DNA of 64,000 bases, from NCBI GenBank assembly GCA_039621445.1, contig CP154954.1, forward strand, positions 26,610,954 to 26,674,953. Direction: 5' to 3'. The position numbers and the translations under genes are program-made. This document shows positions 1 through 64,000 of the stretch, piece after piece (positions within the stretch are counted from its first letter, which is position 1; every line of letters begins with the position of its first letter). This stretch comes from Euglena gracilis (lineage: Eukaryota). Under the pieces are notes generated by a model. It was not told the origin of the DNA, ran no database searches, and worked only from the letters and a program-made list of their open reading frames with translations.

Positions 1-1738
1 CTGCTCTCCCCGTGGACTCACGCGCAGGGGCCCGTGCAGCAAGGCGTCTACACATGCCAGGGGCTGCACGGGGAGGAAACGGAGGGGCCTGCTCAAGCCG
101 TAGGTCCGTTCCTCGAAGTATACACCATAAGGTGGCCACACAGACAAGGGGCCGGGCCTTAGGCAATGTATTTGGATAACAACCATACCCGGTGGCCTCC
201 CCGCACCACCGGGATGGTGCCGGTCCGTCCGGAGCCCCCCTGTCCTGTTTAATAGTAACCGGACGGCAGGGTCGGGGGGCGCATAACCGGCTGGTGGGTG
301 CCTCCTTCACCACTGACTCAGGGACGGCAAATCCCTGGGCACACCAAAGGTTCAGCCCAGTGGCCCCGTGTCTTTGGGTCACTCCGCCTGGCACTGAAAC
401 AGGTTCAGCAGGTTTTCAGGGTGCCTCCCGTCGCGGGCCCTTACTCACCACAAGGCCAGGCAGAGCCCCACACCGCCAGGTCACAGCATCCCCTTGGCAT
501 GCTAACAGCGGTTACTCTAGTCCCAGGCACCCGAGACCTGAAACAGCACAGGGGAGGAGCCTCCCTTCCTTTGCCCTGTCCATTCCAGGTCCCCTTCCAC
601 GCTGAGAGGGACGACGACTCATGTCCCACGAACAGCGCGGGCTTCTACGCGCGAGAGGGCCTGCTCTCCCCGTGGACTCACGCGCAGGGGCCCGTGCAGC
701 AAGGCGTCTACACATGCCAGGGGCTGCACGGGGAGGAAACGGAGGGGCCTGCTCAAGCCGTAGGTCCGTTCCTCGAAGTATACACCATAAGGTGGCCACA
801 CAGACAAGGGGCCGGGCCTTAGGCAATGTATTTGGATAACAACCATACCCGGTGGCCTCCCCGCACCACCGGGATGGTGCCGGTCCGTCCGGAGCCCCCC
901 TGTCCTGTTTAATAGTAACCGGACGGCAGGGTCGGGGGGCGCATAACCGGCTGGTGGGTGCCTCCTTCACCACTGACTCAGGGACGGCAAATCCCTGGGC
1001 ACACCAAAGGTTCAGCCCAGTGGCCCCGTGTCTTTGGGTCACTCCGCCTGGCACTGAAACAGGTTCAGCAGGTTTTCAGGGTGCCTCCCGTCGCGGGCCC
1101 TTACTCACCACAAGGCCAGGCAGAGCCCCACACCGCCAGGTCACAGCATCCCCTTGGCATGCTAACAGCGGTTACTCTAGTCCCAGGCACCCGAGACCTG
1201 AAACAGCACAGGGGAGGAGCCTCCCTTCCTTTGCCCTGTCCATTCCAGGTCCCCTTCCACGCTGAGAGGGACGACGACTCATGTCCCACGAACAGCGCGG
1301 GCTTCTACGCGCGAGAGGGCCTGCTCTCCCCGTGGACTCACGCGCAGGGGCCCGTGCAGCAAGGCGTCTACACATGCCAGGGGCTGCACGGGGAGGAAAC
1401 GGAGGGGCCTGCTCAAGCCGTAGGTCCGTTCCTCGAAGTATACACCATAAGGTGGCCACACAGACAAGGGGCCGGGCCTTAGGCAATGTATTTGGATAAC
1501 AACCATACCCGGTGGCCTCCCCGCACCACCGGGATGGTGCCGGTCCGTCCGGAGCCCCCCTGTCCTGTTTAATAGTAACCGGACGGCAGGGTCGGGGGGC
1601 GCATAACCGGCTGGTGGGTGCCTCCTTCACCACTGACTCAGGGACGGCAAATCCCTGGGCACACCAAAGGTTCAGCCCAGTGGCCCCGTGTCTTTGGGTC
1701 ACTCCGCCTGGCACTGAAACAGGTTCAGCAGGTTTTCA
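1..1738. repeat. Tandem array of a 660-bp GC-rich unit (copies 1-660, 661-1320, partial 1321-1738); continues off the left edge
   Basis: Lines recur identically at +660 and +1320, and the ORF track repeats with a 660 period. Identity ends at 1738 (ggttttca|tatg). Confidence 0.97.
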
Positions 1739-1856
1739 TATGTATGTATGTATGTATGTGTGTATGTATGTATGTATGTATGTATGTATGTATGTATGTA
1801 TGTATGTATGTATGTATGTATGTATGTATGTATGTATGTATGTATGTATGTATATG
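1739..1856. repeat. (TATG)n microsatellite abutting the end of the tandem array
   Basis: Direct reading. Confidence 0.97.
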
Positions 1857-2599
1857 CCCGGAATGGCTCAACAACAAAAAAAAATGCTTTCATCCATTGC
1901 CAGCGAGATTTTGGGCAGCATTATTATTGTTTTGTGAAAACCTCATGAATTATAAAATGCTGTTCAACCCTGGCCCACCAAGAATGCTCTTAAATGTAAC
2001 CGCAGATTCTAACTGTAATTGCAACTGTAAATTGCACCGGGCAAAGAATAAACCCCGAATGCCTTTCCGTTTTTTCCCCATTTTTGTCCTTTCCTATTGT
2101 TTGTTTGTGTGCAACCCCCGGACTTATACAACACTGGGGGATTTTGGCCCACCCACCCTCCATGCATTTTGAGCCAGAAAAATGCGTGCCTCGCTCAGGG
2201 GCATGTTTATAGAGAGGTCCTTCATCATTTAAAATACTTCTTATCTTTTTTGAAACTGCTTAACAGCCACGCTAACAAAACACTTCAACACGTACTAAAA
2301 ACAATATGGCAATCACCACTCACAGCAGGCTGTTGTGAGATTCCACTTAACCAAAAAAAATTGGAGTTTTCCCAGAATGAAAGGAAATTATTTTGGTTCT
2401 TCTGGAAAATATTTCGGTATTCTGGTGAAATCTGATGTCCAGATAAACTGAAGCTTTTTTTTTCTTTGAAATCCATTTGATTATAACGGGTCAAATAGTT
2501 GGCCAGGCATATTATAACATTTTTTTATGACTCACCAAGTGTGTCCACCAAAAAACCCAGTCCACCAGCCTTCATTTTCACCATTGCTCCTACACCAAC

Positions 2600-3290
2600 A
2601 TGCACAACAGAAGCAACCACTCCAGGATTGAGCACTTTGTACACAAAATTTCTGGCATTGTTTTACATCTGGTGTTATACACAGAAGAATGTTTATCCAG
2701 CCAGTGGAAACACTGAAAACGTCCATGGGCTGTGTTGTCCTCGTATCCTGATCAGAAACCCTGGGTTGATCAGCATGGACCAATTTACAGATTTTCATCT
2801 GCAGCTGGAGAGTGCAAACGGGTGAGAGATACAAATATACAATTATACAAGAAGGGAATACACCCCTCGAGGTTGTAACCCAATTCTTACAGTACACTGC
2901 AGGGGCCAGATTGGGTGCCAGCTCTTCCGAGGTAAAAAAAAAAGATGAAGAAGAAGGAGAAGAAGGAGAAGGAGAAGGAGGAGGAGGAGGAGGAGGAGGA
3001 GGAGGAGGAGGAGGAGGAGGAGGAGGAGGAGGAGGAGGAGGAGGAGGAGGAGAAGGAGAAGAAGAAGGAGAGGAGGAAGAAGAACAGCTGTGACACAAAG
3101 GAGTTGGGGGTCTCCCCACCCCCCCTGATGTCCTGACCCAGGGGTTTGGCGGAGGTGTCACGACCAAGTGCATTGCTCAGTGCCGGGGAAGAACTGGACC
3201 CTTCTGATGCATAATATGTTTGACAGAGGCGGCAACCAACCGTTCCAATCAACAGACTCGTGGACAGCAATGGCTGGTCAAGAGCAACAC
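2600..3290 (+). pseudogene. Possible decayed hAT transposase fragment, interrupted by a (GGA)n tract
   Basis: Peptide SGNTENV resembles the BED-finger SGNTSNL region. FQSTDSWTAM resembles the first-catalytic-Asp motif (T-x-D-x-W-T). No intact ORF. Confidence 0.3.
2945..3083. repeat. (GGA)n/(GAA)n purine microsatellite
   Basis: Direct reading; it produces the spurious poly-E/G/P/S ORFs. Confidence 0.95.
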
Positions 3291-3904
3291 TGTGAGGAAA
3301 TTCCCAATATTCGTGATTTCAAATTACGTTTGCTCATCACGGTAGTTTCAGGTGCAACGAAACCATAGTTCACAACAAAAGGTATCCCTGGGTTGCGGCG
3401 ATCTCCACTGATCAAAAAAATCTCCATTTCATCATTTTCACCTTTCCTTTCAAATTTTGGGGTTTCATGGCCAGGAATTTTCTCTCTTCAGAAAAACCTA
3501 AACCCCATTTCTCCAGCATTTTCAGCCATGTGACTGAATTTACAAAATTTGCAAATTCCTAAAAATTTGCAGCACTTTGCTGACATTTCCAGTTGGACTC
3601 AGGCCAAGAGCGAGAACTGCACCATACCAAGGGCGGGTCTGCACCATGATACCCAATAGCAGGGTGGACCACACTCACTGTTACATATTGCTGCATTCCT
3701 GCCATCGGTGTTGCGTGTCCACGGGCGAGGAGGTTCGGCAACAGCACCACACCAGGCCATCCCGACAACCTGGGCCCCCCGGCCGTACATGGGGACGCAG
3801 GTCGGCTTCCGGACAGGTGGGGGTGGCGGCACGCCCCCATCACTGACCCCGGGCGGCTTTTTCAAAGACCCAACAAACGTCGGGGGCGATCAGCTGTATC
3901 AGAT

Positions 3905-4288
3905 CAGGGCTGTACGAGAAGTCCTGGTGGGGGGGTCGACCCCCCACCTGGGAGGCCGGGGGGGGGGGTCGGGGGTCGACCCCCGGCACAGAAGGTGCCA
4001 GCTGAAAACGTGTGTGGTTGCGCTTTCTTTTGCCCGGCGCCAAAGGCGCTAGGAGAAATGGGGACTTCAGATTGGGCTGACCCCAAACGGGGCGGGGTGA
4101 TGACCGGCTTCATGTGATGACTGGCTTTATGCGTGACTGGCTGGTATCCCACAGGGGACGGGGACCCACACCAGCCGCATTCCCACTGCAGTCCCATCGC
4201 CCCCCAGGGCTGTATGGGAATCCCCGCAACCCCATGGGCGGTGAGTGGGGGTCCGACCCCCCCCCCCACCAGGCCTTCCCGTATTTCC
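3905..4288. mobile_element. Degenerate MITE of a CAGGGCTGTAC-ended family
   Basis: Left end cagggctgtacgagaagtcctggtgggggggtcgaccc is imperfectly inverted relative to gggtccgaccccccccccaccaggccttcccgta (~4250-4283). Related ends occur at 58742-58752 and ~63943. No clean TSD. Confidence 0.45.
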
Positions 4289-5133
4289 AAGCTTTAGGCC
4301 AAAATTGTCCTTTGGCACCTTTGGCGCCGAAGGAATTTTCTTTGAGCGGGTGCTGTGGTGGGTGGGGACACTGGGGCCATCGCCTGGGGGGGGGGGGTCT
4401 CATGGCCCAGGGCCAGAAGTCATTCTGAAGGGAGAGAAAACAAAACCATCCCCAGCGGGGGACATGCTGCAACCGCTAAAAAGACGCCTGGTCTGCACGG
4501 CCTTCGCCCCCGCGGCCGGCGCTACGCCGCTCCTCCGCGGTCGCCGCCGCCTCACAGGCAAGCTGGCGGGACAGTCCCCGGCGGGGTCCCGGCCGCCCGA
4601 GGCCGGGTAGAAGTGTGTCTGCCAGCACCACCGCCCATGTGTCGCCGGGCCCCTCTCACGCAGTTCCCCAGCGCCCGAGCCCCACAAACCACCCAATACA
4701 GGTGTGCCTGGAGTGCCTGGGGTGTGGTGGGGCCGCGGGTGTTGCAGGCGACGTTGGGGGGGGGGGGGTGCCGGCGCGCTCCTTAGGTTTAGAATTGGCA
4801 GCAGTGGTGGGGCTGGTGACAGGGGCTGCGGGGGCCTCTTCTCCTCTGCTCCTCTGCCCTTCCTCTTTGCTCTCTCTCGCGTCAGGCGACAATGGGAGAT
4901 GTGATCGGAACCCCACCTTGAAAACGCAGGTTTCGACCATTTTGCAACTGGTCGAAAATGGTTCCACTTTCGACCATTTGAAAACGATCAAAATGGAAGC
5001 TCGGCACTCAAGAAATTCACATTGCAGCGAACCTGGCCCTTTCACACGAATACCGGCTGACTGACGCTGCGGTCCCCGGGGCCGGTGTTCGGCCGGGTCA
5101 CACAATGGGCACCGCCGGGGCCCCGGCCCGTAC

Positions 5134-5231
5134 CAGAGCGGCCACGGGTCTCGCTGGACCGCCCCGGGGGCCACCGGGGCGAGGCAGCGGCGGTACCGCT
5201 CTGCCAGGTGCTCCGCCAGGCTGAGGTCCGT
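5134..5231 (-). CDS. Candidate isolated exon (TDLSLAEHLAERYRRCLAPVAPGAVQRDPWPL), product unknown
   Basis: Minus strand reads ctccttctccggctcAG| followed by almost exclusively G/C-ending codons, then |GTacgg. Similar GC-rich segments lie at ~4485-4620 and ~3680-3770. Confidence 0.3.
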
Positions 5232-6539
5232 CTGAGCCGGAGAAGGAGCAGGTGATGAGTGGATTGGTCTCTTTGAATGAATTCCAAGGTGCTGGCTGTT
5301 TGGAAGGCTTTGTGGAGGTGGACCCCCAACCAGGAGGCAGAAGACACCAAATGATACTCCCCTAAATATAAGCCCCCCCAACTTTAAGCCCATGGTGCCA
5401 TTCGGGAAAAGGAGAAATTTTTGGTGTATGAAACATTTTTTCACCGGAAATCCTCCATTTTGGACAAAAAATGCACATTCTGGGCAAAATAGGATGTACA
5501 CAACAAAAATTTGGGACAGAATTGATATTTAAGTGCATTTGATGGTCAACAAAGTTTGCCAAAGCAACCCAGAAAAGCTCGATCCCCCGAAATATAAAGC
5601 CCCCCTGAGGCTTTATATTATGAAATCCTGCCAAAAATATATTGCCGAGGGTTTTATACTTGGGGAGGGTATAGGAGATTTGACACAGCAAACCCCCACG
5701 CCACTGTTCTGTCAGGGGGGCCCCCCCTGCATCTAAACACAGAGGCATGAAGGAGGTAGCACGAAACAATTTATGAGGTAAAAAAATGAGTCCTAAAACT
5801 CTGCCCAGGAATGCAACTTTTGGCACTCTTTGAGGACAGTTCTTTGTCAAAAATGGTATAAAAAAAATTCGCTCACAATACACCAGGAATAGAGTTCCAC
5901 GTCACAAGGAGTTCCAGTTACTTGTCCAGAACCCCATCAGAATCTGAACCATCCCGCCTGGTCCAGAGGGACATCCCGCATCTAAACCTTGGACACCCTC
6001 CTCATATCGAACTCGAGCATACAATTTTTTTACCGACCACCGGGGGGGAGGGGGGTCACTCCACTTTTCGAAATACCAGTCAGTCACTTTTTTCCGGGGG
6101 GGGGGGGGGGGGGCCACTCTGGGATCCAAAGGAAATTTGACAAAAAAAAACATGAAAAAAAGCCAAAAAATCCGTCGCCTTTGGCACCAGGTCACTTTAA
6201 TGGTTTTTTACCGACTCCCCCCGGGGGGAGGGGGTCCGGGCCAAATACCGGTCAGTCACTCCGAAAAAAACCAGTCACCCACCCCCCGGGGGTGGGGGGG
6301 GGGGGGGTCGGCCAGTGCTTAAGCAATTGACTGACCCGGAGGGGGACTCTCCTACCATAGCATTTTTAAGGACTTTCAGGCCAGCAACCATTCCCACTGG
6401 AAAAGGGAAGACACATCCTGCACCCCACCTGACCCCCCCACGGGTTTCTGGTTCACTGGCAGCCCTGCCGTATTGGAAGGACGGTTTTCTAAATGTCGTT
6501 TGGTTCTTCCCTGGGGAAGGATCCCCAATCATCATGTCA

Positions 6540-7170
6540 TTGGTCCAGTGCTCTGGCCATGTGACCCACAAAGGGGTGGGCATTTGCTCACCAACAAAAA
6601 CAATAAGAGCCTTGCACAAAACCTTGCTGACCACCTCTTTCACCTTTGGCACGTGACCGTTCAGCCATCATCCGTCCATCCCTCCAACGTTTTGTAAGTT
6701 TGCTGTGTCTATGCGGTGCACCCAGCTGAATCTGCATGCAAATCTGCAGCCATCACTTTGGCCAGGGACTGCAAAGTCAAAGGGAAAATAATGTGAATGG
6801 AACCTGTGCGGTGCCTTCACCAAACTTTTAGCAAAAATACTTGACAAACAAAAAAACCTGCCCGCTTTGATTGACATACACACACAAGTAGAGCGGCACA
6901 CTGACCTTCACAAGCACATCTGTTCACACACTGACTGTTCACAAGCACAAGCCCTGTACACACCGGCATCGTACCCTCTGACTTGGCAAGGATAAAATCG
7001 GCGGCCCAATGCAAGAACGTTGTGAATCCCATCGCCAGTGGGAACCACTCCTTTGTGCACCGGTTGGTTGCCACCACAGCCCCAAAGGATGGAGAAGATG
7101 CATTGCAGTTCAGCCTGAGAGAGTTTGAGTGAATGTGAATGCCCTCAAGCGACATAGCTTGAGGTTCCAC
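6540..7170 (-). pseudogene. Decayed MULE/Mutator-like transposase fragment
   Basis: IHIHSNSLRLNCN...GAVVATNRCTKEWFPLAMGF resembles the MULE core (D-x-T...V-x-x-D/N...FPLAFA). Downstream LHADSAG and KVLCKALI fit the second Asp and C-x-x-H regions. Stops and frameshifts are present. Confidence 0.4.
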
Positions 7171-7623
7171 TCCAGAGGGAAGGTTTGCCCAAGGGAAAAT
7201 CCGGTGTCAAGGCCTGGACGTGCAGCCTCAGCCAGTTCTTAAAAACCGCAAACAGAATTTTACAAGTACAAAGGTTTTGCAAAAAAATAAGGTCATTGGT
7301 GCTGATCAACTTTCAAAGTTCTTTTTAGCATTGACTGCACATCAGCAAAAACAAACAACTCTCTTTCGAATTTTGCAAAAGATTCCAAGAGAATATCAAG
7401 ACTAGTTTTATTCTAAAGCCTTTTCCAGAATAGTTTTGTCTAATTTTCTTCAATTTGCACCACAATAGATATCAACGCTAGAAACTTCAGTCAGAAGGTC
7501 ACCAGCAGTTCGACTCCATCGCGAGTCCCTTGGCCGATTTCCCAAGCACTTTTGGCCACTTTCTTAGACAGCTGGGAATGCACTTTTCTTGTTGAGTCAC
7601 AAAATTCTGGCAGTTTTAGTGAA

Positions 7624-10600
7624 AATGCGCATCCGCGCATTCTGGAAGCGGAGTGCGCAGGTGCGCATTCTGGATGATGGCTTCTTCCAGACTGGGGGCA
7701 AACACCACAAAAAATGAGCTGTTTGGATATTACACGACCACAGGGACCACCCCCTTGTTTTCTGGTTCAACTACGTATCATGCTGTTTACAGCTGTTTCA
7801 CGACGACTGTGGCACGGTGCGTGGCTGGACAGACACTCGGTGCACTCCACACGACATGCAAAACACGGGCGACGCAGTACAACCTAGACCTGGGTGTTCC
7901 ACCTTGTGTTTACCGATGAGTGCTGATGGCTTCTGGGGGCAGGGCCTGGCGATCCCGGGATGAGAATGGGAAGGAACTCCTTGCAGCCATGGAGACACAG
8001 CCCTCCCAACAGGCTTCTTTTTAAGACCCCTGGGGGGAGGGGGGGTCCCCCCCACCCACCCAGGGTGGCGCGGGCCCCCCCCCCCCGGGGGGGGGGGGGG
8101 GGCGGGGACCCCCCCCCAAAATCGGGCCCGTTAAAGGCAATTTTCAAAAATTTTCGGCGCTTCGCGCCGAAAAGGTATACCCAGCGCCTCCGGCGCGGAC
8201 CCCCCCCCCGGGGGGTTCGGCACGGACCCACCCACCCACCCCCCCCCGGGGGGGGGGGGGGGGGGGGGGGTCAGGTGACTTAAAAAGAAGCCTGCCTCCC
8301 AAGGTCAAAAGAATAGGGTGCCACTGGGTGTCAAGGCCGAAGAATGCGCACCTGCGCATTTTTCGGAACCCAAAAGAATGCACAGGTGCGCATTTTTTTG
8401 GAATGGACACAGGCTGTGGGAAGGGGGAATGCACACACGCGCATTGATGTTGAGGGCACACTGGGTATGGCCTGTTGTTTGCCTGTCTTGAATCCGAGCT
8501 GTGCACCGCTATGATGTGGTTTCAGGCTTTTAGAACATGGTTGTGTGAAGGGGGGAGATGAACCAAAAGAATCACCCTTGGCACCAATGTCGCTGTACCA
8601 GACCACACCCTGAAACACGACACCTGCAGCGGCGTGGAAAACCCTGGGCTCGGCGACGGCAGGTCTCAAGGCACGAATTCATGTCCTTCAGTGACAGGGG
8701 AACTGCCCCTTTGCAGCGCAAGTCACCAAACAAAACAGAATGCGCACCTGCGCATTCGACTTCACCCGCTGCATCCAGTGCCCAGCCCAGGCTATGCTGC
8801 TCTCATGAACGGGTGGAGCACGCCACAGTGCACGTGCAACCGTCCCCCACCCGGCGGAGGTGATGGTCCGGTTGCTGCCAGCGCTGTCCGACCCCACGCC
8901 CCAGAGCGTGCATGGCAGCACACAGCCAATAGGCGCCCTGAACAACCTTATGCTGGGCTGTAGTGCACCGTGCAAGGACCACTGTGCCCCACAATCAGGG
9001 TCAACGCAGGGGATTGTGTCTGATTCCACACACATCCGGTGCTCACTTGGTTGGCACCTCCAGAGCGAAACACGCCTGTCGCCACCTTTGGCATCTTTCC
9101 CAAAAACGGTCTGTAAACACAGAATTAATTCACAATCCAAAATGTATTCAAAAAAGCGAACACCATTGGTCAGTCCTTGCCCCAATATTTCTCCAGGCCC
9201 TTAAAACCGTGAATCAGGTGCAAGCACAGCACAAAAAAAAACTTGCCGATAAACGCAGGATTTTTCCCATTCTGCTTTTTTGTGTATTCCACCGTGTCGC
9301 TCCATTGGAAAACATATGAGAAAGGAATTTCAGTGCCCGAGGAAATTCCTCAGTGACGGGCACCCTGATTCCCAACTGCGGTCAGCAGACTTCATACCAT
9401 GAGTAAAAAGACGGTGAATGCGCACATGCGCAAAAAAAAGCGTCCTGCACCTTTCTTTATACATTTCCACAATTTTATACAACACACACCGCCGAATATT
9501 TGCACTCCCTACACCTTTCTTTAAATTAGGGCCACACCACCAAATATTTGCACTCCCAGGTGGGCATGCCACCACCCACGCCAACTCCCCCCACCTGGCC
9601 TGGGTTTGGGGCCGCGCAGCTGAAGTATAGACATCCCTGCAAGGATCGAATGGTGTCCGAGGACGAGGCAGCCCTGGAGCAAAACACGGCAGGCAAAACA
9701 CAACCACCACCTGTGGCCTTGTTGGCAACAAACGTCACCCACCACATAGAACCCTTATTTTATCATGTACTCAGAGTCGACGCTCCAGCACTGCAAACTA
9801 CACAACCCCTGGCCGCTGTGAAGACCAAGGAAAGCACATATGCGCACACCTTCACCACACACCTCATCACCGATGGCTGCTGTCAAACATGACACATCAG
9901 GGTGAATGCGCACATGCGCATTCCCTTCTTGTGTCTCCCCTTGAAGCACCCTGGTAGGAGGTTGCCACACAGAGCGATGCCCAACAACTCAGCACACAAG
10001 GTGGAGACACAGCCTGGGAGACGTACACCCTACTCTGGGATCATCCACCTGTGCAATGAGATGCATGTGAAATTGCTAACAAAAAGGCCAGCAGTGCACC
10101 ATGGGGGTTGCCCTGCCGCAATGCTGTGCTGACACTGGGTTTAGGAGTGCCAGACATCACTCCCCACAACAAAGAGAATGCGCACCTGCGCACTCCCCCT
10201 CACGGAATGCGCAGGTGCGCACTCTTATGGATTCCAAGAGCGGCTCCCCTCCTGTCCTCCTGCAGATAAAATAACAGCCAGCCAGCGAAGGAATGGCCTC
10301 AAGAGTGCGCACGTGCGCATTCTTGTGCCTCATGCAACCTCGGAGAGGAGCCATTTTGTATCGTTTGTGAGGGCTGTTCTGGAGGGTGTAGCCTGTGGCA
10401 GAAAGTGTTGAAGTGGGGCTCCGCTCCGAAGCTTTCAAAACCAGTGACACACAGGAAAGGCGTGCAAGCCAGCCCCCCCCCCTTCCATACCCAGCATCCC
10501 AAACGGCAGACCTGAACACAGGTGGTCGCACGTGGTGATGTGCCGTGGTGCCTATGAGAAGGCACATGCAGAGCGGACGGCGTGCGCGACTGGAGGGATG

Positions 10601-11243
10601 CTGTGCCTGCATGTGTCGCGGAGGGGTGCAGTGCACCGTGCGGAATGGCAAACAGCAGGCAGCCTGAGGAGGGTAACGAGCCCTCCCTTACAGACATGTG
10701 GTGTGGATTTATTTAAACACCCCCCACCACTCTCTGAATGCAGACGACACGCACACACCAAACATTCGCTAGCGCCCTCTCGTGTCCAGCTTCCAACACA
10801 GGACACAGAACCTCCCCTCCACTCTAACTGTAGAGACCACGGTGCCCCCTTCCCACAACCACCCCCGGGAGGCACAATAACTGTCCAACACTTCAGGAAA
10901 AGGTCGGGACGGAAGGGGGGGTGAATGTGCATCTGCGCATTCACTGGCACCACAAGACAGGGGGGACAGCGACAGGTACATCAGCTTCACCTGACGAGGG
11001 TTCGTACCCGTGAAACAGCGTTTTGTGTCGCACCTACTTCGGCAGACGGGGTTTTTCCCCCAGTCAGTGGAGGTGCCACACCGTTATTTTCAAAAAGAAA
11101 AAAAGCGGGTTTACCCAAGAAAAAAACACGGGGGTCGAAGGTGGTGTTGCACATTTTGGTACCAGGGTTTCAGCTGACGGGTGCGCCGCCCCGTTAAGTG
11201 ATGGCAACACAGTTGGTGAAAAAAGAATGCGCAGGTGCGCAAA
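7624..11243. repeat. Dispersed cluster of about 13 copies of the 20-bp quasi-palindrome GAATGCGCANNTGCGCATTC
   Basis: Copies near 7624, 7651, 8342, 8376, 8428, 8738, 9416, 9904, 10176, 10205, 10303, 10923 and 11226, separated by unrelated sequence of irregular length. Confidence 0.85.
8010..8294. mobile_element. hAT-like MITE, 285 bp
   Basis: Perfect 16-bp terminal inverted repeats (TIRs) CAGGCTTCTTTTTAAG / CTTAAAAAGAAGCCTG. Perfect 8-bp TSD CCTCCCAA (8002-8009, 8295-8302). Confidence 0.93.
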
Positions 11244-11638
11244 CAAACCACCAAAAATGAAAAGTGCATTCCCAGCCGTCTAAGGCTTTTGGGTTCCGGG
11301 GTGGCTGCTCAGGCAGCCCCCCCAGGGAGGGTTGTATAATCATTTAGCTCCCGGATCAAAAGACCTCTGCCAAACACAAGCAATTGAGGAACTTGACAAA
11401 AATACCATGCTAGCTGCACCTGACATAAAGATGGAAACTTTTCTCCGCCTGACCAAACTCATTGTTCCATGCAAAGCCCTCACCGCACACAAGACAAACG
11501 GTGGTGTGCTCGCATGGCGTACAGACACACCACAGGGTGGACAGCCCGTACTCCTCGCCAATGGGCAGCCAGCACTCTGGGGCGCGGCGCTTGTCGGGCG
11601 CGAGGCCCCTGCGGTGATGGGCGTGGAGATGGGGGGGC

Positions 11639-11954
11639 CATGCTTGTGCTTACCAACCGGGGGGGGGGTGGGGGGGGGGGGGGCTATAGGGTGCCTGCCC
11701 CTAGCAGGCACACCCCCCCCCGGGGGGGGGATAGGGGTCCGGGCCGGACCCAGAAAATTTTCATTGAAAATGGCCGTTTCCGGGCCCCCGGCGCCTTCGG
11801 CGCCGGGGTCGGAGGGGGGTGCCTGCTAGGGGCAGGCACCCCCCGAAACCCTACCCCCCCCCGGGGGGGGGGGTCGGATCGGGTGCTATGGGGTGCCTGC
11901 CCCTAGCACCCACCCCCCCCCCGTGGGGTAGGCACCCGACTAAGCACAAGCCTG
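11639..11954. mobile_element. hAT-like MITE with internal GGGTGCCTGCCCCTAGCA repeats
   Basis: TIRs catgcttgtgctta / taagcacaagcctg (13/14). Both flanks contain atgggggg (imperfect TSD). Confidence 0.7.
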
Positions 11955-13270
11955 ATGGGGGGAGCATTGGAGGCAGAGGAGGCAGGTGGGAGACAATGGT
12001 CGGCTGTTAGGCCGAACTAAGGCTGCCTTCCTGAGTTGAGGTCACTGGTTAAATCCTGGCGCCAAACCTCCAGAGAAAATGAAACCACGGGCAAATTTGG
12101 GTTAGCTGAGTAGGGAAGCCGAACCCTCCCATGTTGATTTACCAGGTCCGGGAAGTAAGGAAAGGTTGACTTTAAGACAGGCCTTTCAACTCAGGTGGTT
12201 ACAAGGTGGTGCTCAAATTAGGGGGGTTACCCCTTGATTTTGGATCTTTGAGGGGAGGGGGGAGGGAGGATGTCGACAAATGGCAGCATTCTGTAGCAAA
12301 AATGCAGCACATTTTTACATTTTGATGATGCGCATATGTTCATCCCTCCTGACTTGGTATTCACCCTCCCCTCGGCACTGTGGCGAAGGGGTTTCCTTGC
12401 GGTTTCTTTTAAAACGACCCAGGCCGACCAGGCAAAACACTTCAGGACCGGGTTTTCACCTCCTCGGAGCCCCTCCGCACAATGGTTGGCATGAATGATG
12501 GTGATAGATTGCTTAAGTTTTGCCCTCGGAATTTGGTGCCGGATTTGGGGTGTAGACCTCAGTTGGGCGAAATTTTGGCTTAAAATTAGACTTGACTTTC
12601 GGCGCAAATTTAGGCCATATAAAGCCAAATTTTTCTCCATGTTCCTTGCAATAACACCAACTGGGCACCCGATTTGGAGGCAAAAAAAAACCACAGCAGT
12701 TTGTTCAGCAAAGCCACAGCAGCTTTGTGCATTTGCAGGGGAAGCAAGCGAAAGAAAGAGCCCCCTGCTGGGGGGTGTTAATAGAACCCTGCCGAACAAA
12801 CATCTAAAAAATCATAAATTGCACAAAAAAGTTCTAAAAATCAAAAGGGCCTGGGACCGGACCTGTTGAAATACCATTAGTAATGTATGGGTCCATTTTT
12901 TCGGAAATATTCAATACTCGAATTTGCAGGTTGAAAGTGTTGATTTGATTTGTAAAGATTTAAAAGAAAAATGTTGATCAAGAAATGATAAAGTGTTCAT
13001 GAAAAGTTCCAGGGGTGGAAAATGCAAAAACAAAAACAAAAAAAATTGCTTCAGAAATGCGATGTTGGTCTGAGTAACAGCCATCTACCTGCAGCATGCA
13101 TGAAATGCCCTTCATAGACCGGCCCCGGATGGCCCCAACACGCGGCCCACTCCCGCGTCAGGTTTGAAAAAAATGCAAGGGGGAGGTGGTTAGGGCCGAG
13201 GGGTGGGGGCAAAAACATCGTTTTGTGGCAATGTGTTGCGGTGGGGTGGCTTCGGGAGGGGGGTGGGTCT

Positions 13271-13596
13271 CAGGGGTTTGATTAAAACGACCTATCTGAC
13301 CCCCCCCCCTGCGGGCCAGGAGGGGGGGGGACACCCCCCCACCTAAACAGTGGCGCGGTCCGGGTGACCGAAAATCTTTGACCCCCCAAAACGACCAAAA
13401 GTGCCATTTTGGGCACTTTTTGGGCAAAAATTTGCCAAAAAAATGCAAAAAAATTGGGCGAAGAGCGCCGGACAAAAAAATTGACCCTTTTTGGGGGGGT
13501 CCCGGGTCCCCCCCCCCCAGGGTCGGTCCGGACCCCCCTGGCAGGTGGGGGGGTGGTCCGGACCCCCCTGCGGACCAGGAGGGGGGGGGGGGGACA
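13271..13596. mobile_element. Degenerate copy of the 23386-23824 hAT-like MITE
   Basis: Shares the internal sequence gaccccccaaaacgaccaaaagtgccattttgggcactttttgggcaaaaat and flanking motifs; termini are decayed. Confidence 0.75.
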
Positions 13597-14110
13597 CCAG
13601 GTTTTGAATAGTGCTGAGCTCTTGATAAGCGCACACCCACCCCTTCATAGACCCCTCTATATACACCAGCCCACTCCACGGATCTCTTTTGACTGAAATG
13701 CAAGGGTTTTGTGCCCGAAACCGGAGGCCAGGAGGTCAAAAAAAAAGTCGTTTTTGGCTCAAAAATCACCTTTTCTGGGTCCGGGAGGCCAAAAAACATC
13801 GTTTCGGGCAAAAAAAAATTTCGATTTTTTTTCGACTTTTTTTGACCCGGGTTTGACCCAAAATCAATGGGTTGACGGCCCAGAACGGGGCGCTGGCGGG
13901 TCGAAAAACGCTCATTTTCGGCTCAAAAACAGTTTTTCTGGGTCCGGGAGGCCAAAAAACATCGTTTCGGGCAAAAAAAATCGATTTTTTTCGACTTTTT
14001 TTTGGCCGAAAATGGCTAAGTCGGACAGTGGAGAAAGTGTACAAAATGGCCCAATTTGGCCGAAAAACGGCCGCATCTCGGGCTAGGCGGTGAGCTGCGG
14101 GGAAACCAAA
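13597..14110 (-). mobile_element. 3' part of the Helitron-like family (inverted copy)
   Basis: Begins ccaggttttgaatagtgctgagctctt, the near reverse complement of the family 3' end AAGAGCTCAGCACTACACAAAACCTGG. Internal similarity to 25140-25330. Confidence 0.6.
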
Positions 14111-14127
14111 GGTGGGGGGGGGGGGGG

Positions 14128-14765
14128 CCGCTGAGCTCTTATCCCTTTATGGGTAAGAGCGAAGCTTACCACTGGCGAACCCCCCCCCTCGACCCCCCCC
14201 TCCCCGCCCCCCCCCCCCGGGTCGGGGCCACCAGGAGAACCGACGGATTATCACCATGATTCTGGCCCGGTTCCCGGAATTATTTTTTTCAATCGCGAGC
14301 GACTGGATTTCTAGTTTCCGAATCACCTGGGTTTGGCCCCCAACTCCCCGCCAGGCCCGAGTTATTCACGCGCGAAGGGGTCCAAACGGGGTAGGATCGG
14401 CCCGCCCCCCTGGATAAGCCCCCCCCCTTTAGACTCTGCCATTTCAGCCAAAAAAAATTGTCAATTTTCAAAATATCTCCAAAATGAAGCCAACTCAAAG
14501 GAAATGTCCGGAAACCTAATTTGAAGCCCTTGGAACGCCCCATCTACTGGTATTTTGATTTCCCCGCAACTCCCCGCCCAGCCCGAGATATGGCCGTTTT
14601 TGGCCCAGATGGCCATTTTGTACACTTTTCCCACTGTCCGACTTAGCCGTTTTCGGGAGGTGGGGGGTCAAAAAATCGATGTTTTCAAAATTTCTCGAAA
14701 AAGATGCAAAATCAAAGGAAATGTCCGGAGGCCTAAATTGAAGCCCTTGCAACGCTCTATCTACT
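14128..14765 (+). mobile_element. 5' part of the Helitron-like family
   Basis: Starts cgctgagctcttatc...taagagcgaagcttaccac and carries the ~215-bp internal unit (aatgaagc...aaatgtccgg...aagcccttggaacgccc). Confidence 0.65.
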
Positions 14766-16780
14766 GGGAGTCATCAAACCCTGGGGGCCGTCCCGGAACA
14801 AAGTTTGGCTCCATGCGACTGCTTCCCGGGATGGGCCAGCAGGTCAATGGGGGCGGGGGTGAATGAGCGGAGGGCTGGCGTGTCCTCCCCCCGCATGTTC
14901 GGTACTGTGCGACAAGTGCCCCCCCCCCAAAAAAATAAAAAAGAACAACACGGGGATTTTTGAAATTTTGGGTCTGCTTGGTCAAAATTTTGCCGTTTTT
15001 TTCTTGTTTTCACATTTGGGCAGCCGAAATCATTTAGGGGGGGGGCCACTCCAGTACAGCCCAATGTTGAGCCAAACTTAGGCGGCCGGATTCGCACTTA
15101 AGGGTTTTTTTCTTTGAAATGGGCGCATTTCCGCAAAATAAACAATTTTTGCGAAATTTCTGGGAACCCGCACCCCGACACCAGAAGACAGTTTATGAAC
15201 TATTACACCCCTCTGTTAGAGGGGATTAACTCCAGGTAATTTGGTGCACATGCTGCTTACCGGGTGACGCAAATAGGGCCAAGGGTGGGATTGGTGCTCT
15301 CGTACATCAAACAGGAGGGAAACACACACCCACTGTTACGAAACTTGGAACTGGTTCTGAATCATTGGCTGAAGTGGCTTGGATACTGCAGCCGCCCGTA
15401 AGAACACAGGGAGAGATATTGCATCACACACCACAGAATACGTCAGTGAGACATCACACAACTGATGTGTGGTTGTGGACGAAAATGCGCCCACAAACAA
15501 AATTGTTTGTGCGCGCAAATGCGCGCACCAACGTGTTGGGGAAACTGGTATAGGGATGGTTTGTGCAATGGGAGACAACGAACAACATGTCTGTGTTAAA
15601 GCACACTGATGATTACCATCGACCTACAAGGTTTTTGAACATGATAGGCGGTTTGGTGCGCACATTTGCGCAAATAAACACAATTATGTTTGTGCGCACA
15701 TTTGCACAGATGCGCACACAAACATTTAAGCAATCGCTTCAAAATGGTGTGTTTGAGCGAGCCTTAGCGCACGCAAACAAAGTTTGTTTGTGTACACAAA
15801 TGCGCAAATCAACATACATCAGTTGTGCGACACCATCTCCTCATCCGTGACAGCTGGCAAATGCAATTCCACATGCCAACCATTGGTTTGCACCCCGAGG
15901 ATTGCATGGTGATGAAATTTGTGGTGAGAGGTAGTGTGTAATGTTCACTTGAACATGGCATCTGACTGGCCAAAATTGGCCTGCCTTACGTGTGTGCATT
16001 TGAACTGCTGTTCTCCGGCCCGAACAGCCGGTTGTTTTGGCGTCATCCGTTTGGCAGTTAAGTGTAATGAATTGATGACGTGCAAACGACCTGTGACCGT
16101 TCGGCACCTTTTCTGCAACAGCGCTGCGTTACAAGAAGTCAAAATTTAGCACTTGAAATACCCGGGATGTGTCGGGCCGGAGTCCGTTTTCTGGTTATTC
16201 TCCACCATTTTTCCCTTGAAGAACGTAAAACACACCAGTTTTTGTGCATAATTTGTGGGGGGTGAATCCCACAGCTTTGATGCAACCAACCGAATGGCAA
16301 AGGTTCAGCAATTCCTTGCACCCAAAGTAACAGGTGTTTGAGGGCTATCTCTCTCCGGCTGTTGGTTGCCATGCACTGGCACCACGTCGTCCCCCCAGTC
16401 TCGCGGCCCGATTGCGGTTATAACGTGGCCGTGCGCTGGGTGTTGTTGCACCGGGGAGGTCGACCAGCCTGGTGGGTGCTGAAGCATCAGCAGCTGATGT
16501 GGCTGCAGCAGCTGAGCCCAAGCCACGGGCCAGTGGCAGGGCCCTGGGACCCTAAAATTGGTGCCGGTGGACGGGTGCCGTTACCGGGTGGCTGCGCACC
16601 CACCTTCAGGAGATCCTCTGTCTCCATATTTTAGGGGACCTGCCAATGGACCAGAAACGGCACCCCAATACCATGTGCCGGAGGAGACGGTGTAGGCATT
16701 TGGGTTGAACCCATTCAGAGGCCACTAAAGGTAGCTGTTGGAGGGCGAAATGAGGCTGCTTTTTACTCCTCCATTGGTGG

Positions 16781-16925
16781 TTCATTTGCGTGTTTGCGCG
16801 CATCACGTTGTTGGTGGGTGCAAATGCACAAAACAACCAGATGTAAATTGTGCAATTTCTTTCATGTTGTTCATTTGCGCATTTGCGCCCACAAACAACG
16901 TGATGCGCGCAAATGCGCAAATGAA
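16781..16925. repeat. Foldback with ~55-bp arms built from GCGCAAATGCGC motifs
   Basis: ttcatttgcgtgtttgcgcgcatcacgttgttggtgggtgcaaatgc is inverted relative to gcatttgcgcccacaaacaacgtgatgcgcgcaaatgcgcaaatgaa. Confidence 0.8.
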
Positions 16926-17201
16926 TCACATCTGCTGCTGGCGTTTAACGGTGGTGTTTCCGTCACACCCTTCTTTGTGTTTATGTGCGCATTTGCGCCC
17001 ACCAACACAAACTGTGTTGATGGGCGCAAATGCGCGCATAAATACAATTTTTGTTTGTGCGCGCATTTGCGCCCACAAGCCTGTACCATCAACAAACAGT
17101 GTGACAAACCCACAAAAATATGATTCTGGATGGCCCACTGGTACGAGCCGTCACGACCCCTTTGTCACGCCATTTATCGACGGTGTCAGTTCATGGGCGC
17201 T

Positions 17202-17323
17202 AAAGCCCAACCCTTGAAGGACAAAGTTGTGTTTATTTGCACAAACGCGCGCACCAACATAATTATGTTTGTGCGAGCATTTTTGCAAATAAACACAATT
17301 TTGTCCTTCAAGGGTTGGGCTTT
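17202..17323. repeat. 122-bp spacerless palindrome
   Basis: The 61-bp arms match at 56/61 by hand; centre AACATAA|TTATGTT at 17262/17263. Confidence 0.92.
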
Positions 17324-17940
17324 CTTCCGCTGGGTTCTTTGCCACAAAACTGGTTTGCGGATCCCGGGCATAACTTGGGTGGAAGAGAGAGTCCCCTTCA
17401 TTCCCTGTGGGCCCTATTTCTTCCCCTCTGCGCTTCCCTTGCCAAACACCCCGCACTTACCTTCCTTGCCCTGCGTCCTTCCTCCTGGCTTGATCACACC
17501 ACACCCACACACCCTGGCACCTCCTCCCCAAGCTTTAACAAACAACCAAAAAAACGCCACGACAAGGCGCCGCAAGCAACACAGTCCAGCAAACACCCAG
17601 GACGCACTCCGCTGGAAGCTCGGGCTCACCCGGGGAAGCAGCCGAAAAGAGCAACAAGGGCAGTAAAGGTCCCGTTCCTGTAACTCTTTTTTTGCGCTTT
17701 TCCACTCCCAGGGGGGAAGGTTCCGGGGGTTTCGACGTGCGAAATCCATTTCCGGCCCCCTCAAAAAATACCATTTTTTGCCAAAATCCCAGGGGTCACA
17801 CCGCCAAAAACAGATTTTTGCTCATTTTTAGCACTCTCTTGTCACCGTGTTTTCAAACCACCCGGAGCTACACAGCCGAAGTCAAAAATTTTGGAAATTT
17901 GCGCAAATGTGCAAATCAACATAATTATAATCAAATCAAC

Positions 17941-18007
<67 letters not shown>

Positions 18008-18056
18008 TAATAATAAAAATAATAATAATAGTAATAATAATAATAATAATAATAAC
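17941..18056. repeat. (ATA)n microsatellite
   Basis: Direct reading; source of the poly-Ile ORFs. Confidence 0.95.
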
Positions 18057-18324
18057 AACAAAACTTAAGTGCGAATTCGGCCGCCTAAGCCAAATTAGCT
18101 TAATATTGAAACAAATCGGTCCAGAATAGAACAAACAGACAAAGTAATCAAATTGGCCAAAATTGGCCAAACTGGGCAAAATGGGCAAAAAAAATAGAGA
18201 GAGCATCGCCCAGCATTGCCCCCAGGATCATTTGACGTGATTGGCTGTTCGGGCTGCACCTCATGATGGGACACGGGGTACTGATGGGAAGAAACTGGGG
18301 GGGGGGGGGGGTTTGGGTCCACCC

Positions 18325-18764
18325 CCCGGCATTATTTCTTTAAAGGTGCCTACAAATACCTGAAACCCCTTTTAAAAAAAAAGCCTGAAAAGGTTTTTGG
18401 CCAAAATGCTTAAAAACCTTAAATCGCCTCAAAAAATGCATCCTGGAAAATTTCCGAATTTCAAGCAAAAAAAATAAGTCGCAAAATCTCGGTAAAAACA
18501 GGTGAATTCCAGGGGGAAAAAATGATTTCTGGCATCGCAGGAACATTTATCTATCCACACAAAACTCAATAAAATGGGTTTGATTTTCAACCTGGACCGA
18601 TGTTGGTTCGATGCCCAGATGGCTCTTTGACCGCCAATGGGAAATGAACGCCTTAAAAACCTCAAACTGCTTTAAAAAAAAACTGTTTAAAAAAACCTTA
18701 AAAGCCTTAAAAAAAAAACCTTAAAAACATTTCAGAATTTTCGCCATAAAAAAATAAACCCCTG
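18325..18764. mobile_element. Older hAT-like MITE with AAAAACCTTAAA subterminal repeats
   Basis: Right end ...taaaaaaataaacccctg; the left end matches it at 13/18. Flanks gtccaccc / gtcccccc (7/8). Confidence 0.55.
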
Positions 18765-19339
18765 GTCCCCCCTCTCTGGACAAATGTGGGGCTCAGAGAG
18801 AATAGTCCAAGAGCCGTTTGCCGAAGATGTAGATTCCATTTATTGTTGGAACGACCCTGAGTTTGCTTGGGTGACAATCGCAAAAAAAATCACTCAAAAT
18901 GAAAAGCCTTTGGAAGACAAACAAGCGAAGACCAAAAGAAGAGGTGGTGGGTTGTTGACTCCGAGGGGGAAGACTGATCGAAACAAAAAAAATTGGAGAA
19001 ACAACACCAAAAGAGGTCACCGTGGGATTCAAATCTGCTCCAATCCGGATGAGAGGGCGACATGGGGCATGGGGCATGGGGAGACAAGCGCAGTGGCCAC
19101 AGCGGGTACTCCATCGCCCCAGACAGGCAGGCGCTCCGCCGCGTGAAATTCCCCGCCTGGCAGAGGAGCCAGTGGGACATGGGAGGGGGGGGGCAGTTGC
19201 ACACCCGTCCAGTCCAGGGATTTTTTAAAAGAAATCCCACTCCCTTTATTTTCAATGCAATGAGGCAAAGAGGCCGAAAATTTTTCTTCCCACAATTGAC
19301 CTCCCCCAAAAGTGGGTCCCCCAGACCTACCGCCCCCCC

Positions 19340-20484
19340 CCCCAAACCCCCACCCACTCAGCCCAACCCCTTGGAGGGGGGGTATGGCGGATCCACCAAC
19401 CCTCCCCCCATTTTCGCATGGCCCAACCTAAAAAAAATATATAATTCCCTCCTCCAGCCACATATTCAGCCGCGAATGGGTCCAAACTGGGTAAGATTGG
19501 CCCCCAGTTTCGACTCTGCCATTTCGCCGGGGTAAAATTTTTGTTCAAAAAAAATAGATTTTTCGAAAATATTTCGAGAAAACGAACATCATTCCCGGAA
19601 GTGTCTGACTGACTATATGTACCCCTGGAGGCCTCTATCGCCCCCCATGTCGGCGGCCATTTTGGCCGCCGACACGCCTGGTCCGTGTTCCGGAGCGCTT
19701 TTGTGGCCCAAAACGGCCATTTGGAGGTGTTTTTGGGCCATTTTCTTTGGGTCAAAAAATGGATTTTTCCAAAATATCTCGACAATGAAGCAAAATCAAA
19801 GCAAATGTCCGGAGAAAAAACAAAGAAGCCTTGGAATGCCCTATCCAACCGTGCTTTCCTTTTCCCCCAACTCTTCGTGTAGCCCAAGTAACGGCCATTT
19901 TTCGGCCAATTTTAGCCCATTTCTGGGGCATCTTGGGCTGTTTTCAAGGTCAAAAAAAACCATGTTTCCAAAATGTTTCGGAAATGAAGCAAAATCAAGC
20001 GAAATGTCCGGACACCTAAATTGAAGCCCTTGGAACGCCCTATCTAACACTAATCTGACTTCCCCGCAACTCCCCGCCCAGCCCAAGTTACAGCCAATTC
20101 TGGCCATTTTGTACATGCACAGTTTTGGCCCGTTTTCGGCCATTTCGGGTCAACAAAAGTCGAAAAAATCGAGAGAGAAAATTGCACGAAATCATGCTGT
20201 TTGGCCTCCTGGAAAACTGTTCACGGGCCGAAAATGAGCGTTTTTCGTCCCCGGCCCTGTTTTTGGACCGAAACCCACAGATTTTAGGTCATTTCTGGGT
20301 CAAAAAAGTTCCGGGCTGGGCCTGCCGAGCTGTGCCGGTACGCCAAGCCACCGGCCGGGCCCGGGCCGGGACGTGCCGGGCCGCCGGGCTGGGCCAAGCC
20401 ACCCTGGCTGCCACACGCCCCAACCACCTGCTGCAGCATGGCACCATCGCATATGTAAAGAGCTCAGCACTACACAAAACCTGG
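19340..20484 (+). mobile_element. Helitron-like family copy (3' ~1.1 kb)
   Basis: Long near-identity to 24300-25590. Ends gtaaagagctcagcactacacaaaacCTGG|tt. Confidence 0.75.
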
Positions 20485-22225
20485 TTAAATGTAGGAAGGT
20501 CAACCAAGAAGTGCAGTTATGGTCATGAAGCCCAAAAATTTCCCCATTTTAGGTCATTTTAGGCCATTTTAGGCCATTTTAGGCCATTTCAGGCCATTTT
20601 GAGGTATAAGTGGGCTTCTGAAAGTAATAATTTTGCGTCATTTTTGTCCCGAAAACTGTACCATAACGTGTGCAAACCTTCTCTTATTCAATAATAAGAA
20701 ATGCTAACCCAAAAAAGCATGCAAAATTCATGAACACTGGATCAAAACCATGGGAAGCTCAACAAATCTTAATTTCTACCCATAGAGGAATTCTGAACAG
20801 TAAGAGTTTACGGCAGTGAAAATTTTTCAGGAAAAAAGGTTGGGCAAATACTAAAAAATTTTATTTGCGCCCAAAGAAAGTGCCTGGTCTTTTGTGTTTT
20901 GTGAAATCTACACCATTTTGCGGGATTTCGCAAAAAAAAAAATCTTTTTTTTTCTGAAAGATGAAGCTGTTGCCTGGTGAAATTCAATGTGATTTTGGTA
21001 TTGGTTTAGCCATTTAGTTTCGGCATAAATGAGAGAGGATGGCAGAGATCAAAGAACGAAGCTGAGAGCAATTCCTCTTCTCCGTGATTGTTTTTCCCCT
21101 TTGGGGAAACTTAATACTAAAAAGAAAGCCCTCTGAACACGTTCATAAAAAGGAGAGAATCTCATTCATAAGTTGTTTGTGATTGTTTTGGGTCATTTGA
21201 TCATTCGGCGTGTTTTATTTGTGGTTTTGGAAAAACCCCAAAATTTAGCTGGTTCGTGATTTGAAGGAATCCCCGGCACCTGACGAATAAGCATGCACAT
21301 CTTTCAATTAAGATTTTTCCAACATCTTTTTTCCCCCTCTTTCATCTTTTTTTTGGTGTGATATTCATGTCTGTTTCACAAATAATGAAACAGTGCAAAT
21401 TTGGAAGCATGGGTAAGGAGCAAGAAGAAATACAGCTGTCCAAACCTTCAAAATTCAGTTACCAAAAGCAGGTTGGGCACCGTGGATTTGGGGACTGATA
21501 CTATTATGAGTTGGGATTAAAAAAAAGGGCCTTGTGGGGCTGTGCTCCTTCACCAAATCCACTGTTTGCCGTCCACATTAACAAAGGACACCGAAATTCA
21601 TTACCTGAATAGCTTCAGTTGTACACAAAAAAATTATTGTGCAACAGAATGTTTCAGAGGGTCCCAGGCCTTAATTTAGGTCCTCCAATTACTTTCATTG
21701 GTTACCCACTGTTTTCGAGAAAATTAAAAATGGTGGTGGCTCAGCCCAAAAAACTGTTAAGTCGAGAGAAAACCAAAACAATACAAAACGGGCCAAATCA
21801 AGAAATCAGGGGGAAGGGGCGCAAGTGACCCTGGAGGATTATATGTGGCGAAAGAGGGTCACCTTGAGGGTTTATATGTTCGTTTCCATTGATTTTTTTA
21901 ATCCCAACAATTATCAAGACATTTTGAAAAAAAATTGGTTTTTCACCCCAAAATGACCGAAATCGCCTTGGTCGAAACAGTTCAAAACAGGCTGTTGTTG
22001 GGGTTTATACCATCATTAAATGGTCATAACTCAGGCTAGCCACGGAGTTACAAGAAAATCTGAAAATTTGTACCACCCCCCCCTGCAAACCACCGCTCAC
22101 TTAATACCCTGTATGGCTTGCTGGTTTTTCAAATATTGTAAACCCCCCTGAAAGAGCACACGGGTGCGCAAATTTTAAGGACATGGTTTCGGACCCCACT
22201 TAGTGAGATTATTATATTAACAAAA

Positions 22226-22502
22226 GGATGAGGAGGATGAGGAAGGAGGAGGAGGAGGAGAGGAGGAGGAGGAGGAATAGGAGGAGGAGGAAAGGAAGAG
22301 GAGGAGGAGAAGGAGGAGGAGGAGGAGGATGAGGAGGAGAAATGAGGAGGAGGAGGAAAAAAAGGAGGAAATTCAGAGGAGGATGATATAGGAAGAGAGG
22401 AGGAGGAGGAGGAATAGGAGAAGGAGGAGTATAAAGATTATATTATTATTAAAAACAGGATTAATGAGGAGATTAAAAAAATTATTATATTAATATAATA
22501 TG

Positions 22503-22543
<41 letters not shown>

Positions 22544-22572
22544 ATTTATATTATTATTTATTATTATTATTA

Positions 22573-22612
<40 letters not shown>

Positions 22613-22623
22613 TATTATTATTA
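22226..22623. repeat. Compound low-complexity tract: degenerate (GAG)n followed by (TTA)n
   Basis: Direct reading. Confidence 0.9.
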
Positions 22624-22962
22624 TCAGGTGCCCATATCAGGGCGCTGCGCACCTATTGGGGCAAAGCACAAGATACTTAATCTTCCACCACTCTTTTTCA
22701 GCTTTTCCCTTCCTGTAACGTCAAGCAATGAGTCAAGTGATTAAGTGTCAAATTTGGGCTTAAACGGTGGAAGTATTTGGAGAAAGAGAGATCTGAGAAT
22801 TGTGTGTGTTTGGTGACCTGAGATGTGACACTGATTTCTCCTTTTGTGGAGCGGTGTGCACTTTTTAGGAGGTAGTTTCAGACCACTTATTAGGGCTGTG
22901 CATAATTCGGGCACTGCGCACTTATTAGAGAGGCGTCGTTGAGCTCTTATCTATTTAGAGTA

Positions 22963-23834
22963 AAACCCCCCCAAATAATACCCCCCCCCCCAAATAATAC
23001 CCCCCCCCAAATAATACCCCCCCCTTGGGGTCCGACTTCGGCCGCCAAAATAATACCCCCCCCCCTGGTTTCGGGCCGAAGGCCCGGATTTTTGACCTGA
23101 AAATGTAGGTAAAAATCACAATCTCTGACAACAAATTATGGAAAAAATGGATTTTTCTGGCTCATCTGACCTCCGAAAATGGTAAATTTCACAAGAAAGT
23201 GCAAAAAATGACCCCAAAGGGCGGTTTTGGGGGCTATTTTGGGTTTTACGGGACTTCGGAAAATTTCGAAATTTTTGGAAAAATAATAAAATAATACCCC
23301 CCCCAAATAATACCCCCCCCTCGGGCCGGGACTTCGGGCGAAAAAATAATACCCCGGGGGGGGGGGTATTATTTGGGGGGGGGGGCAGGGTTCGATATAA
23401 GGACAGGTGGGGGGGGGGGGGGGGGGTCCGGCCCCCCCCCCTGCGGGCAAGGAGGGGGGGGGTGGGGGGGGACACCCCCCCCACCTAAACAGGTGCGCGG
23501 TCAGGGTGGCCGAATTTTCGGCCCGGCGCAAAGCGCCGGGCCGAAAATTTTGGACCCCCCAAAACGACCAAAAGTGCCATTTTGGGCACTTTTTGGGCAA
23601 AAATGTGCCAAAAATGCAAAAAATTTTCGGCGCAAAGCGCCGGAGGAAAAAATTGACCCTTTTTGGGGGGGGGTCAATTTTTGCCCCCGAGGGTCGGTCC
23701 GGACCCCCCTTGCAGGTGGGGGGGGGGGTGGTCCGGACCCCCCCCTGCGGGCCAGGAGGGGGGGGGGTGGGGGGGGACACCCCCCCCACCTAAACCATGT
23801 ACGCCCTCCTTATATCGAACCCTGGGGGGGGGTT
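22963..23834. mobile_element. Tc1/mariner(pogo)-like MITE with AAATAATACCCC repeats, TA TSD
   Basis: TA at 22961-62 and 23835-36. It splits the host motif gagTA|acagcaaagcttaccac. An inverted sister copy lies at 38046-38468. Confidence 0.85.
23386..23824. mobile_element. hAT-like MITE, 439 bp, inserted in a G-run
   Basis: Perfect 18-bp TIRs CAGGGTTCGATATAAGGA / TCCTTATATCGAACCCTG, with 8 G on each side. Confidence 0.92.
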
Positions 23835-26200
23835 TAACAGCAAAGCTTACCACCAGGGAAAAAAGGGGGTAGAACCCCCTCCCCCCCCCTGGGTAGGTGA
23901 TAAAAACCACGGATTATCACCATGATCCTGGCCCGGTTTTTTTTAGTCGGGAGCGACTGGATCCCGAGTGTCCGAATGTTTGACCCCCAACTCCCCGCCA
24001 GGCCCGAGTTGTTCACCCTCGAATGGGTCCAAGCTGGGTGGGATTCGCTAACACCCCCCACAGTTTCAACTCTGTTGAAAGTTTCAACTCTGCCATTTCG
24101 CCAGGGTGAGATTTTCGGTCAAAAAAATAGATTTTTCGAAAATATCTCGAGAAAACACACATTATTTCCGGAAGTGTTGGTCTGGCCAAATGTACCCCCT
24201 GGAGGCCCTCTGTCATCCCCGGTTTGCCGTTTTGGGGGAGGTCAATTTTGGGAAGAAAAGTTTTCGGCCTCTCTGCCTCTTTGCACTAAAAATAAAGGGA
24301 AACCCCCACCCACTCAGCCCAACCCCTTGGGGGGGAGGGGTTCCCATGGCCCAACCTAAAAAAAATTCTATATTATATTATTATATATTATATAATAAGA
24401 ATTATAAGAATAATATTATATATTTATTAAGAATTAATATAGAATAAATAAATAATAGAATTATTTTATTTATTATTATTAGGAATTAATAAGAATTATA
24501 TATACATATATATAATTCCCTCCTCCAGCCACATATTCAGCCGCGAATGGGTCCAAACTGGGTAGGATTGGCCCCCAGTTTCGACTCTGCCATTTCCCCA
24601 GGGTAAAATTTTCGTTCAAAAAAATAGATTTTTCGAAAATATTTCGAGAAAACGAACATCATTCCTGGAAATGTCTGACTAACCAAATGCACCCCTGGAG
24701 GCCCTCTATCGCCCCCCGTGTCGGCGGCCATTTTGGCCGCCGACACGCCGGAGTGCTTTTGTGGCCCAAAACGGCCATTTGGAGGTGTTTTTTGGGCCAT
24801 AGTCTTTGGGTCAAAAAATCGATTTTTCCAAAATATCTCGACAATGAAGCAAAATCAAAGAAAATGTCCGGAGAGAAAAAAAAGAAGCCTTGGAATGCCC
24901 TATCCAACCGTGCTTTCCTTTTCCCCCAACTCTTCGTGTAGCCCAAGTAACGGCCATTTTTCGGCCAATTTTGGTCCATTTAAGGGGTCATCTTGGGTTG
25001 TTTTCGGGGTCAAAAACCTGATTTTTTCAAAATATCTCAGAAATGAAGCAAAAAAAAATCAAAGGAAATGTCCGGAAATGTCTGAAATTGAAGCCCTTGG
25101 AACGCCCTATCTAACGGTGTTTTGATTTCCCCGTAACTCCCCGCCAGGCCCGAGATATGGCCGATTTACAGCCTAAAGCATCGTGGCAGGCTTCCGACTG
25201 TGCCATTTTCGGCCATGTCGAGGTCAAAAAGTCGAAAAAAAAACGCCTGAAACCATGTTGTTTGGCCTCCCGGACCAGGAAAAACTGTTTTTGAGCCGAA
25301 AAATGAGCGTTTTTCGACCCCGGCCCCCCATTTTTGGCCAAAAAGCCATGCATTTTGTCCGGGCCGTGCACGCGTGTGCCAGGCTGCTGGGCTGCTGGCC
25401 AGGCCAGGCTGGGCCAGGCTGGGCCAGGCCGTGCTGTGCCGTGCCGGGCCGCTGGGCCAGGCCGGGCCGTGTTGGGCCGCCGGGCCAGGCCGGGCTGCCG
25501 GGCCGCCGGGCCACCGACCCTCACCTCAAACATCTGCTGCAGCATGGCACCATCATACACGTAAAGAGCTCAGCACTACACAAAACCTGGTTATATTACA
25601 TGACAAATAAATGTGGTAATAACATAAATACAGAAATAACACGTGTGTGTTGTTTTCAGTGTGTGTTGTGGGTAGGGAGCAGGTGCGATCTTCCTTGATT
25701 TAAATCAGACCCCAACACCCTCAGATTGCCTTGAAACCCAGACTGATCCCCACCCCTGTGTTATTTTCTTGCTGTGAGAAGGAAGAACTCTGACAATTCA
25801 CAGTTCACACGTCCACATCACCACAAAAAAATTTGATGTCCGCAAGCAAACCTCAAAATTTTTTGGGAAATGCACATCAACTGCAAAATGGCCGCTGCGG
25901 TGTGCATCACAAAAAAATTAATAAATATAAAATACAAACCATTCACAAAATAGCCCAATGCTGTGGCATTATAAAATAACCCGCCCAAAAATAATATACA
26001 CCCCCAAATAACATACACCCCAAATAAGATACCCCCCCCCTGGCCGGGGACTTCGGCTGAGCAAATAAATTGAGTAAAGCAGAAAACTCAGAACAGCAGA
26101 AAACACAGAATTTCTGTCCAAAAATAACACACTTTGCCAAAAATGACTGGTACCAAAAAGCAACAGCTATGGTAACACCAACCTAAACATAGTGTCGAAA

Positions 26201-26987
26201 GGCAGCTTCCAACCATGCAACCCGCTGGTCGTCCAGTCAGTTGGGGGGGGGGGGGTTGTATGGTGGGACCCGCTTTCAACTTTTCGGTCCCGCAGCATTG
26301 GGGAACCACGCGGTTTCTGGGCCACCGTCGGCGGATTTGGGGAGGGTTTCTACTTAATTTTAGGAATATGGTTAAGGTCAGGATCGAGGGACAAAGTTAA
26401 GCCAGAGGTTAGGTCCCTGTTTTGTAAGATTTTGAAACCTTATTTTGCCTTAAAAAAAAATGCGCGAATTCGGCTGAAATAAGGCCTAAATTCGTCCGAA
26501 AGGCGGCCTGACTTCTCCTTAACTTACCAAAAATTGGAGCCCCGTGGCCTGCTGTCCTAACCCTAACAAAGGATGGACATTGGATATCGGCCCATTTTGG
26601 GTTTATCGAAAACCTTGAATTTATCGGGTCCCAAAAAAATATCGTGAAATATCGGCTTTATTGGGGGGGGGGTGACGTACTTTTTTGTTGTATTTTGGGG
26701 CGATTCTGGGATTCTCCAAATCACAAAGTGAGGATATCGGGCAACAAAATGATCATATCGGTTTTATCGACTTTCATCGAGATACCAGGGTGTCAATTTA
26801 TCCAAATTTATCAGGGCCCCTCCCCTAAAACCAATATCAATATACATCCTTGTCCTAACCCTATCCCAATCAATATCCCCAAACTTTTCCGAAGGTCGGA
26901 CCCGGGTCCCGCCATACGACCCTCCCCCATCCAATTGGATGACCTGTCGTACAGTTGTACAGTTGGGTCGTACAGTTGGGAGCTGCC
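26201..26987. mobile_element. GGCAG-ended TIR element with 8-bp TSD and telomere-like core; contains a nested TTTATCG-repeat element (~26567-26852)
   Basis: Ends ggcagcttccaac / gttgggagctgcc. Flanks tgtcgaaa / tgtcaaaa (7/8). Confidence 0.75.
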
Positions 26988-29329
26988 TGTCAAAAATATG
27001 CAAATGCAGAAAGCATGTGGGTATGCGCCTTTTGGGCGGGTCTGTTTGAGTTTGAAGGATTTGCCCAAATAATATACCCCCCAAATAATATCCCCCTCCA
27101 GACCCCGACTTCGGCTACCAAAATAATATATCCCCCGGGTGTATCATTTGGGAGGGGGTTATGTTTAAACACCAGTGATGGCCAGGGGGGGAAATATGCG
27201 TAAAACCAGATACCAAAGTTTGCACAAAAATATGCATCAAAAAAAATGCGAAATATGCTCGAAGACATATGTGGGAAACAAACAATTTTCTGGAACTGTG
27301 CCATTTTTGGCCATGTTCATGACCCCGCTTGGCAAACCATTTTGGGCCCATTTCCACTCATTATCCGCACAATCAGCCATTTACGGGCAATTTTCGACCA
27401 ATTTCGAGCCATTCAAGGGTCATTGAACGCCAACTTTGGCAACCACTTGGCCATTTTTAGCCATTTTTAACCACCAAAAAAAAAAGCAAAAGTGGCCAAT
27501 GGTGGTCAGAGATGGCTCAAAAATGGCCCATAGTGGCCAAAAGGGCCAAAATCGCCAAAAAAAAATGGCCGAAAATGGTCCCAGCGTACAACAAATTGAG
27601 GCTGAAACCCCAGAAACGTGTGGTCAAAATATGCAAGCATGGGCAAATATGCAGGATTATCCTGAAAAATCTCGAACTTGCACTATATGTGCTTTTTGGC
27701 CAAAATACGCACATGTAAATATCCGATTTGGGCAAAACAAAAAATCAAAATGACAGACAGTTTCTTTAAACAGGTCCAGAAACATTTGGGCTTTTTCACC
27801 ACCCAAAATTTCCCTGACGTGTGCCCATCTCCCCTCCCCCATAGGAAGGAATTTTACTGTTTGGATTTGCGAAAGTGCAAAGCAAATCTACAGACCCAAA
27901 TGTGTGCGATGTGGTTGGCCCCTCGCACAGGAGAGATTGGAGGGCATGTTTTGCACATACTTCGCATATTTCGTGCGATTGAATGCCATTAATTGTTGAT
28001 TCACAGCGAGGTGCCAAAATTTTCCGTGCTGAAATATCATAACTTGTGATTTCATAACTGCCCAAATATTTCCAGGCCATTTCAAAAAATTTGGCCGAAT
28101 TATTTCCCAACAGCTTTGTCAAACGCATTTTTTTATGTGCCCAACCCTCCCAAATATGTTGGTGAGAATGTTGAAAAGCAAAAGGGCACATGCAATGCAA
28201 ACCTGATATAGGCCTGTTGATAGGCCTTTATAGGCAACCAAGAAATAGGTGTAGTCCGAGGGGATGGCAAAAGTTTGGCCCACAGCAGATGCGCATCCTC
28301 CGAGCCTGTAGCAATGCCGCAAGAGGGAATTTCATCAACCAAATGTCACCAAAAACGAAATTTCTGACAATTTTGGTAAAATTCATGTTGTAGGGAGTGT
28401 GCTGGGTAGTCTTGGGGCGTTGGGAATTCTTTGACCTGACAACCCCTCCCACAGCCGACCAAGCAAACCAGATCCTGCTGGCACGTGGGTTTTCACAAGT
28501 GGGTGGGGGTCACCAGCCACCAAAAGTTCCTTCTGAAAATGCAACAACACAAAGTTGCACCTCCTCAATTGGCACTAAGGTTACTAGTTTGCCAGGGAAA
28601 AGGAGACAGGCACATGGGGACTTGTGGTTGGTTAATTGACAGAAAGAACAAGGACAGAGTGCCTTCAACCTAAGTGTTGGACGATGCTGTTGTGGGGCCC
28701 CACCTTCCCCGGTATAGTCCCTGGTCGTGACACAAAGCATCGACCTGTCAACAGCTCGCGATGCGACCAGGGGTTTTTTAAAGACCGGGGGAGGGGGGTA
28801 TCACCCACCCAGCCCTTGGGGGCCCCCCAAGGGGGGGGGGGGGTCCTGGGGACCCACTCACTTTTCCCCGCCAATGGCCAAAAAAAATCGCAAAAAAATG
28901 CCAAAAATAACACACACCTTTTTCAAAAATTTTCGGCGCCGAAAAACATATCCCACTCCCCCCTGGGGGGACCCCCCCAGGGGAGGGGGGGGCTCGGCCG
29001 GACCCACCCACCACAGGAGGTCAGATTTGGTTTCCACAAGCAACACATCGTATGGTGGTGTTCACCGCCATCGGTTACAAAGCTTCCACCGGTGTGGCTG
29101 CTTCTGTGACAACAAGATTGAACCACAAAGCTGTGTAGCTGCACACTGTTTTCTAAACCACAACCCAAATAACACACAAACCACAAGCCTCCAAGTTTTT
29201 GTGAGTGTTTGTTGAAGTTTTCCAGAAACGTTGCCAACTGCCCAGAAACTGGCTTTGTGTTGCTGTCAAAAACTCACGTGTACGTGATAAAAAACGATGG
29301 CGACTCGACACCTCTATTTAAGAAGTTTT

Positions 29330-29520
29330 ACCAGAGGTGGAGGGCTAACTCCACACCACGCCACACCATACCACACCTCCTCTCCAAATCATCCTCAGCA
29401 AGAAGAATGATAGGTGTACATGAGGCAACACATTCCAAACTGTTCAGTGCCAGCTTCAAATTTACAAACAGGATGCGGCTGAGAACATATTGCACCATCG
29501 ATCGGATGCAACCTGCAGCA
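29330..29520 (+). pseudogene. Possible decayed hAT C-terminal dimerisation domain
   Basis: ARRMIGVHEATHSKLFSASFKFTNRMRLR resembles A-x-x-x-L-x-x-P-A-T-S-x-x-x-E-R-x-F-S...T-x-x-R-x-R-L. Confidence 0.3.
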
Positions 29521-30452
29521 AGGGAGTGACAAAAAAAGGAAAGCAGAAACAACTTCAACGTTATGAATACATAACTTTCCGAAGGTCTGACAAAAAAAAA
29601 TGGGAAAGTTCTGACATGTGCTGATTATAATTATGATTATAATTAGTGTATATAATTACCATCACCATGATTGGTGAGTGTGGCCTCTATAAATGTCCAT
29701 AAACAGGTATAGGAAAAATTGGTTGACCTTGCAATCTTGGAGCCAAGTTTTGGCAAAAAAACAAATTTTCAGGGGCCAAATTGTAGGGTACAGAGGGGGA
29801 GCAAACTCCCTAAGTTGGCAACGTCCCGAGGGAGTAGGTATACCACACATATGGTTAGCAAAATTTCCCCAGTCAGGGCGTTCAGCAGCACAGCACCACA
29901 GCCAAATGCGGTGCTGTGGGAGGGGTGACACCAGGCCAAGCCACCCCATTTACGACCAACGCTGCAAATCTCTGCCCCCAGAAATCTCGAGGAACAGCAG
30001 CAAGAGTGCAGTGGAAGGCGCGGCATGTGCTCCGGAAGGCCAACAAGTCGGGCAGCGGGCAGTGGCAAGCATCTCCCCACCTCACCCCCATCCACGTCTG
30101 GTTTCCCCCTCCCCACTCCCAGCGTGTGTGGTTGTGTGGCAGGTGACGGAAGCCTGTGAGGGTGTGGTAGCACAACTGGCACTGGCGCACAGCATCAACC
30201 AGGGGCCCTGGAGGAAATGCCTGGCCAGAACCGCAACACATGTGCCAAAGCGTCGTGGCTCAGAGGCAAAGGACAGTGCGGGGCCCCCTCAAAATCATCT
30301 GCGCCCACCTGCATGTGGAGTACAAAGACTTCAACGAAGTGAAAGGTTGCAAAAAAACCCACTTTTCAATGACGGGTGTTATCCACTATTTGATTTGCTG
30401 GAAAATTGTGAGGCTCGTTCAAATTAGGGGAGGGGCATTATCAGAGGGAGGG

Positions 30453-31215
30453 TCGCTGAGCCCTGATTCCTCAAGAGAAAAGCAGATCATCACCACCAGA
30501 GATAACTGCAGATCATCACCACAACCCTGGCCCCCTTTCCGGATTTTTTTTTCTTCAATCACAAACAACTGGATCTAAGCTTTCTGAAACCCTTCCATTT
30601 GATCACCATTCTCCACCAGGCCCGATTTATCCAGCCAGCAAGGGGTCCAAAATGGGTAGGATTAGCCAACCCCACCCCTCCCCCATCAGTTTTAACTTCT
30701 GTATGTTGCCGAGGTGAGCTTTTGGTAAAGAAAAAAATGATTCCCCCAAAACTTGGCCAGAACAAATGTATCTCTTGACTCTACATTTCCCATTTTTGTG
30801 TGCTCCATTTTGACGTGGGCTGCCCACGCACCTGGTCCACATTGTGGCTCGTTTTTGTGAACCAAAATGTCTATCTTCTACTTCGGGTGTCCTTGGGCCG
30901 TTTTTTTTGGATCATAAAATTGATTCTTTCAAAACATTGCGAAAGTGAAACATATCAAATGCAATGTCCGTAAAATCTAAAAAGTAGCCCTTGGAACGCC
31001 CTATTCAACCGGACCTTGCTTTTCCAAAAACTCCACGTGCAGCCCGAAGAATGACCATTTTAGGGGGTATTTCGGGTCAAAATTTGATGCTTCCAAAATA
31101 CCTCAGAAATGAAACAAAAACAAAGGAAATGACTGGAGACTTAAAACGAAGCCCTGGGAACACCCTATCAAAAAGTATTTTGATATTCCTTTAACTCCAG
31201 CCAGAGTTATGGCCA
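30453..31215 (+). mobile_element. Old, diverged copy of the Helitron-like family
   Basis: Starts tcgctgagc; contains ggggtccaaaatgggtaggatt and two cccttggaacgccctat-type units. Confidence 0.55.
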
Positions 31216-31771
31216 TTTAATATTTGAATGGCACCATGTACGTGCTTTATTTTGTTTTGATTTTCTATGTTTGAAATTTTAATTTTTATTGCTTGGTATT
31301 GCTTGTTTTCATTTTTTCTGTTTTATTTTTCACTGAAATATTGTCTCTTTTTTCATTTTATTTTAATTAAATTTTTCATTCATATTATTTCACATATACA
31401 TATACATGTATCATGTTATTATTTATTTTGATTTTCCATTATCTTGTTATTTTTGCTCTTGTTCTATTCTTGTTAGTTTTCCATCTTCTTGTTCTTGCTG
31501 TTTTAAATTATTTTTAGTATGTTTTATTCTTTTGATTTTTTTTTAATTTTTAGACTTTGGATTTTTGTATTCACTTTTCCACTTTTGCAACCTTCAAATT
31601 TTTGTATCGTCTTTATTTTCCTTTTTTACGTCATTTCAGGATTTGAATGGTGGTTGTACGTTAGACAGGTATCATTTGTCTGTCAATGATTTGACTGTTG
31701 CCCACCAGCGCAACCACCTTGTGTTGTGTTGTGTTGTGCTGCCTTCCATCATCAACCCAGATTGTTATTTA

Positions 31772-32452
31772 CAGTGTGGCTAAAAATTACGGAAGACAAA
31801 AATTACGGCCAAAAAAAATTACGAGAAAAAAAATTTTGGCAAATTTTATATTTTGGAAAAATTAATTTTGGCAAAATCTGGTTTTTTTTCCAAAAAATAT
31901 TTCTTTCCTTTGCTTATTAAAAGAAGGAATTTTTAGCTTTCCTTTTTCTCCTCTTTAGCCATGAACCACATTTTCTCAAGACAGCCAAGAGCCAACCTAG
32001 GACTTGAACGGGATCCAAAAATAAAACGTCGCAAAACGCATTTTTTGCCCTTTTGGGTGGATGGGCGATGAAGGAGGTCATTTTTCTCTATGGATTTTTC
32101 ATTGAATGTGCTGTGACAGTGGAGTTTTTTTTTATTTGCTTAAGAACCGCCCTGCCTCAGAGCATCCCTTTGTGCTGAGCCCACACATCCTTGTGAATGT
32201 ACCACACAAACAGCCCATAAATGCGTTCGCTGTGACGAGTTTGTGTGTGACGGTTGTTTTGCAGACAACGAAGACACAGTGTGTCCTCATTGACTCCGAG
32301 GAGTCAAAGCATGGCCGTCCCAGCATTGTGCTTGCGGCTTCCCAAGAGGGCGTTGGAAACCGAAGGAGTGAGAAAATTACGAGAAAAAAAATTATGGCAA
32401 AATTTGGGTATTTTGCCAAAATTTCTGTCTTCCGTAATTTTTAGCCGCACTG
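31772..32452. mobile_element. Tc1/mariner-type non-autonomous element
   Basis: TIRs CAGTGTGGCTAAAAATTACGGAAGACA (26/27 match). TA TSD at 31770-71 and 32453-54. Confidence 0.92.
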
Positions 32453-35400
32453 TACATAAAAGGCTCAGCACTTATCGAAATCTTTTTGTTGTCAACAGGT
32501 CGGCGCTCCTTTATGGTGCTTTTTTTAAAACCATCATCACCAAAAAAAAGACATAAAAACCGACATAAAACAGATAACATAAAAAAAAGTCAATGGGGAT
32601 GTGCAAGAGGTTGCCTCTGGGTCTGTCTACTTGGGCGCTGTGCATCAAAAAATAATAAATTGAATCCAGCAACCCAACAAACTCTCCCTGTTTGCCATCA
32701 TCCCCACCAAGGGCCAGAGCCATAAATCCAAACCAGAATCGGATTTTGAGAATTGCAGTGACAAAGTTGACTGTGTGACCAGAACCTTGGTTTCGGTGTA
32801 TCCCCTTGCCAGGGGGGGGGGGGGTCTGACTGGGAACAATTGCCGACGGGAAAAATTCTGCCGGGAAAAAAATTGGACGAAGCCTTAAAATGCCGGGGAA
32901 AATCCTGAACGCTCGCTTAAACCAGGTGGGAAAAAATATTGGACAGCTGAAAAAACCACAAAGGTTTTGCGCCGACCAGCAGTTGAACGAGAAAGCATGG
33001 CTGCACCTGGTGAAATCAAACAGAAAGCGTACATTCCGCTGGGGTGATAAGACTGCCGTGTTGACAGACACGAAGCGGTTTCTGGCACACAACTTATGCA
33101 CAGGGTCTCTTTGGGGTGGAGTGCACGCTGTGGGTTAACGCACGCTTCAAAGGGGTTTGGGGCGGTTGGGAAGGACAGCTTCCTGGCAGGGTTGTTTTTT
33201 TTCTGTCCCTTGGGTTTTTGATTGCAAGCAGACATAAAAAAACATGCAATTTACAAAATAATTTTGAAGAGCAGAGGCAGGAGGTACAACACCGATTCCA
33301 GGAAGAAGAATTCCTGCTGCAAATCGGCGCGCAGCGCCGAAGATTTTCTTTGGGGGGGTCATTCACTGGAGGAAATTGGACTTTCCTTAAATCTGCCGGG
33401 AAAAATCCTGGACGGATCCTTAAAAAGGCGGGGAAATCCTGGACAAAATTTTGTCCAGAACTTTTCCCACAACATTTTTCCCATACAAGTTCCCCCCCCC
33501 CCGGTATTCCTGCACAGAGTTCTGGCACCTTGAGGAGAACATTGACTGCTTGGAACAGCGCCAAACAGAGCTCACGTGTGTGCACAGCAAAGCAATACAG
33601 GGGTGCAGTCTGTGTGGTGGTGCACACAGAACATCCAGGAACGTCCTCCGCCACTGCCAACCCATCGCCTGAAATAGGGGTCCAGCAAGGAAGAAAGCAA
33701 CTTATTTTTCAAAATTTTCAGGAGTGATGACTTTTTGAACCAGCTTGAGTGATGACTTTTTGAACTGAGAAATATACGTGGCAGGCGGGTAGCAGGAGCC
33801 CCTGGGGGGGGGGGGGCTGCTACCCACGACCCTGCATCCTCCACATGCAGGGTCACATCTTCATGGATGACCCTTTCAGGTTGCTGCGGGAAAAAAAAGA
33901 GGGTCCTCCAGACACACACCGTGGGGATGACTTCCCAGAGTGCCCCCTCTGGCTGAACATCAAGGGGCACGTTCAGTGAGGGGCTTCATCTCAGCAGCTG
34001 GTGCGGATAAAAAAACCCAAATGAACCAAATGCAAATACAAGCAAGCAAGCAAGCTTGTAAACAAACGAGATTGACAGCCAGACTGACCCACCCGGGGTT
34101 CCCCACGTGGGGCTGAGCTTGGGATGGGGTCCCGTCCAAGGTCAAAACTGGAAAAATGCCAAATAATCATCAATTTTAGCAAAACAAAAATTTTAATGCG
34201 AAGGTTTGAGCTGAGGAGTGCATTCGATGTCCGATGTGGTCAGGTCTTTTTTGCTTTTCCCTTTTTGAAGCAAAGAAAATCTGTTGTCATTTATACGACC
34301 TTTGGGAAGCTGGACAGGAATGAGTTCAGTGGAAGGGGGGATCCAGGGGGTAACAGGGGGTGGGGATAACGCAGGAGAATTTTTTCCAAATCATGCAAGA
34401 TTATGCGGTAATTTATTATGCAGGGCTATGCTGTATGCTGGATTATGCGGAAAAAATCGGAGTAAAAATGAAAAAATGGGTGTTATTTGCATTCATGCAA
34501 AGTCAAAGCCTGCAACTGCTTTGGCCTGAAATGATGCCCAAATACGTCCGACGTTGGCCCAGAAGAGCCCAAAAACAGCCCGATTCATCCAACGCTCATC
34601 ATCATTCGTTCAACAACATCCAACACTGAAATTAGCCCAAAATGACACAAAATGGCTCCAAAATGAACCAGATTAACAAAAATTAGCCTAAAAAGGTGCT
34701 GAACCCCCAAAGAGATGTGACCTGTGCCTTATTATCGGATCTGTTGATGGAAATCTCCAAGGGTTAGGGGCTTATTTGGGGGGGTCCTGTTTTGGGATTT
34801 TTCTTTGACCGACCTTCTTCAGGTTCCCAAATACATACAAATTTTTCCAGCACTTTGCGCCATGTGAAACTGCTCTCTTATTGAGACTTCAAATGATTTT
34901 TGAGTCTAAAAGTGCCAAAAGTTTCAGCGATCACATCATTTTTGCACCAAAAAAGGGGTTGTCAGATATTTTCGCGGTTTCGGGTCGGGGGTGTCATTTT
35001 CGGATTTTTGGTTTGGTTGGCTCAGGGGGGTCATACTTTGGGGGTTTCATGGGGGAAGCATGTGCAAAAAAAAACTAGAAAATAATATTGGACCATATGG
35101 CACTCTCCTGGGCTTCAGGATCTCATGGTTTCCTCCCTTCCAGAATGACAAAGTGTTGTAGTAAACCCCCAAAAAACAATAATAATAATAATAATATGAT
35201 CATAAAGTAAAACACCCACAGGGATATATGGAAGCTAGGGATTAAAAAAACTTCGGGGGGTAAACCTCCAACTCTAAACTGATGAGGGCTGAAAAAAATT
35301 CAAAGGGTGGAAAATTGCAGACAATGACATTTGAACTGTGGAAAATGCAAAAATAATGAGCAAACCTGAAAAATTTGAGTGGAAAAACAACATCTCCAAG

Positions 35401-38045
35401 GCAAGTGCCAGCGTGATTTTTGGCTTTCTTGAAGGAGGGGTGGGTACATCAGACCCCCCCCAAATGTGACATCTGGGAATGGTCTGCAGCAACCACATTG
35501 GCCCTCTAGGAGGGGGGATTGAAACCCCTCCCCACAACCACCTTCCTCAAAGAAAGGGCTTCCCAAACATCCCTGCCCCCTGAGGACCAACTTTTGGCTG
35601 CCCTAATAGTTCCTCCGCACCAAATGGGCCAAAGAAAACGAAAAAGAGTGTACAACAAATTGGAGAAAATAAAGAAAACGATGAAATAATAAAGAAAACA
35701 AAAGGAGCATTCATTGTGCAAGGGAGGGCCTTTTCTTTATTGAATTTTCCCAAAAAAAACAAATTATGCGGGATTATGCGGTCCCCTGCTTGCAAGAAAG
35801 GTTGCCAGCTGGAAAAACGTTGCTAGAAAGCAAGCTGGCTGTACCCCATCCACACCCCCCTTCCGCAAGTGGTTCCCTTTGGTTTCAGTGGCCCTGGTGG
35901 GAACGAAAGGGAACGAAAAAAAAACCGGAACCCAAAGCACTCGAAGCTCATCACTGCCATGCACTGTGCTCTCAGCGAAGACCTCCACCCCTTTGCCCTC
36001 GCACAGAACGAGGCCAGGCAGTTGGGCGAGCACTTCTACCACGTCGCGGCCGGTGAACAGCAAGCAACTCTCATCCTGCACACTGAGCCAGCCAACTGGG
36101 GAGGTGAGGTACTCCAGGTTAGCGCAGCACTCCTGCAAAGGCAATGAGGCTGTTGTTTCAATATTTTGGTCCTAACTGCCCCCAGCATAAATTTTGTTCA
36201 TATCCTTCTTTATGAGGATTTCTCCTTTGATTGGATCTTTTCTTGATCGACCCAAAGTGTTAGACCGATGGTTTATGAGATACGGGGAAGGGGGATTGGT
36301 TAATGCGAACTCAATGCCATCAGGAAATAATTTGGCAAATAGACAAATTCTGCATTAAAAAAAATGGAACGTAAAGACGATTGCTGTGGGAGTGTAAAAA
36401 CAATGCACGATGGCAGGAAGGTGATACGTTGCGCGAGAAGGGGAGCTAAACCATGCAAACCCTTTTAGACCCTTTTAAACCCTTCTATTTAGAACCCTTT
36501 CAAAATAGGGTAAGGGATTGAGTTGGGGGTTTGGGTTAGAGTCAGGGGGTTAGGGGGTTAAGTTTAAGTGGTTAAGGTGGGGGGGGGGGGGTTGTAGGGT
36601 TAGAGTTGGGCAGTCCAGTTTGTCTCAGAAAGACCCCAGCGACCCTCCAGTGTGCAGATGATCCAATTAACTGAGGGGGTGGGAACAGGAATCCCCTTCC
36701 AAAAAAAAAAATCGAGACAGTTCTTGACCCAAAAATGACCCCACCAGTAAAACCAAAACTTCCAAATACAAAAAGCATCAACTAATTTGATGTTTTAGAA
36801 TCCAACTGTCCAAAAAAAAATGCAAAAGACCCACACAATCCACACTTCTGCATTTCAAAAAAAAACGTTCAATTAAAAGTGCATTTAAAAAAAATGGAAA
36901 AAAATTTGCCTAGGTCAGGCAATCCAGTTCGGCCACCGAAACACCCTCAGAAGTGGTCGATCCGGGTCAAAACAATTGGATGATTTAATTCTCCAGGGGG
37001 CCTAAACCCCCCCATTGCCTATCTCCTGGGGTCAGAGTAATGGGGTGAGGGTTATGGTTAGGGTTAGGGTTAGGGGATGGGGCAGGGTTAGGGTTAGGAT
37101 TAGGATTGGGGTCGCTGAGCTTTTATCTCTCTGGAGTAAGAGCGAAGCTCACCAGTTTGGACCTCTTGTCAGTTGAATAACTTGGGCCTGGCAGGGAGTG
37201 GAGGGGGAGGGGGTCAAACGGAGGTGATTCAGAAAGCCGGGATGCAGTCGCTTGCAATTGAAGAAAATTCTTTGAACAGGGCCGGGGTCATGGTGATAAT
37301 CTGCAGGTCCCATTACTGGGGGGGGGGAGGAGGGTTCAACCCTTCCCTTTTCCCCGGTGGGATTAGCCACCCCCCCCCAGATTTGACTCTGCTATTCCAC
37401 TGGGGTGAGATTTTGGTTCAAACAGATTTTTCAAAAATATCGCAAAAAAATAAACTCCTCAAATATAAAACCTGGGGGTTTCATAATTGGGGGGGTTATT
37501 CTTTCTCGAGATATTTTTCTCAAGAGATTCGAAAATATATAACCCCCAGGCTTTATATTTGGGCAGAAATTTCAAGGCCCTCAAGGGGGGTTTGGGGGGG
37601 GTTTGGGGGGGGGGGGTTGTATTTGGGTGGGAAAATCAAATTTCCAAAGCGCATATACAATTTTGCCCAAATTTCACCATTTTTTGGCAAATTTCCAGTT
37701 GATGACCATTTTTGGAGAGGAAAAAAAATGTCAAATCATCCCCTGAAAGTGTAACGAAATGCTGGAATTGTCGGGATTTTTCCCTTCTGCTGTTTCCCAG
37801 AGGGGGCGGGGGGGCACTATTCGGAAAAGTGGTCGAAAACCAGGGGGTCCGAGAATTATCGAAGAAAATTATTTGTGTGGTCCACATGTCCTACCTTTCC
37901 AAACCATGTCAAATTTGCTGCAAATGTTACTCTTGTGGATGCATTGGATCATGAAACATAAAATCACCCAACCCTCATTTAACCAATGCCTGAAGAAACC
38001 AAATTGCCATCCGTCCCAATTGACAGATCCACGGGCAGGGGCCTA

Positions 38046-38468
38046 AACCCCCCCCCAAATAATACCCCCCCCGGGGTATTATTTTTTCGCCCGAAGTCCC
38101 GGCCCGAGGGGGGGGGGTATTATTTGGGGGGGGGGGTGTTATTTTTCCAAAATTTTCGAAATTTTTCGAAGTCCCGTAAAACCCAAAATAGCACCCAAAA
38201 CCGCCCTTTGGGGTCATTTTTTGCACTTTCTTGTGAAATTTACCATTTTTGGAGGTCAGATGAGCCAGAAAATTCCATTTTTTTTTCATAATTTGTTGTC
38301 AGAGATTGTGATTTTTACCGACATTTTCAGGTCAAAAATCCGGGCCTTCGGCCCGGAACAGGGGGGGGGGTATTATTTCGGCGGCCGAAGGCGGACCCCA
38401 AGGGGGGGGGGGGGGGTATTATTTGGGGGGTATTACTTGGGGGGGGGGGGGTATTATTTGGGGGGGTT
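38046..38468. mobile_element. TA-TSD MITE, inverted sister of 22963-23834 lacking the nested insert
   Basis: TA|aacccccccccaaataatac ... gtattatttgggggggtt|TA. Internal sequence is the reverse complement of 22990-23380. Confidence 0.9.
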
Positions 38469-38689
38469 TACCATTCGGGGGGGGGGGGGGACTATTCGGA
38501 ATTTTGGTTGAAAACCGAGGGGGGGGGCTTCTATTCGGGGGGGGGGGGCTTCTATTCAGGGGGGTTTACTGGTTGATGCAAGGTCCTGAGGGTCATTTGC
38601 TTCGACTGCCCACATTTTGGAGATATTTGAAAATGTTGATGTTTTGACCCCAAAATGGCCCAAATTGGCCAATTCAAAACAGGCCAAAT

Positions 38690-38997
38690 CAGGCTTCTTT
38701 TTAAGTCAGATGGGTCTGGGGTCCGGGTCCGGGGGGGGGGGGTGTCCCGCGCCGGAGGCGCCGGGTATACCTTTTCGGCGCGAAGCGCAGAAAATTTTTG
38801 AAAATTGTCTTTAATGGGCCCGATGTTGGGGGGGTCCCCGCCCCCCCCCTCCCCCCGGGGGGGTCCCGCGCCACCCTGGGTGGGTGGGGGGGACCCCCCC
38901 TCCCCCCTTAGTTGCACTAAGGCTTCTTGTCTGTTTATGGCCGGCGCTGACTTCGCTTCTGGCCCAGTTTGCTGCGTGGGTCTTAAAAAGAAGCTTG
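38690..38997. mobile_element. hAT-like MITE, same family as 8010-8294, opposite orientation
   Basis: TIRs CAGGCTTCTTTTTAAG / CTTAAAAAGAAGCTTG (15/16). Perfect 8-bp TSD GGCCAAAT. Confidence 0.93.
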
Positions 38998-39695
38998 GGC
39001 CAAATTTACAGAATTTGGAGCGAAATGACCATAAGTGGCAAAATTTGAGCTGTCCGTGAAAATATGGGGAATCAAATTACCATTAGATGATATTACCATT
39101 AGATTTCAAAGGGCTTTCTTTTAGGTTGCTGGACATTTCCTTTCATTTTGCTTCCTTTCTGAGGTATTTCAGAAAGACTGATTTTTTTTTACCCAATACA
39201 ACCCAAAGATGGCCCCAGAAATGACTGAAAAATGGCCATAAGTTGAGCTAAACAAAACAATCGGCAAAAAAAGTTAAAATATGGTTTGATAGGGCATTTC
39301 AAGGGCTTCATTTTTTTGGTCGCTGGACATTCCTTCTGTTTTTATTTCACGTCCAAGATATTTTGAAAAAATCGATCGTTGACCCGAAAAACGGCCTAAA
39401 ACACCCCAAAATGGCCGTTTTGGGGGCCACAAAAACGAGCCAGAACACGGCCAGGTGGCAGCCAAAATTGTTGGGGGTGATAGAGGGTCTCCAGGGTACA
39501 TTTGGTCTGACAGATGCTTTCGGAAGTGATGTAACCCCCCCCCCTGATATAAACCCCCTTTGGGTCTTGAAATTTCGCCAAACATAACCACCCCCGAATA
39601 GAAGCCCCCCCCTCGGTTTTCGACCAACGTTCCGAATAGAAGCCCTGAATGCCAGGCCGATAGGTGCCCCACCCGGCCGGGCACCAGACTGCCAG

Positions 39696-40298
39696 CAGGG
39701 GGGGGAGAAATTGCACATCGGGAGGTCGAAAATTGCAGTGCAAAAAATTGCACAAAATTGCACAAAACTGCACAAAATTGCACAAAATTGCACAAAATTG
39801 CACATACCAGAAAAGCCATACCAGAAACCAGAAAAGCTGCATATTCTGCCAACTTACCTGGTCGGTTCACCCAAAAAGTTGCAACCTAACCAGCCGTGGC
39901 AATATGCGATGGCACTACTTACGCCATTCATCCTGAATTTGTTCATCATCCAGCGGAAAGACACAACAATTCATACTGAGAAACTACCAAAGCATCTTAT
40001 ACGAACCTGTTTGTAGAACGCCTATTGCTCCTTTGCCAATTGGCCGATTGGGTTTGAAAACTGAGTAAACCAACAATGAACAGCCTTTGAACGGACATTT
40101 TCACTGCACATCAGTTTCCCAGCAAAAAAAAAACCGGTAAGTTCTCAATTGCATCGAAAACTGACATTTTCCAAAACAAAATGTCCCGGGCCATGTGCAA
40201 TTAATTGCACAAAATTGCAAAAAAAATTGCACATTTCTGGAAAATCGAAAATTGCACAAAGTTGCAAAAATTGCACGGTGCAATTCCCCCCCCCCCTG
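39696..40298. mobile_element. hAT-like element with AAATTGCAC subterminal tandem repeats
   Basis: Ends caggggggggagaaattgcac / gtgcaattccccccccccctg, flanked by the direct repeat ctgccag(c). Confidence 0.85.
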
Positions 40299-41613
40299 CT
40301 GCCAGCCAGGCCGCGCCAGGCTGACCTGACCCGACAGGCCGGGCCGGGCCGGGCCGAAGGCCGCCGGCAACCATACATCTGCTCAAACATCAAAATTTTA
40401 CTGCCCAGGGCTGCCGAGTCATCAAAAGCACACAATAAGAAATTACAAGCCTGTGCAATGCCCTATCTGATGGTACCTGGCTTTCACACGGCCAGCTAGA
40501 GTTACAGCCCGTGTTCCACTGAAATTTTTTGGCCAGGCTTTTGGCCGTTTTTGGTCCGTTTTGGGCCAAAACTTGACAAAAAACCCAATTCTCAAAATAT
40601 CTCAAAAATGAAGCAAAACCAAACAAAACGTCCGGAGACCTGCTTAATTGAAACCCTTAAAACGCCCTATCTAATGGTATTTTGATTTTCTTGCAACTCC
40701 CCGCCTAGCCCGAGACATGGCCAATTTTCGCCTAAACAGGCTTCTTTTTACCAACCCTGATGGAGGGGTGCCTTGTACTGTGGGGTGCCTGTCCACAGCA
40801 GGAACCCCACAGGGAGTCAGTTTTGGACCCTGGTGACTGCTGACCAAGCCAAATTTCCCTTGAAAACAGCCATTTTGGGGCGCCGGAGCCGGGGGGTGTG
40901 CTATGTACTACCCACCCCAAAACCCAACCACAAATTTCGTCAAGCTTGAGACAAGAAAAAGTGGTGCTAAAACCTTCTGTAGATCCCCCCCACACAGCCA
41001 AAAAACCGGGGGGGGGGATAATCGGTCGGGTCCCCCACCAGGTTCCTCCGGCTGAGGAAGGGGCGGTGCTTTCCAAAAAACCACAAATCACAGCGTAGTG
41101 GTTGTTTTGGGCCCCAGCTGGGTCCGATACAGGCAAATTGCAATGTTGCAAAAAAATGTTTGCACCCCAGCGCCGTTGGCGCCGGAGATGTGATGTGGCC
41201 ACCCACCCCAAAACCCAACTCCCCCCATTTGGGGGGGATGTGATCAGACGTGTCTAATTTCTCCATCCCTAAGCAAAATGGGGGGATTTTCGACTGGGGG
41301 AAATCTACAGAACCAAAAAAAAACATGCCAGGTGCCAGCAATTGTCACCTTTTCCGGTTATTTTGGAATTTGGAGAAAAGGTTCGCCCTCTGGAAATACA
41401 CATATGTACACCACATTTTGGTGGTAACCCTGAGATTCCTGGACCCGTCGTTTTGCCGAGAAAAATGAGGTTCATTAGTGCAGCTCTGTAAGGCCAAAGC
41501 CTTGGCTCAGGGACAGTGCACCCCCAGTTCTTGTGCCTTTTTTAATGACTTGTTTTATTTCCAACTGTCCCCGCCTGTCGGTTCCATTTATTCCTTCTCC
41601 AACTGTGGGGTTA

Positions 41614-42257
41614 AACCCCCCCCCCCATTTAAACCGACCCCCCTTCTAAACCAACCCACCCTTCCAAACCGACCCATTGCAGAATTTCAACCAAAAAATA
41701 AATAAACCGACCCATGGCAAGTTGGATGACAAACATGCACAACATAATGGAAGCTGCCAAAGGAAAGAGCGTCCATGCTAATTGAATAGTTGGTATTGAT
41801 GACCCAAAATTAGGATTTTACATCCAAAATTAGGCATTTGCCTCCAAATTTTGGAGTTTGCACCTCAAACTGGGCATTTTCCTCCGAAACTTTGGTGTTG
41901 GAACCCAAAAATTACATAATTAGGTGTTTGCCATCTAAAATTTGAAGTTTGCACCCAACATTAGGCAGTCTGACACCAAAAATTGGATATTACACCCAAA
42001 ATTCAGCACTTGCCCCCGAAAATTCAGAATTTGCATCCCAAATTAGGCATTTGTCACTCAAAGTTAGGAATTGGCCGACCAAATTGGGCATTTGCCCATT
42101 GAAATTGCGATGCTAACATCAACCCGCTTCCGTCACGCCGTCGGCCAGCCGTGTGCTCCCCCTGAAACCGACCCCTCGTCTAAACCGACCCCCTCCACAA
42201 TTTCCGCCAACCCAAAAGTCCTAAACCGACGGGTCGGTTTAATTGGGGGGGGGGGGT
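41614..42257. mobile_element. TA-TSD MITE with AAACCGACCC motifs and an internal ~22-bp degenerate minisatellite
   Basis: TA|aaccc(n)atttaaaccgaccc ... gggtcggtttaattggg(n)t|TA. Units like gcatcccaaattaggcattt occur at ~41800-42100. Confidence 0.8.
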
Positions 42258-42379
42258 TACAAGAACACCCCCTATAGCAATTTTTACTGTCACAGGAAGA
42301 ATCAATGGTCCGAGCAAAGTGGGGGAGACAGAGAGGGAAACACCATTATTGCAGCGGCAACACTTGCGGCAAGTATGCT

Positions 42380-42680
42380 GCTCGCAGTCACACTCATCTC
42401 AAAAGCGCCGTCAGGCGGAGGTGGTTGTTCATTCAGCGCCACATCCATTTTTTGTTTCTGTATTTTCCATTGCACCAAACACAGCCGAGAAGGCTCACAT
42501 TGTGAATGTTCCTTCTGGTGGAAGTCAGAGGTTCGGTGCCACACCCGAAGAACACTGCTTAAGGGACAGTGCCGTAAGGAATTGCAACACACCAACTGGC
42601 TGTGCATCGTTGCACCATTGTCTTTCAAAAAATCAAGGCACCAACGCAATGGGATATCACCAGGCTCCCGCTCAGCTTGC
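42380..42680 (-). pseudogene. Possible decayed hAT dimerisation-domain fragment
   Basis: DIPLRW...KDNGATM...SQCEPSR loosely matches DPL-x-WW...N...YP...S-x-x-CERxFS. Confidence 0.25.
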
Positions 42681-43641
42681 TGCATGCCATTCAGCTGTGG
42701 AAGTTGAAAGTTTTGGGATGCAGCTTCCACATACCCACACATTATCTCGTTATTTTCATGAAACTCTTGAAACGGAAGTTTTTAAAATTATAATGTTTAC
42801 ATAGACATGCATGCACAAACAAACAGCAACAAAGGGCATTTTGAAACCAGGTCTGCTGCCCCATGAGTGCCTGGGCCTGGACTTCAGGCTTGGTATATGA
42901 CTGAGCCTGAAATGTGACGAGGACGGGCCCCAATGCCCCACTCTGTTCTCCCCATCCCTTTCTACTAGACACTCAAACGCATGCACAAAAACCAATCGGT
43001 GCCAGTTCTTTCCGGCCCTCACAGTCCAACCTCTCCAACCACCAACGTCACCGTCGACCACCCGAAACACACGCGGCCCTCTCAGTACGTGAGTGTGTGG
43101 TCCCTCGTCAGCGTACAAGAGGAGTGTGTGCCACATCATTTGCCCACCTGTGGGCAAATGATGTGGCACAATTTCTGCCCCAAGATGTGGCACCGAACTG
43201 GCCCAAGATGTGGTTTCAAAGTGTTACGCCAAACTGGTGCGCCAAAACGTGCCCCCCCCCCCTGTGGCCAAGGTGTGGCAGCAAACTGGCCCTAAAAGAT
43301 GGCTGGAAAACTGCCCCCATTTGTGCAGGCCCAGTCCAAAAAAAAAGATGCCAGCACATCCAGCAGTTGATGGCAAGGGTTACAGTGGAGTTAAGGTCAG
43401 GGTAAAGGATAAGGTTAGAGATGGAGTTAGGGTTAGGGATGGGGCTAGGGATTCAGAATTAGCGTTAGGGATAGGGCCAGGGTTAGGGCCAGGGTCAGGT
43501 CTAAGAGTACGGTGGGGATTAGGCCCTTTGTTCTCCCAAAGGTTCCAAACAGTAGAGCTTCGGCCAGTCACCTTCTTGTCCACATCGACCGTTTCCACAT
43601 TTCCCCACCTTCCTCCGACACCTCCAACCGAACACCGCCAT

Positions 43642-43763
43642 TCCACCACCGACACCGCCACCCCAACCTCGACCCCGACCCCCAGCGCTTCTGCCACCGC
43701 AACGCCCACCTCCACCCCCTCCGAGACGGACACCGCCACTCCAACCGCCACCGAGTCCCCCAC
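43642..43763 (+). CDS. Exon A, Thr/Pro-rich (STTDTATPTSTPTPSASATATP...ESPT); borders approximate
   Basis: ACC/GCC-rich codons with a T-x-T periodicity. Confidence 0.65.
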
Positions 43764-44380
43764 CCCCCCTCCAAGGGGCGCGGCGCTTGGGACAGGAGTC
43801 CCCCCAGCAAGCACCTTTCGGCGAGGGGGGCGGGGAGGCATTGCGCGGCGTGGCGCTCCCGCTGACTCGCACCACCACATTGACCGCAACACCGTCGGCC
43901 ACCAGCACCCCTACGCCCACTGCCACTCCCACCGAGACACTGACCCCCACCGGCACCGACACGCTGACGCCGACTGACACCTCGAGCCGGACCGGCACCG
44001 GCACCCGAACCCGCACCATCACTTCCACGCCGACCCCCACCGGCACACCAACTGCCACCCAAACCCCAACAGTGACCCCGAGCCGTAGCAAGACCATCTC
44101 GGGCACCCCGACGCCCACCACCAGCGCCACCCCGACCAAGACCCGCACGCGGAGCCAGACCCCCACCATCACCGTGACCCGGTCCCGGACCATGTCCCCC
44201 ACCCCGTCCTACACCGTCACCAGCACGCCGACGGCGACGCCCACCAGGACCAGCACCATCACCCCGACCTCGACCACGACGAGTACTGCAACAACGACGC
44301 GGTCTTCGACAGCCACTCGCACCAGAACTTGGACAAGTGTGTGTGTAAGTGTGGTTGGGTGGGTGGGTTGGTTTGTCAGG

Positions 44381-44411
<31 letters not shown>

Positions 44412-47400
44412 CGCGAGTGGTGTGGTGCACGCTTTTTTTTGCGCGCCTATGGATAACAAGTGCACGTTGTGAATTCAGATGCACCGTGTGTTAAAATCAA
44501 TATGGTGTACATATCTGTATGTCTGTCTTTATATTTTGTATGTTTGGACAACAGAAGTTCACATAACCCCCCCAAACAACACCCCCCCCCCCCCGTGTGT
44601 TATTTGGGCACCCGAACTGGGGCCCCAGGGGGGGTGTTATTTGGGGGGGTGCTATTTTCACATGGAAAACCAAAGGAATTTTCAAAGGAAAACAGGGGGG
44701 GTGTTATTTGGGCGCTCGAAATCGGCCCCCGAGGGGGGTGGTGTGTTATTTGGGGGGGGGGGTTATTTGGTAGGGGGTTTACTCAATGTCATTTTTTTTG
44801 GGTGAGGCATTTGCTCAGGATCTCATTGGACAGATCACCTCCAGTTCTGGATTTCAGTGAGAGATTACCCAGTGTAGATTTCTTTATCCCTCCCCAGAAG
44901 TTGAAGAAGCCCGCACCAGCTCATTTGGTGATTATTTTGAAGTTCATATTTTTATTTTTCTTTGAATGTGAGAAATAATGGCGATGCCCCTACAACGCTT
45001 TTGCGTCAAAAGTTGCAGCATATGATGACGATGGCTGGCTGCCCAGCAAGGCGCAGGCGAATCCTCAAGAGGTAACCCTGAGTCATAGCCTCCTTTCTCC
45101 ATGGCAAGATGGCAAGGGCTTTCTTTTCACATGACGAGTTTTTTTTTGCTTTCAGAGGTTGTATTTTATATTTGACTGAGTCAACATTTATATTTGTGCC
45201 CATGGGTTGTGGTTTTTACATGAAGACAGGGAGTGAGCTGGTGGAGGAGAGTAGGGAAAGAAAGCAGACATAAACCTCACTTTCAGCTTTCTGGGCAGAG
45301 GAACATTGCCTTTTGAAATAGTTCTTGTGGAAGGCAGGCGCAAAACACTGAAAACGTTGGCACACACACACAAAATAACCGTCATTTGACCCCTTGGAAA
45401 AGGCACCGGTTGCCGAGGCTTTTAAGACCTTCAACGCCTTTCCTTTTTGCGCATTTGTGCTGCTGTTGGTCCCAGGGCGGCAGGTCATGGGAGTGTATTT
45501 GTTTTTTGGGGGGCATGTGCCTGTTTAATTCAAAGACCCCCGGGGGGGGGGTGGCTGGGCCGGATCCCCATGGGCCCCGGAGGCCTGGGTGTGGGTTTTG
45601 GTGCAAAGCACCAAAGGTTTTTTTGGGAAATGCCCTTAGGCAGCCCGATCTTTTGAGGGTCCCCCCAGGAGAGTCCGACGGTTGGGGGTCCAAAAAAAAC
45701 CTGGGGAGGGGCGGTGGTTTCTCGCTGGTGGCCGATTTCCTCCCGTTCTGTGCCTCCATCCCCGCTGCCGGGGCCACTCGTTTCTCTCCAGACACGCAGA
45801 CGTTCATCCCGACGTACACGCCGACCCTGTCCCAGTCCCGTACCCCGACTCGCACCCGTAGCGCGACCATCACCCGCTCCGTGACGACCACCCGCAGCGC
45901 CACGCTCACCGCCACCTCGTCCTCCACCCGCTCCACCTCCATCACCTCCACCGCCACTCCCAGTACAACGTCCAGGCTGGCTCGTCTGTGTCCCCGGGAT
46001 GTGTGCCCAGGGGAGTTGCATTTGCTTTTTTTCTTGCACCTTGGTGAGAAGATTTTGAAGGGAATCGGGTGCGCATTTGTCTGGATCTCTGCCAGCCAAG
46101 TTTGGGTATCTCACCACACATATGAAGTGAACAACAAACTTTTCCCCCCAAAAAAACAAAGTCCAAAGTACAACTGGAGCCATGAATTGCTGGACATTCT
46201 GTCGGAAGTCTCTGGATGCATCGGGGCGCCAGAAAATTTTTATCTTACCTACCCCCCCCCCCGGGAAACTGTCATGCCCGAGAACCTGTCAGGGTCCCGC
46301 CCGGGAAACTGTCAGGGTCCCCGGTACCGGCCAACCTGTCAGTATAGGAAGTTGTCAGGGTCCCCAGTACTGGCCAACCTGTCAGGTGACAGTTTCCCGG
46401 AGGGGGGGGGGTAGGTATTTAAAAATGAACCTGGCCATAAGGTTTTTGTGAGTGGCGTAGCTGCTGCCAATCCGGCATGTTACGGCATGGCTGGATGGCG
46501 GCGGGACCGTCATGAGCACCGGGTACCACAGCAAGGCGGCTGGGCACGGACACACACAAAACATGCATTTGCAGTGGGCAGGGGGGGGGTGTCCCATGCT
46601 GTGCCGAGTGTGTGGAGAGAAACCCCGCAGGGTCTTAATAAGTGGGCCTGGTCCGAACGTTCTCCCACACACATTGTTGCTGACATTTTGATAAATGACC
46701 AGTTTTTGTGCCTGACCAAAAGTTTTTGCACCCAAAGTCCCAAAGTTGTCCAAATGTTCATTTTTTTTGGGCACAACTCTGTCAAAAATGCCGAAAATTT
46801 CTGGGATGAAGTGCCTGAATGAATAATTTGACCTTGCCGGAGCATCGTCGCAAAGCCGGAGGGTACCCATCCCTCCCGGGTCCCAACCATGTGGTGGAGG
46901 AGGTTAGGTGGTAGGGGCTGTGGACCCCCTGGATGTGTGAGGGGGGTCTGGACTGGGCCAGAAGCAAATTTAGCGCCGGCCATAAACAGACAAGGCTTAC
47001 AAAGAAGCCTTAGTGCAACTGAGGGGGTAGGACCCCCACCCTGCGCGCTAGAAAATGAGCAAAAAACGCCTTTTTTCATCACCTTTGAGCATGTTAGTCG
47101 TTTTTTTTGATGTTTTGGTGTTTTTCGCCTAGAAAAAGTGTTCAAATTTTTCAAAAAATGAGCATTTTTGGATTCATTCTCAAAGAAAAACAGGGACTTT
47201 TGAACAATTTTGGTCTGTTTTCCAGCTCTTTGCCCGTCTATAAAGCCAAGCATTTTCCTGCCCCCATCAATTTCGAGGTAGGAGGTCCCCCCCCCTTCGT
47301 GTCGGGGGTCCGACCCTCCCCCAAGGCTTCCCAACTATCCCTGTCGGGGGGGGGGGGTTCAGCCAGCCAGCAGCCTTTTTCCAGCGGTTGCCCAAAAAAG

Positions 47401-50400
47401 CGGCCAATTACGCAAAAAAAAGCAACAACAACCGTTTTTAACTCCAAAATCAACGCCTTGGGAAGCACAAGTTGGGAGTTTGTTGCTCCGGACTGCCTTC
47501 CCCCATGGTCAGGGGGGTACCCCCCCCCACCCCTGACATCCTCCTCATATAGAATGCCAGCGACAGGACGGTTTCCAAAAACACGCGCTACAGGGCTCCC
47601 CAAAGGTCTTTGTGGTTTGTGAACCCGAAGCTTGAGGACGGCTTTGTGCTCACTGGCGACGATGTGGGGGGGGGGGGAACTGTCCTCTCCCGCGGAGCAC
47701 ATGGGGGGCCAAATTCTGAACCCTGCCTGCCGCCAATGCGTGTTTTTTTTGTACGTGTCCATGTCCAGCCGTCTTGCTGTGGTGCTTGGTGCTCGTGACA
47801 GCACAATTGAAGCCCCATCCTTCAGGTGGTGTGATCCATTTCATAGCCTCAAACCTTTTGGTCATTTCCGGCTTCGCAGCTCACCGGAAACTTCCGGCTG
47901 GGTTTGATCTGTAAGGCGTCTTGCTATGCCCCACAGAGTATTCATGGCCCCAACCGTGTTTCCTCCGTGTCCCAAAGCAATGGGTGTGCCGTCTGTTGGA
48001 AAACCTTGAACTCTCTGAAGCATTCCTCCGAACCTGTGCCAATAAAATTATGATATTGCATGAAGGAAAACAGCCCAAGACATGTTGGGAGGATCTCCCT
48101 CCCGGTCCCAAAATTGCGTCAAAGCCTGAAAGGCCTTGCCACACCGTGACAGATTTCCAAGTTTTGCCTCAATATAATGCGATATTTTCAGAGAACTTGC
48201 TTTCTGCGTTGGCCTTCCTTGACAACAGAAGACAGAGAAGAGGCTACCTTGTGGGGCATATCCACCCCCAGTGGTTGAAAACCTTGAAATCATCCAAAAG
48301 GTCATGTAATCAAGGGTAATTTCCTGACAATGGACCAGAACCAGAAAGAAACAGGAAAAATTTCCAAGGAGGTAAAGACATTGGAAAGACATTGGAAAAT
48401 AAATGCAAAGTTTTACCATTGGGGATGCTTCATGTTGCGCTTTGTTACGGAGCTTCGTGTTTCACGTTGCACGTTTCAACCACGTTTTCTGTCAACGGGC
48501 CGGCCACTTCAGGCCATGCCCTTGTGAGGGTTGTCGTCGGCGCCCGCCTGCCCCCGACCACCGCCACCCTGACCGACACCGCCACCATGACTCTGACCGT
48601 CGTACCCACCACGACCCCCACCCCGACCGCGACCGCCACCGGGACCCACACCCGCAGCGCCACGCCGACCAGCACGGCCACCGGCCTCCTCACCGACACC
48701 AACACCCCGACTCGCAGCCGGAGCGAGAGCCGCACGTGGACCATCACCGCCAGCGGCACTGCCACGGCCTCGGCGTCCGCCACCGCCACCGCCTCCGCCA
48801 CTGTGACCACGCTGTGCTTTTGAGGCGCACCACTGCGCAGAATCGTCGCGTGTTTGATCACAGCACCGCCAAACTTTTACACAGCGTCCAACCAACGTGA
48901 AGACAGGTCCATTTGTTGATTCAATTCCTTGTGGCTGGAGAACAGTGGAGCGAGCATTTTGCTCACCAATGGAAAATTTAATCAACAAGATTTCATTTCA
49001 ATTCATGCAACAAAGCTTCTGCCTCAGAGAAAGAGACCAAATCCATTTGAAGAGATTGAAGTCTTGCATACTCCTGCTCCGTTGAGAGTTTGAGAAGATT
49101 GAAAGGAATTTGCAGCGAAAAGAAGTTAAGGTTGACAAGCTCATGACTGTCCCGCACACAAGCTGGAATTCCTCAGAAATCCCCTGGCTGGGGTGCCCCC
49201 GCGGGGCTGTCTGTTTTGCTGTGACCGGTCCGGTTGATCCGAGTTGGTGGAGAAGCTGGCGTGGCGGGCGACCCATACCCCCTCCGCCACCATCACCAGC
49301 ACCGAGACCCCCAGCATCATCCGGCTCACCGGCATTTCCCCCGGGTTTGTTTGCTCTTCCCTTTGATTTCCCCGCACCTTGTTGCTGGTGTTTTCCGTGC
49401 CGTGCCTGCAGAGGGACTGGGGCCCCAGACTGTCTGTCTGAGGCCTCCCCCACTGTAAACCCCCCCCCCCAAATAACACACCCCCCGGTGTGTTATTTGG
49501 GCGCCCGAGCTGGGGCCCCAGGGGGGGGGTGTGTTATTTGGGGGGAGATGTTATTTTTTTCATGGAAAACCAAAGGAAAACAGGGGGGGGTATTTGGGCG
49601 CTCGAAATCGGCCCCCGAGGGGGGGGGTGTTATTTGGGAGGGGGGTTTACCTCCCCAGCAGTCGGTGCATAGTTGTTTCCGCAGAAGGGGGCAAAAAATG
49701 CCCCTTGTGCCCCTTGTGCCCTTGGAACAGTGCACTCAGAAAGGAGAACAGTAGAAATGCTCCATGGGAAATGCTCCAGGGGCAGTCTTCTTTAAAACTG
49801 GGACCCCCCCCCGGCGGGGGTGGGGGCTGGGGGTGGAGGAACATTGGGTCAGAGGGGCTGAGTGGTGGGTGACTCGATGGGCCAGGGGGGGTCCTGCCCA
49901 AAGGGATGGTTTGAGCTGAAAGTTATGATGCCCCCCTGGATGGTTGGGGGGTTTCCCTTTGAGGACCGGCTGCTCAGAGCCCCGGATTTTCGATGAAATG
50001 GCCAAAGACCATGAAAAGGGTTTTTGGACGATGTCTTTCGATGGGGTTTTCTGCGACCCCGTACCCCGGTCCCTCCCATGGCCCACCCCAACCTGGATGG
50101 AGGGGACCCCAGGGGTCTTAAAATTGAAAGGAAAGCTGGCCTCGGGGCTCCGGGGGGGGGGGGGGGGATAAGTTGAACGGGAGAAATGCTGTGGAAAAAT
50201 ATGGGTGAAATCGTGTCTGGTATTTTTCTGTAGTTTTAAGGATCCGTCCAGGATCTGTCCCTGCAAATTTAAGGAAAGCCTGGTTTCCTCCAGTGAACGC
50301 TCAAAAGATTCCTTTTCCTTTTCCTTTTCCTTTTCCTTTTCTTTTCCTTCGGCGCTTCGAGCCGATTCTTTGGAAGGTGTTTACCCCCCTCCAAATTACC

Positions 50401-53400
50401 TGTTCAGAAGGTATTTTGGTCATACAAAATGAAAGAATTTCTTTTCTTTTTTCTTTCTTTCAATTTGGAATTTAGGATTTGACCGATTTTTGAATTTCTA
50501 TTTTGAGAAAACCATGCGATTTTGATGTTAATTCTGAATGCTTTTTCTGAAAAATGGGTTCGCAAGGTTCTTTCGGCAATCACTGTTCCTGGCCATTTTA
50601 AGCCCGCATCCAAGGTTTCCCCCGGATTTCAAGGCTCCTTCCCATGTTTTCCCCGCCAGATTTTTTGCTGTCAGCCAGAGTTGACCTGTCAGCCTATTCC
50701 CCCTCCTCTGCAGCTGTGTCTTGCACTGGACGTGCCCACCGTACGGGCAAATCCGACCGGAGGGCCCACTTGTGGTGGGGGGGGGGGGCAGCGGGTCGGG
50801 TCCCCTGCTGCACTGCCGCCCGCAGGAACGGGGCTGTGCTGCCCCGCCAGGGGGCCATCTGGGTGTTCACGTTCGACCGCAACGTCCAGCTCCGCGGCGG
50901 GACCGCCAACCCCAACGCCCTCGCCCGCCTGTTCATGGGCGGCGTCACGTTCGCGACGTTCCCTGCGACGGACAGCAGTTTCAGCGTCAGCGGCCGAAGC
51001 CCAGGCAACCCTGTTTGGGACGTTCGTTGCATGCAAACACCCCACACAAAGAAATATTTATTATTGAACCTTTTGTACTGCAATACCATGTCCCCCCAGT
51101 TATTCTCCCCGGATGTTCATTTTTCCCCTGCCTCCCCGTGCCTGAAAAAGTGGGGAGGGGGCTTTCTGGTGTTGCACCGCAGAGCAGCGCAGGGGGATTG
51201 CTTATCAGTGGCACACGCGGTACATGGCTGGCCACGGTTACAAAACAGGAAACAGGGGAAAAGGACAAACAACTAAAGTGCCTCGCCGTGTGTGTGGTTG
51301 TAGTGGGACGTGTGTGCCCTCAAATGATGAGACAGGTCGAAAGAAAAGAAAAAATCTCGGCCAAACGTTGCACGGAGCGGGGGGCGCCTGCTGCCAGGTC
51401 ACGTGGACGTACCCCGGCACGTTGACGGCGGCCGTCACGATGCAGCTGCTGCTGGACGCGGGCTTCGTCGGGGAGGCCGCCAACCGCTCCGGCTACTTCC
51501 TCCGGCCAGGACACCCCTCCCAGGTGGGGGTGGGGAGGTGGTGTGCAGGCGGCATGGCCCGCACACCGAGGCAAGGGTTGGGATCGGCCAAACTCCAGGT
51601 CCAGCCATATTCCAAGTTTTATTTTGTCCTGGGCAGACAGCGAACCCGAGCTTGGGGTGGGAGCATGGGGGAGCCGCGGGAAGTGTGGGGGTGTGGGCGG
51701 GGTCACGTGCGCCAGAGATCCTCAGCGGTTTGAACTGTCCCGTCACTGTCCTGGGGTCTGGTTTGGTTGGCGGGGGGGGGGGGGCAGGGCTGTGTGGGAA
51801 TTCCCGAAATTCTGCAGGTGGATGAAATGGTCGACCTCACCGATCCTGGTCGGGGGGGGGGGGGCACCACCTCCCCCTCCCGCCAGGCCTTCCATCCTTT
51901 CTGGTGGCGTCGATTCCAATGTCCACATTCTCCTTCCGCGCCAGATGGGTTCCTTTGTTGTGCTGTGGCGGATGGGGGGCCGCCCCACCCACCACCACCT
52001 GTTGGTGGGTTGGTGGTCTGTTGGGGGAGGGGTCCGACCCCGGGGGAGGGGGGCCCTGCCGCCAGGCCGGCCCGTTCCAGTACGCCACGGAGGGGCTGCC
52101 CTTCGACGCCACGGACAACTACACCCTGGCCCTGACCAGCCGGGTGGCCGACTTCTCCGCCAGCGCCTTCTGCGCCGTCCTGCAGCAGGTGTGGGGGGGC
52201 CGGCGGGGCGGGGCGGCCGGCAGGGGTGGGGCGGCCGGAAGTCAGCCCGCAGCTCACGGTGGGCTGGCTGTCCTGGTCCCTGCCACATGTGCCCCGGTCT
52301 AAAAGCCAAACGGCGTTCTGCCATTTTCCGCGCGCCGCGGTCCACCCCACCCATGTCTGTCTGGGGCCCACACGTCAAGTTGCGTCGTTTGGGGCGGTGT
52401 TCTTTTTTCGACTCTCTTGTGAGGAAGGGGTTGCAGCGGCACCAGAGTAGCAGGAGGGGCATGTTTTTCCTTGGACTGTTTATTTTGTTGGACCATTGAA
52501 ATGATGTTCCAGAGAAGTTGTCCATGGGTGTCTCATAACCTCCCCCCAAAAATAGGCACCCCCAAAATAAGACCCCTCCCCAAATAAGACACCTCTGGGC
52601 CGATCGAGCAAAAATCCAAATATTAGACCCCCATACATAAGACCCCCCCCCCTGACGGCGAGCGCCGGGTACAGTGAATTTTTTTGATTTTTTTTTCATT
52701 TTTCACCTGAAAAAAGTACCCAAACCCCCAATTTCATAGACAAAAATGGCGAAATTATGAAAATTTTCGGATTTTTGAAGTGAAAAAAACATGGGAAATC
52801 TCAACATGTACCAATTTACACATGGCGCGAAGCGCCAGAAAATTTAACTGTTTTTGGGAACCTGAGAAATAATGCTTTTTTCGGTCCAGGTCGGTCCAGA
52901 AAAAATAAGACCTCCTCTGGAGGTTTCCAGCAATGGACCCAAAAGTAGGACCCGGGTCTTATTTTTTTGGTGGGGGTTATCTTTTGGGGTTAAAAGTTAA
53001 AATGAACACAGAATATTATAATGCGTTGTATGTTTTTCATTATTCACAATACACCGTACAAGATTACAATTATTTTAAACATACATTTTATGATAAAAAA
53101 AATCATGGAAAATGAAAATTAAAGTTAGCAAAGACAAAAAACCTCACAGGGGTTGCATAGGGACTGAAATCTTTATGTGCATTCCCCAAAAAAACGGCTG
53201 TTTTTCAGAGGGCTGTCTTTTGGGTGGGAAAGTTTGCATCCCTTTTGCGAATGGCTGTTTTGATTTAAGGGCATTTGTAGATTATTTACTTCCCCTTCCC
53301 AGTTTCGGGCCAAAGGTCTCAACAATTCGAGAATTCGGAAGATGGATGCTCTCGTTGAGTCCCCCTGTCTTCATCCTCGGTCATCGGCACTGATCTGTTA

Positions 53401-56400
53401 GCCCTTTTTGAGGCAGTGTGGTGTGGGCTGTGTTTGCAATGGGAATATCCTGGCTGTTATGTTTTCCTCAATTACCTTTAGGAGGGTGCTAATGCGTTGC
53501 TCACGCTTAGTGTGTTGCCAATACCTTTGACAAAATAAATAAAAATAAATAGATAGATAAAATAGAAATATATTTTTAATAATAGTGATCTCGCAGGGCC
53601 CAGTGTGTTTCTCATTTTTCAATGGGGGCCCCCAAAACGAGGCCGGGGATGCCCCCACTGGAATTTCGACCTCCCTCTGCAGCAATCCACGACACACAAA
53701 GAAAGGCAGCAACAGTATTTTGACTGTTTGTTTGTTATTTTGACAGTTGAAGTGCTTCAACTGCATCGCCATTTGAAGCGAGGCCCACTGTCAACCCCGG
53801 TTGCAACCCTGGAAAGAGGCTAAACCACCTAAAAGTGCTGCGGGGCCAATGGAGCTGCAGGTCCAAGTAGTGCTGCACCCCCCCCCCTGCCGGATGAAGC
53901 GAGTGTCCAATAGTGCTGCACCCCCCAAATCATAGCAATGTGAAATGCGTAGGAGATGCACAAGGCGTGACACGTCATGCCTTGTGCATCTGCATTTGTC
54001 GCGTGACACTGCTGAAGCGGAAGCAGACCAATCGAATAGGCTGGGGGCACCGGAGTGCACCTCGCTAGCCTCAGAGTCGGACAGTGAGCAGGCAAAAAGG
54101 GTGCCTGTGGTGATAGGCCGGGACCAAGAGGCACCCAGTCCAACAGCAACCCCCCCCCCCACTTAAACCCGCCGGGGCTTATAGGATTCGGTTTGGTTGG
54201 TCAGCCAAAGGGGAAGGGTTTAGAGAGAGGCGGGAGGGGGATTGTAGGTCCCGGAATTGTTGGTGAAAACCCGACCCCCAAAATGACCCTGAAACCCCCC
54301 GAAATTGGCAATTTTGGCAAATTTGGCCAAAAATGACATTTTTGACGATGGTCAGTTTTTGGGTGGTATGTGGCCGAAAAAGAATCGTCCCCGGCGGTTT
54401 CCATTTTTCTTCCTGGGGGGGGGGGTTGTGTGTGGGGGTGGGATTCACAGCAGGGTCCAAATAGTGCTGCACCTCCCGCCGCCAGAGGCGGCCGTCCAAT
54501 AGTGCTGCAGTGCAATACTGTTTGGGGGGGGGGGTTTACGGGCGTTGGCGGGCCGGGGCTCAGGTGGTGCTGAACATGGACTGTGCCAGTCTGCAGCTGA
54601 CTGTGCAGCCCTCCGTGGCCATCCTCCGCTTCCGCATCGTCAAGCTGGCGTACAATACGTCTGGCCACATCGAGGACTTGCTCAACGACGTGTGGCACCG
54701 CTGCCCCCGTCCAATTGTTTTTTGCCCTCGACGTTTCTGCAACTGCTTTGTTTTGCTGACTTTTATTTCCTTTCAGTGTGCAGAAACAACCAAGTCATTC
54801 AACTGGGTGAGTAAGAAGCTGAATTTTCACACAAAAAAGGCATTGAAAAGCATCTCTTTTCAATGCTTCCCCTTTGGAGTTGAATTCACCCGGTATGAAT
54901 CAGGCATTTTTCTTGGGTGCACCATTTGGTTCACTGCGCGGCAGGCGTACGCGAGCGGGCTCCTCAACCAGCTTCTGAGTGCCCAAAGCTTGGGAACCAT
55001 CCTGCCTGGCTCCTGGGTCCAGCAAACCGCAAGCATCAAGAACATGCCCTATCTGGAGGTGTGTGTTGAGTATGTAGTTGAATGGAGCTGCCTATTTTTG
55101 GCGAAAAAAGCACGTGGGCGGGGTGAGACACCCACAGGAGACAAGGCACAGGGGGGGAGGGGGGGGTCCGAGGGGGGGGGGGTTGGAAGCTGTACAGGGG
55201 GGGGGTCACCAGAAAATCACAACTGTACTGCCTACCCCCGAGACAGTTGCGACATTTTTTGTCCAATTGAGGTTGGCAATGATGGATTTTGCGAATTCGG
55301 ATGCATTTTACGAAATATTTGTCTCTTGTGAAAAGAATGGTAGCCAGTGTTTTCACTTTAAACACTTAGCAGAAAGGCAGGAAGCAGCTTCAATCACTCC
55401 CCCTTGGCACACCATGCGGAATTGAGCCAGGGTTGACGTTTTTTTTCTTTTTTCAAAAAAAGAACAAAAAATATGTTTTTTTTTAAAAAAAAACACAAAA
55501 AAGCATGTTTTCTTTTTGAAAAAGCAAAAATTGACCTTTTTCCCTTGCGAAATGGCCATTTTTTGAGGAAAAAGTTCTAAGGTTATTTTTTTTGGTCATC
55601 AAAAAGTGACCTTTCTTTTAGTTTTTCCAAACCCTTCATCCGAAAATGCTTTTCATGGCACGTGTGAAAGCCAGCACCCTTTACGGACTTCGAAGCTGCA
55701 GAGATCAAAAAAGGCCTTTTTCTAATAAAAAAAACATTTCAAAAAATTTCCACCAAACCCTCCATGAGGTTTTTTTGTTTTTTTAAAAAACGTATTTTTT
55801 CCTTAGGGGGTGCTACCCCCGTGACCCCCCCCCCCGTTACACACCCGTGACCCCCCGTGACCCGAGAATCGATCCTTCGCCATGCTTTTTTTAAAGCATT
55901 TTTTTAAAAAAATGAGCTTTTGTGTGTCCTTGTCCGCCCACTTCACACCCAAAAATGGCCAAAAATCTTGTCCCCTAAAAGAAGTGCCAAAAAACTGGTG
56001 CATTTCCACACCAAAAACGGAATTTTGTCAAAAATGGCCCAAACTTCATCCCAAAAACGTGTTGGTCAAGAAAATCCTACCTTTCAAAAAATGATCAATT
56101 TTATCACGATGCAACGTTATGGATGTTGCCCCCCACCCGTGACCCCCCCATGACCCCCCCCCATCAAATTTATCACGATGCAACGTTATGGATGTTGCCC
56201 CCCACCCGTGACCCCCCATGACCTCCCCTCCCCCGCGACCCGCACCACCCCCTTAAAAAACATGTTTTTTTGTTTCAAAAAACAAGCCGTTTTTTAATTT
56301 TTTTTTCATCTGTCTCGGGGGGGTTGGAAGTGGGGGGGGAGGTGGGGGGTCCCAGGAGGGGGGGGTTGGAACTGTACAGGGGGGGAGGGGGGGTCCCAAG

Positions 56401-59400
56401 GTTTGACCAACTGTACTGCCTTGTCCCCACAGGAATATAAGATGCCTGCAAAAATGCACACTAAACTCAATGCACAAGCTGCCTCTCAACCGTCTGGATA
56501 TGTCAAAGAAAAAATATTTCTTCAAAAAATGAAAACCTGCAGCCTTCTTCTTGCCCCCCAGGGCCAAGGAGAAGTCTGAAATGGAAGGTGCCAGCCAAAA
56601 CAGGACCCCCATGCCAAATTGTCCCCCGCCCCAGACTGCCACTTGCAAAGCAGCCCTTTCGGGCATTTGAGCCATTCAGGCCATTCTGGGTGAGGGCAGT
56701 GGCTACCAGGTTTTGGTTAGCGCTGACCTCTTTGTTTTGAAACACACCATGCAGGCAGCCGGCAAGGGGAGCAAAGTTAGGTTTCATGGGGCGTTCAAAT
56801 GGGCTTAATTGCCGGTCTGCGGGCATTCTCTTTATCTCGAGGATTCTGAATGAATGTAGTTGCCCTCGAGGAGGGCGAAGACGATATACATTCACAGGGA
56901 GTGCATCCCGCGATCCCTCCACGACCCTCCATCCCCCCAGGGTTGTATGGGAAGCTCCGCAGACATGAGGTAGGTGGTAGGTGGTTCTTTGTTTCGGAAG
57001 GGGTCCCACCACCCTCCTCCTCTGCGAAGGCAAAAAAAAAACCATCCGGCGCTTCGCGTCGGGTGTGTTTTTTAGGGCGCTCTTGAGACTCAATATGAAA
57101 TTTCGCACTGAATGGCAAGAAGTTCCGGTTACCGAAAACTGGAGGTCGGAGGGGGTCCCCCCCCACCTCCGAGATTCCCATACAAGCCTGCCCCCCAATC
57201 CACACATGATTTTCCTGGATCCCAGTAGGCACTAAAATGGCAGCTGAGGATGTTGGCCCAAATTAGAAATCACAACACCGCTTGCCCATGAACCACAGCT
57301 TTCACGTCAGGAACTAAACCATAAGGGAATTTACTTCCACAGGCGGCAGAATTTAATCCGTGCCCAGCTAGTAAGCCCGACCACCACAAGGGGTGACCAC
57401 CTGTTGGGCACAACACCTCATTTCAGCGCGAACAATCGGAAAGATTTTTTTCCTTTTTGGGTTTTAATTTTCTGTGAGTCGACAAACCAAATCGAAATCC
57501 ATTTCGGACCGAGTTGTGCCAAATTTGCGCCGAGCCTTGGCTTTTTTTTTGTTAAAAGGGCGGCCGAATGTCGTCGGAAGTGGGGACCTCACTTCCCGCC
57601 TACGTTTTGAACCATTTTTGGTTTGCCCGATCCAAACTCTAACCCTTAATTTTAGGCGGCATGCCAGGCTACTGCGGCCATCGGATTCTTTGGGTACTGA
57701 CAGGGACAAAGGACCCAGGCATTTGGGGAGGATACCGTGGTGTTGATTTGCACAGTTGGAATTTTGTTTGAAAACACTGTGCTTGTTTTTCCTTGTTTTA
57801 TTTTCTTCTGAATTTCTTAATTATTTTTGGATCCACGGGGACAAATAAAAGAAGCGCCCGGCACCGCCTTTTTAAAGTATTTTTGGATTGGATTGTCCTG
57901 GACTGACCCAATCCTGTGGCAAAGTTATCGAAAATGGGGGGAGAACGAAAATGGGCGGAAATGGGCTTCCTACATTTATTCCCAGGGAGCTTGGGGGGGG
58001 GGGGGGCAGGGTTTCCCCAAAAAATCGGGCCTCCCTGGCGCTTCGCACCGGAACCCATACCCAAGTGTGGCACCCGAGGGGGGGGGGGGGGTTGCCACAG
58101 ACATACCCCTCCCCTCCGTCTCCCCCAGAGGGTCTTCCGGGTTAAAAAAAAAAAAGGGAAGCCTGGCCGGAAAATGCAGCAAATTTGCGGATGCCTCTGC
58201 CTCAGGGAGGGGGTGGCTTGGCGGGGAATCGACCCCTCCCCCACCCACCACAGCATTTCGCAAAGAGAAAAGCCTTCGGCAGGCGCCGAAGGCACCGAAG
58301 GAAAATCTTGAACTAAAATGTGTTCAGAAAAACGGGAGGGCCTGGTGGGTGGTCAGCTCCATACCATTGCTTAACACCTGTCCCCCCCCAGGGGGGGGTG
58401 ACACTGGTTTTTTTCAGAGTGACTGGTTTTCTGGCCAAGAGCCCCCCCCCCGGGGGTGGGCCCGAAAATGAAAAAGTGGTTGGCCTGGCGACAAAGGCGC
58501 TGGAAATTTTTTGGAATTTTTGGGATTTTTTTTGGCAATATTGCCTTGCCAACATGAGCGCATTCAAGAGTGGCCGATCCCCCCCGGGCTGGGGGGTAAA
58601 GTGACTGACTGGTTTTTTTTTGGGAAAAGTGACTGGCTGGTTTTTTCCGAGTGGAAAGTGACCCCCCCCCCCGGGGGGGTCGCCAAGCAATGGTAATGTG
58701 AGCCCCGCCCACCCACCACCCATAAGATTTCTGTAATTCCTGTACAGCCCTGCCCAAGGTTGTGGTTTTCAGCAACCAACCCAGAGATTGGTCTCGATTT
58801 TTTAAGATGGGGTGTTGTGAGGCTTCTTTGGATGGGGAAATGAGGGCGTCGAAGTTGCGGTTTTTTTTAATGACTTTTTTGCTTTTTGATTGCGGTAATT
58901 TTTTGGTGAACACGAATGCCTGATGCCAGGTTGGGGGTGGGGGGAGGGGGGAGGGTGGGGTCATATTTTCGGTCTGAATTTCACGCCTGGCCCTTGTTCC
59001 ACTGTGTCTCGAAGGTGTGCTGTGTGAAAGAGTGTCTTTGCACCTCTGAAGCGCTCATTTTAATGTGTTCTGCAGATATTAATACATAACCCTTGCTTCT
59101 TTGGTTGCGTATCATGTGTTCATTAAGGAAATTTTGTGTTCAAGTGTGTTCAACAAAAAAAGTTGTGTTCTCCTGTGTTGCCAAAAAATTTTTTTATGTT
59201 CACATGTGTTCACCAAAATTTTTGTTCGCGAAAAAAATACTAAACCCCTGACAACTGGGCACCGTTCAGAGGTACGGGGAAGTGAAATGGACCCAGTCCA
59301 GCGTCACCTTTTTCTGTATACAAGGTAATGTACTGGACAGCATAACATTGTGGGATACAATTGATGTGATGACGCACAAAGCGGAAAGCCGCTTCGTTTG

Positions 59401-62400
59401 ACTTAATGTCCCTGTGTATACAGATGCACATCGCGACGTTTCAAACGTTCTAACGGATTGTATGACCACTAACCCTATTTACTTCGTCTTTGACCTTCTC
59501 TGAGAACGATTCGTCCCCAGACTGGCAGCGCAAGGCAGGGAGTCACTGGGCTGCCGAGTGCCTGCTTCCACTGCTTGCGGCCTCGGCAGCCCACAGTGAC
59601 CACCGACACCGGCGGTGGCCAACGGCGGTGTCGGGTGAAGAGGACATGGATAAGTGGACTCTCCTCCTTTTTTTTGTGTTCTATCTGTGTACGTGTCGTT
59701 CAAATCAAATGGTTTACAGTATTTGCATATGGGCAACATATGAAAATATTTTGAGTTGGAGGCGGTTTTCCGCTTCATTCGTAATAAATTTGTATTTGCA
59801 TACGATTCTGGCATGCAGTTATTTGAAAACAGTTGTCATCGGACAGTGGCGCAATAAACAGTAAGGAATTCAGATGCATTTAAGTTATCTGGTTTTGCGT
59901 CACTCCTACATTTTATTATTTTCCTGTTGGCTAGAATTGAGCATCTGGGCTTTATGAAGCAGAAAGCTGCTTCGTCCGGTATTATACCTAAAAAGCTTGT
60001 ATTTTTTGTAGATGATCAAGTTTCGAAATTTTGGGCCTTTTTGTTTGCTTTATTGACCATTTTCGGACGCAGATTAAATTTCCATTGGCAACTTACGCCG
60101 CCTAAGAAAAAGGTTTTGACACTCGTGAAATATTTGCTTATGTGAGCGTTGAGAATAGGTCTCACCTTTTCGATGCATCTTGGTCTTTTGGAGTTTGCTG
60201 AAAAGTTGCCATCAAACCAAATTTGAGTTTGCTTTTTTTCCGCTAACCTGCACTGATTTTTTTTACCAATGACCTTTTCACCCTTAACTTTAACTTTTTA
60301 CTTTGGAGAATGGGCCAAAGCGCCAATTTTTAGCCTGCAGCTGTTTCCAGCCTCGGACCCCCCTCCCCCCCCATCCCATCGACGAGTTTTATTTATCATT
60401 TTGCAGTTGCCTGAAGGGCGGCTGGGAGGTGATGCATTTTTAGCTTTCAGGGGTTCAAAAATGGGCCAAAATGGGTTGGAAAAGGGCCAAACTGCTCAAA
60501 ACTGGGGCCAAAGGTTCAATTTTTTTGTTCTTTTTTGTGTTTCTTTGTGAACACACTAAGGGCTGGCATCCTCCAACGCGATGCTGCCACGCAGGTCGCC
60601 CTCAACCCCAAGACGGCGGGGCTCATGACGGTGGCCACGCTGAACATCACGCTGAGCTCCCCGCTGGTGAGCGGCGAGCTGCTGGAGGTGACGTTCCCAC
60701 CGTCGATGACGCTGTTGGGCCCCCCCGACCTGTCAGTCGCCCTCGGCAACGTCACGAACTACAGCAGCCGTATGCTTCTCCCCCAACCCTCCCGCCTCAT
60801 AGGGGGTCTCCCCCCACTCGGGTTGGCCACTTTGGGGGGGGGGGGGTGAAGGTGTATCCCTTATGGTGACGAAGTGAACTTTTTTTTTAAAAAAACAATG
60901 GATTTTCAACGGGCGGCGATAATTTCCACAATGGACATTTCTCAAGAGCGAAATGAAGGCCCAGTCGTGCTCAGGCCGTGACATCACACAGGGACACCTG
61001 CGGCGGACGCTACTAATTCAAAGTCCCCCCAAAAATTGACCTTTTTTCAGGGGAATCTCCAGGTTGAATTTTTTGTGCTTCTTTTTCTATATTTCATGTC
61101 CCATGTTATCCTCATCATATCATTCCATATCATATCATATCATATCATATCATGTCATATCATATCATGTCATATCATATCATATCATACCATACCATAT
61201 CATATCATATCATATCATATCATATCATATCATATCATATCATATCATATCCCATTTTTCTTTAGGGAATTTACCTTAATTTATATTGTCGCATCCCATA
61301 TTTCTTTAGGGTTAGGGAATGTATTTTGTATTGTATTTGGACTCAAAATGTTTCTGAAAAGAAGTTCGAGATGTTTGGGGAGCTCAGGCAAATTCTTTTC
61401 CAGCGTAGTAATTTGCCTCTCGGGGTAGGTTCCGAAGGTGTCCAACCCACTTGAACCGACCAACAAAAGTCAAAAGGCAGCTCCCAACTATTGCCCCCCC
61501 CCCCCCGGGGGGCATATAGTTGGGAGGGGGGGGTCAAATTTTTTTTGCGTTATTGATGGAATAGGGTTTGGGTTACGACTTAGGGTTAGGGTTAGGCCGA
61601 ACTTATAGACGGCTGTTAGGTGTACAAGTTAGGCCTAAAGTAAGGCCGAATTCGTAACCCTAACCCTGCTCCATCATCAACGCAAAAAAAATTAACCCCC
61701 CCTCCCAACTATTTCGCCGCCCCCTGGGGGGGCATATAGTTGGGAGCCAGTCAAAAATGGGATTCTCAAAATGTGGTTAAAGTTGGTTTTCTGTCATTGA
61801 AAGCTGACCTCCAGGCTTTCCAACTTCTTTTATAATCATCAGCCACGTTTGTCGCAAGAATGGTTGATTGCACTCATTTCCCTTGGGGAAAAAATGGGTT
61901 GGTTCCTGATATCAAATCTGTGGATGCATAAGGAGCAATGTCCATCAATGCACAAGTGACAATGCAACTGGTGACAATGTCCGATCGCGCAAGACGGAAA
62001 GTTTGATTTTTGGGGAAAAAAAGCCGGCGCCAGTGTCCATCACCGTTACCGCCTCTCCACTCCACGGTCCACCAGGGCCCCCTTTTGCTTGTAAAGTGGG
62101 GGTCGTGGGGAATATGACACAGATGCCTGGGCTCACCATCATGGGAAGCTTGTCGGTATCGATGTATTTGGTGGGGGGGAGCCGAGCACCCCCTCCCCCC
62201 CTAGATTTTGAAGAAGGGTGTCTGGACCCCCACCCCTCCTCTTCGCAGCTGTGCACCGGAAAATAAACAAAAACAATTTTATACTCACTTTGAGCATTTT
62301 GCCCTTTTTTTTGATGTTTTGGTGTTTTCCACAAAGAAGATCTTCAAAAATTTTCTTTTTCATTAAGCTTTTTTTTGGATTTGTTTTCAAAAGAAAAATC

Positions 62401-63069
62401 AGGAATTTCCCAACACTTTGGGCCTGGTATCCCCCTTTGCCCATCCGCAAACCCGAAAGTTTCCGGGCTCATGCCAGTTCCGAGGTTGGGGAGGGCAACC
62501 CCCCCCCCTCCATGTCAGGAGGGGGGTCCCACCTTCCCCCCTCCCTCAAGGCTTTCATTCCTGACCATCCTTGTGGAAAAGCAGTGGATGGGAAAGGTTT
62601 GACGGCGTCCCAGAGCTGGAGCGGGGTGTCAGGAGCACCGCATGCCGGTGGTTGACGCTCATTTCATGGCTGGCAACGACCACAGCGGGGGGGGGGTGTG
62701 ACAGTTGATCAAATGATCAAATGTTCTGTTCGCCTCGGGACGCTTGCCGGGGGCGAGGATGCCCCTCCAAAGCGTTGCATTCAGGCCATGTTTCGGCGGT
62801 GTTTCTGGTCGAGCCTTTGGGAAGCAGCTGACGTTGGTGTTCTTCATTGGTTGCAGCAGCGTTGGCGGTGGTTGTTGATTTAAGTTTGTTTCACTTTTCT
62901 TTTGTTTTGGGCCGTGCACGTTCCGCTCCCGTTATTTTTTTGTGCCATCCCCCGCCCCCCTTCCCACCCCCCCCCCCCCCCCGCAGCCTGCGCCGCCCGC
63001 CTCGGCATGGCGGGCGTCAGCCTCGTCATCGAAACCGCCACCTGCGACTTCTTTTCCGTGTTCCCGGCG
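43642..63069 (+). CDS. Multi-exon gene (at least 12 exons, partial at both ends): Thr-rich mucin-like stalk + Big_5/SbsA-type Ig-like domain + SEA-like domain + beta-sandwich; probable cell-surface or secreted glycoprotein
   Basis: Islands of C/G-ending codons join in frame: ~43642-43763, ~43861-44336, 45792-45969, 48556-~48813, ~49261-49344, 50826-50998, 51396-51503, 52064-52188, 54564-54689, 54945-55058, 60595-60769, 62987-~63069. Phases agree at every resolved junction. Confidence 0.85.
43861..44336 (+). CDS. Exon B, Thr-rich (LTRTTTLTATP...RTRTWT); 5' border approximate
   Basis: Part of ORF 43787..44494; donor A|GTGTGT at 44337. Confidence 0.85.
44566..44779. mobile_element. Intronic TA-TSD MITE (AAATAACAC subfamily)
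   Basis: TA flanks; near-identical to 49458-49647. Confidence 0.8.
45792..45969 (+). CDS. Exon C, Thr/Ser-rich (TQTFIPTYTPT...ATPST)
   Basis: Acceptor tttctctccAG| (phase 1, matching exon B); ends in phase 2. Confidence 0.85.
45970..48555 (+). other. Non-canonical (intermediate-type, GT-starting) intron, 2586 nt
   Basis: GTC-CAGGCTGGC ... GCCCGCCTG-CCCCC|G. Ends pair at 8/9; the junction AC|G gives Thr in frame. Confidence 0.75.
46248..46415. mobile_element. Intronic 168-bp MITE, TA TSD
   Basis: TA|cctacccccccc...cgggaaactgtca ... tgacagtttcccgg...ggggtagg|TA; internal aacctgtcagg repeats. Confidence 0.9.
48556..48813 (+). CDS. Exon D, Thr/Ala-rich (TTATLTDTATM...SATVTT); 3' border uncertain by about 10 nt
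   Basis: Codon bias; preceded by CCTG-N5|G. Confidence 0.85.
49261..49344 (+). CDS. Exon E (RATHTPSATITSTETPSIIRLTGISPG); 5' border uncertain by about 5 nt
   Basis: Reading frame not listed in the ORF track. Donor GG|GTTTGT (phase 2) joins exon F to give ISPGNGA. Confidence 0.8.
49458..49647. mobile_element. Intronic TA-TSD MITE, sister of 44566-44779
   Basis: TA|aacccc...aaataacac ... gttatttgggagggggg tt|TA; shared core catggaaaaccaaagga...gggcgctcgaaatcggcccccgag. Confidence 0.82.
50826..50998 (+). CDS. Exon F, Ig-like domain (NGAVLPRQGAIWVFTFDRNVQL...FSVSGR)
   Basis: Acceptor ccgcAG| in phase 2; strong codon bias. Confidence 0.85.
50999..51395 (+). other. Non-canonical intron, 397 nt
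   Basis: A|GCC-CAGGC ... GCCTG-CTGCC|A. Junction A|AG gives Lys (SVSGRKVTW). Confidence 0.75.
51396..51503 (+). CDS. Exon G (VTWTYPGTLTAAVTMQLLLDAGFVGEAANRSGYFL)
   Basis: Codon bias; continues the Ig-like domain. Confidence 0.85.
51504..52063 (+). other. Non-canonical intron, 560 nt
   Basis: GGC-CAGGACACCCCTCCC ... GGGAGGGGGGCCCTG-CCGCC|A. Ends are complementary at 13/15; junction C|AG gives Gln. Confidence 0.75.
52064..52188 (+). CDS. Exon H (AGPFQYATEGLPFDATDNYTLALTSRVADFSASAFCAVLQQ)
   Basis: Codon bias; donor CAG|GTGTGG. Confidence 0.87.
52538..52977. mobile_element. Intronic TA-TSD MITE (AAATAAGACCC / GGGTCTTATTT subfamily, pogo-like)
   Basis: TA flanks at 52536-37 and 52978-79; imperfect TIRs; repeated ataagacc motif. 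Confidence 0.7.
54564..54689 (+). CDS. Exon I (VVLNMDCASLQLTVQPSVAILRFRIVKLAYNTSGHIEDLLND)
   Basis: cAG| ... |GTGTGG, phase 0/0. Confidence 0.85.
54945..55058 (+). CDS. Exon J (AYASGLLNQLLSAQSLGTILPGSWVQQTASIKNMPYLE)
   Basis: gcAG| ... GAG|GTGTGT, phase 0/0. Confidence 0.82.
55806..56252. mobile_element. Intronic PIF/Harbinger-like MITE with an internal ~68-bp tandem duplication
   Basis: TTA|gggggtgc ... gcaccaccccc|TTA; gtgacccccc repeats; duplicated unit at ~56092 and ~56163. Confidence 0.55.
58364..58693. mobile_element. Intronic TA-TSD MITE with GTGACTGG repeats (relative at ~6020-6335)
   Basis: TA|ccattgctt ... aagcaatgg|TA. Confidence 0.8.
59465..59670 (+). pseudogene. Intronic decayed hAT dimerisation-domain fragment
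   Basis: One frame reads RFVPRLAAQGRESLGCRVPASTA, resembling FP-x-LA-x-x-A-x-x-x-L-x-x-PASSA; frameshifted. Confidence 0.35.
60595..60769 (+). CDS. Exon K (VALNPKTAGLMTVATLNITLSSPLVSGELLEVTFPPSMTLLGPPDLSVALGNVTNYSS)
   Basis: gcAG| in phase 0; donor C|GTATGC in phase 1; strong codon bias; N-x-T/S sequons. Confidence 0.87.
61116..61250. repeat. (CATAT)n pentanucleotide microsatellite
   Basis: Direct reading. Confidence 0.95.
61476..61748. mobile_element. Intronic GGCAG-ended foldback element with telomere-like core
   Basis: Perfect 8-bp TSD AGTCAAAA (61468-75, 61749-56). Each end is itself a CTCCCAACTAT...ATAGTTGGGAG hairpin; TTAGGG/CCCTAA units lie in the centre. Confidence 0.88.
62987..63069 (+). 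CDS. Exon L (CAARLGMAGVSLVIETATCDFFSVFPA); 3' border uncertain
   Basis: C-rich tract plus gcAG| in phase 1, matching exon K. Could end at 63069 (N3-CAG follows) or 63090 (GTGTGG follows). Confidence 0.7.
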
Positions 63070-64000
63070 GCGCAGCGGTTGCGACCCGCTGTGTGGGTCC
63101 TGCAGGGGCTGGTCATGCCAGCCTGTATGCCTGGCCTGCTTGTCTCCCTACCTCCGCCTGCCCCCCCCCCGCCCGCCCACCCCTCGCCGTTTGGGCTGAA
63201 GGGCCACCCTCAGCCTGCCATGGAGTGCGCTGCGAAAGGGTTGGGCCCAATCGTCCGTCGACGCGAGAGGTGCTGTTGGGTGACGAAGTGGAGGCACTCC
63301 AAGGGGTAACGCAGCACGCAGAGCGTGTCTTTTTTATCTGGCACTTGGGGGTTTGCCGGCCCTGCTGTTCTCGGGGCCTGCAATTGCGTTTTCAGTTCCA
63401 CAAATGGGTTGGAGAGCCCATCCCAAGATCTCCATCAGATCATCCATCAGATAAGCAGTTTCTTACGGATTCAAAAAGCCATTTCAATTTGTGTCATTTT
63501 TTTTTTCACCGTCTTTTGTGCATCTTTGCGCGGGTTTTCTGATGCTCCCTGCGCAGTGATAAAGTGAACGCTCCCCGCACAGCAACAAAATGTGGTGGAA
63601 TTTCTCTGCGAATTACCCGGGGTGCCGTGGAAGCAGTGCCTGCTGGTACCTGGTTCATCTCCCTCTTATAAAAGTCCCAAGATAGAGTTTGTTGTGTTAC
63701 CTCAAGCTGGAAAGAACCATCAAATTACTTTCCAGACCTCAGAGGAGGCGACATTTCTGTCCTCCGTGGTAGACGCACCCCTTCGAAATGGGGCAGGCAC
63801 ATTTTGGCCATTTCGTCCTTTTGGTCCAGAATAGGGCTGTTCAGGAAAGGGTGGTGGTGGGGGGAGGGGCGACCACCAGACCCTCCTACACTTCAGGGGC
63901 GACACTTCTTGGGTCAGAATTCGCCCATTCATCGGGATCGGGCAGGGCGTTGTGGGAAGGCCTGGTGGGGAGGGGGGGGTCAGGCCTGCCCACCCACCAC

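Follow-up and report, generated by a model that had tools for sequence, protein, structure and literature searches.

A Candidate Link Between MITE Target-Site Duplications and the 3+5 Splicing Code of Nonconventional Introns in a 64-kb Window of the Euglena gracilis Genome

The window, i.e., the whole 64-kb stretch of Euglena gracilis DNA analyzed here, contains at least three families of non-autonomous cut-and-paste DNA transposons (MITEs), whose termini, both read directly and recomputed, are CAGG...CCTG terminal inverted repeats (TIRs). MITEs and their duplications are given without strand. Family A is represented by MITE A1 (8010-8294; 285 bp, CAGGCTTCTTTTTAAG ends, TIR 21/23, CAGG/CCTG) and by MITE A2 (38690-38997; 308 bp), which lies in inverted orientation, is 91% identical to A1 over 181 bp, has an additional unit of ~80 bp, and carries a right end mutated to CTTG. 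The octamer CCTCCCAA is found on the left (8002-8009) and right (8295-8302) of A1, and GGCCAAAT on the left (38682-38689) and right (38998-39005) of A2, both being 8/8 target-site duplications. MITE B (23386-23824; 439 bp, CAGGGTTCGATATAAGGA ends, TIR 19/21) is flanked on both sides by GGGGGGGG, G8 at 23378-23385 and 23825-23832, and its duplication length cannot be fixed because the poly-G flank is of low complexity. MITE C (39696-40298; 603 bp, CAGGGGGGGGAGAAATTGCAC ends, TIR 19/21) has a perfect 7-bp flank, CTGCCAG, at 39689-39695 and 40299-40305. Duplications directly abutting the TIRs are therefore informative and 8/8 in two of the four MITEs, uninformative in one, and 7 bp in one, which bears out the first-pass annotation, where intact elements bounded by 8-bp duplications, near-perfect at 39696, had been described at these sites. 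Where the flanks are informative, MITE insertion duplicated 8 bp of target. An older CAGG...CCTG element (56938-57190; 253 bp, TIR 20/25), located inside a GT-AG intron, has flanks that are just 4/8 identical (C runs). The MITEs here are intergenic or intronic and encode nothing.

Mobility is evident for two families. The two family A copies occupy sites with different octamers as duplications, and the repeat that hosts MITE B has a paralogue without the element (38048-38124, minus strand; 93.75% identity over 80 nt), in which G9 is followed by TTTA. Among the CAG-terminal TIR pairs of the real sequence, 17 have 13 or more matches, two of them with a flank identity of at least 7/8, whereas none of 100 simulated composition-matched sequences contained such a pair at that flank identity. 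The family A 16-mer has 10 matches in the window against 0.77 expected. In RNA folds, the pairing probability of the terminal CAG with CTG is at least 0.99 in all four MITEs.

The transcribed gene at 43864-60769 (plus strand) has ten exons seen with RNA evidence; joined at the RNA junctions, they yield a single open frame, 598 codons long. The product is Thr- and Pro-rich in its N-terminal part, and a Pfam search with the product gave no match. Introns were defined from RNA contigs (one each in X1, X2, and X9) and raw RNA reads (X21), the reads covering 43001-63000 only. Four nonconventional introns, all on the plus strand, are removed from the mRNA at non-GT-AG borders with the open frame kept; the coordinates of the first three are given in the CAG register, and arrows mark the right-hand cut. 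They are 45970-48555 (gtc-CAGGCTGG...CCCGCCTG-ccccc↓g, with nested repeats inside; four reads across the joint 45968 to 48555, slidable by 2), 50999-51395 (gcc-CAGGCAAC...GCGCCTG-ctgcc↓a; two reads across 50998 to 51396, not slidable, so that its position is unambiguous), 51504-52063 (ggc-CAGGACAC...GGCCCTG-ccgcc↓a, terminal complementarity 13/15; two reads across 51501 to 52062, slidable by 2), and 48805-49269, which has CAC/GTG ends and spacers of 3+6. Contigs and reads together confirm that the first three have the form N3-CAGG...CCTG-N5 followed by a purine, as had been proposed from the sequence. The folded introns have lower pairing probabilities at their ends, ~0.5 for 50999, 0.1-0.19 for 51504, and 0 for 48805.

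A splicing code of exactly this kind, 5'-N3CDG-/-CH'GN5-6↓R, has been defined experimentally with knock-ins in E. gracilis (PNAS 2025; PMC12501133), and the 3+5 rule is thus not new. In that paper, the donor side allows a spacer of 3 nt only, an acceptor spacer of 5 nt is preferred and 6 is tolerated, about 12 bp of pairing are needed in the stem, and synthetic 50-bp hairpins obeying the code are spliced, also out of a foreign exon. Three of the four nonconventional introns follow the code, including the final purine; 48805-49269 does not. The E. gracilis intron consensus has CCAGG at +3 to +7 and CCTG at -9 to -6 (PMC11170887), and the ends of the MITEs match it over four bases, CAGG/CCTG. 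Their TIRs (16-21 bp) exceed the stem requirement.

What is new is the link between the code and the duplication: 3+5 = 8 = one target-site duplication, and this is arithmetically exact. A code cut on the MITEs, 3 nt ahead of the element and 5 nt past it, leaves the exact empty site in three of four cases, and to this extent the earlier claim that such a cut restores the pre-insertion site stands. The same claim held that the elements are ready-made introns in either orientation, which is too strong because under the code the cut must be followed by a purine. Judged by sequence, 8010 complies on the minus strand only, 39696 on the plus strand, and 23386 on no strand but the plus; 38690 satisfies the code on neither strand, and its CTTG end would block splicing according to the point-mutant data in PMC12501133. 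Note that the introns at 45970, 50999, and 51504 are actually removed from RNA, whereas the compliance of three of the four MITEs, on one strand, is a property of their sequence only. We found no paper stating that 3+5 = 8 = one duplication. A MITE-like origin of nonconventional introns has been proposed since 2014, but in general terms, without actual element families, a duplication length, or a superfamily; the window supplies families. As of 2013, euglenid genomes were without any known transposon (PMC3935182).

If the introns arose from such elements, remnants of the octamers might be sought at their borders. The three code-compliant introns have flank identities of 4/8, 2/8, and 5/8, which agrees with the weak residual identity reported in the first-pass annotation. 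The sum, 11/24, has a probability of 0.028 under a null drawn from the whole window and of 0.082 under one with the composition of exons. When the right octamer is slid, the identity sums are 12, 12, 3, 5, 11 (the true register), 9, 8, 9, and 9, so identity at these three introns is not above the shifted-register controls and there is no register-specific flank signal. Likewise, none of the four nonconventional introns is similar to any MITE or to another intron within the 64 kb (E<1e-3). Both comparisons had been suggested as checks of a MITE origin, the first of them genome-wide, and in the window both went against it. Intron 51504 had also been said to carry MITE subterminal motifs; the two motifs are indeed over-represented in the window (21 vs. 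3.6 expected and 7 vs. 2.7), but they also occur in repeats other than MITEs, where the sequence upstream of them is conserved too, which makes the argument weak.

A rival reading is coincidence, in which ordinary MITEs have no role in intron birth, nonconventional introns come, e.g., from filler DNA taken up in double-strand-break repair or from hairpins evolved in place, and the CAG/CTG rule and 3/5 spacing reflect the geometry of the splicing enzyme only. No window intron is a MITE copy, the flanks show no register-specific identity, one intron is off-code, and CAG-type ends with 8-bp duplications are common to hAT elements across many eukaryotes, all as coincidence would have it. Furthermore, direct repeats of eight nucleotides occur at the sole known strain-specific intron of recent gain, and its discoverers interpreted them as a break-repair fingerprint (PMC4770533). 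Against this, coincidence requires several independent numbers to agree by chance: the spacer sum of 8 with the duplication of 8, the four-base match of the ends, the repeats of eight at the one recent intron, and the need for a ~12-bp stem with TIRs of 16-21 bp. Another intron can be placed at "as many as nine positions" (PMC3935182), a maximum that we read as an 8-nt repeat. On balance, we consider coincidence rather unlikely.

The superfamily of the elements is a separate matter. Duplications of 8 bp and YARNG termini are typical of hAT elements (PMC3014272), and hAT MITEs share with the window elements these duplications, short TIRs of 10-25 bp (19-21 matched bases in the four MITEs), and the terminal motif: CAGGG of families B and C fits YARNG fully, and CAGGC of family A fits at four of five positions. 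They differ in that no transposase partner was found for the window elements (none of 10 long window ORFs tested had a Pfam match, a sample far from exhaustive) and in that the Ac-type target consensus nTnnnnAn is matched at only half, three of six, of the informative positions in the duplications CCTCCCAA, GGCCAAAT, and CTGCCAGC; at the introns it is matched at one of six. The elements fit the description hAT-like in duplication length and end motif, the only features from which the label is inferred. Another superfamily with 8-bp duplications, e.g., Merlin, could have acted as the same intron generator, and two Merlin families with such duplications are known from E. gracilis (PMC8101967). 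The lack of a hAT transposase among the 10 ORFs and the incomplete YARNG of family A would suit this alternative; the full YARNG of families B and C does not. GG opens every Merlin TIR described, and Merlin elements code for a DDE_Tnp_IS1595 transposase (PMC8101967), whereas the window elements open with CAGG and have no coding content; were they taken to begin at GG, the duplication, which abuts the C, would no longer adjoin the element. A non-hAT source such as Merlin appears improbable.

Among the closest known systems are the introners of Micromonas and other algae, likewise non-autonomous TIR transposons that give rise to an intron where they insert; part of the splice signal comes from the target-site duplication, and the element is removed with one duplication (PMC11282704). 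They differ in using the spliceosome, GT/GC-AG sites, and 3-nt duplications, and in existing as many near-identical intron copies (PMC11282704); in the window, by contrast, distance from an RNA stem would set the cut, duplications are of 8 bp, and none of the families has a copy that is an intron, so that the introner pattern of many similar copies, each one intron, is not seen within the 64 kb. The non-canonical introners of Amoebophrya and Fritillaria also have TIRs, duplications, and non-GT-AG borders, but their duplications are 3-5 nt, an altered spliceosome is supposed, and there is no fixed 3+5 ruler (PMC11282704).

We regard an origin of nonconventional introns from MITEs, through the identity of 3+5 with one 8-bp duplication, as the probable explanation. 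A MITE inserted into a transcribed exon would bring inverted repeats of 16-21 bp that could fold into the terminal stem needed for splicing. The machinery would measure from the C-A-G:C-U-G stem base, placing its cuts 3 nt before the stem and 5 nt behind it, and would thereby remove the element together with 8 nt, as many as a single duplication copy holds; the mRNA would regain its pre-insertion sequence if position 6 of the duplication is a purine on the transcribed strand. Since the element and one duplication copy would leave together, such insertions would be nearly neutral and would be a main source of new nonconventional introns, with duplications and stems decaying later. A 2024 review (PMC11282704) reports that nonconventional introns leave the RNA as circles whose ends are full-length, and for this reason we favor as the cutting agent an endonuclease that measures structure, acting with a ligase, rather than the spliceosome. 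The published junction rules mirror each other: each cut falls between a pyrimidine and a purine, and C occupies position +3 of the intron as well as position 3 of the exon; a mirrored pattern would be expected from two copies of one octamer. It could, however, reflect enzyme preference rather than duplication, and the tolerated 6-nt spacer, the off-code intron at 48805-49269, and the 4/8 flanks of the fifth element at 56938 also count against a MITE origin. The reverse order of events, in which the machinery and its 3+5 ruler came first and transposons with fitting ends and duplication length were tolerated in genes and thereby amplified, or their ends came to mimic the code, seems improbable; it makes the same predictions as a MITE origin save for that order. 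In its favor, the code works on fully synthetic sequences and so needs no transposon content (PMC12501133), and at least three unrelated MITE families share only CAGG/CCTG. Overall, the MITE origin stands as a hypothesis, well founded and testable, rather than as a demonstrated fact, and no window intron is a fresh MITE copy.

The chances are about even, in our judgment, that the splicing code is an RNA-level eraser tuned to hAT-like MITEs, whose bursts gave rise to most of the hundreds of thousands of nonconventional introns; each exonic MITE insertion would then leave the mRNA without a scar, the 3+5 ruler being equal to the 8-bp duplication. More boldly still, the enzyme that makes the cuts might itself have descended from the transposon's own machinery. 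Nonconventional introns make up ~72% of the introns of E. agilis, and the origin and logic of these euglenid introns have been in question since the 1990s. With element families in the window that have the right ends and a matching duplication length, the vague notion of a "MITE-like origin" gains a prediction in numbers: a repeat of 8 nt in the -5 to +3 register, never longer, and strongest in young introns. If true, this would explain why the ruler is 3+5, why a pyrimidine before and a purine after the cut are common to both junctions, and how the genome tolerates massive intron gain.

The sequence work covered the 64 kb of the window together with public reads mapped to one part of it, and the region shows the typical features of euglenid nuclear DNA: extended runs of G and of C, a high density of repeats, and a gene whose non-GT-AG introns are removed from RNA. 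Reading of the named sites and rescanning of the whole window yielded four clear terminal inverted repeat (TIR) elements with CAGG...CCTG ends, and the elements with 8-bp target-site duplications described in the first-pass annotation are therefore real. Two belong to one family: the element at 8010-8294 (285 bp, TIR 21/23) is flanked left and right by CCTCCCAA, and that at 38690-38997 (308 bp), flanked on both sides by GGCCAAAT, has a right terminus that now reads CTTG. They share a 16-nt end and, lying in opposite orientations, are 91% identical over 181 bp. The element at 23386-23824 (439 bp, TIR 19/21) has G8 on either side, so its duplication length is not fixable; it is nevertheless an insertion, because a paralogue of its host repeat at 38048-38124 (minus strand) runs G9-TTTA without the element, versus G11-element-G8-TTTA in the filled copy. 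The fourth, at 39696-40298 (603 bp, TIR 19/21), has a perfect flank of only 7 bp, CTGCCAG. A fifth, older element (56938-57190, TIR 20/25), whose flanks lie in C runs and agree at just 4/8 positions, sits inside a GT-AG intron and is the only one of the five in the read-mapped stretch 43001-63000; degenerate relatives occur near 28768 and 13271.

Short palindromic repeat fields of the GTGCGCA/TGCGCGCA type, at 7600-11300 and 15450-17300, are the source of many spurious TIR-plus-flank matches, and the candidate at 9557-10188 (TIR 11/13, flanks 7/8) was left uncounted because it sits in such a field. Further inverted-repeat elements at 14006-14656, 31765-32459, and 46525-47783 have arms of 35-49 nt without a clear target-site duplication. 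Within 180-2172, both strands show open reading frames repeated every 660 bp, suggesting a long tandem repeat; in that region the only repeat that TRF (longest period 500) returned was a TATG microsatellite at 1739-1853.

The elements are not readily produced by chance. The real sequence contains seventeen TIR pairs with CAG termini and 13 or more matches, two of them with flank identity of at least 7/8, versus none at that flank identity in any of 100 composition-matched sequences from Markov simulations. Under a looser TIR definition, 8/8 flanks were found in 2 of 327 CAG-type pairs versus 4 of 26,062 pairs that end otherwise, and all four of the latter lie in palindromic or tandem repeats. 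The 16-mer of the two-member family occurs 10 times at three or fewer mismatches versus 0.77 expected; a metagenome scan for two TIRs of this family 250-280 nt apart returned no loci. As to superfamily, the defining features of hAT elements are 8-bp duplications and YARNG ends (PMC3014272); E. gracilis Merlin elements also make 8-bp duplications, but their TIRs begin GG (PMC8101967). No transposase was found in the window in a partial search, in which Pfam gave no family for 10 long ORFs.

The splicing rule into which these ends would fit is already known and is not new here. According to the accessible part of Nomura et al. (PMC12501133), exon knock-ins in E. gracilis defined it as 5'-N3CDG-/-CH'GN5-6|R, with a donor spacer of strictly 3 nt and an acceptor spacer of 5 nt (6 being tolerated); one change in either CAG or CTG was enough to abolish splicing, the motif had to be backed by about 12 bp of pairing, and fully synthetic 50-bp sequences obeying the rules were spliced. 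Nor is a MITE-like origin a new idea: it was proposed in 2014 by Milanowski et al., who remarked that euglenids then had no known transposon (PMC3935182), and restated in 2025 (discussion of PMC12501133), and a 2024 review named CAG/CTG the TIR and called the junction repeats "TSD-like" (PMC11282704). The accessible parts of these three papers give no duplication length, superfamily, or actual element family in their proposals. An explicit statement that 3 + 5 equals one 8-bp hAT duplication was not found in our literature search, although supplementary data outside its reach could hold one.

The arithmetic is simple. In an element of the form T1-8/CAGG...CCTG/T1-8, cuts placed 3 nt upstream of CAG and 5 nt downstream of CTG would join T1-5 to T6-8. 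It had been proposed from the sequence that such a cut restores the pre-insertion mRNA in either orientation. Applied to the real sequences, it gave the exact empty site for the elements at 8010, 23386, and 38690 and did not for 39696, with its shorter flank. The TIRs of all four elements are longer than the 12 bp of the published assay, and predicted RNA folding gave a CAG:CTG pair probability of at least 0.99 in each. The published rules thus predict scarless removal of such an exonic insertion, given intact termini and a purine after the cut. The element at 38690 no longer has an intact terminus, and the base after the cut is a purine for 8010 on the minus strand only, and for 23386 and 39696 on the plus strand; the orientation claim is accordingly narrowed to one strand for each of these three.

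Introns were taken from contigs of three runs presumed to be RNA (X1, X2, and X9) and from raw reads of an RNA run (X21), mapped on 43001-63000. From the joints and contig pieces, a plus-strand gene (43864-60769) emerges with nine introns, five GT-AG and four not; joining the ten exons leaves a single stop-free frame of 598 codons, the other two having 3 and 21 stops. The first exon seen (43864-44336) encodes 157 residues, nearly all in Thr, Pro, Ser, and Arg repeats, with a mucin-like look and no Pfam match; Pfam assigned no family to nine exon translations, and Rfam matched nothing in the entire window. Three plus-strand introns conform to the rule, as the first-pass annotation had read them, and RNA contigs and reads agree with the sequence at their junctions, the register of each lying within its slidability: 45970-48555 (gtc-CAGGCTGG...CCCGCCTG-ccccc|g), 50999-51395 (gcc-CAGGCAAC...GCGCCTG-ctgcc|a), and 51504-52063 (ggc-CAGGACAC...GGCCCTG-ccgcc|a). 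With the reading and rescan of the elements, these junctions confirm the underlying observation as a whole. The fourth, 48805-49269, is off-code: CAC pairs with GTG, the spacers are 3 + 6, and the junction can slide by 4. Evidence for this intron comes from a single contig per run in three runs, one raw read, and the open frame. Direct repeats also flank GT-AG introns of this gene (52185/54561 and 55056/60593, with a slidability of 6 nt in one and 4 nt in the other), in agreement with a published note that repeats are frequent in both classes of intron.

Intron 45970-48555, at 2,586 nt, is packed with nested repeats, the inverted-repeat element at 46525-47783 among them. Summed contig depth is very high over 45669-47002, peaking at 46340-46420 and 46952-46994 (3,670 and 3,280 in X1). 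Many X21 raw reads match only at 46952-46994 and then pass into different sequence (41 and 32 loose ends), and the high-depth unit of this region recurs within the element at 38690-38997 (81% identity over 80 nt). The source is an abundant RNA of repeat origin made elsewhere in the genome.

The three code-compliant introns themselves carry no duplication trace. Their flank identities are 4, 2, and 5 of 8, summing to 11/24 (P = 0.028 versus all CAG...CTG pairs of the window; 0.082 with exon composition). The marginal P was dropped as evidence because shifted registers score equally high: sliding the right octamer from -4 to +4 gave sums of 12, 12, 3, 5, [11], 9, 8, 9, and 9, and the score reflects the C-rich context. 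None of the four nonconventional introns matched a MITE or another intron in the window at E<1e-3, so copies of the element families constituting introns were not seen there. The subterminal MITE motifs once claimed for intron 51504-52063 do recur in the window, yet they are not ends, because in other repeats they have conserved upstream flanks. The 11-mer CCTGCTGCCAG has exactly two copies in the window, at 40295-40305, the right end and flank of the element at 39696, and at 51387-51397, the 3' end of intron 50999-51395 plus the first two exon bases. Its expected count is 0.06, and two copies were reached in 1 of 100 shuffles, the observation being post hoc; the pair may come from preference for a target or spacer, or may be fortuitous.

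Published introns offer further points of comparison. Unambiguous nonconventional introns of E. gracilis have the consensus CCAGG (+3..+7) and CCTG (-9..-6) (PMC11170887), so the match with the element ends is of four bases, not three. According to the accessible part of PMC4770533, intron 4 of gapC in E. agilis ACOI 323, the only known recent strain-specific gain, shows direct repeats of eight nucleotides where it joins the exons, the longest of any intron in that study, which its authors attributed to break repair. For a Lepocinclis tubB intron, the accessible text of PMC3935182 gives "as many as nine positions", which would imply an 8-nt repeat. The published junction rules also mirror each other, each cut being preceded by a pyrimidine and followed by a purine, with C at intron +3 and at exon position 3. 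Exon position 2 is A in 43 of 55 published introns; comparing across papers, this would be position 7 of the duplication, the site of the A in the Ac-type hAT target consensus nTnnnnAn.

That 3 + 5 and the duplication length agree by coincidence is conceivable, but we think it rather unlikely. Variants, in which another superfamily is involved or the order of events is reversed, take what weight remains. Reverse splicing of excised introns as the source of the repeats is ruled out because family copies carry different octamers duplicating their own targets, the outcome of a staggered DNA cut. In the window, none of the introns can be recognised as an insertion and splicing of a MITE was not observed, so the MITE-intron link is one that we infer. 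The equation of 3 + 5 with an 8-bp duplication is nonetheless sound and, as far as our search found, unpublished, and the eight-nucleotide repeat at a newly gained intron strengthens the reading of a MITE origin. On balance, CAGG...CCTG elements with 8-bp duplications are probably, though by no means certainly, a main source of nonconventional introns.

Follow-up and report, generated by a model that had tools for sequence, protein, structure and literature searches.

GT-AG and base-paired non-canonical introns in a single threonine-rich protein gene of a probable Euglena species

Mixed intron types reportedly occur in the euglenid genes tubA, tubB, gapC and hsp90, and an intermediate/nonconventional subtype is said to have been described in the same work, attributed to Milanowski (2014 and 2016) and Guminska (2018). 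For Euglena agilis and E. gracilis, the available text of Nomura et al. (2025; PMC12501133) gives the signature 5'-N3CDG-/-CH'GN5-6↓R for nonconventional introns (the arrow marks the junction) and states that many Euglena genes contain both intron kinds. According to the accessible parts of Gao et al. (2024; PMC11170887), GT-AG introns of E. gracilis start with GTGTG, and non-canonical (NC) introns carry CCAGG at +3 to +7 and CCTG at -9 to -6. Circular products of NC introns and the order of their removal are described in the available sections of PMC11282704.

We analyzed one stretch of 64,000 nt (the window) and found that it contains, with a probability of roughly 0.88, a euglenid nuclear protein-coding gene on the + strand, most likely from the genus Euglena, whose pre-mRNA has two mechanistically different intron kinds (Table 1). 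The mixture of GT-AG and base-paired NC introns in this gene is confirmed. The phenomenon is already known, as dual intron types inside single Euglena genes have been published (PMC12501133, PMC11170887). The gene product is probably a secreted, threonine-rich protein. Its N-terminal part is 43% threonine and its C-terminal part, of about 320 aa, contains six N-x-S/T sequons; we infer that both parts belong to one secreted, glycosylated protein. Exons F to L (the last taken as 62987-63110) join in one stop-free frame, the remaining two frames being an Arg/Pro-rich artefact or full of stops, and the Thr-rich exons A, B and C likewise join in frame. The coding signal agrees with this structure, GC3 being 0.92 in the C-terminal exons against a GC of 0.49 in introns. 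The right limit originally set at 63069 is no exon end: RNA contig pieces carry exon L to about 63124, directly followed by GTATG.

Table 1. Features of the gene (positions in the window; arrow, splice junction)
Feature	Position	Strand	Basis
Upstream Thr/Pro-rich coding stretch and short candidate intron ending at 43863	43642-43863	+	RNA contigs
Exon A, Thr-rich	43864-44336	+	X2 record 8 (43864-44336), X1 records 1 and 2
GT-AG intron	44337-45791	+	GTGTGTG...CTCTCCAG; motif and contig pieces X1 record 2, X2 record 8
Exon B, Thr-rich	45792-45969	+	Frame and RNA
NC intron 1	45970-48555	+	GTC-CAGGC...GCCTG-CCCCC↓G; RNA joint; terminal pairing -7.3 kcal/mol
Exon C, Thr-rich	48556-48804	+	X1 record 6, X2 record 8
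Candidate intron	48805-49263	+	Donor near 48802-48805 (RNA piece ends); putative acceptor 49264-49269
Exon E, Thr-rich end, putative	49264-49344	+	Frame continuity into exon F
GT-AG intron	49345-50825	+	GTTTG...CCCGCAG; motif and frame
Exon F	50826-50998	+	Frame; RNA pieces over a variant at 50964 fit end 50998 (ambiguous)
NC intron 2, putative	50999-51395	+	GCC-CAGGC...GCCTG-CTGCC↓A; consensus, frame, pairing
Exon G	51396-51503	+	Frame; RNA bin depth fits ~108 covered bases (rough)
NC intron 3, putative	51504-52063	+	GGC-CAGG...CCTG-CCGCC↓A; consensus, frame, duplex energy
Exon H	52064-52188	+	Frame and RNA
GT-AG intron	52189-54563	+	RNA joint, skip 2375 nt
Exon I	54564-54689	+	Frame and RNA
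GT-AG intron	54690-54944	+	RNA joint, skip 255 nt
Exon J	54945-55058	+	Frame and RNA
GT-AG intron	55059-60594	+	RNA joint, skip 5536 nt
Exon K	60595-60769	+	X1 record 7, X2 record 12 on 60593-60769
GT-AG intron	60770-62986	+	GTATG...C-run-GCAG; motif and frame; RNA piece ends for the donor
Exon L	62987-63124	+	RNA pieces over 63079-63084, ending at 63124 (X1) or 63114 (X2)

Splicing was followed in two contig runs whose designation as RNA is a guess (X1 and X2) and in one raw RNA-Seq run (X21), with a DNA run (X20) as control; the evidence on joints consists of 15 listed joints out of 393, plus contig pieces. The joint of NC intron 1, 45968>48555, passes over 2586 nt, and its placement can shift by 2. 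It was found in one X1 contig (depth 75.8), one X2 contig (depth 28.6, the shorter side measuring 177 letters) and four X21 reads, and in 0 contigs of X20. This joint carries the predicted junction ACAAC↓GACC. Three GT-AG joints were present in X1 and X2, absent from X20 and covered in X21 by three reads (52189-54563), six reads (54689>54945) and three reads (55059-60594). In addition, 44336 is joined to 45792 in contig pieces of X1 (record 2) and X2 (record 8). The latter contig (1051 nt) unites 43864-44336, 45792-45968 and 48555-48804; with a junction of each kind on this one contig, GT-AG and NC introns are both removed from one transcript. Altogether, the listed joints and contig pieces show removal at the borders given in Table 1 for one of the three NC introns and four of the six GT-AG introns; in a fifth, 60770-62986, RNA piece ends back the donor alone, X1 record 7 and X2 record 12 continuing past 60769 for 11 unplaced letters each. 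The joints 50998>51396 and 51503>52064, with the predicted junctions CCGAA↓AGGTC and CCTCC↓AGGCC, as well as 49344>50826 and 60769>62987, are not among the 15 of 393 listed. For NC introns 2 and 3 this is not evidence of absence, since the real joint 44336>45792 is missing there too. No back-joint at an NC intron was found among these 15 joints. Furthermore, 19 contig runs labelled 'RNA?' contain 8-14% of the words of 45700-55100, a stretch of which the predicted exons make up 12.3%.

The prediction that three introns fit N3-CAG...CTG-N5↓R with complementary ends was borne out by motif and folding in all three. Each has CAG at +4 to +6 and CTG at -8 to -6, the latter separated from the junction by five bases, and in each case a purine opens the downstream exon (G, A and A, respectively). 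All three also match the fuller E. gracilis consensus, CCAGG (+3 to +7) and CCTG (-9 to -6), and their borders, GT..CC, GC..CC and GG..CC, are of neither the GT-AG nor the GC-AG kind. In NC intron 1, sliding over the two ambiguous bases never yields AG; with GT at its 5' border, CC instead of AG at its 3' border and NC-type pairing, it is an intron of the intermediate/nonconventional subtype mentioned above. Terminal folding (10 nt + U7 + 10 nt) gave -7.3, -11.3 and -7.6 kcal/mol for NC introns 1 to 3 and 0.0, -1.4, -3.5, -4.5, -6.3 and -0.1 kcal/mol for the six GT-AG introns, and 4.8% of 3000 random pairs reached -7 kcal/mol or lower. Duplex energies including flanks were -18.7, -21.7 and -33.2 kcal/mol (null mean -9.5, sd 5.2), the last being lower than the null's 1st percentile (-25.4). 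NC intron 3 has, additionally, an 8-bp helix, CCCCTCCC/GGGAGGGG.

NC introns 2 and 3 were assigned on statistics. N3-CAG is found at 1.65% and CTG-N5↓R at 0.86% of the positions in the region of 19,428 nt. When donor/acceptor pairs lying up to about 50 nt from each junction were enumerated, counting every pair that was in frame and free of stops, CCAGG two bases from the donor together with CCTG.....R occurred in exactly one of 2665 pairs between exons F and G and one of 2418 between exons G and H, both being the pairs originally proposed, with about 0.015 expected from the window frequencies (0.0020 and 0.0029). These counts, together with unusually good end pairing, argue for NC introns at both places, and we infer from the sequence the borders of these two as well as those of two GT-AG introns.

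As for the GT-AG introns, all six that had been predicted begin with GT and end with AG at the positions proposed, and four of them start with GTGTG. A MITE-like repeat of about 200 nt lies inside intron 44337-45791, with a second copy inside intron 49345-50825.

The locus thus resembles the published Euglena introns closely. Set against the available text of PMC12501133, the three NC introns show the same 3-nt spacer, CAG, CTG, 5-nt spacer and exon-start purine in three of three, with the same pairing of ends and the same coexistence with GT-AG introns in one gene, and no substantive difference from that description was found. The intron at 48805-~49263 and the one ending at 43863 do not carry the signature, like 38.8% of the annotated NC introns in that source. 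With respect to the available parts of PMC11170887, CCAGG and CCTG lie at exactly the published positions in all three NC introns, GTGTG opens four of the six GT-AG introns, and the contrast in terminal pairing energy between the two kinds has the same sign as in the text on Fig. 5E. The longest NC intron (2586 nt) and the longest GT-AG intron (5536 nt) far exceed the averages given there (~520 nt) but stay within the maxima. Both intron types are found in one gene here as they reportedly are in tubA, tubB, gapC and hsp90, the gene itself being a different, lineage-specific one.

The Thr-rich part and the C-terminal part are linked across 49344>50826 by the reading frame, which would make them one gene. 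Alternatively, the region could hold two neighbouring genes, the first Thr-rich and mucin-like with its end near 49344, the second beginning at 50826 or earlier. The joint between them is one of those outside the 15 of 393 listed, exon E and its acceptor are predicted, and an X1 contig departs from the locus at 48799 and continues for 255 letters in a different Thr-rich coding sequence, which indicates that paralogues exist. However, the frame is unbroken over 49344-50826 with a good GT...C-rich-AG intron, the joined frame has neither a stop codon nor a start context between the two parts, and contig depth is similar on both sides (46-76 in X1, 29-44 in X2). We therefore consider two separate genes unlikely.

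It could also be argued that 45970-48555 is the sole NC intron and that the others are GT-AG introns, 51013-51397 (GTTTGG..CCAG) and 51524-52065 (GTGGGG..CCAG), their CAG/CTG motifs being coincidental. These overlapping pairs have their donors 14 or 20 nt and their acceptors 2 nt downstream of the NC borders, so that this reading adds four and six residues to the protein at these places. Both are in frame and stop-free, the GT-AG intron proposed to start at 49345 likewise opens with GTTTG, terminal pairing in the alternative 51524-52065 reaches -11.1 kcal/mol, and the joints of NC introns 2 and 3 are outside the listed set. The Ig-like profile discussed below scores almost equally with four splice models (19.5, 19.3, 19.2 and 19.1 bits) and 18.5 bits with a read-through model, and hence does not discriminate. 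On the other hand, in-frame GT-AG pairs are common by chance (8 of 2665 and 7 of 2418); the complete NC consensus, expected 0.015 times, was found exactly once at each place. Moreover, the GT-AG reading would put the 8-bp helix of intron 3 partly into an exon, and the extra codons have G/C in only 8 of 12 third positions compared with 0.92 in exons (P = 0.012). In X1 as in X2, the RNA pieces over 50964 have an end 35 letters away from this position. This agrees with an exon end at 50998 and not at 51012, an ambiguous result as a left end at 50930 is possible. Taken together, these data make a single NC intron in this gene improbable.

A further reading combines both possibilities: NC introns 2 and 3 would be dual-mechanism introns, cut either by the spliceosome or by the NC machinery, with isoforms differing by the four and six residues mentioned above. 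The available text of a 2016 paper states that such an option could not be excluded. We regard it as improbable here too; if true, it could place these introns in the splicing class that Gao et al. (2024) call 'overlapping'. NC introns with an overlapping in-frame GT-AG pair offer a possible natural test case for the rivalry of two splicing systems.

Two further introns of the preferred structure, with three NC introns, are placed less precisely. X1 record 6 and X2 record 8 both stop at 48804 with 24 more unplaced letters each, and the acceptor at 49264-49269 is suggested by frame, CTG-N5↓G and a pairing of -8.4 to -12.3 kcal/mol, several candidates being available. Upstream, RNA contigs cover 43746 at depths of 42.6 (X1) and 28.6 (X2), and the piece that begins at 43864 is preceded by 127 letters in X2 record 8 and 6 letters in X1 record 1; neither CTG-N5/6 nor AG stands before 43864. 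Frame and pairing leave several equally good candidates for both introns.

The NC junctions had also been said to give a continuous Ig-like domain. The open frame across them stood. The Ig-like label is weak: it comes down to a partial match of about 35 residues that stays inside exon F and crosses no junction. Residues 14-48 of this exon align to the first half of bacterial Ig-like repeats (Big_13, Big_6 and Big_5, of giant adhesins). A phmmer search over 1.84 billion proteins gave five matches (best E 1.2e-6), all with Big_6, four with Big_13 as well and the fifth with Big_3_5. With a profile made from 54 repeats, the match was confined to profile positions 15-48 (34 of 90) and ended within exon F. 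In Pfam, none of the seven exon translations had a family at E <= 1, and the gathering score over most of Big_13 or Big_6 was not reached. In ESM Atlas, exon K scored 0.83 with a eukaryotic cluster and exon F scored 0.81 with Big_5 clusters; both scores are below 0.9 and serve as leads only. When exon G with five flanking codons per side was searched against protein collections, none of 21 candidates reached E <= 0.001, and a second search gave no candidate. With exon F as query, 597 pattern stretches were matched in a metagenome scan, none of them confirmed by tblastn. In these protein-collection and metagenome searches, no related protein or transcript spanning the NC junctions was found.

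Regarding the taxon, the window had no Rfam match at gathering thresholds, and Pfam found 0 families at E <= 0.001 in 150 of the 246 stop-free ORFs of at least 100 aa (all in 1-41344, five ORFs of repeat copies at 840-1934 being set aside); no rRNA, tRNA or Pfam-bearing gene pointing to a taxon was thus found in these searches. The use of the intron code as the clue to a euglenid is well supported by the GTGTG 5' splice sites, the CCAGG/CCTG motifs and the RNA-proven NC intron. That the source is instead a hemistasiid diplonemid is highly improbable: the introns of hemistasiids are mostly non-canonical and pair extensively at their ends, but their 3' ends show no strong sequence bias in the available text of PMC12621601, whereas here three of three NC introns carry the E. 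gracilis CCAGG/CCTG and four of six GT-AG introns the E. gracilis GTGTG.

In the euglenid gene, the GT-AG introns, mostly GTGTG-initial, would be excised by the U2-type spliceosome, as taken from published work. Recognition of the NC introns may depend on a short helix in which CAG(G), separated from the 5' end by three bases, pairs with (C)CTG, which stands five bases ahead of the 3' end; the exon that follows opens with a purine. This pairing would draw both junctions together, and the intron would then be cut out, which is again taken from published work; such introns are reported in the literature to come out as circles.

That such a dual splicing code is established for euglenids, as the original prediction held, agrees with the available text of PMC12501133, which states that many genes have both kinds. 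The biological yield is one more example beside the hundreds of thousands catalogued, with no new principle. For annotation, a gene finder limited to GT-AG would split this gene at at least three places or choose the in-frame GT-AG decoys that adjoin two of the NC introns. As this case shows, the published non-canonical code allows a correct reading of euglenid genes straight from the raw sequence.

The gene analyzed here carries two kinds of introns. At the stated coordinates, all six introns proposed as GT-AG show GT at the 5' border and AG at the 3' border, four of them opening with GTGTG, and the three proposed as non-canonical (NC) carry N3-CAG at the 5' end and CTG-N5 at the 3' end (3/3), the downstream exons starting with G, A and A, respectively. 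The longer motifs CCAGG (+3 to +7) and CCTG (-9 to -6) are also present in all three. NC intron 1 begins with GT, which places it in the 'intermediate/nonconventional' subtype as outlined by Milanowski et al. (2016). Once the nine introns are taken out, the reading frames stay open: joining the exons of 50826-63110 yields a single stop-free frame, and the joined Thr-rich exons (43864-44336, 45792-45969 and 48556-48804) form a second one. The coding signal in the C-terminal exons is strong, with a GC of 0.92 at third codon positions versus 0.49 for GC in the intervening introns.

Words sampled from 45700-55100, where predicted exons account for 12.3% by arithmetic from coordinates, were found at 8-14% in nineteen contig runs labelled 'RNA?' by guess and at 66% in X20, a DNA-like run. 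The region 43300-63299 was compared with the contigs of two of the former, X1 and X2, with raw RNA-Seq reads (X21, about 5% of the run) and with X20. Four predicted introns were recovered as joints in X1, X2 and X21 and in no X20 contig, among the 15 of 393 joints listed. One of them is the predicted NC junction ACAAC|GACC, seen in the RNA runs as 45968>48555. Additionally, contig pieces of X1 (record 2) and X2 (record 8) join 44336 to 45792, and the latter contig, of 1051 nt, carries this GT-AG junction together with the NC one. The junctions 50998>51396, 51503>52064, 49344>50826 and 60769>62987 lie outside the listed joints, which carries no weight because the proven 44336>45792 does too. 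As an indirect hint at the border there, both X1 record 7 and X2 record 12 break off at 60769 and continue for 11 letters that have no placement.

Non-canonical introns of the gene and joints observed in RNA runs
Feature	Position	Strand	Length or skip (nt)	Ends	X1 depth	X2 depth	X21 reads
NC intron 1	45970-48555	+	2586
NC intron 2	50999-51395	+	397
NC intron 3	51504-52063	+	560
Joint	45968>48555		2586	non-GT-AG, slides by 2	75.8	28.6	4
Joint	52185>54561		2375	GT..AG	59.3	41.8	3
Joint	54689>54945		255	GT..AG	59.3	41.8	6
Joint	55056>60593		5536	GT..AG	71.3	43.5	3

NC introns 2 and 3, which separate exons F, G and H, could instead be GT-AG introns at 51013-51397 and 51524-52065, both in frame, and 51524-52065 likewise folds (-11.1 kcal/mol). 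In the region, 1.65% of positions match N3-CAG and 0.86% match CTG-N5|R. A census of all in-frame, stop-free donor/acceptor pairs within about 50 nt of each junction found ..CCAGG / CCTG.....R in one of 2665 pairs (F>G) and one of 2418 (G>H), both times the predicted pair; the frequencies in the window, 0.0020 and 0.0029, predict about 0.015 such pairs. The same sets hold 8 and 7 in-frame GT-AG pairs, respectively, so a GT-AG alternative arises easily by chance, unlike the NC signature. Furthermore, under the GT-AG reading the 8-bp helix of intron 3 (CCCCTCCC/GGGAGGGG) would sit partly within an exon, and the extra codons have G/C at only 8/12 third positions against 0.92 in exons (P = 0.012). 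A further hint comes from RNA pieces with a variant at 50964, which lies 35 letters from the piece end in X1 and X2 alike (counted inclusively to whichever end of the aligned piece is closer, as checked on other rows); this fits an exon F end at 50998 rather than 51012, though it may instead mark a left end at 50930. We regard the GT-AG reading as very unlikely, and it is just as improbable that NC introns 2 and 3, each overlapped by an in-frame GT-AG alternative, are cut by both splicing machineries.

The ends of the NC introns pair with each other. In the published test (fold of 10 nt + U7 + 10 nt), NC introns 1 to 3 gave -7.3, -11.3 and -7.6 kcal/mol and the six GT-AG introns 0.0, -1.4, -3.5, -4.5, -6.3 and -0.1 kcal/mol; 29.6% of 3000 random pairs gave 0 and 4.8% gave -7 or lower. 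When each side included 5 bases of exon and 20 of intron, the duplex energies of the NC introns were -18.7, -21.7 and -33.2 (null: mean -9.5, sd 5.2, 1st percentile -25.4).

The right limit first placed at 63069 falls short, as exon L extends past it and RNA pieces cover 63079-63084, ending at 63124 (X1) and 63114 (X2); GTATG directly follows 63124. X1 contigs, and partly X2, differ at 63079 (T>C), 63083 (G>A) and 63084 (A>G), differences absent from the DNA run (depth 20.6; other strain), and this cluster could reflect an allele, a paralogue or editing. Two introns originally left without a class have gained one RNA-backed border each (acceptor 43864, donor ~48804), and the CAG/CTG signature is absent at both borders.

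The 299 N-terminal residues encoded by RNA-backed exons are 43% Thr, 13% Ser and 10% Pro, and the C-terminal part has six N-x-S/T sequons, a composition that suggests, by inference, a secreted, glycosylated mucin-like protein. No exon matched a Pfam family at E <= 1. Among 1.84 billion representatives, exon F had five matches (E 1.2e-6 to 7.9e-4), all bacterial repeat proteins (four named, one unnamed) with Big_6, four also with Big_13 and the fifth with Big_3_5; its ESM-Atlas neighbours, Big_5 clusters (0.78-0.81), are a lead only. An Ig-like label for exon F is thus plausible, on thin evidence. The continuous Ig-like domain of the original prediction is not borne out by these comparisons: in a profile of 54 such repeats, which scores every splice model alike, only residues 14-48 of exon F match (profile positions 15-48 of 90), and a pairwise alignment with one protein (P0001) crosses the F/G junction to residue 74 at only 6.5 bits.

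Within the Thr-rich part, one X1 contig departs from the locus at 48799, continuing with 255 letters of other Thr-rich coding sequence, and another enters at 43943 from different sequence, which implies expressed paralogues or alleles. The bin 45968-46634 is the region's deepest in all runs. Inside NC intron 1, 43 nt (46952-46994) are abundant in raw RNA (49 reads at 46966, all A>G) and flanked by foreign sequence on both sides (loose ends: 41 and 32 reads), so this is a fragment common to a highly expressed RNA from elsewhere. Two different GT-AG introns hold copies (44560-44780 and 49440-49650; 81% column identity) of a MITE-like, G/C-run-rich repeat of about 200 nt with internal inverted GTGTTATTTGGG motifs; the window has 22 occurrences of the 12-mer at <=1 mismatch (0.76 expected), and DNA run depth over its bins reaches tens of thousands. 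The GT-AG intron 60770-62986 contains an (ATCAT)n microsatellite (61114-61251, 27.6 copies). Elsewhere, three exact (100%) unit copies spaced 660 bp apart occupy positions 1-1620 (to ~1700), followed by (TATG)n at 1739-1853; this repeat matched no Rfam or Pfam family and so is not of 5S or SL-RNA type by these libraries.

The dual-intron observation is correct and its interpretation is supported; as the original prediction held, the phenomenon is already known in euglenids (PMC12501133, PMC11170887). In E. agilis, 71.8% of introns are NC according to Nomura et al. (2025; PMC12501133), who defined 5'-N3CDG-/-CH'GN5-6|R genetically, detected it in 61.2% of the NC introns and noted that many genes have both kinds. 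For E. gracilis, Gao et al. (2024; PMC11170887) describe GTGTG, CCAGG and CCTG as consensus together with the contrast in terminal pairing. Mixed genes (tubA, gapC, tubB, hsp90) have been under study since 2014 (PMC3935182, PMC4770533, PMC6221363), and a review mentions circular products, excision later than that of conventional introns and MITEs as a possible source (PMC11282704). Hemistasiid diplonemids, as portrayed in PMC12621601, have base-paired non-canonical introns without strong sequence bias, whereas all three NC introns here carry CCAGG/CCTG; set against that description, the consensus points to Euglena.
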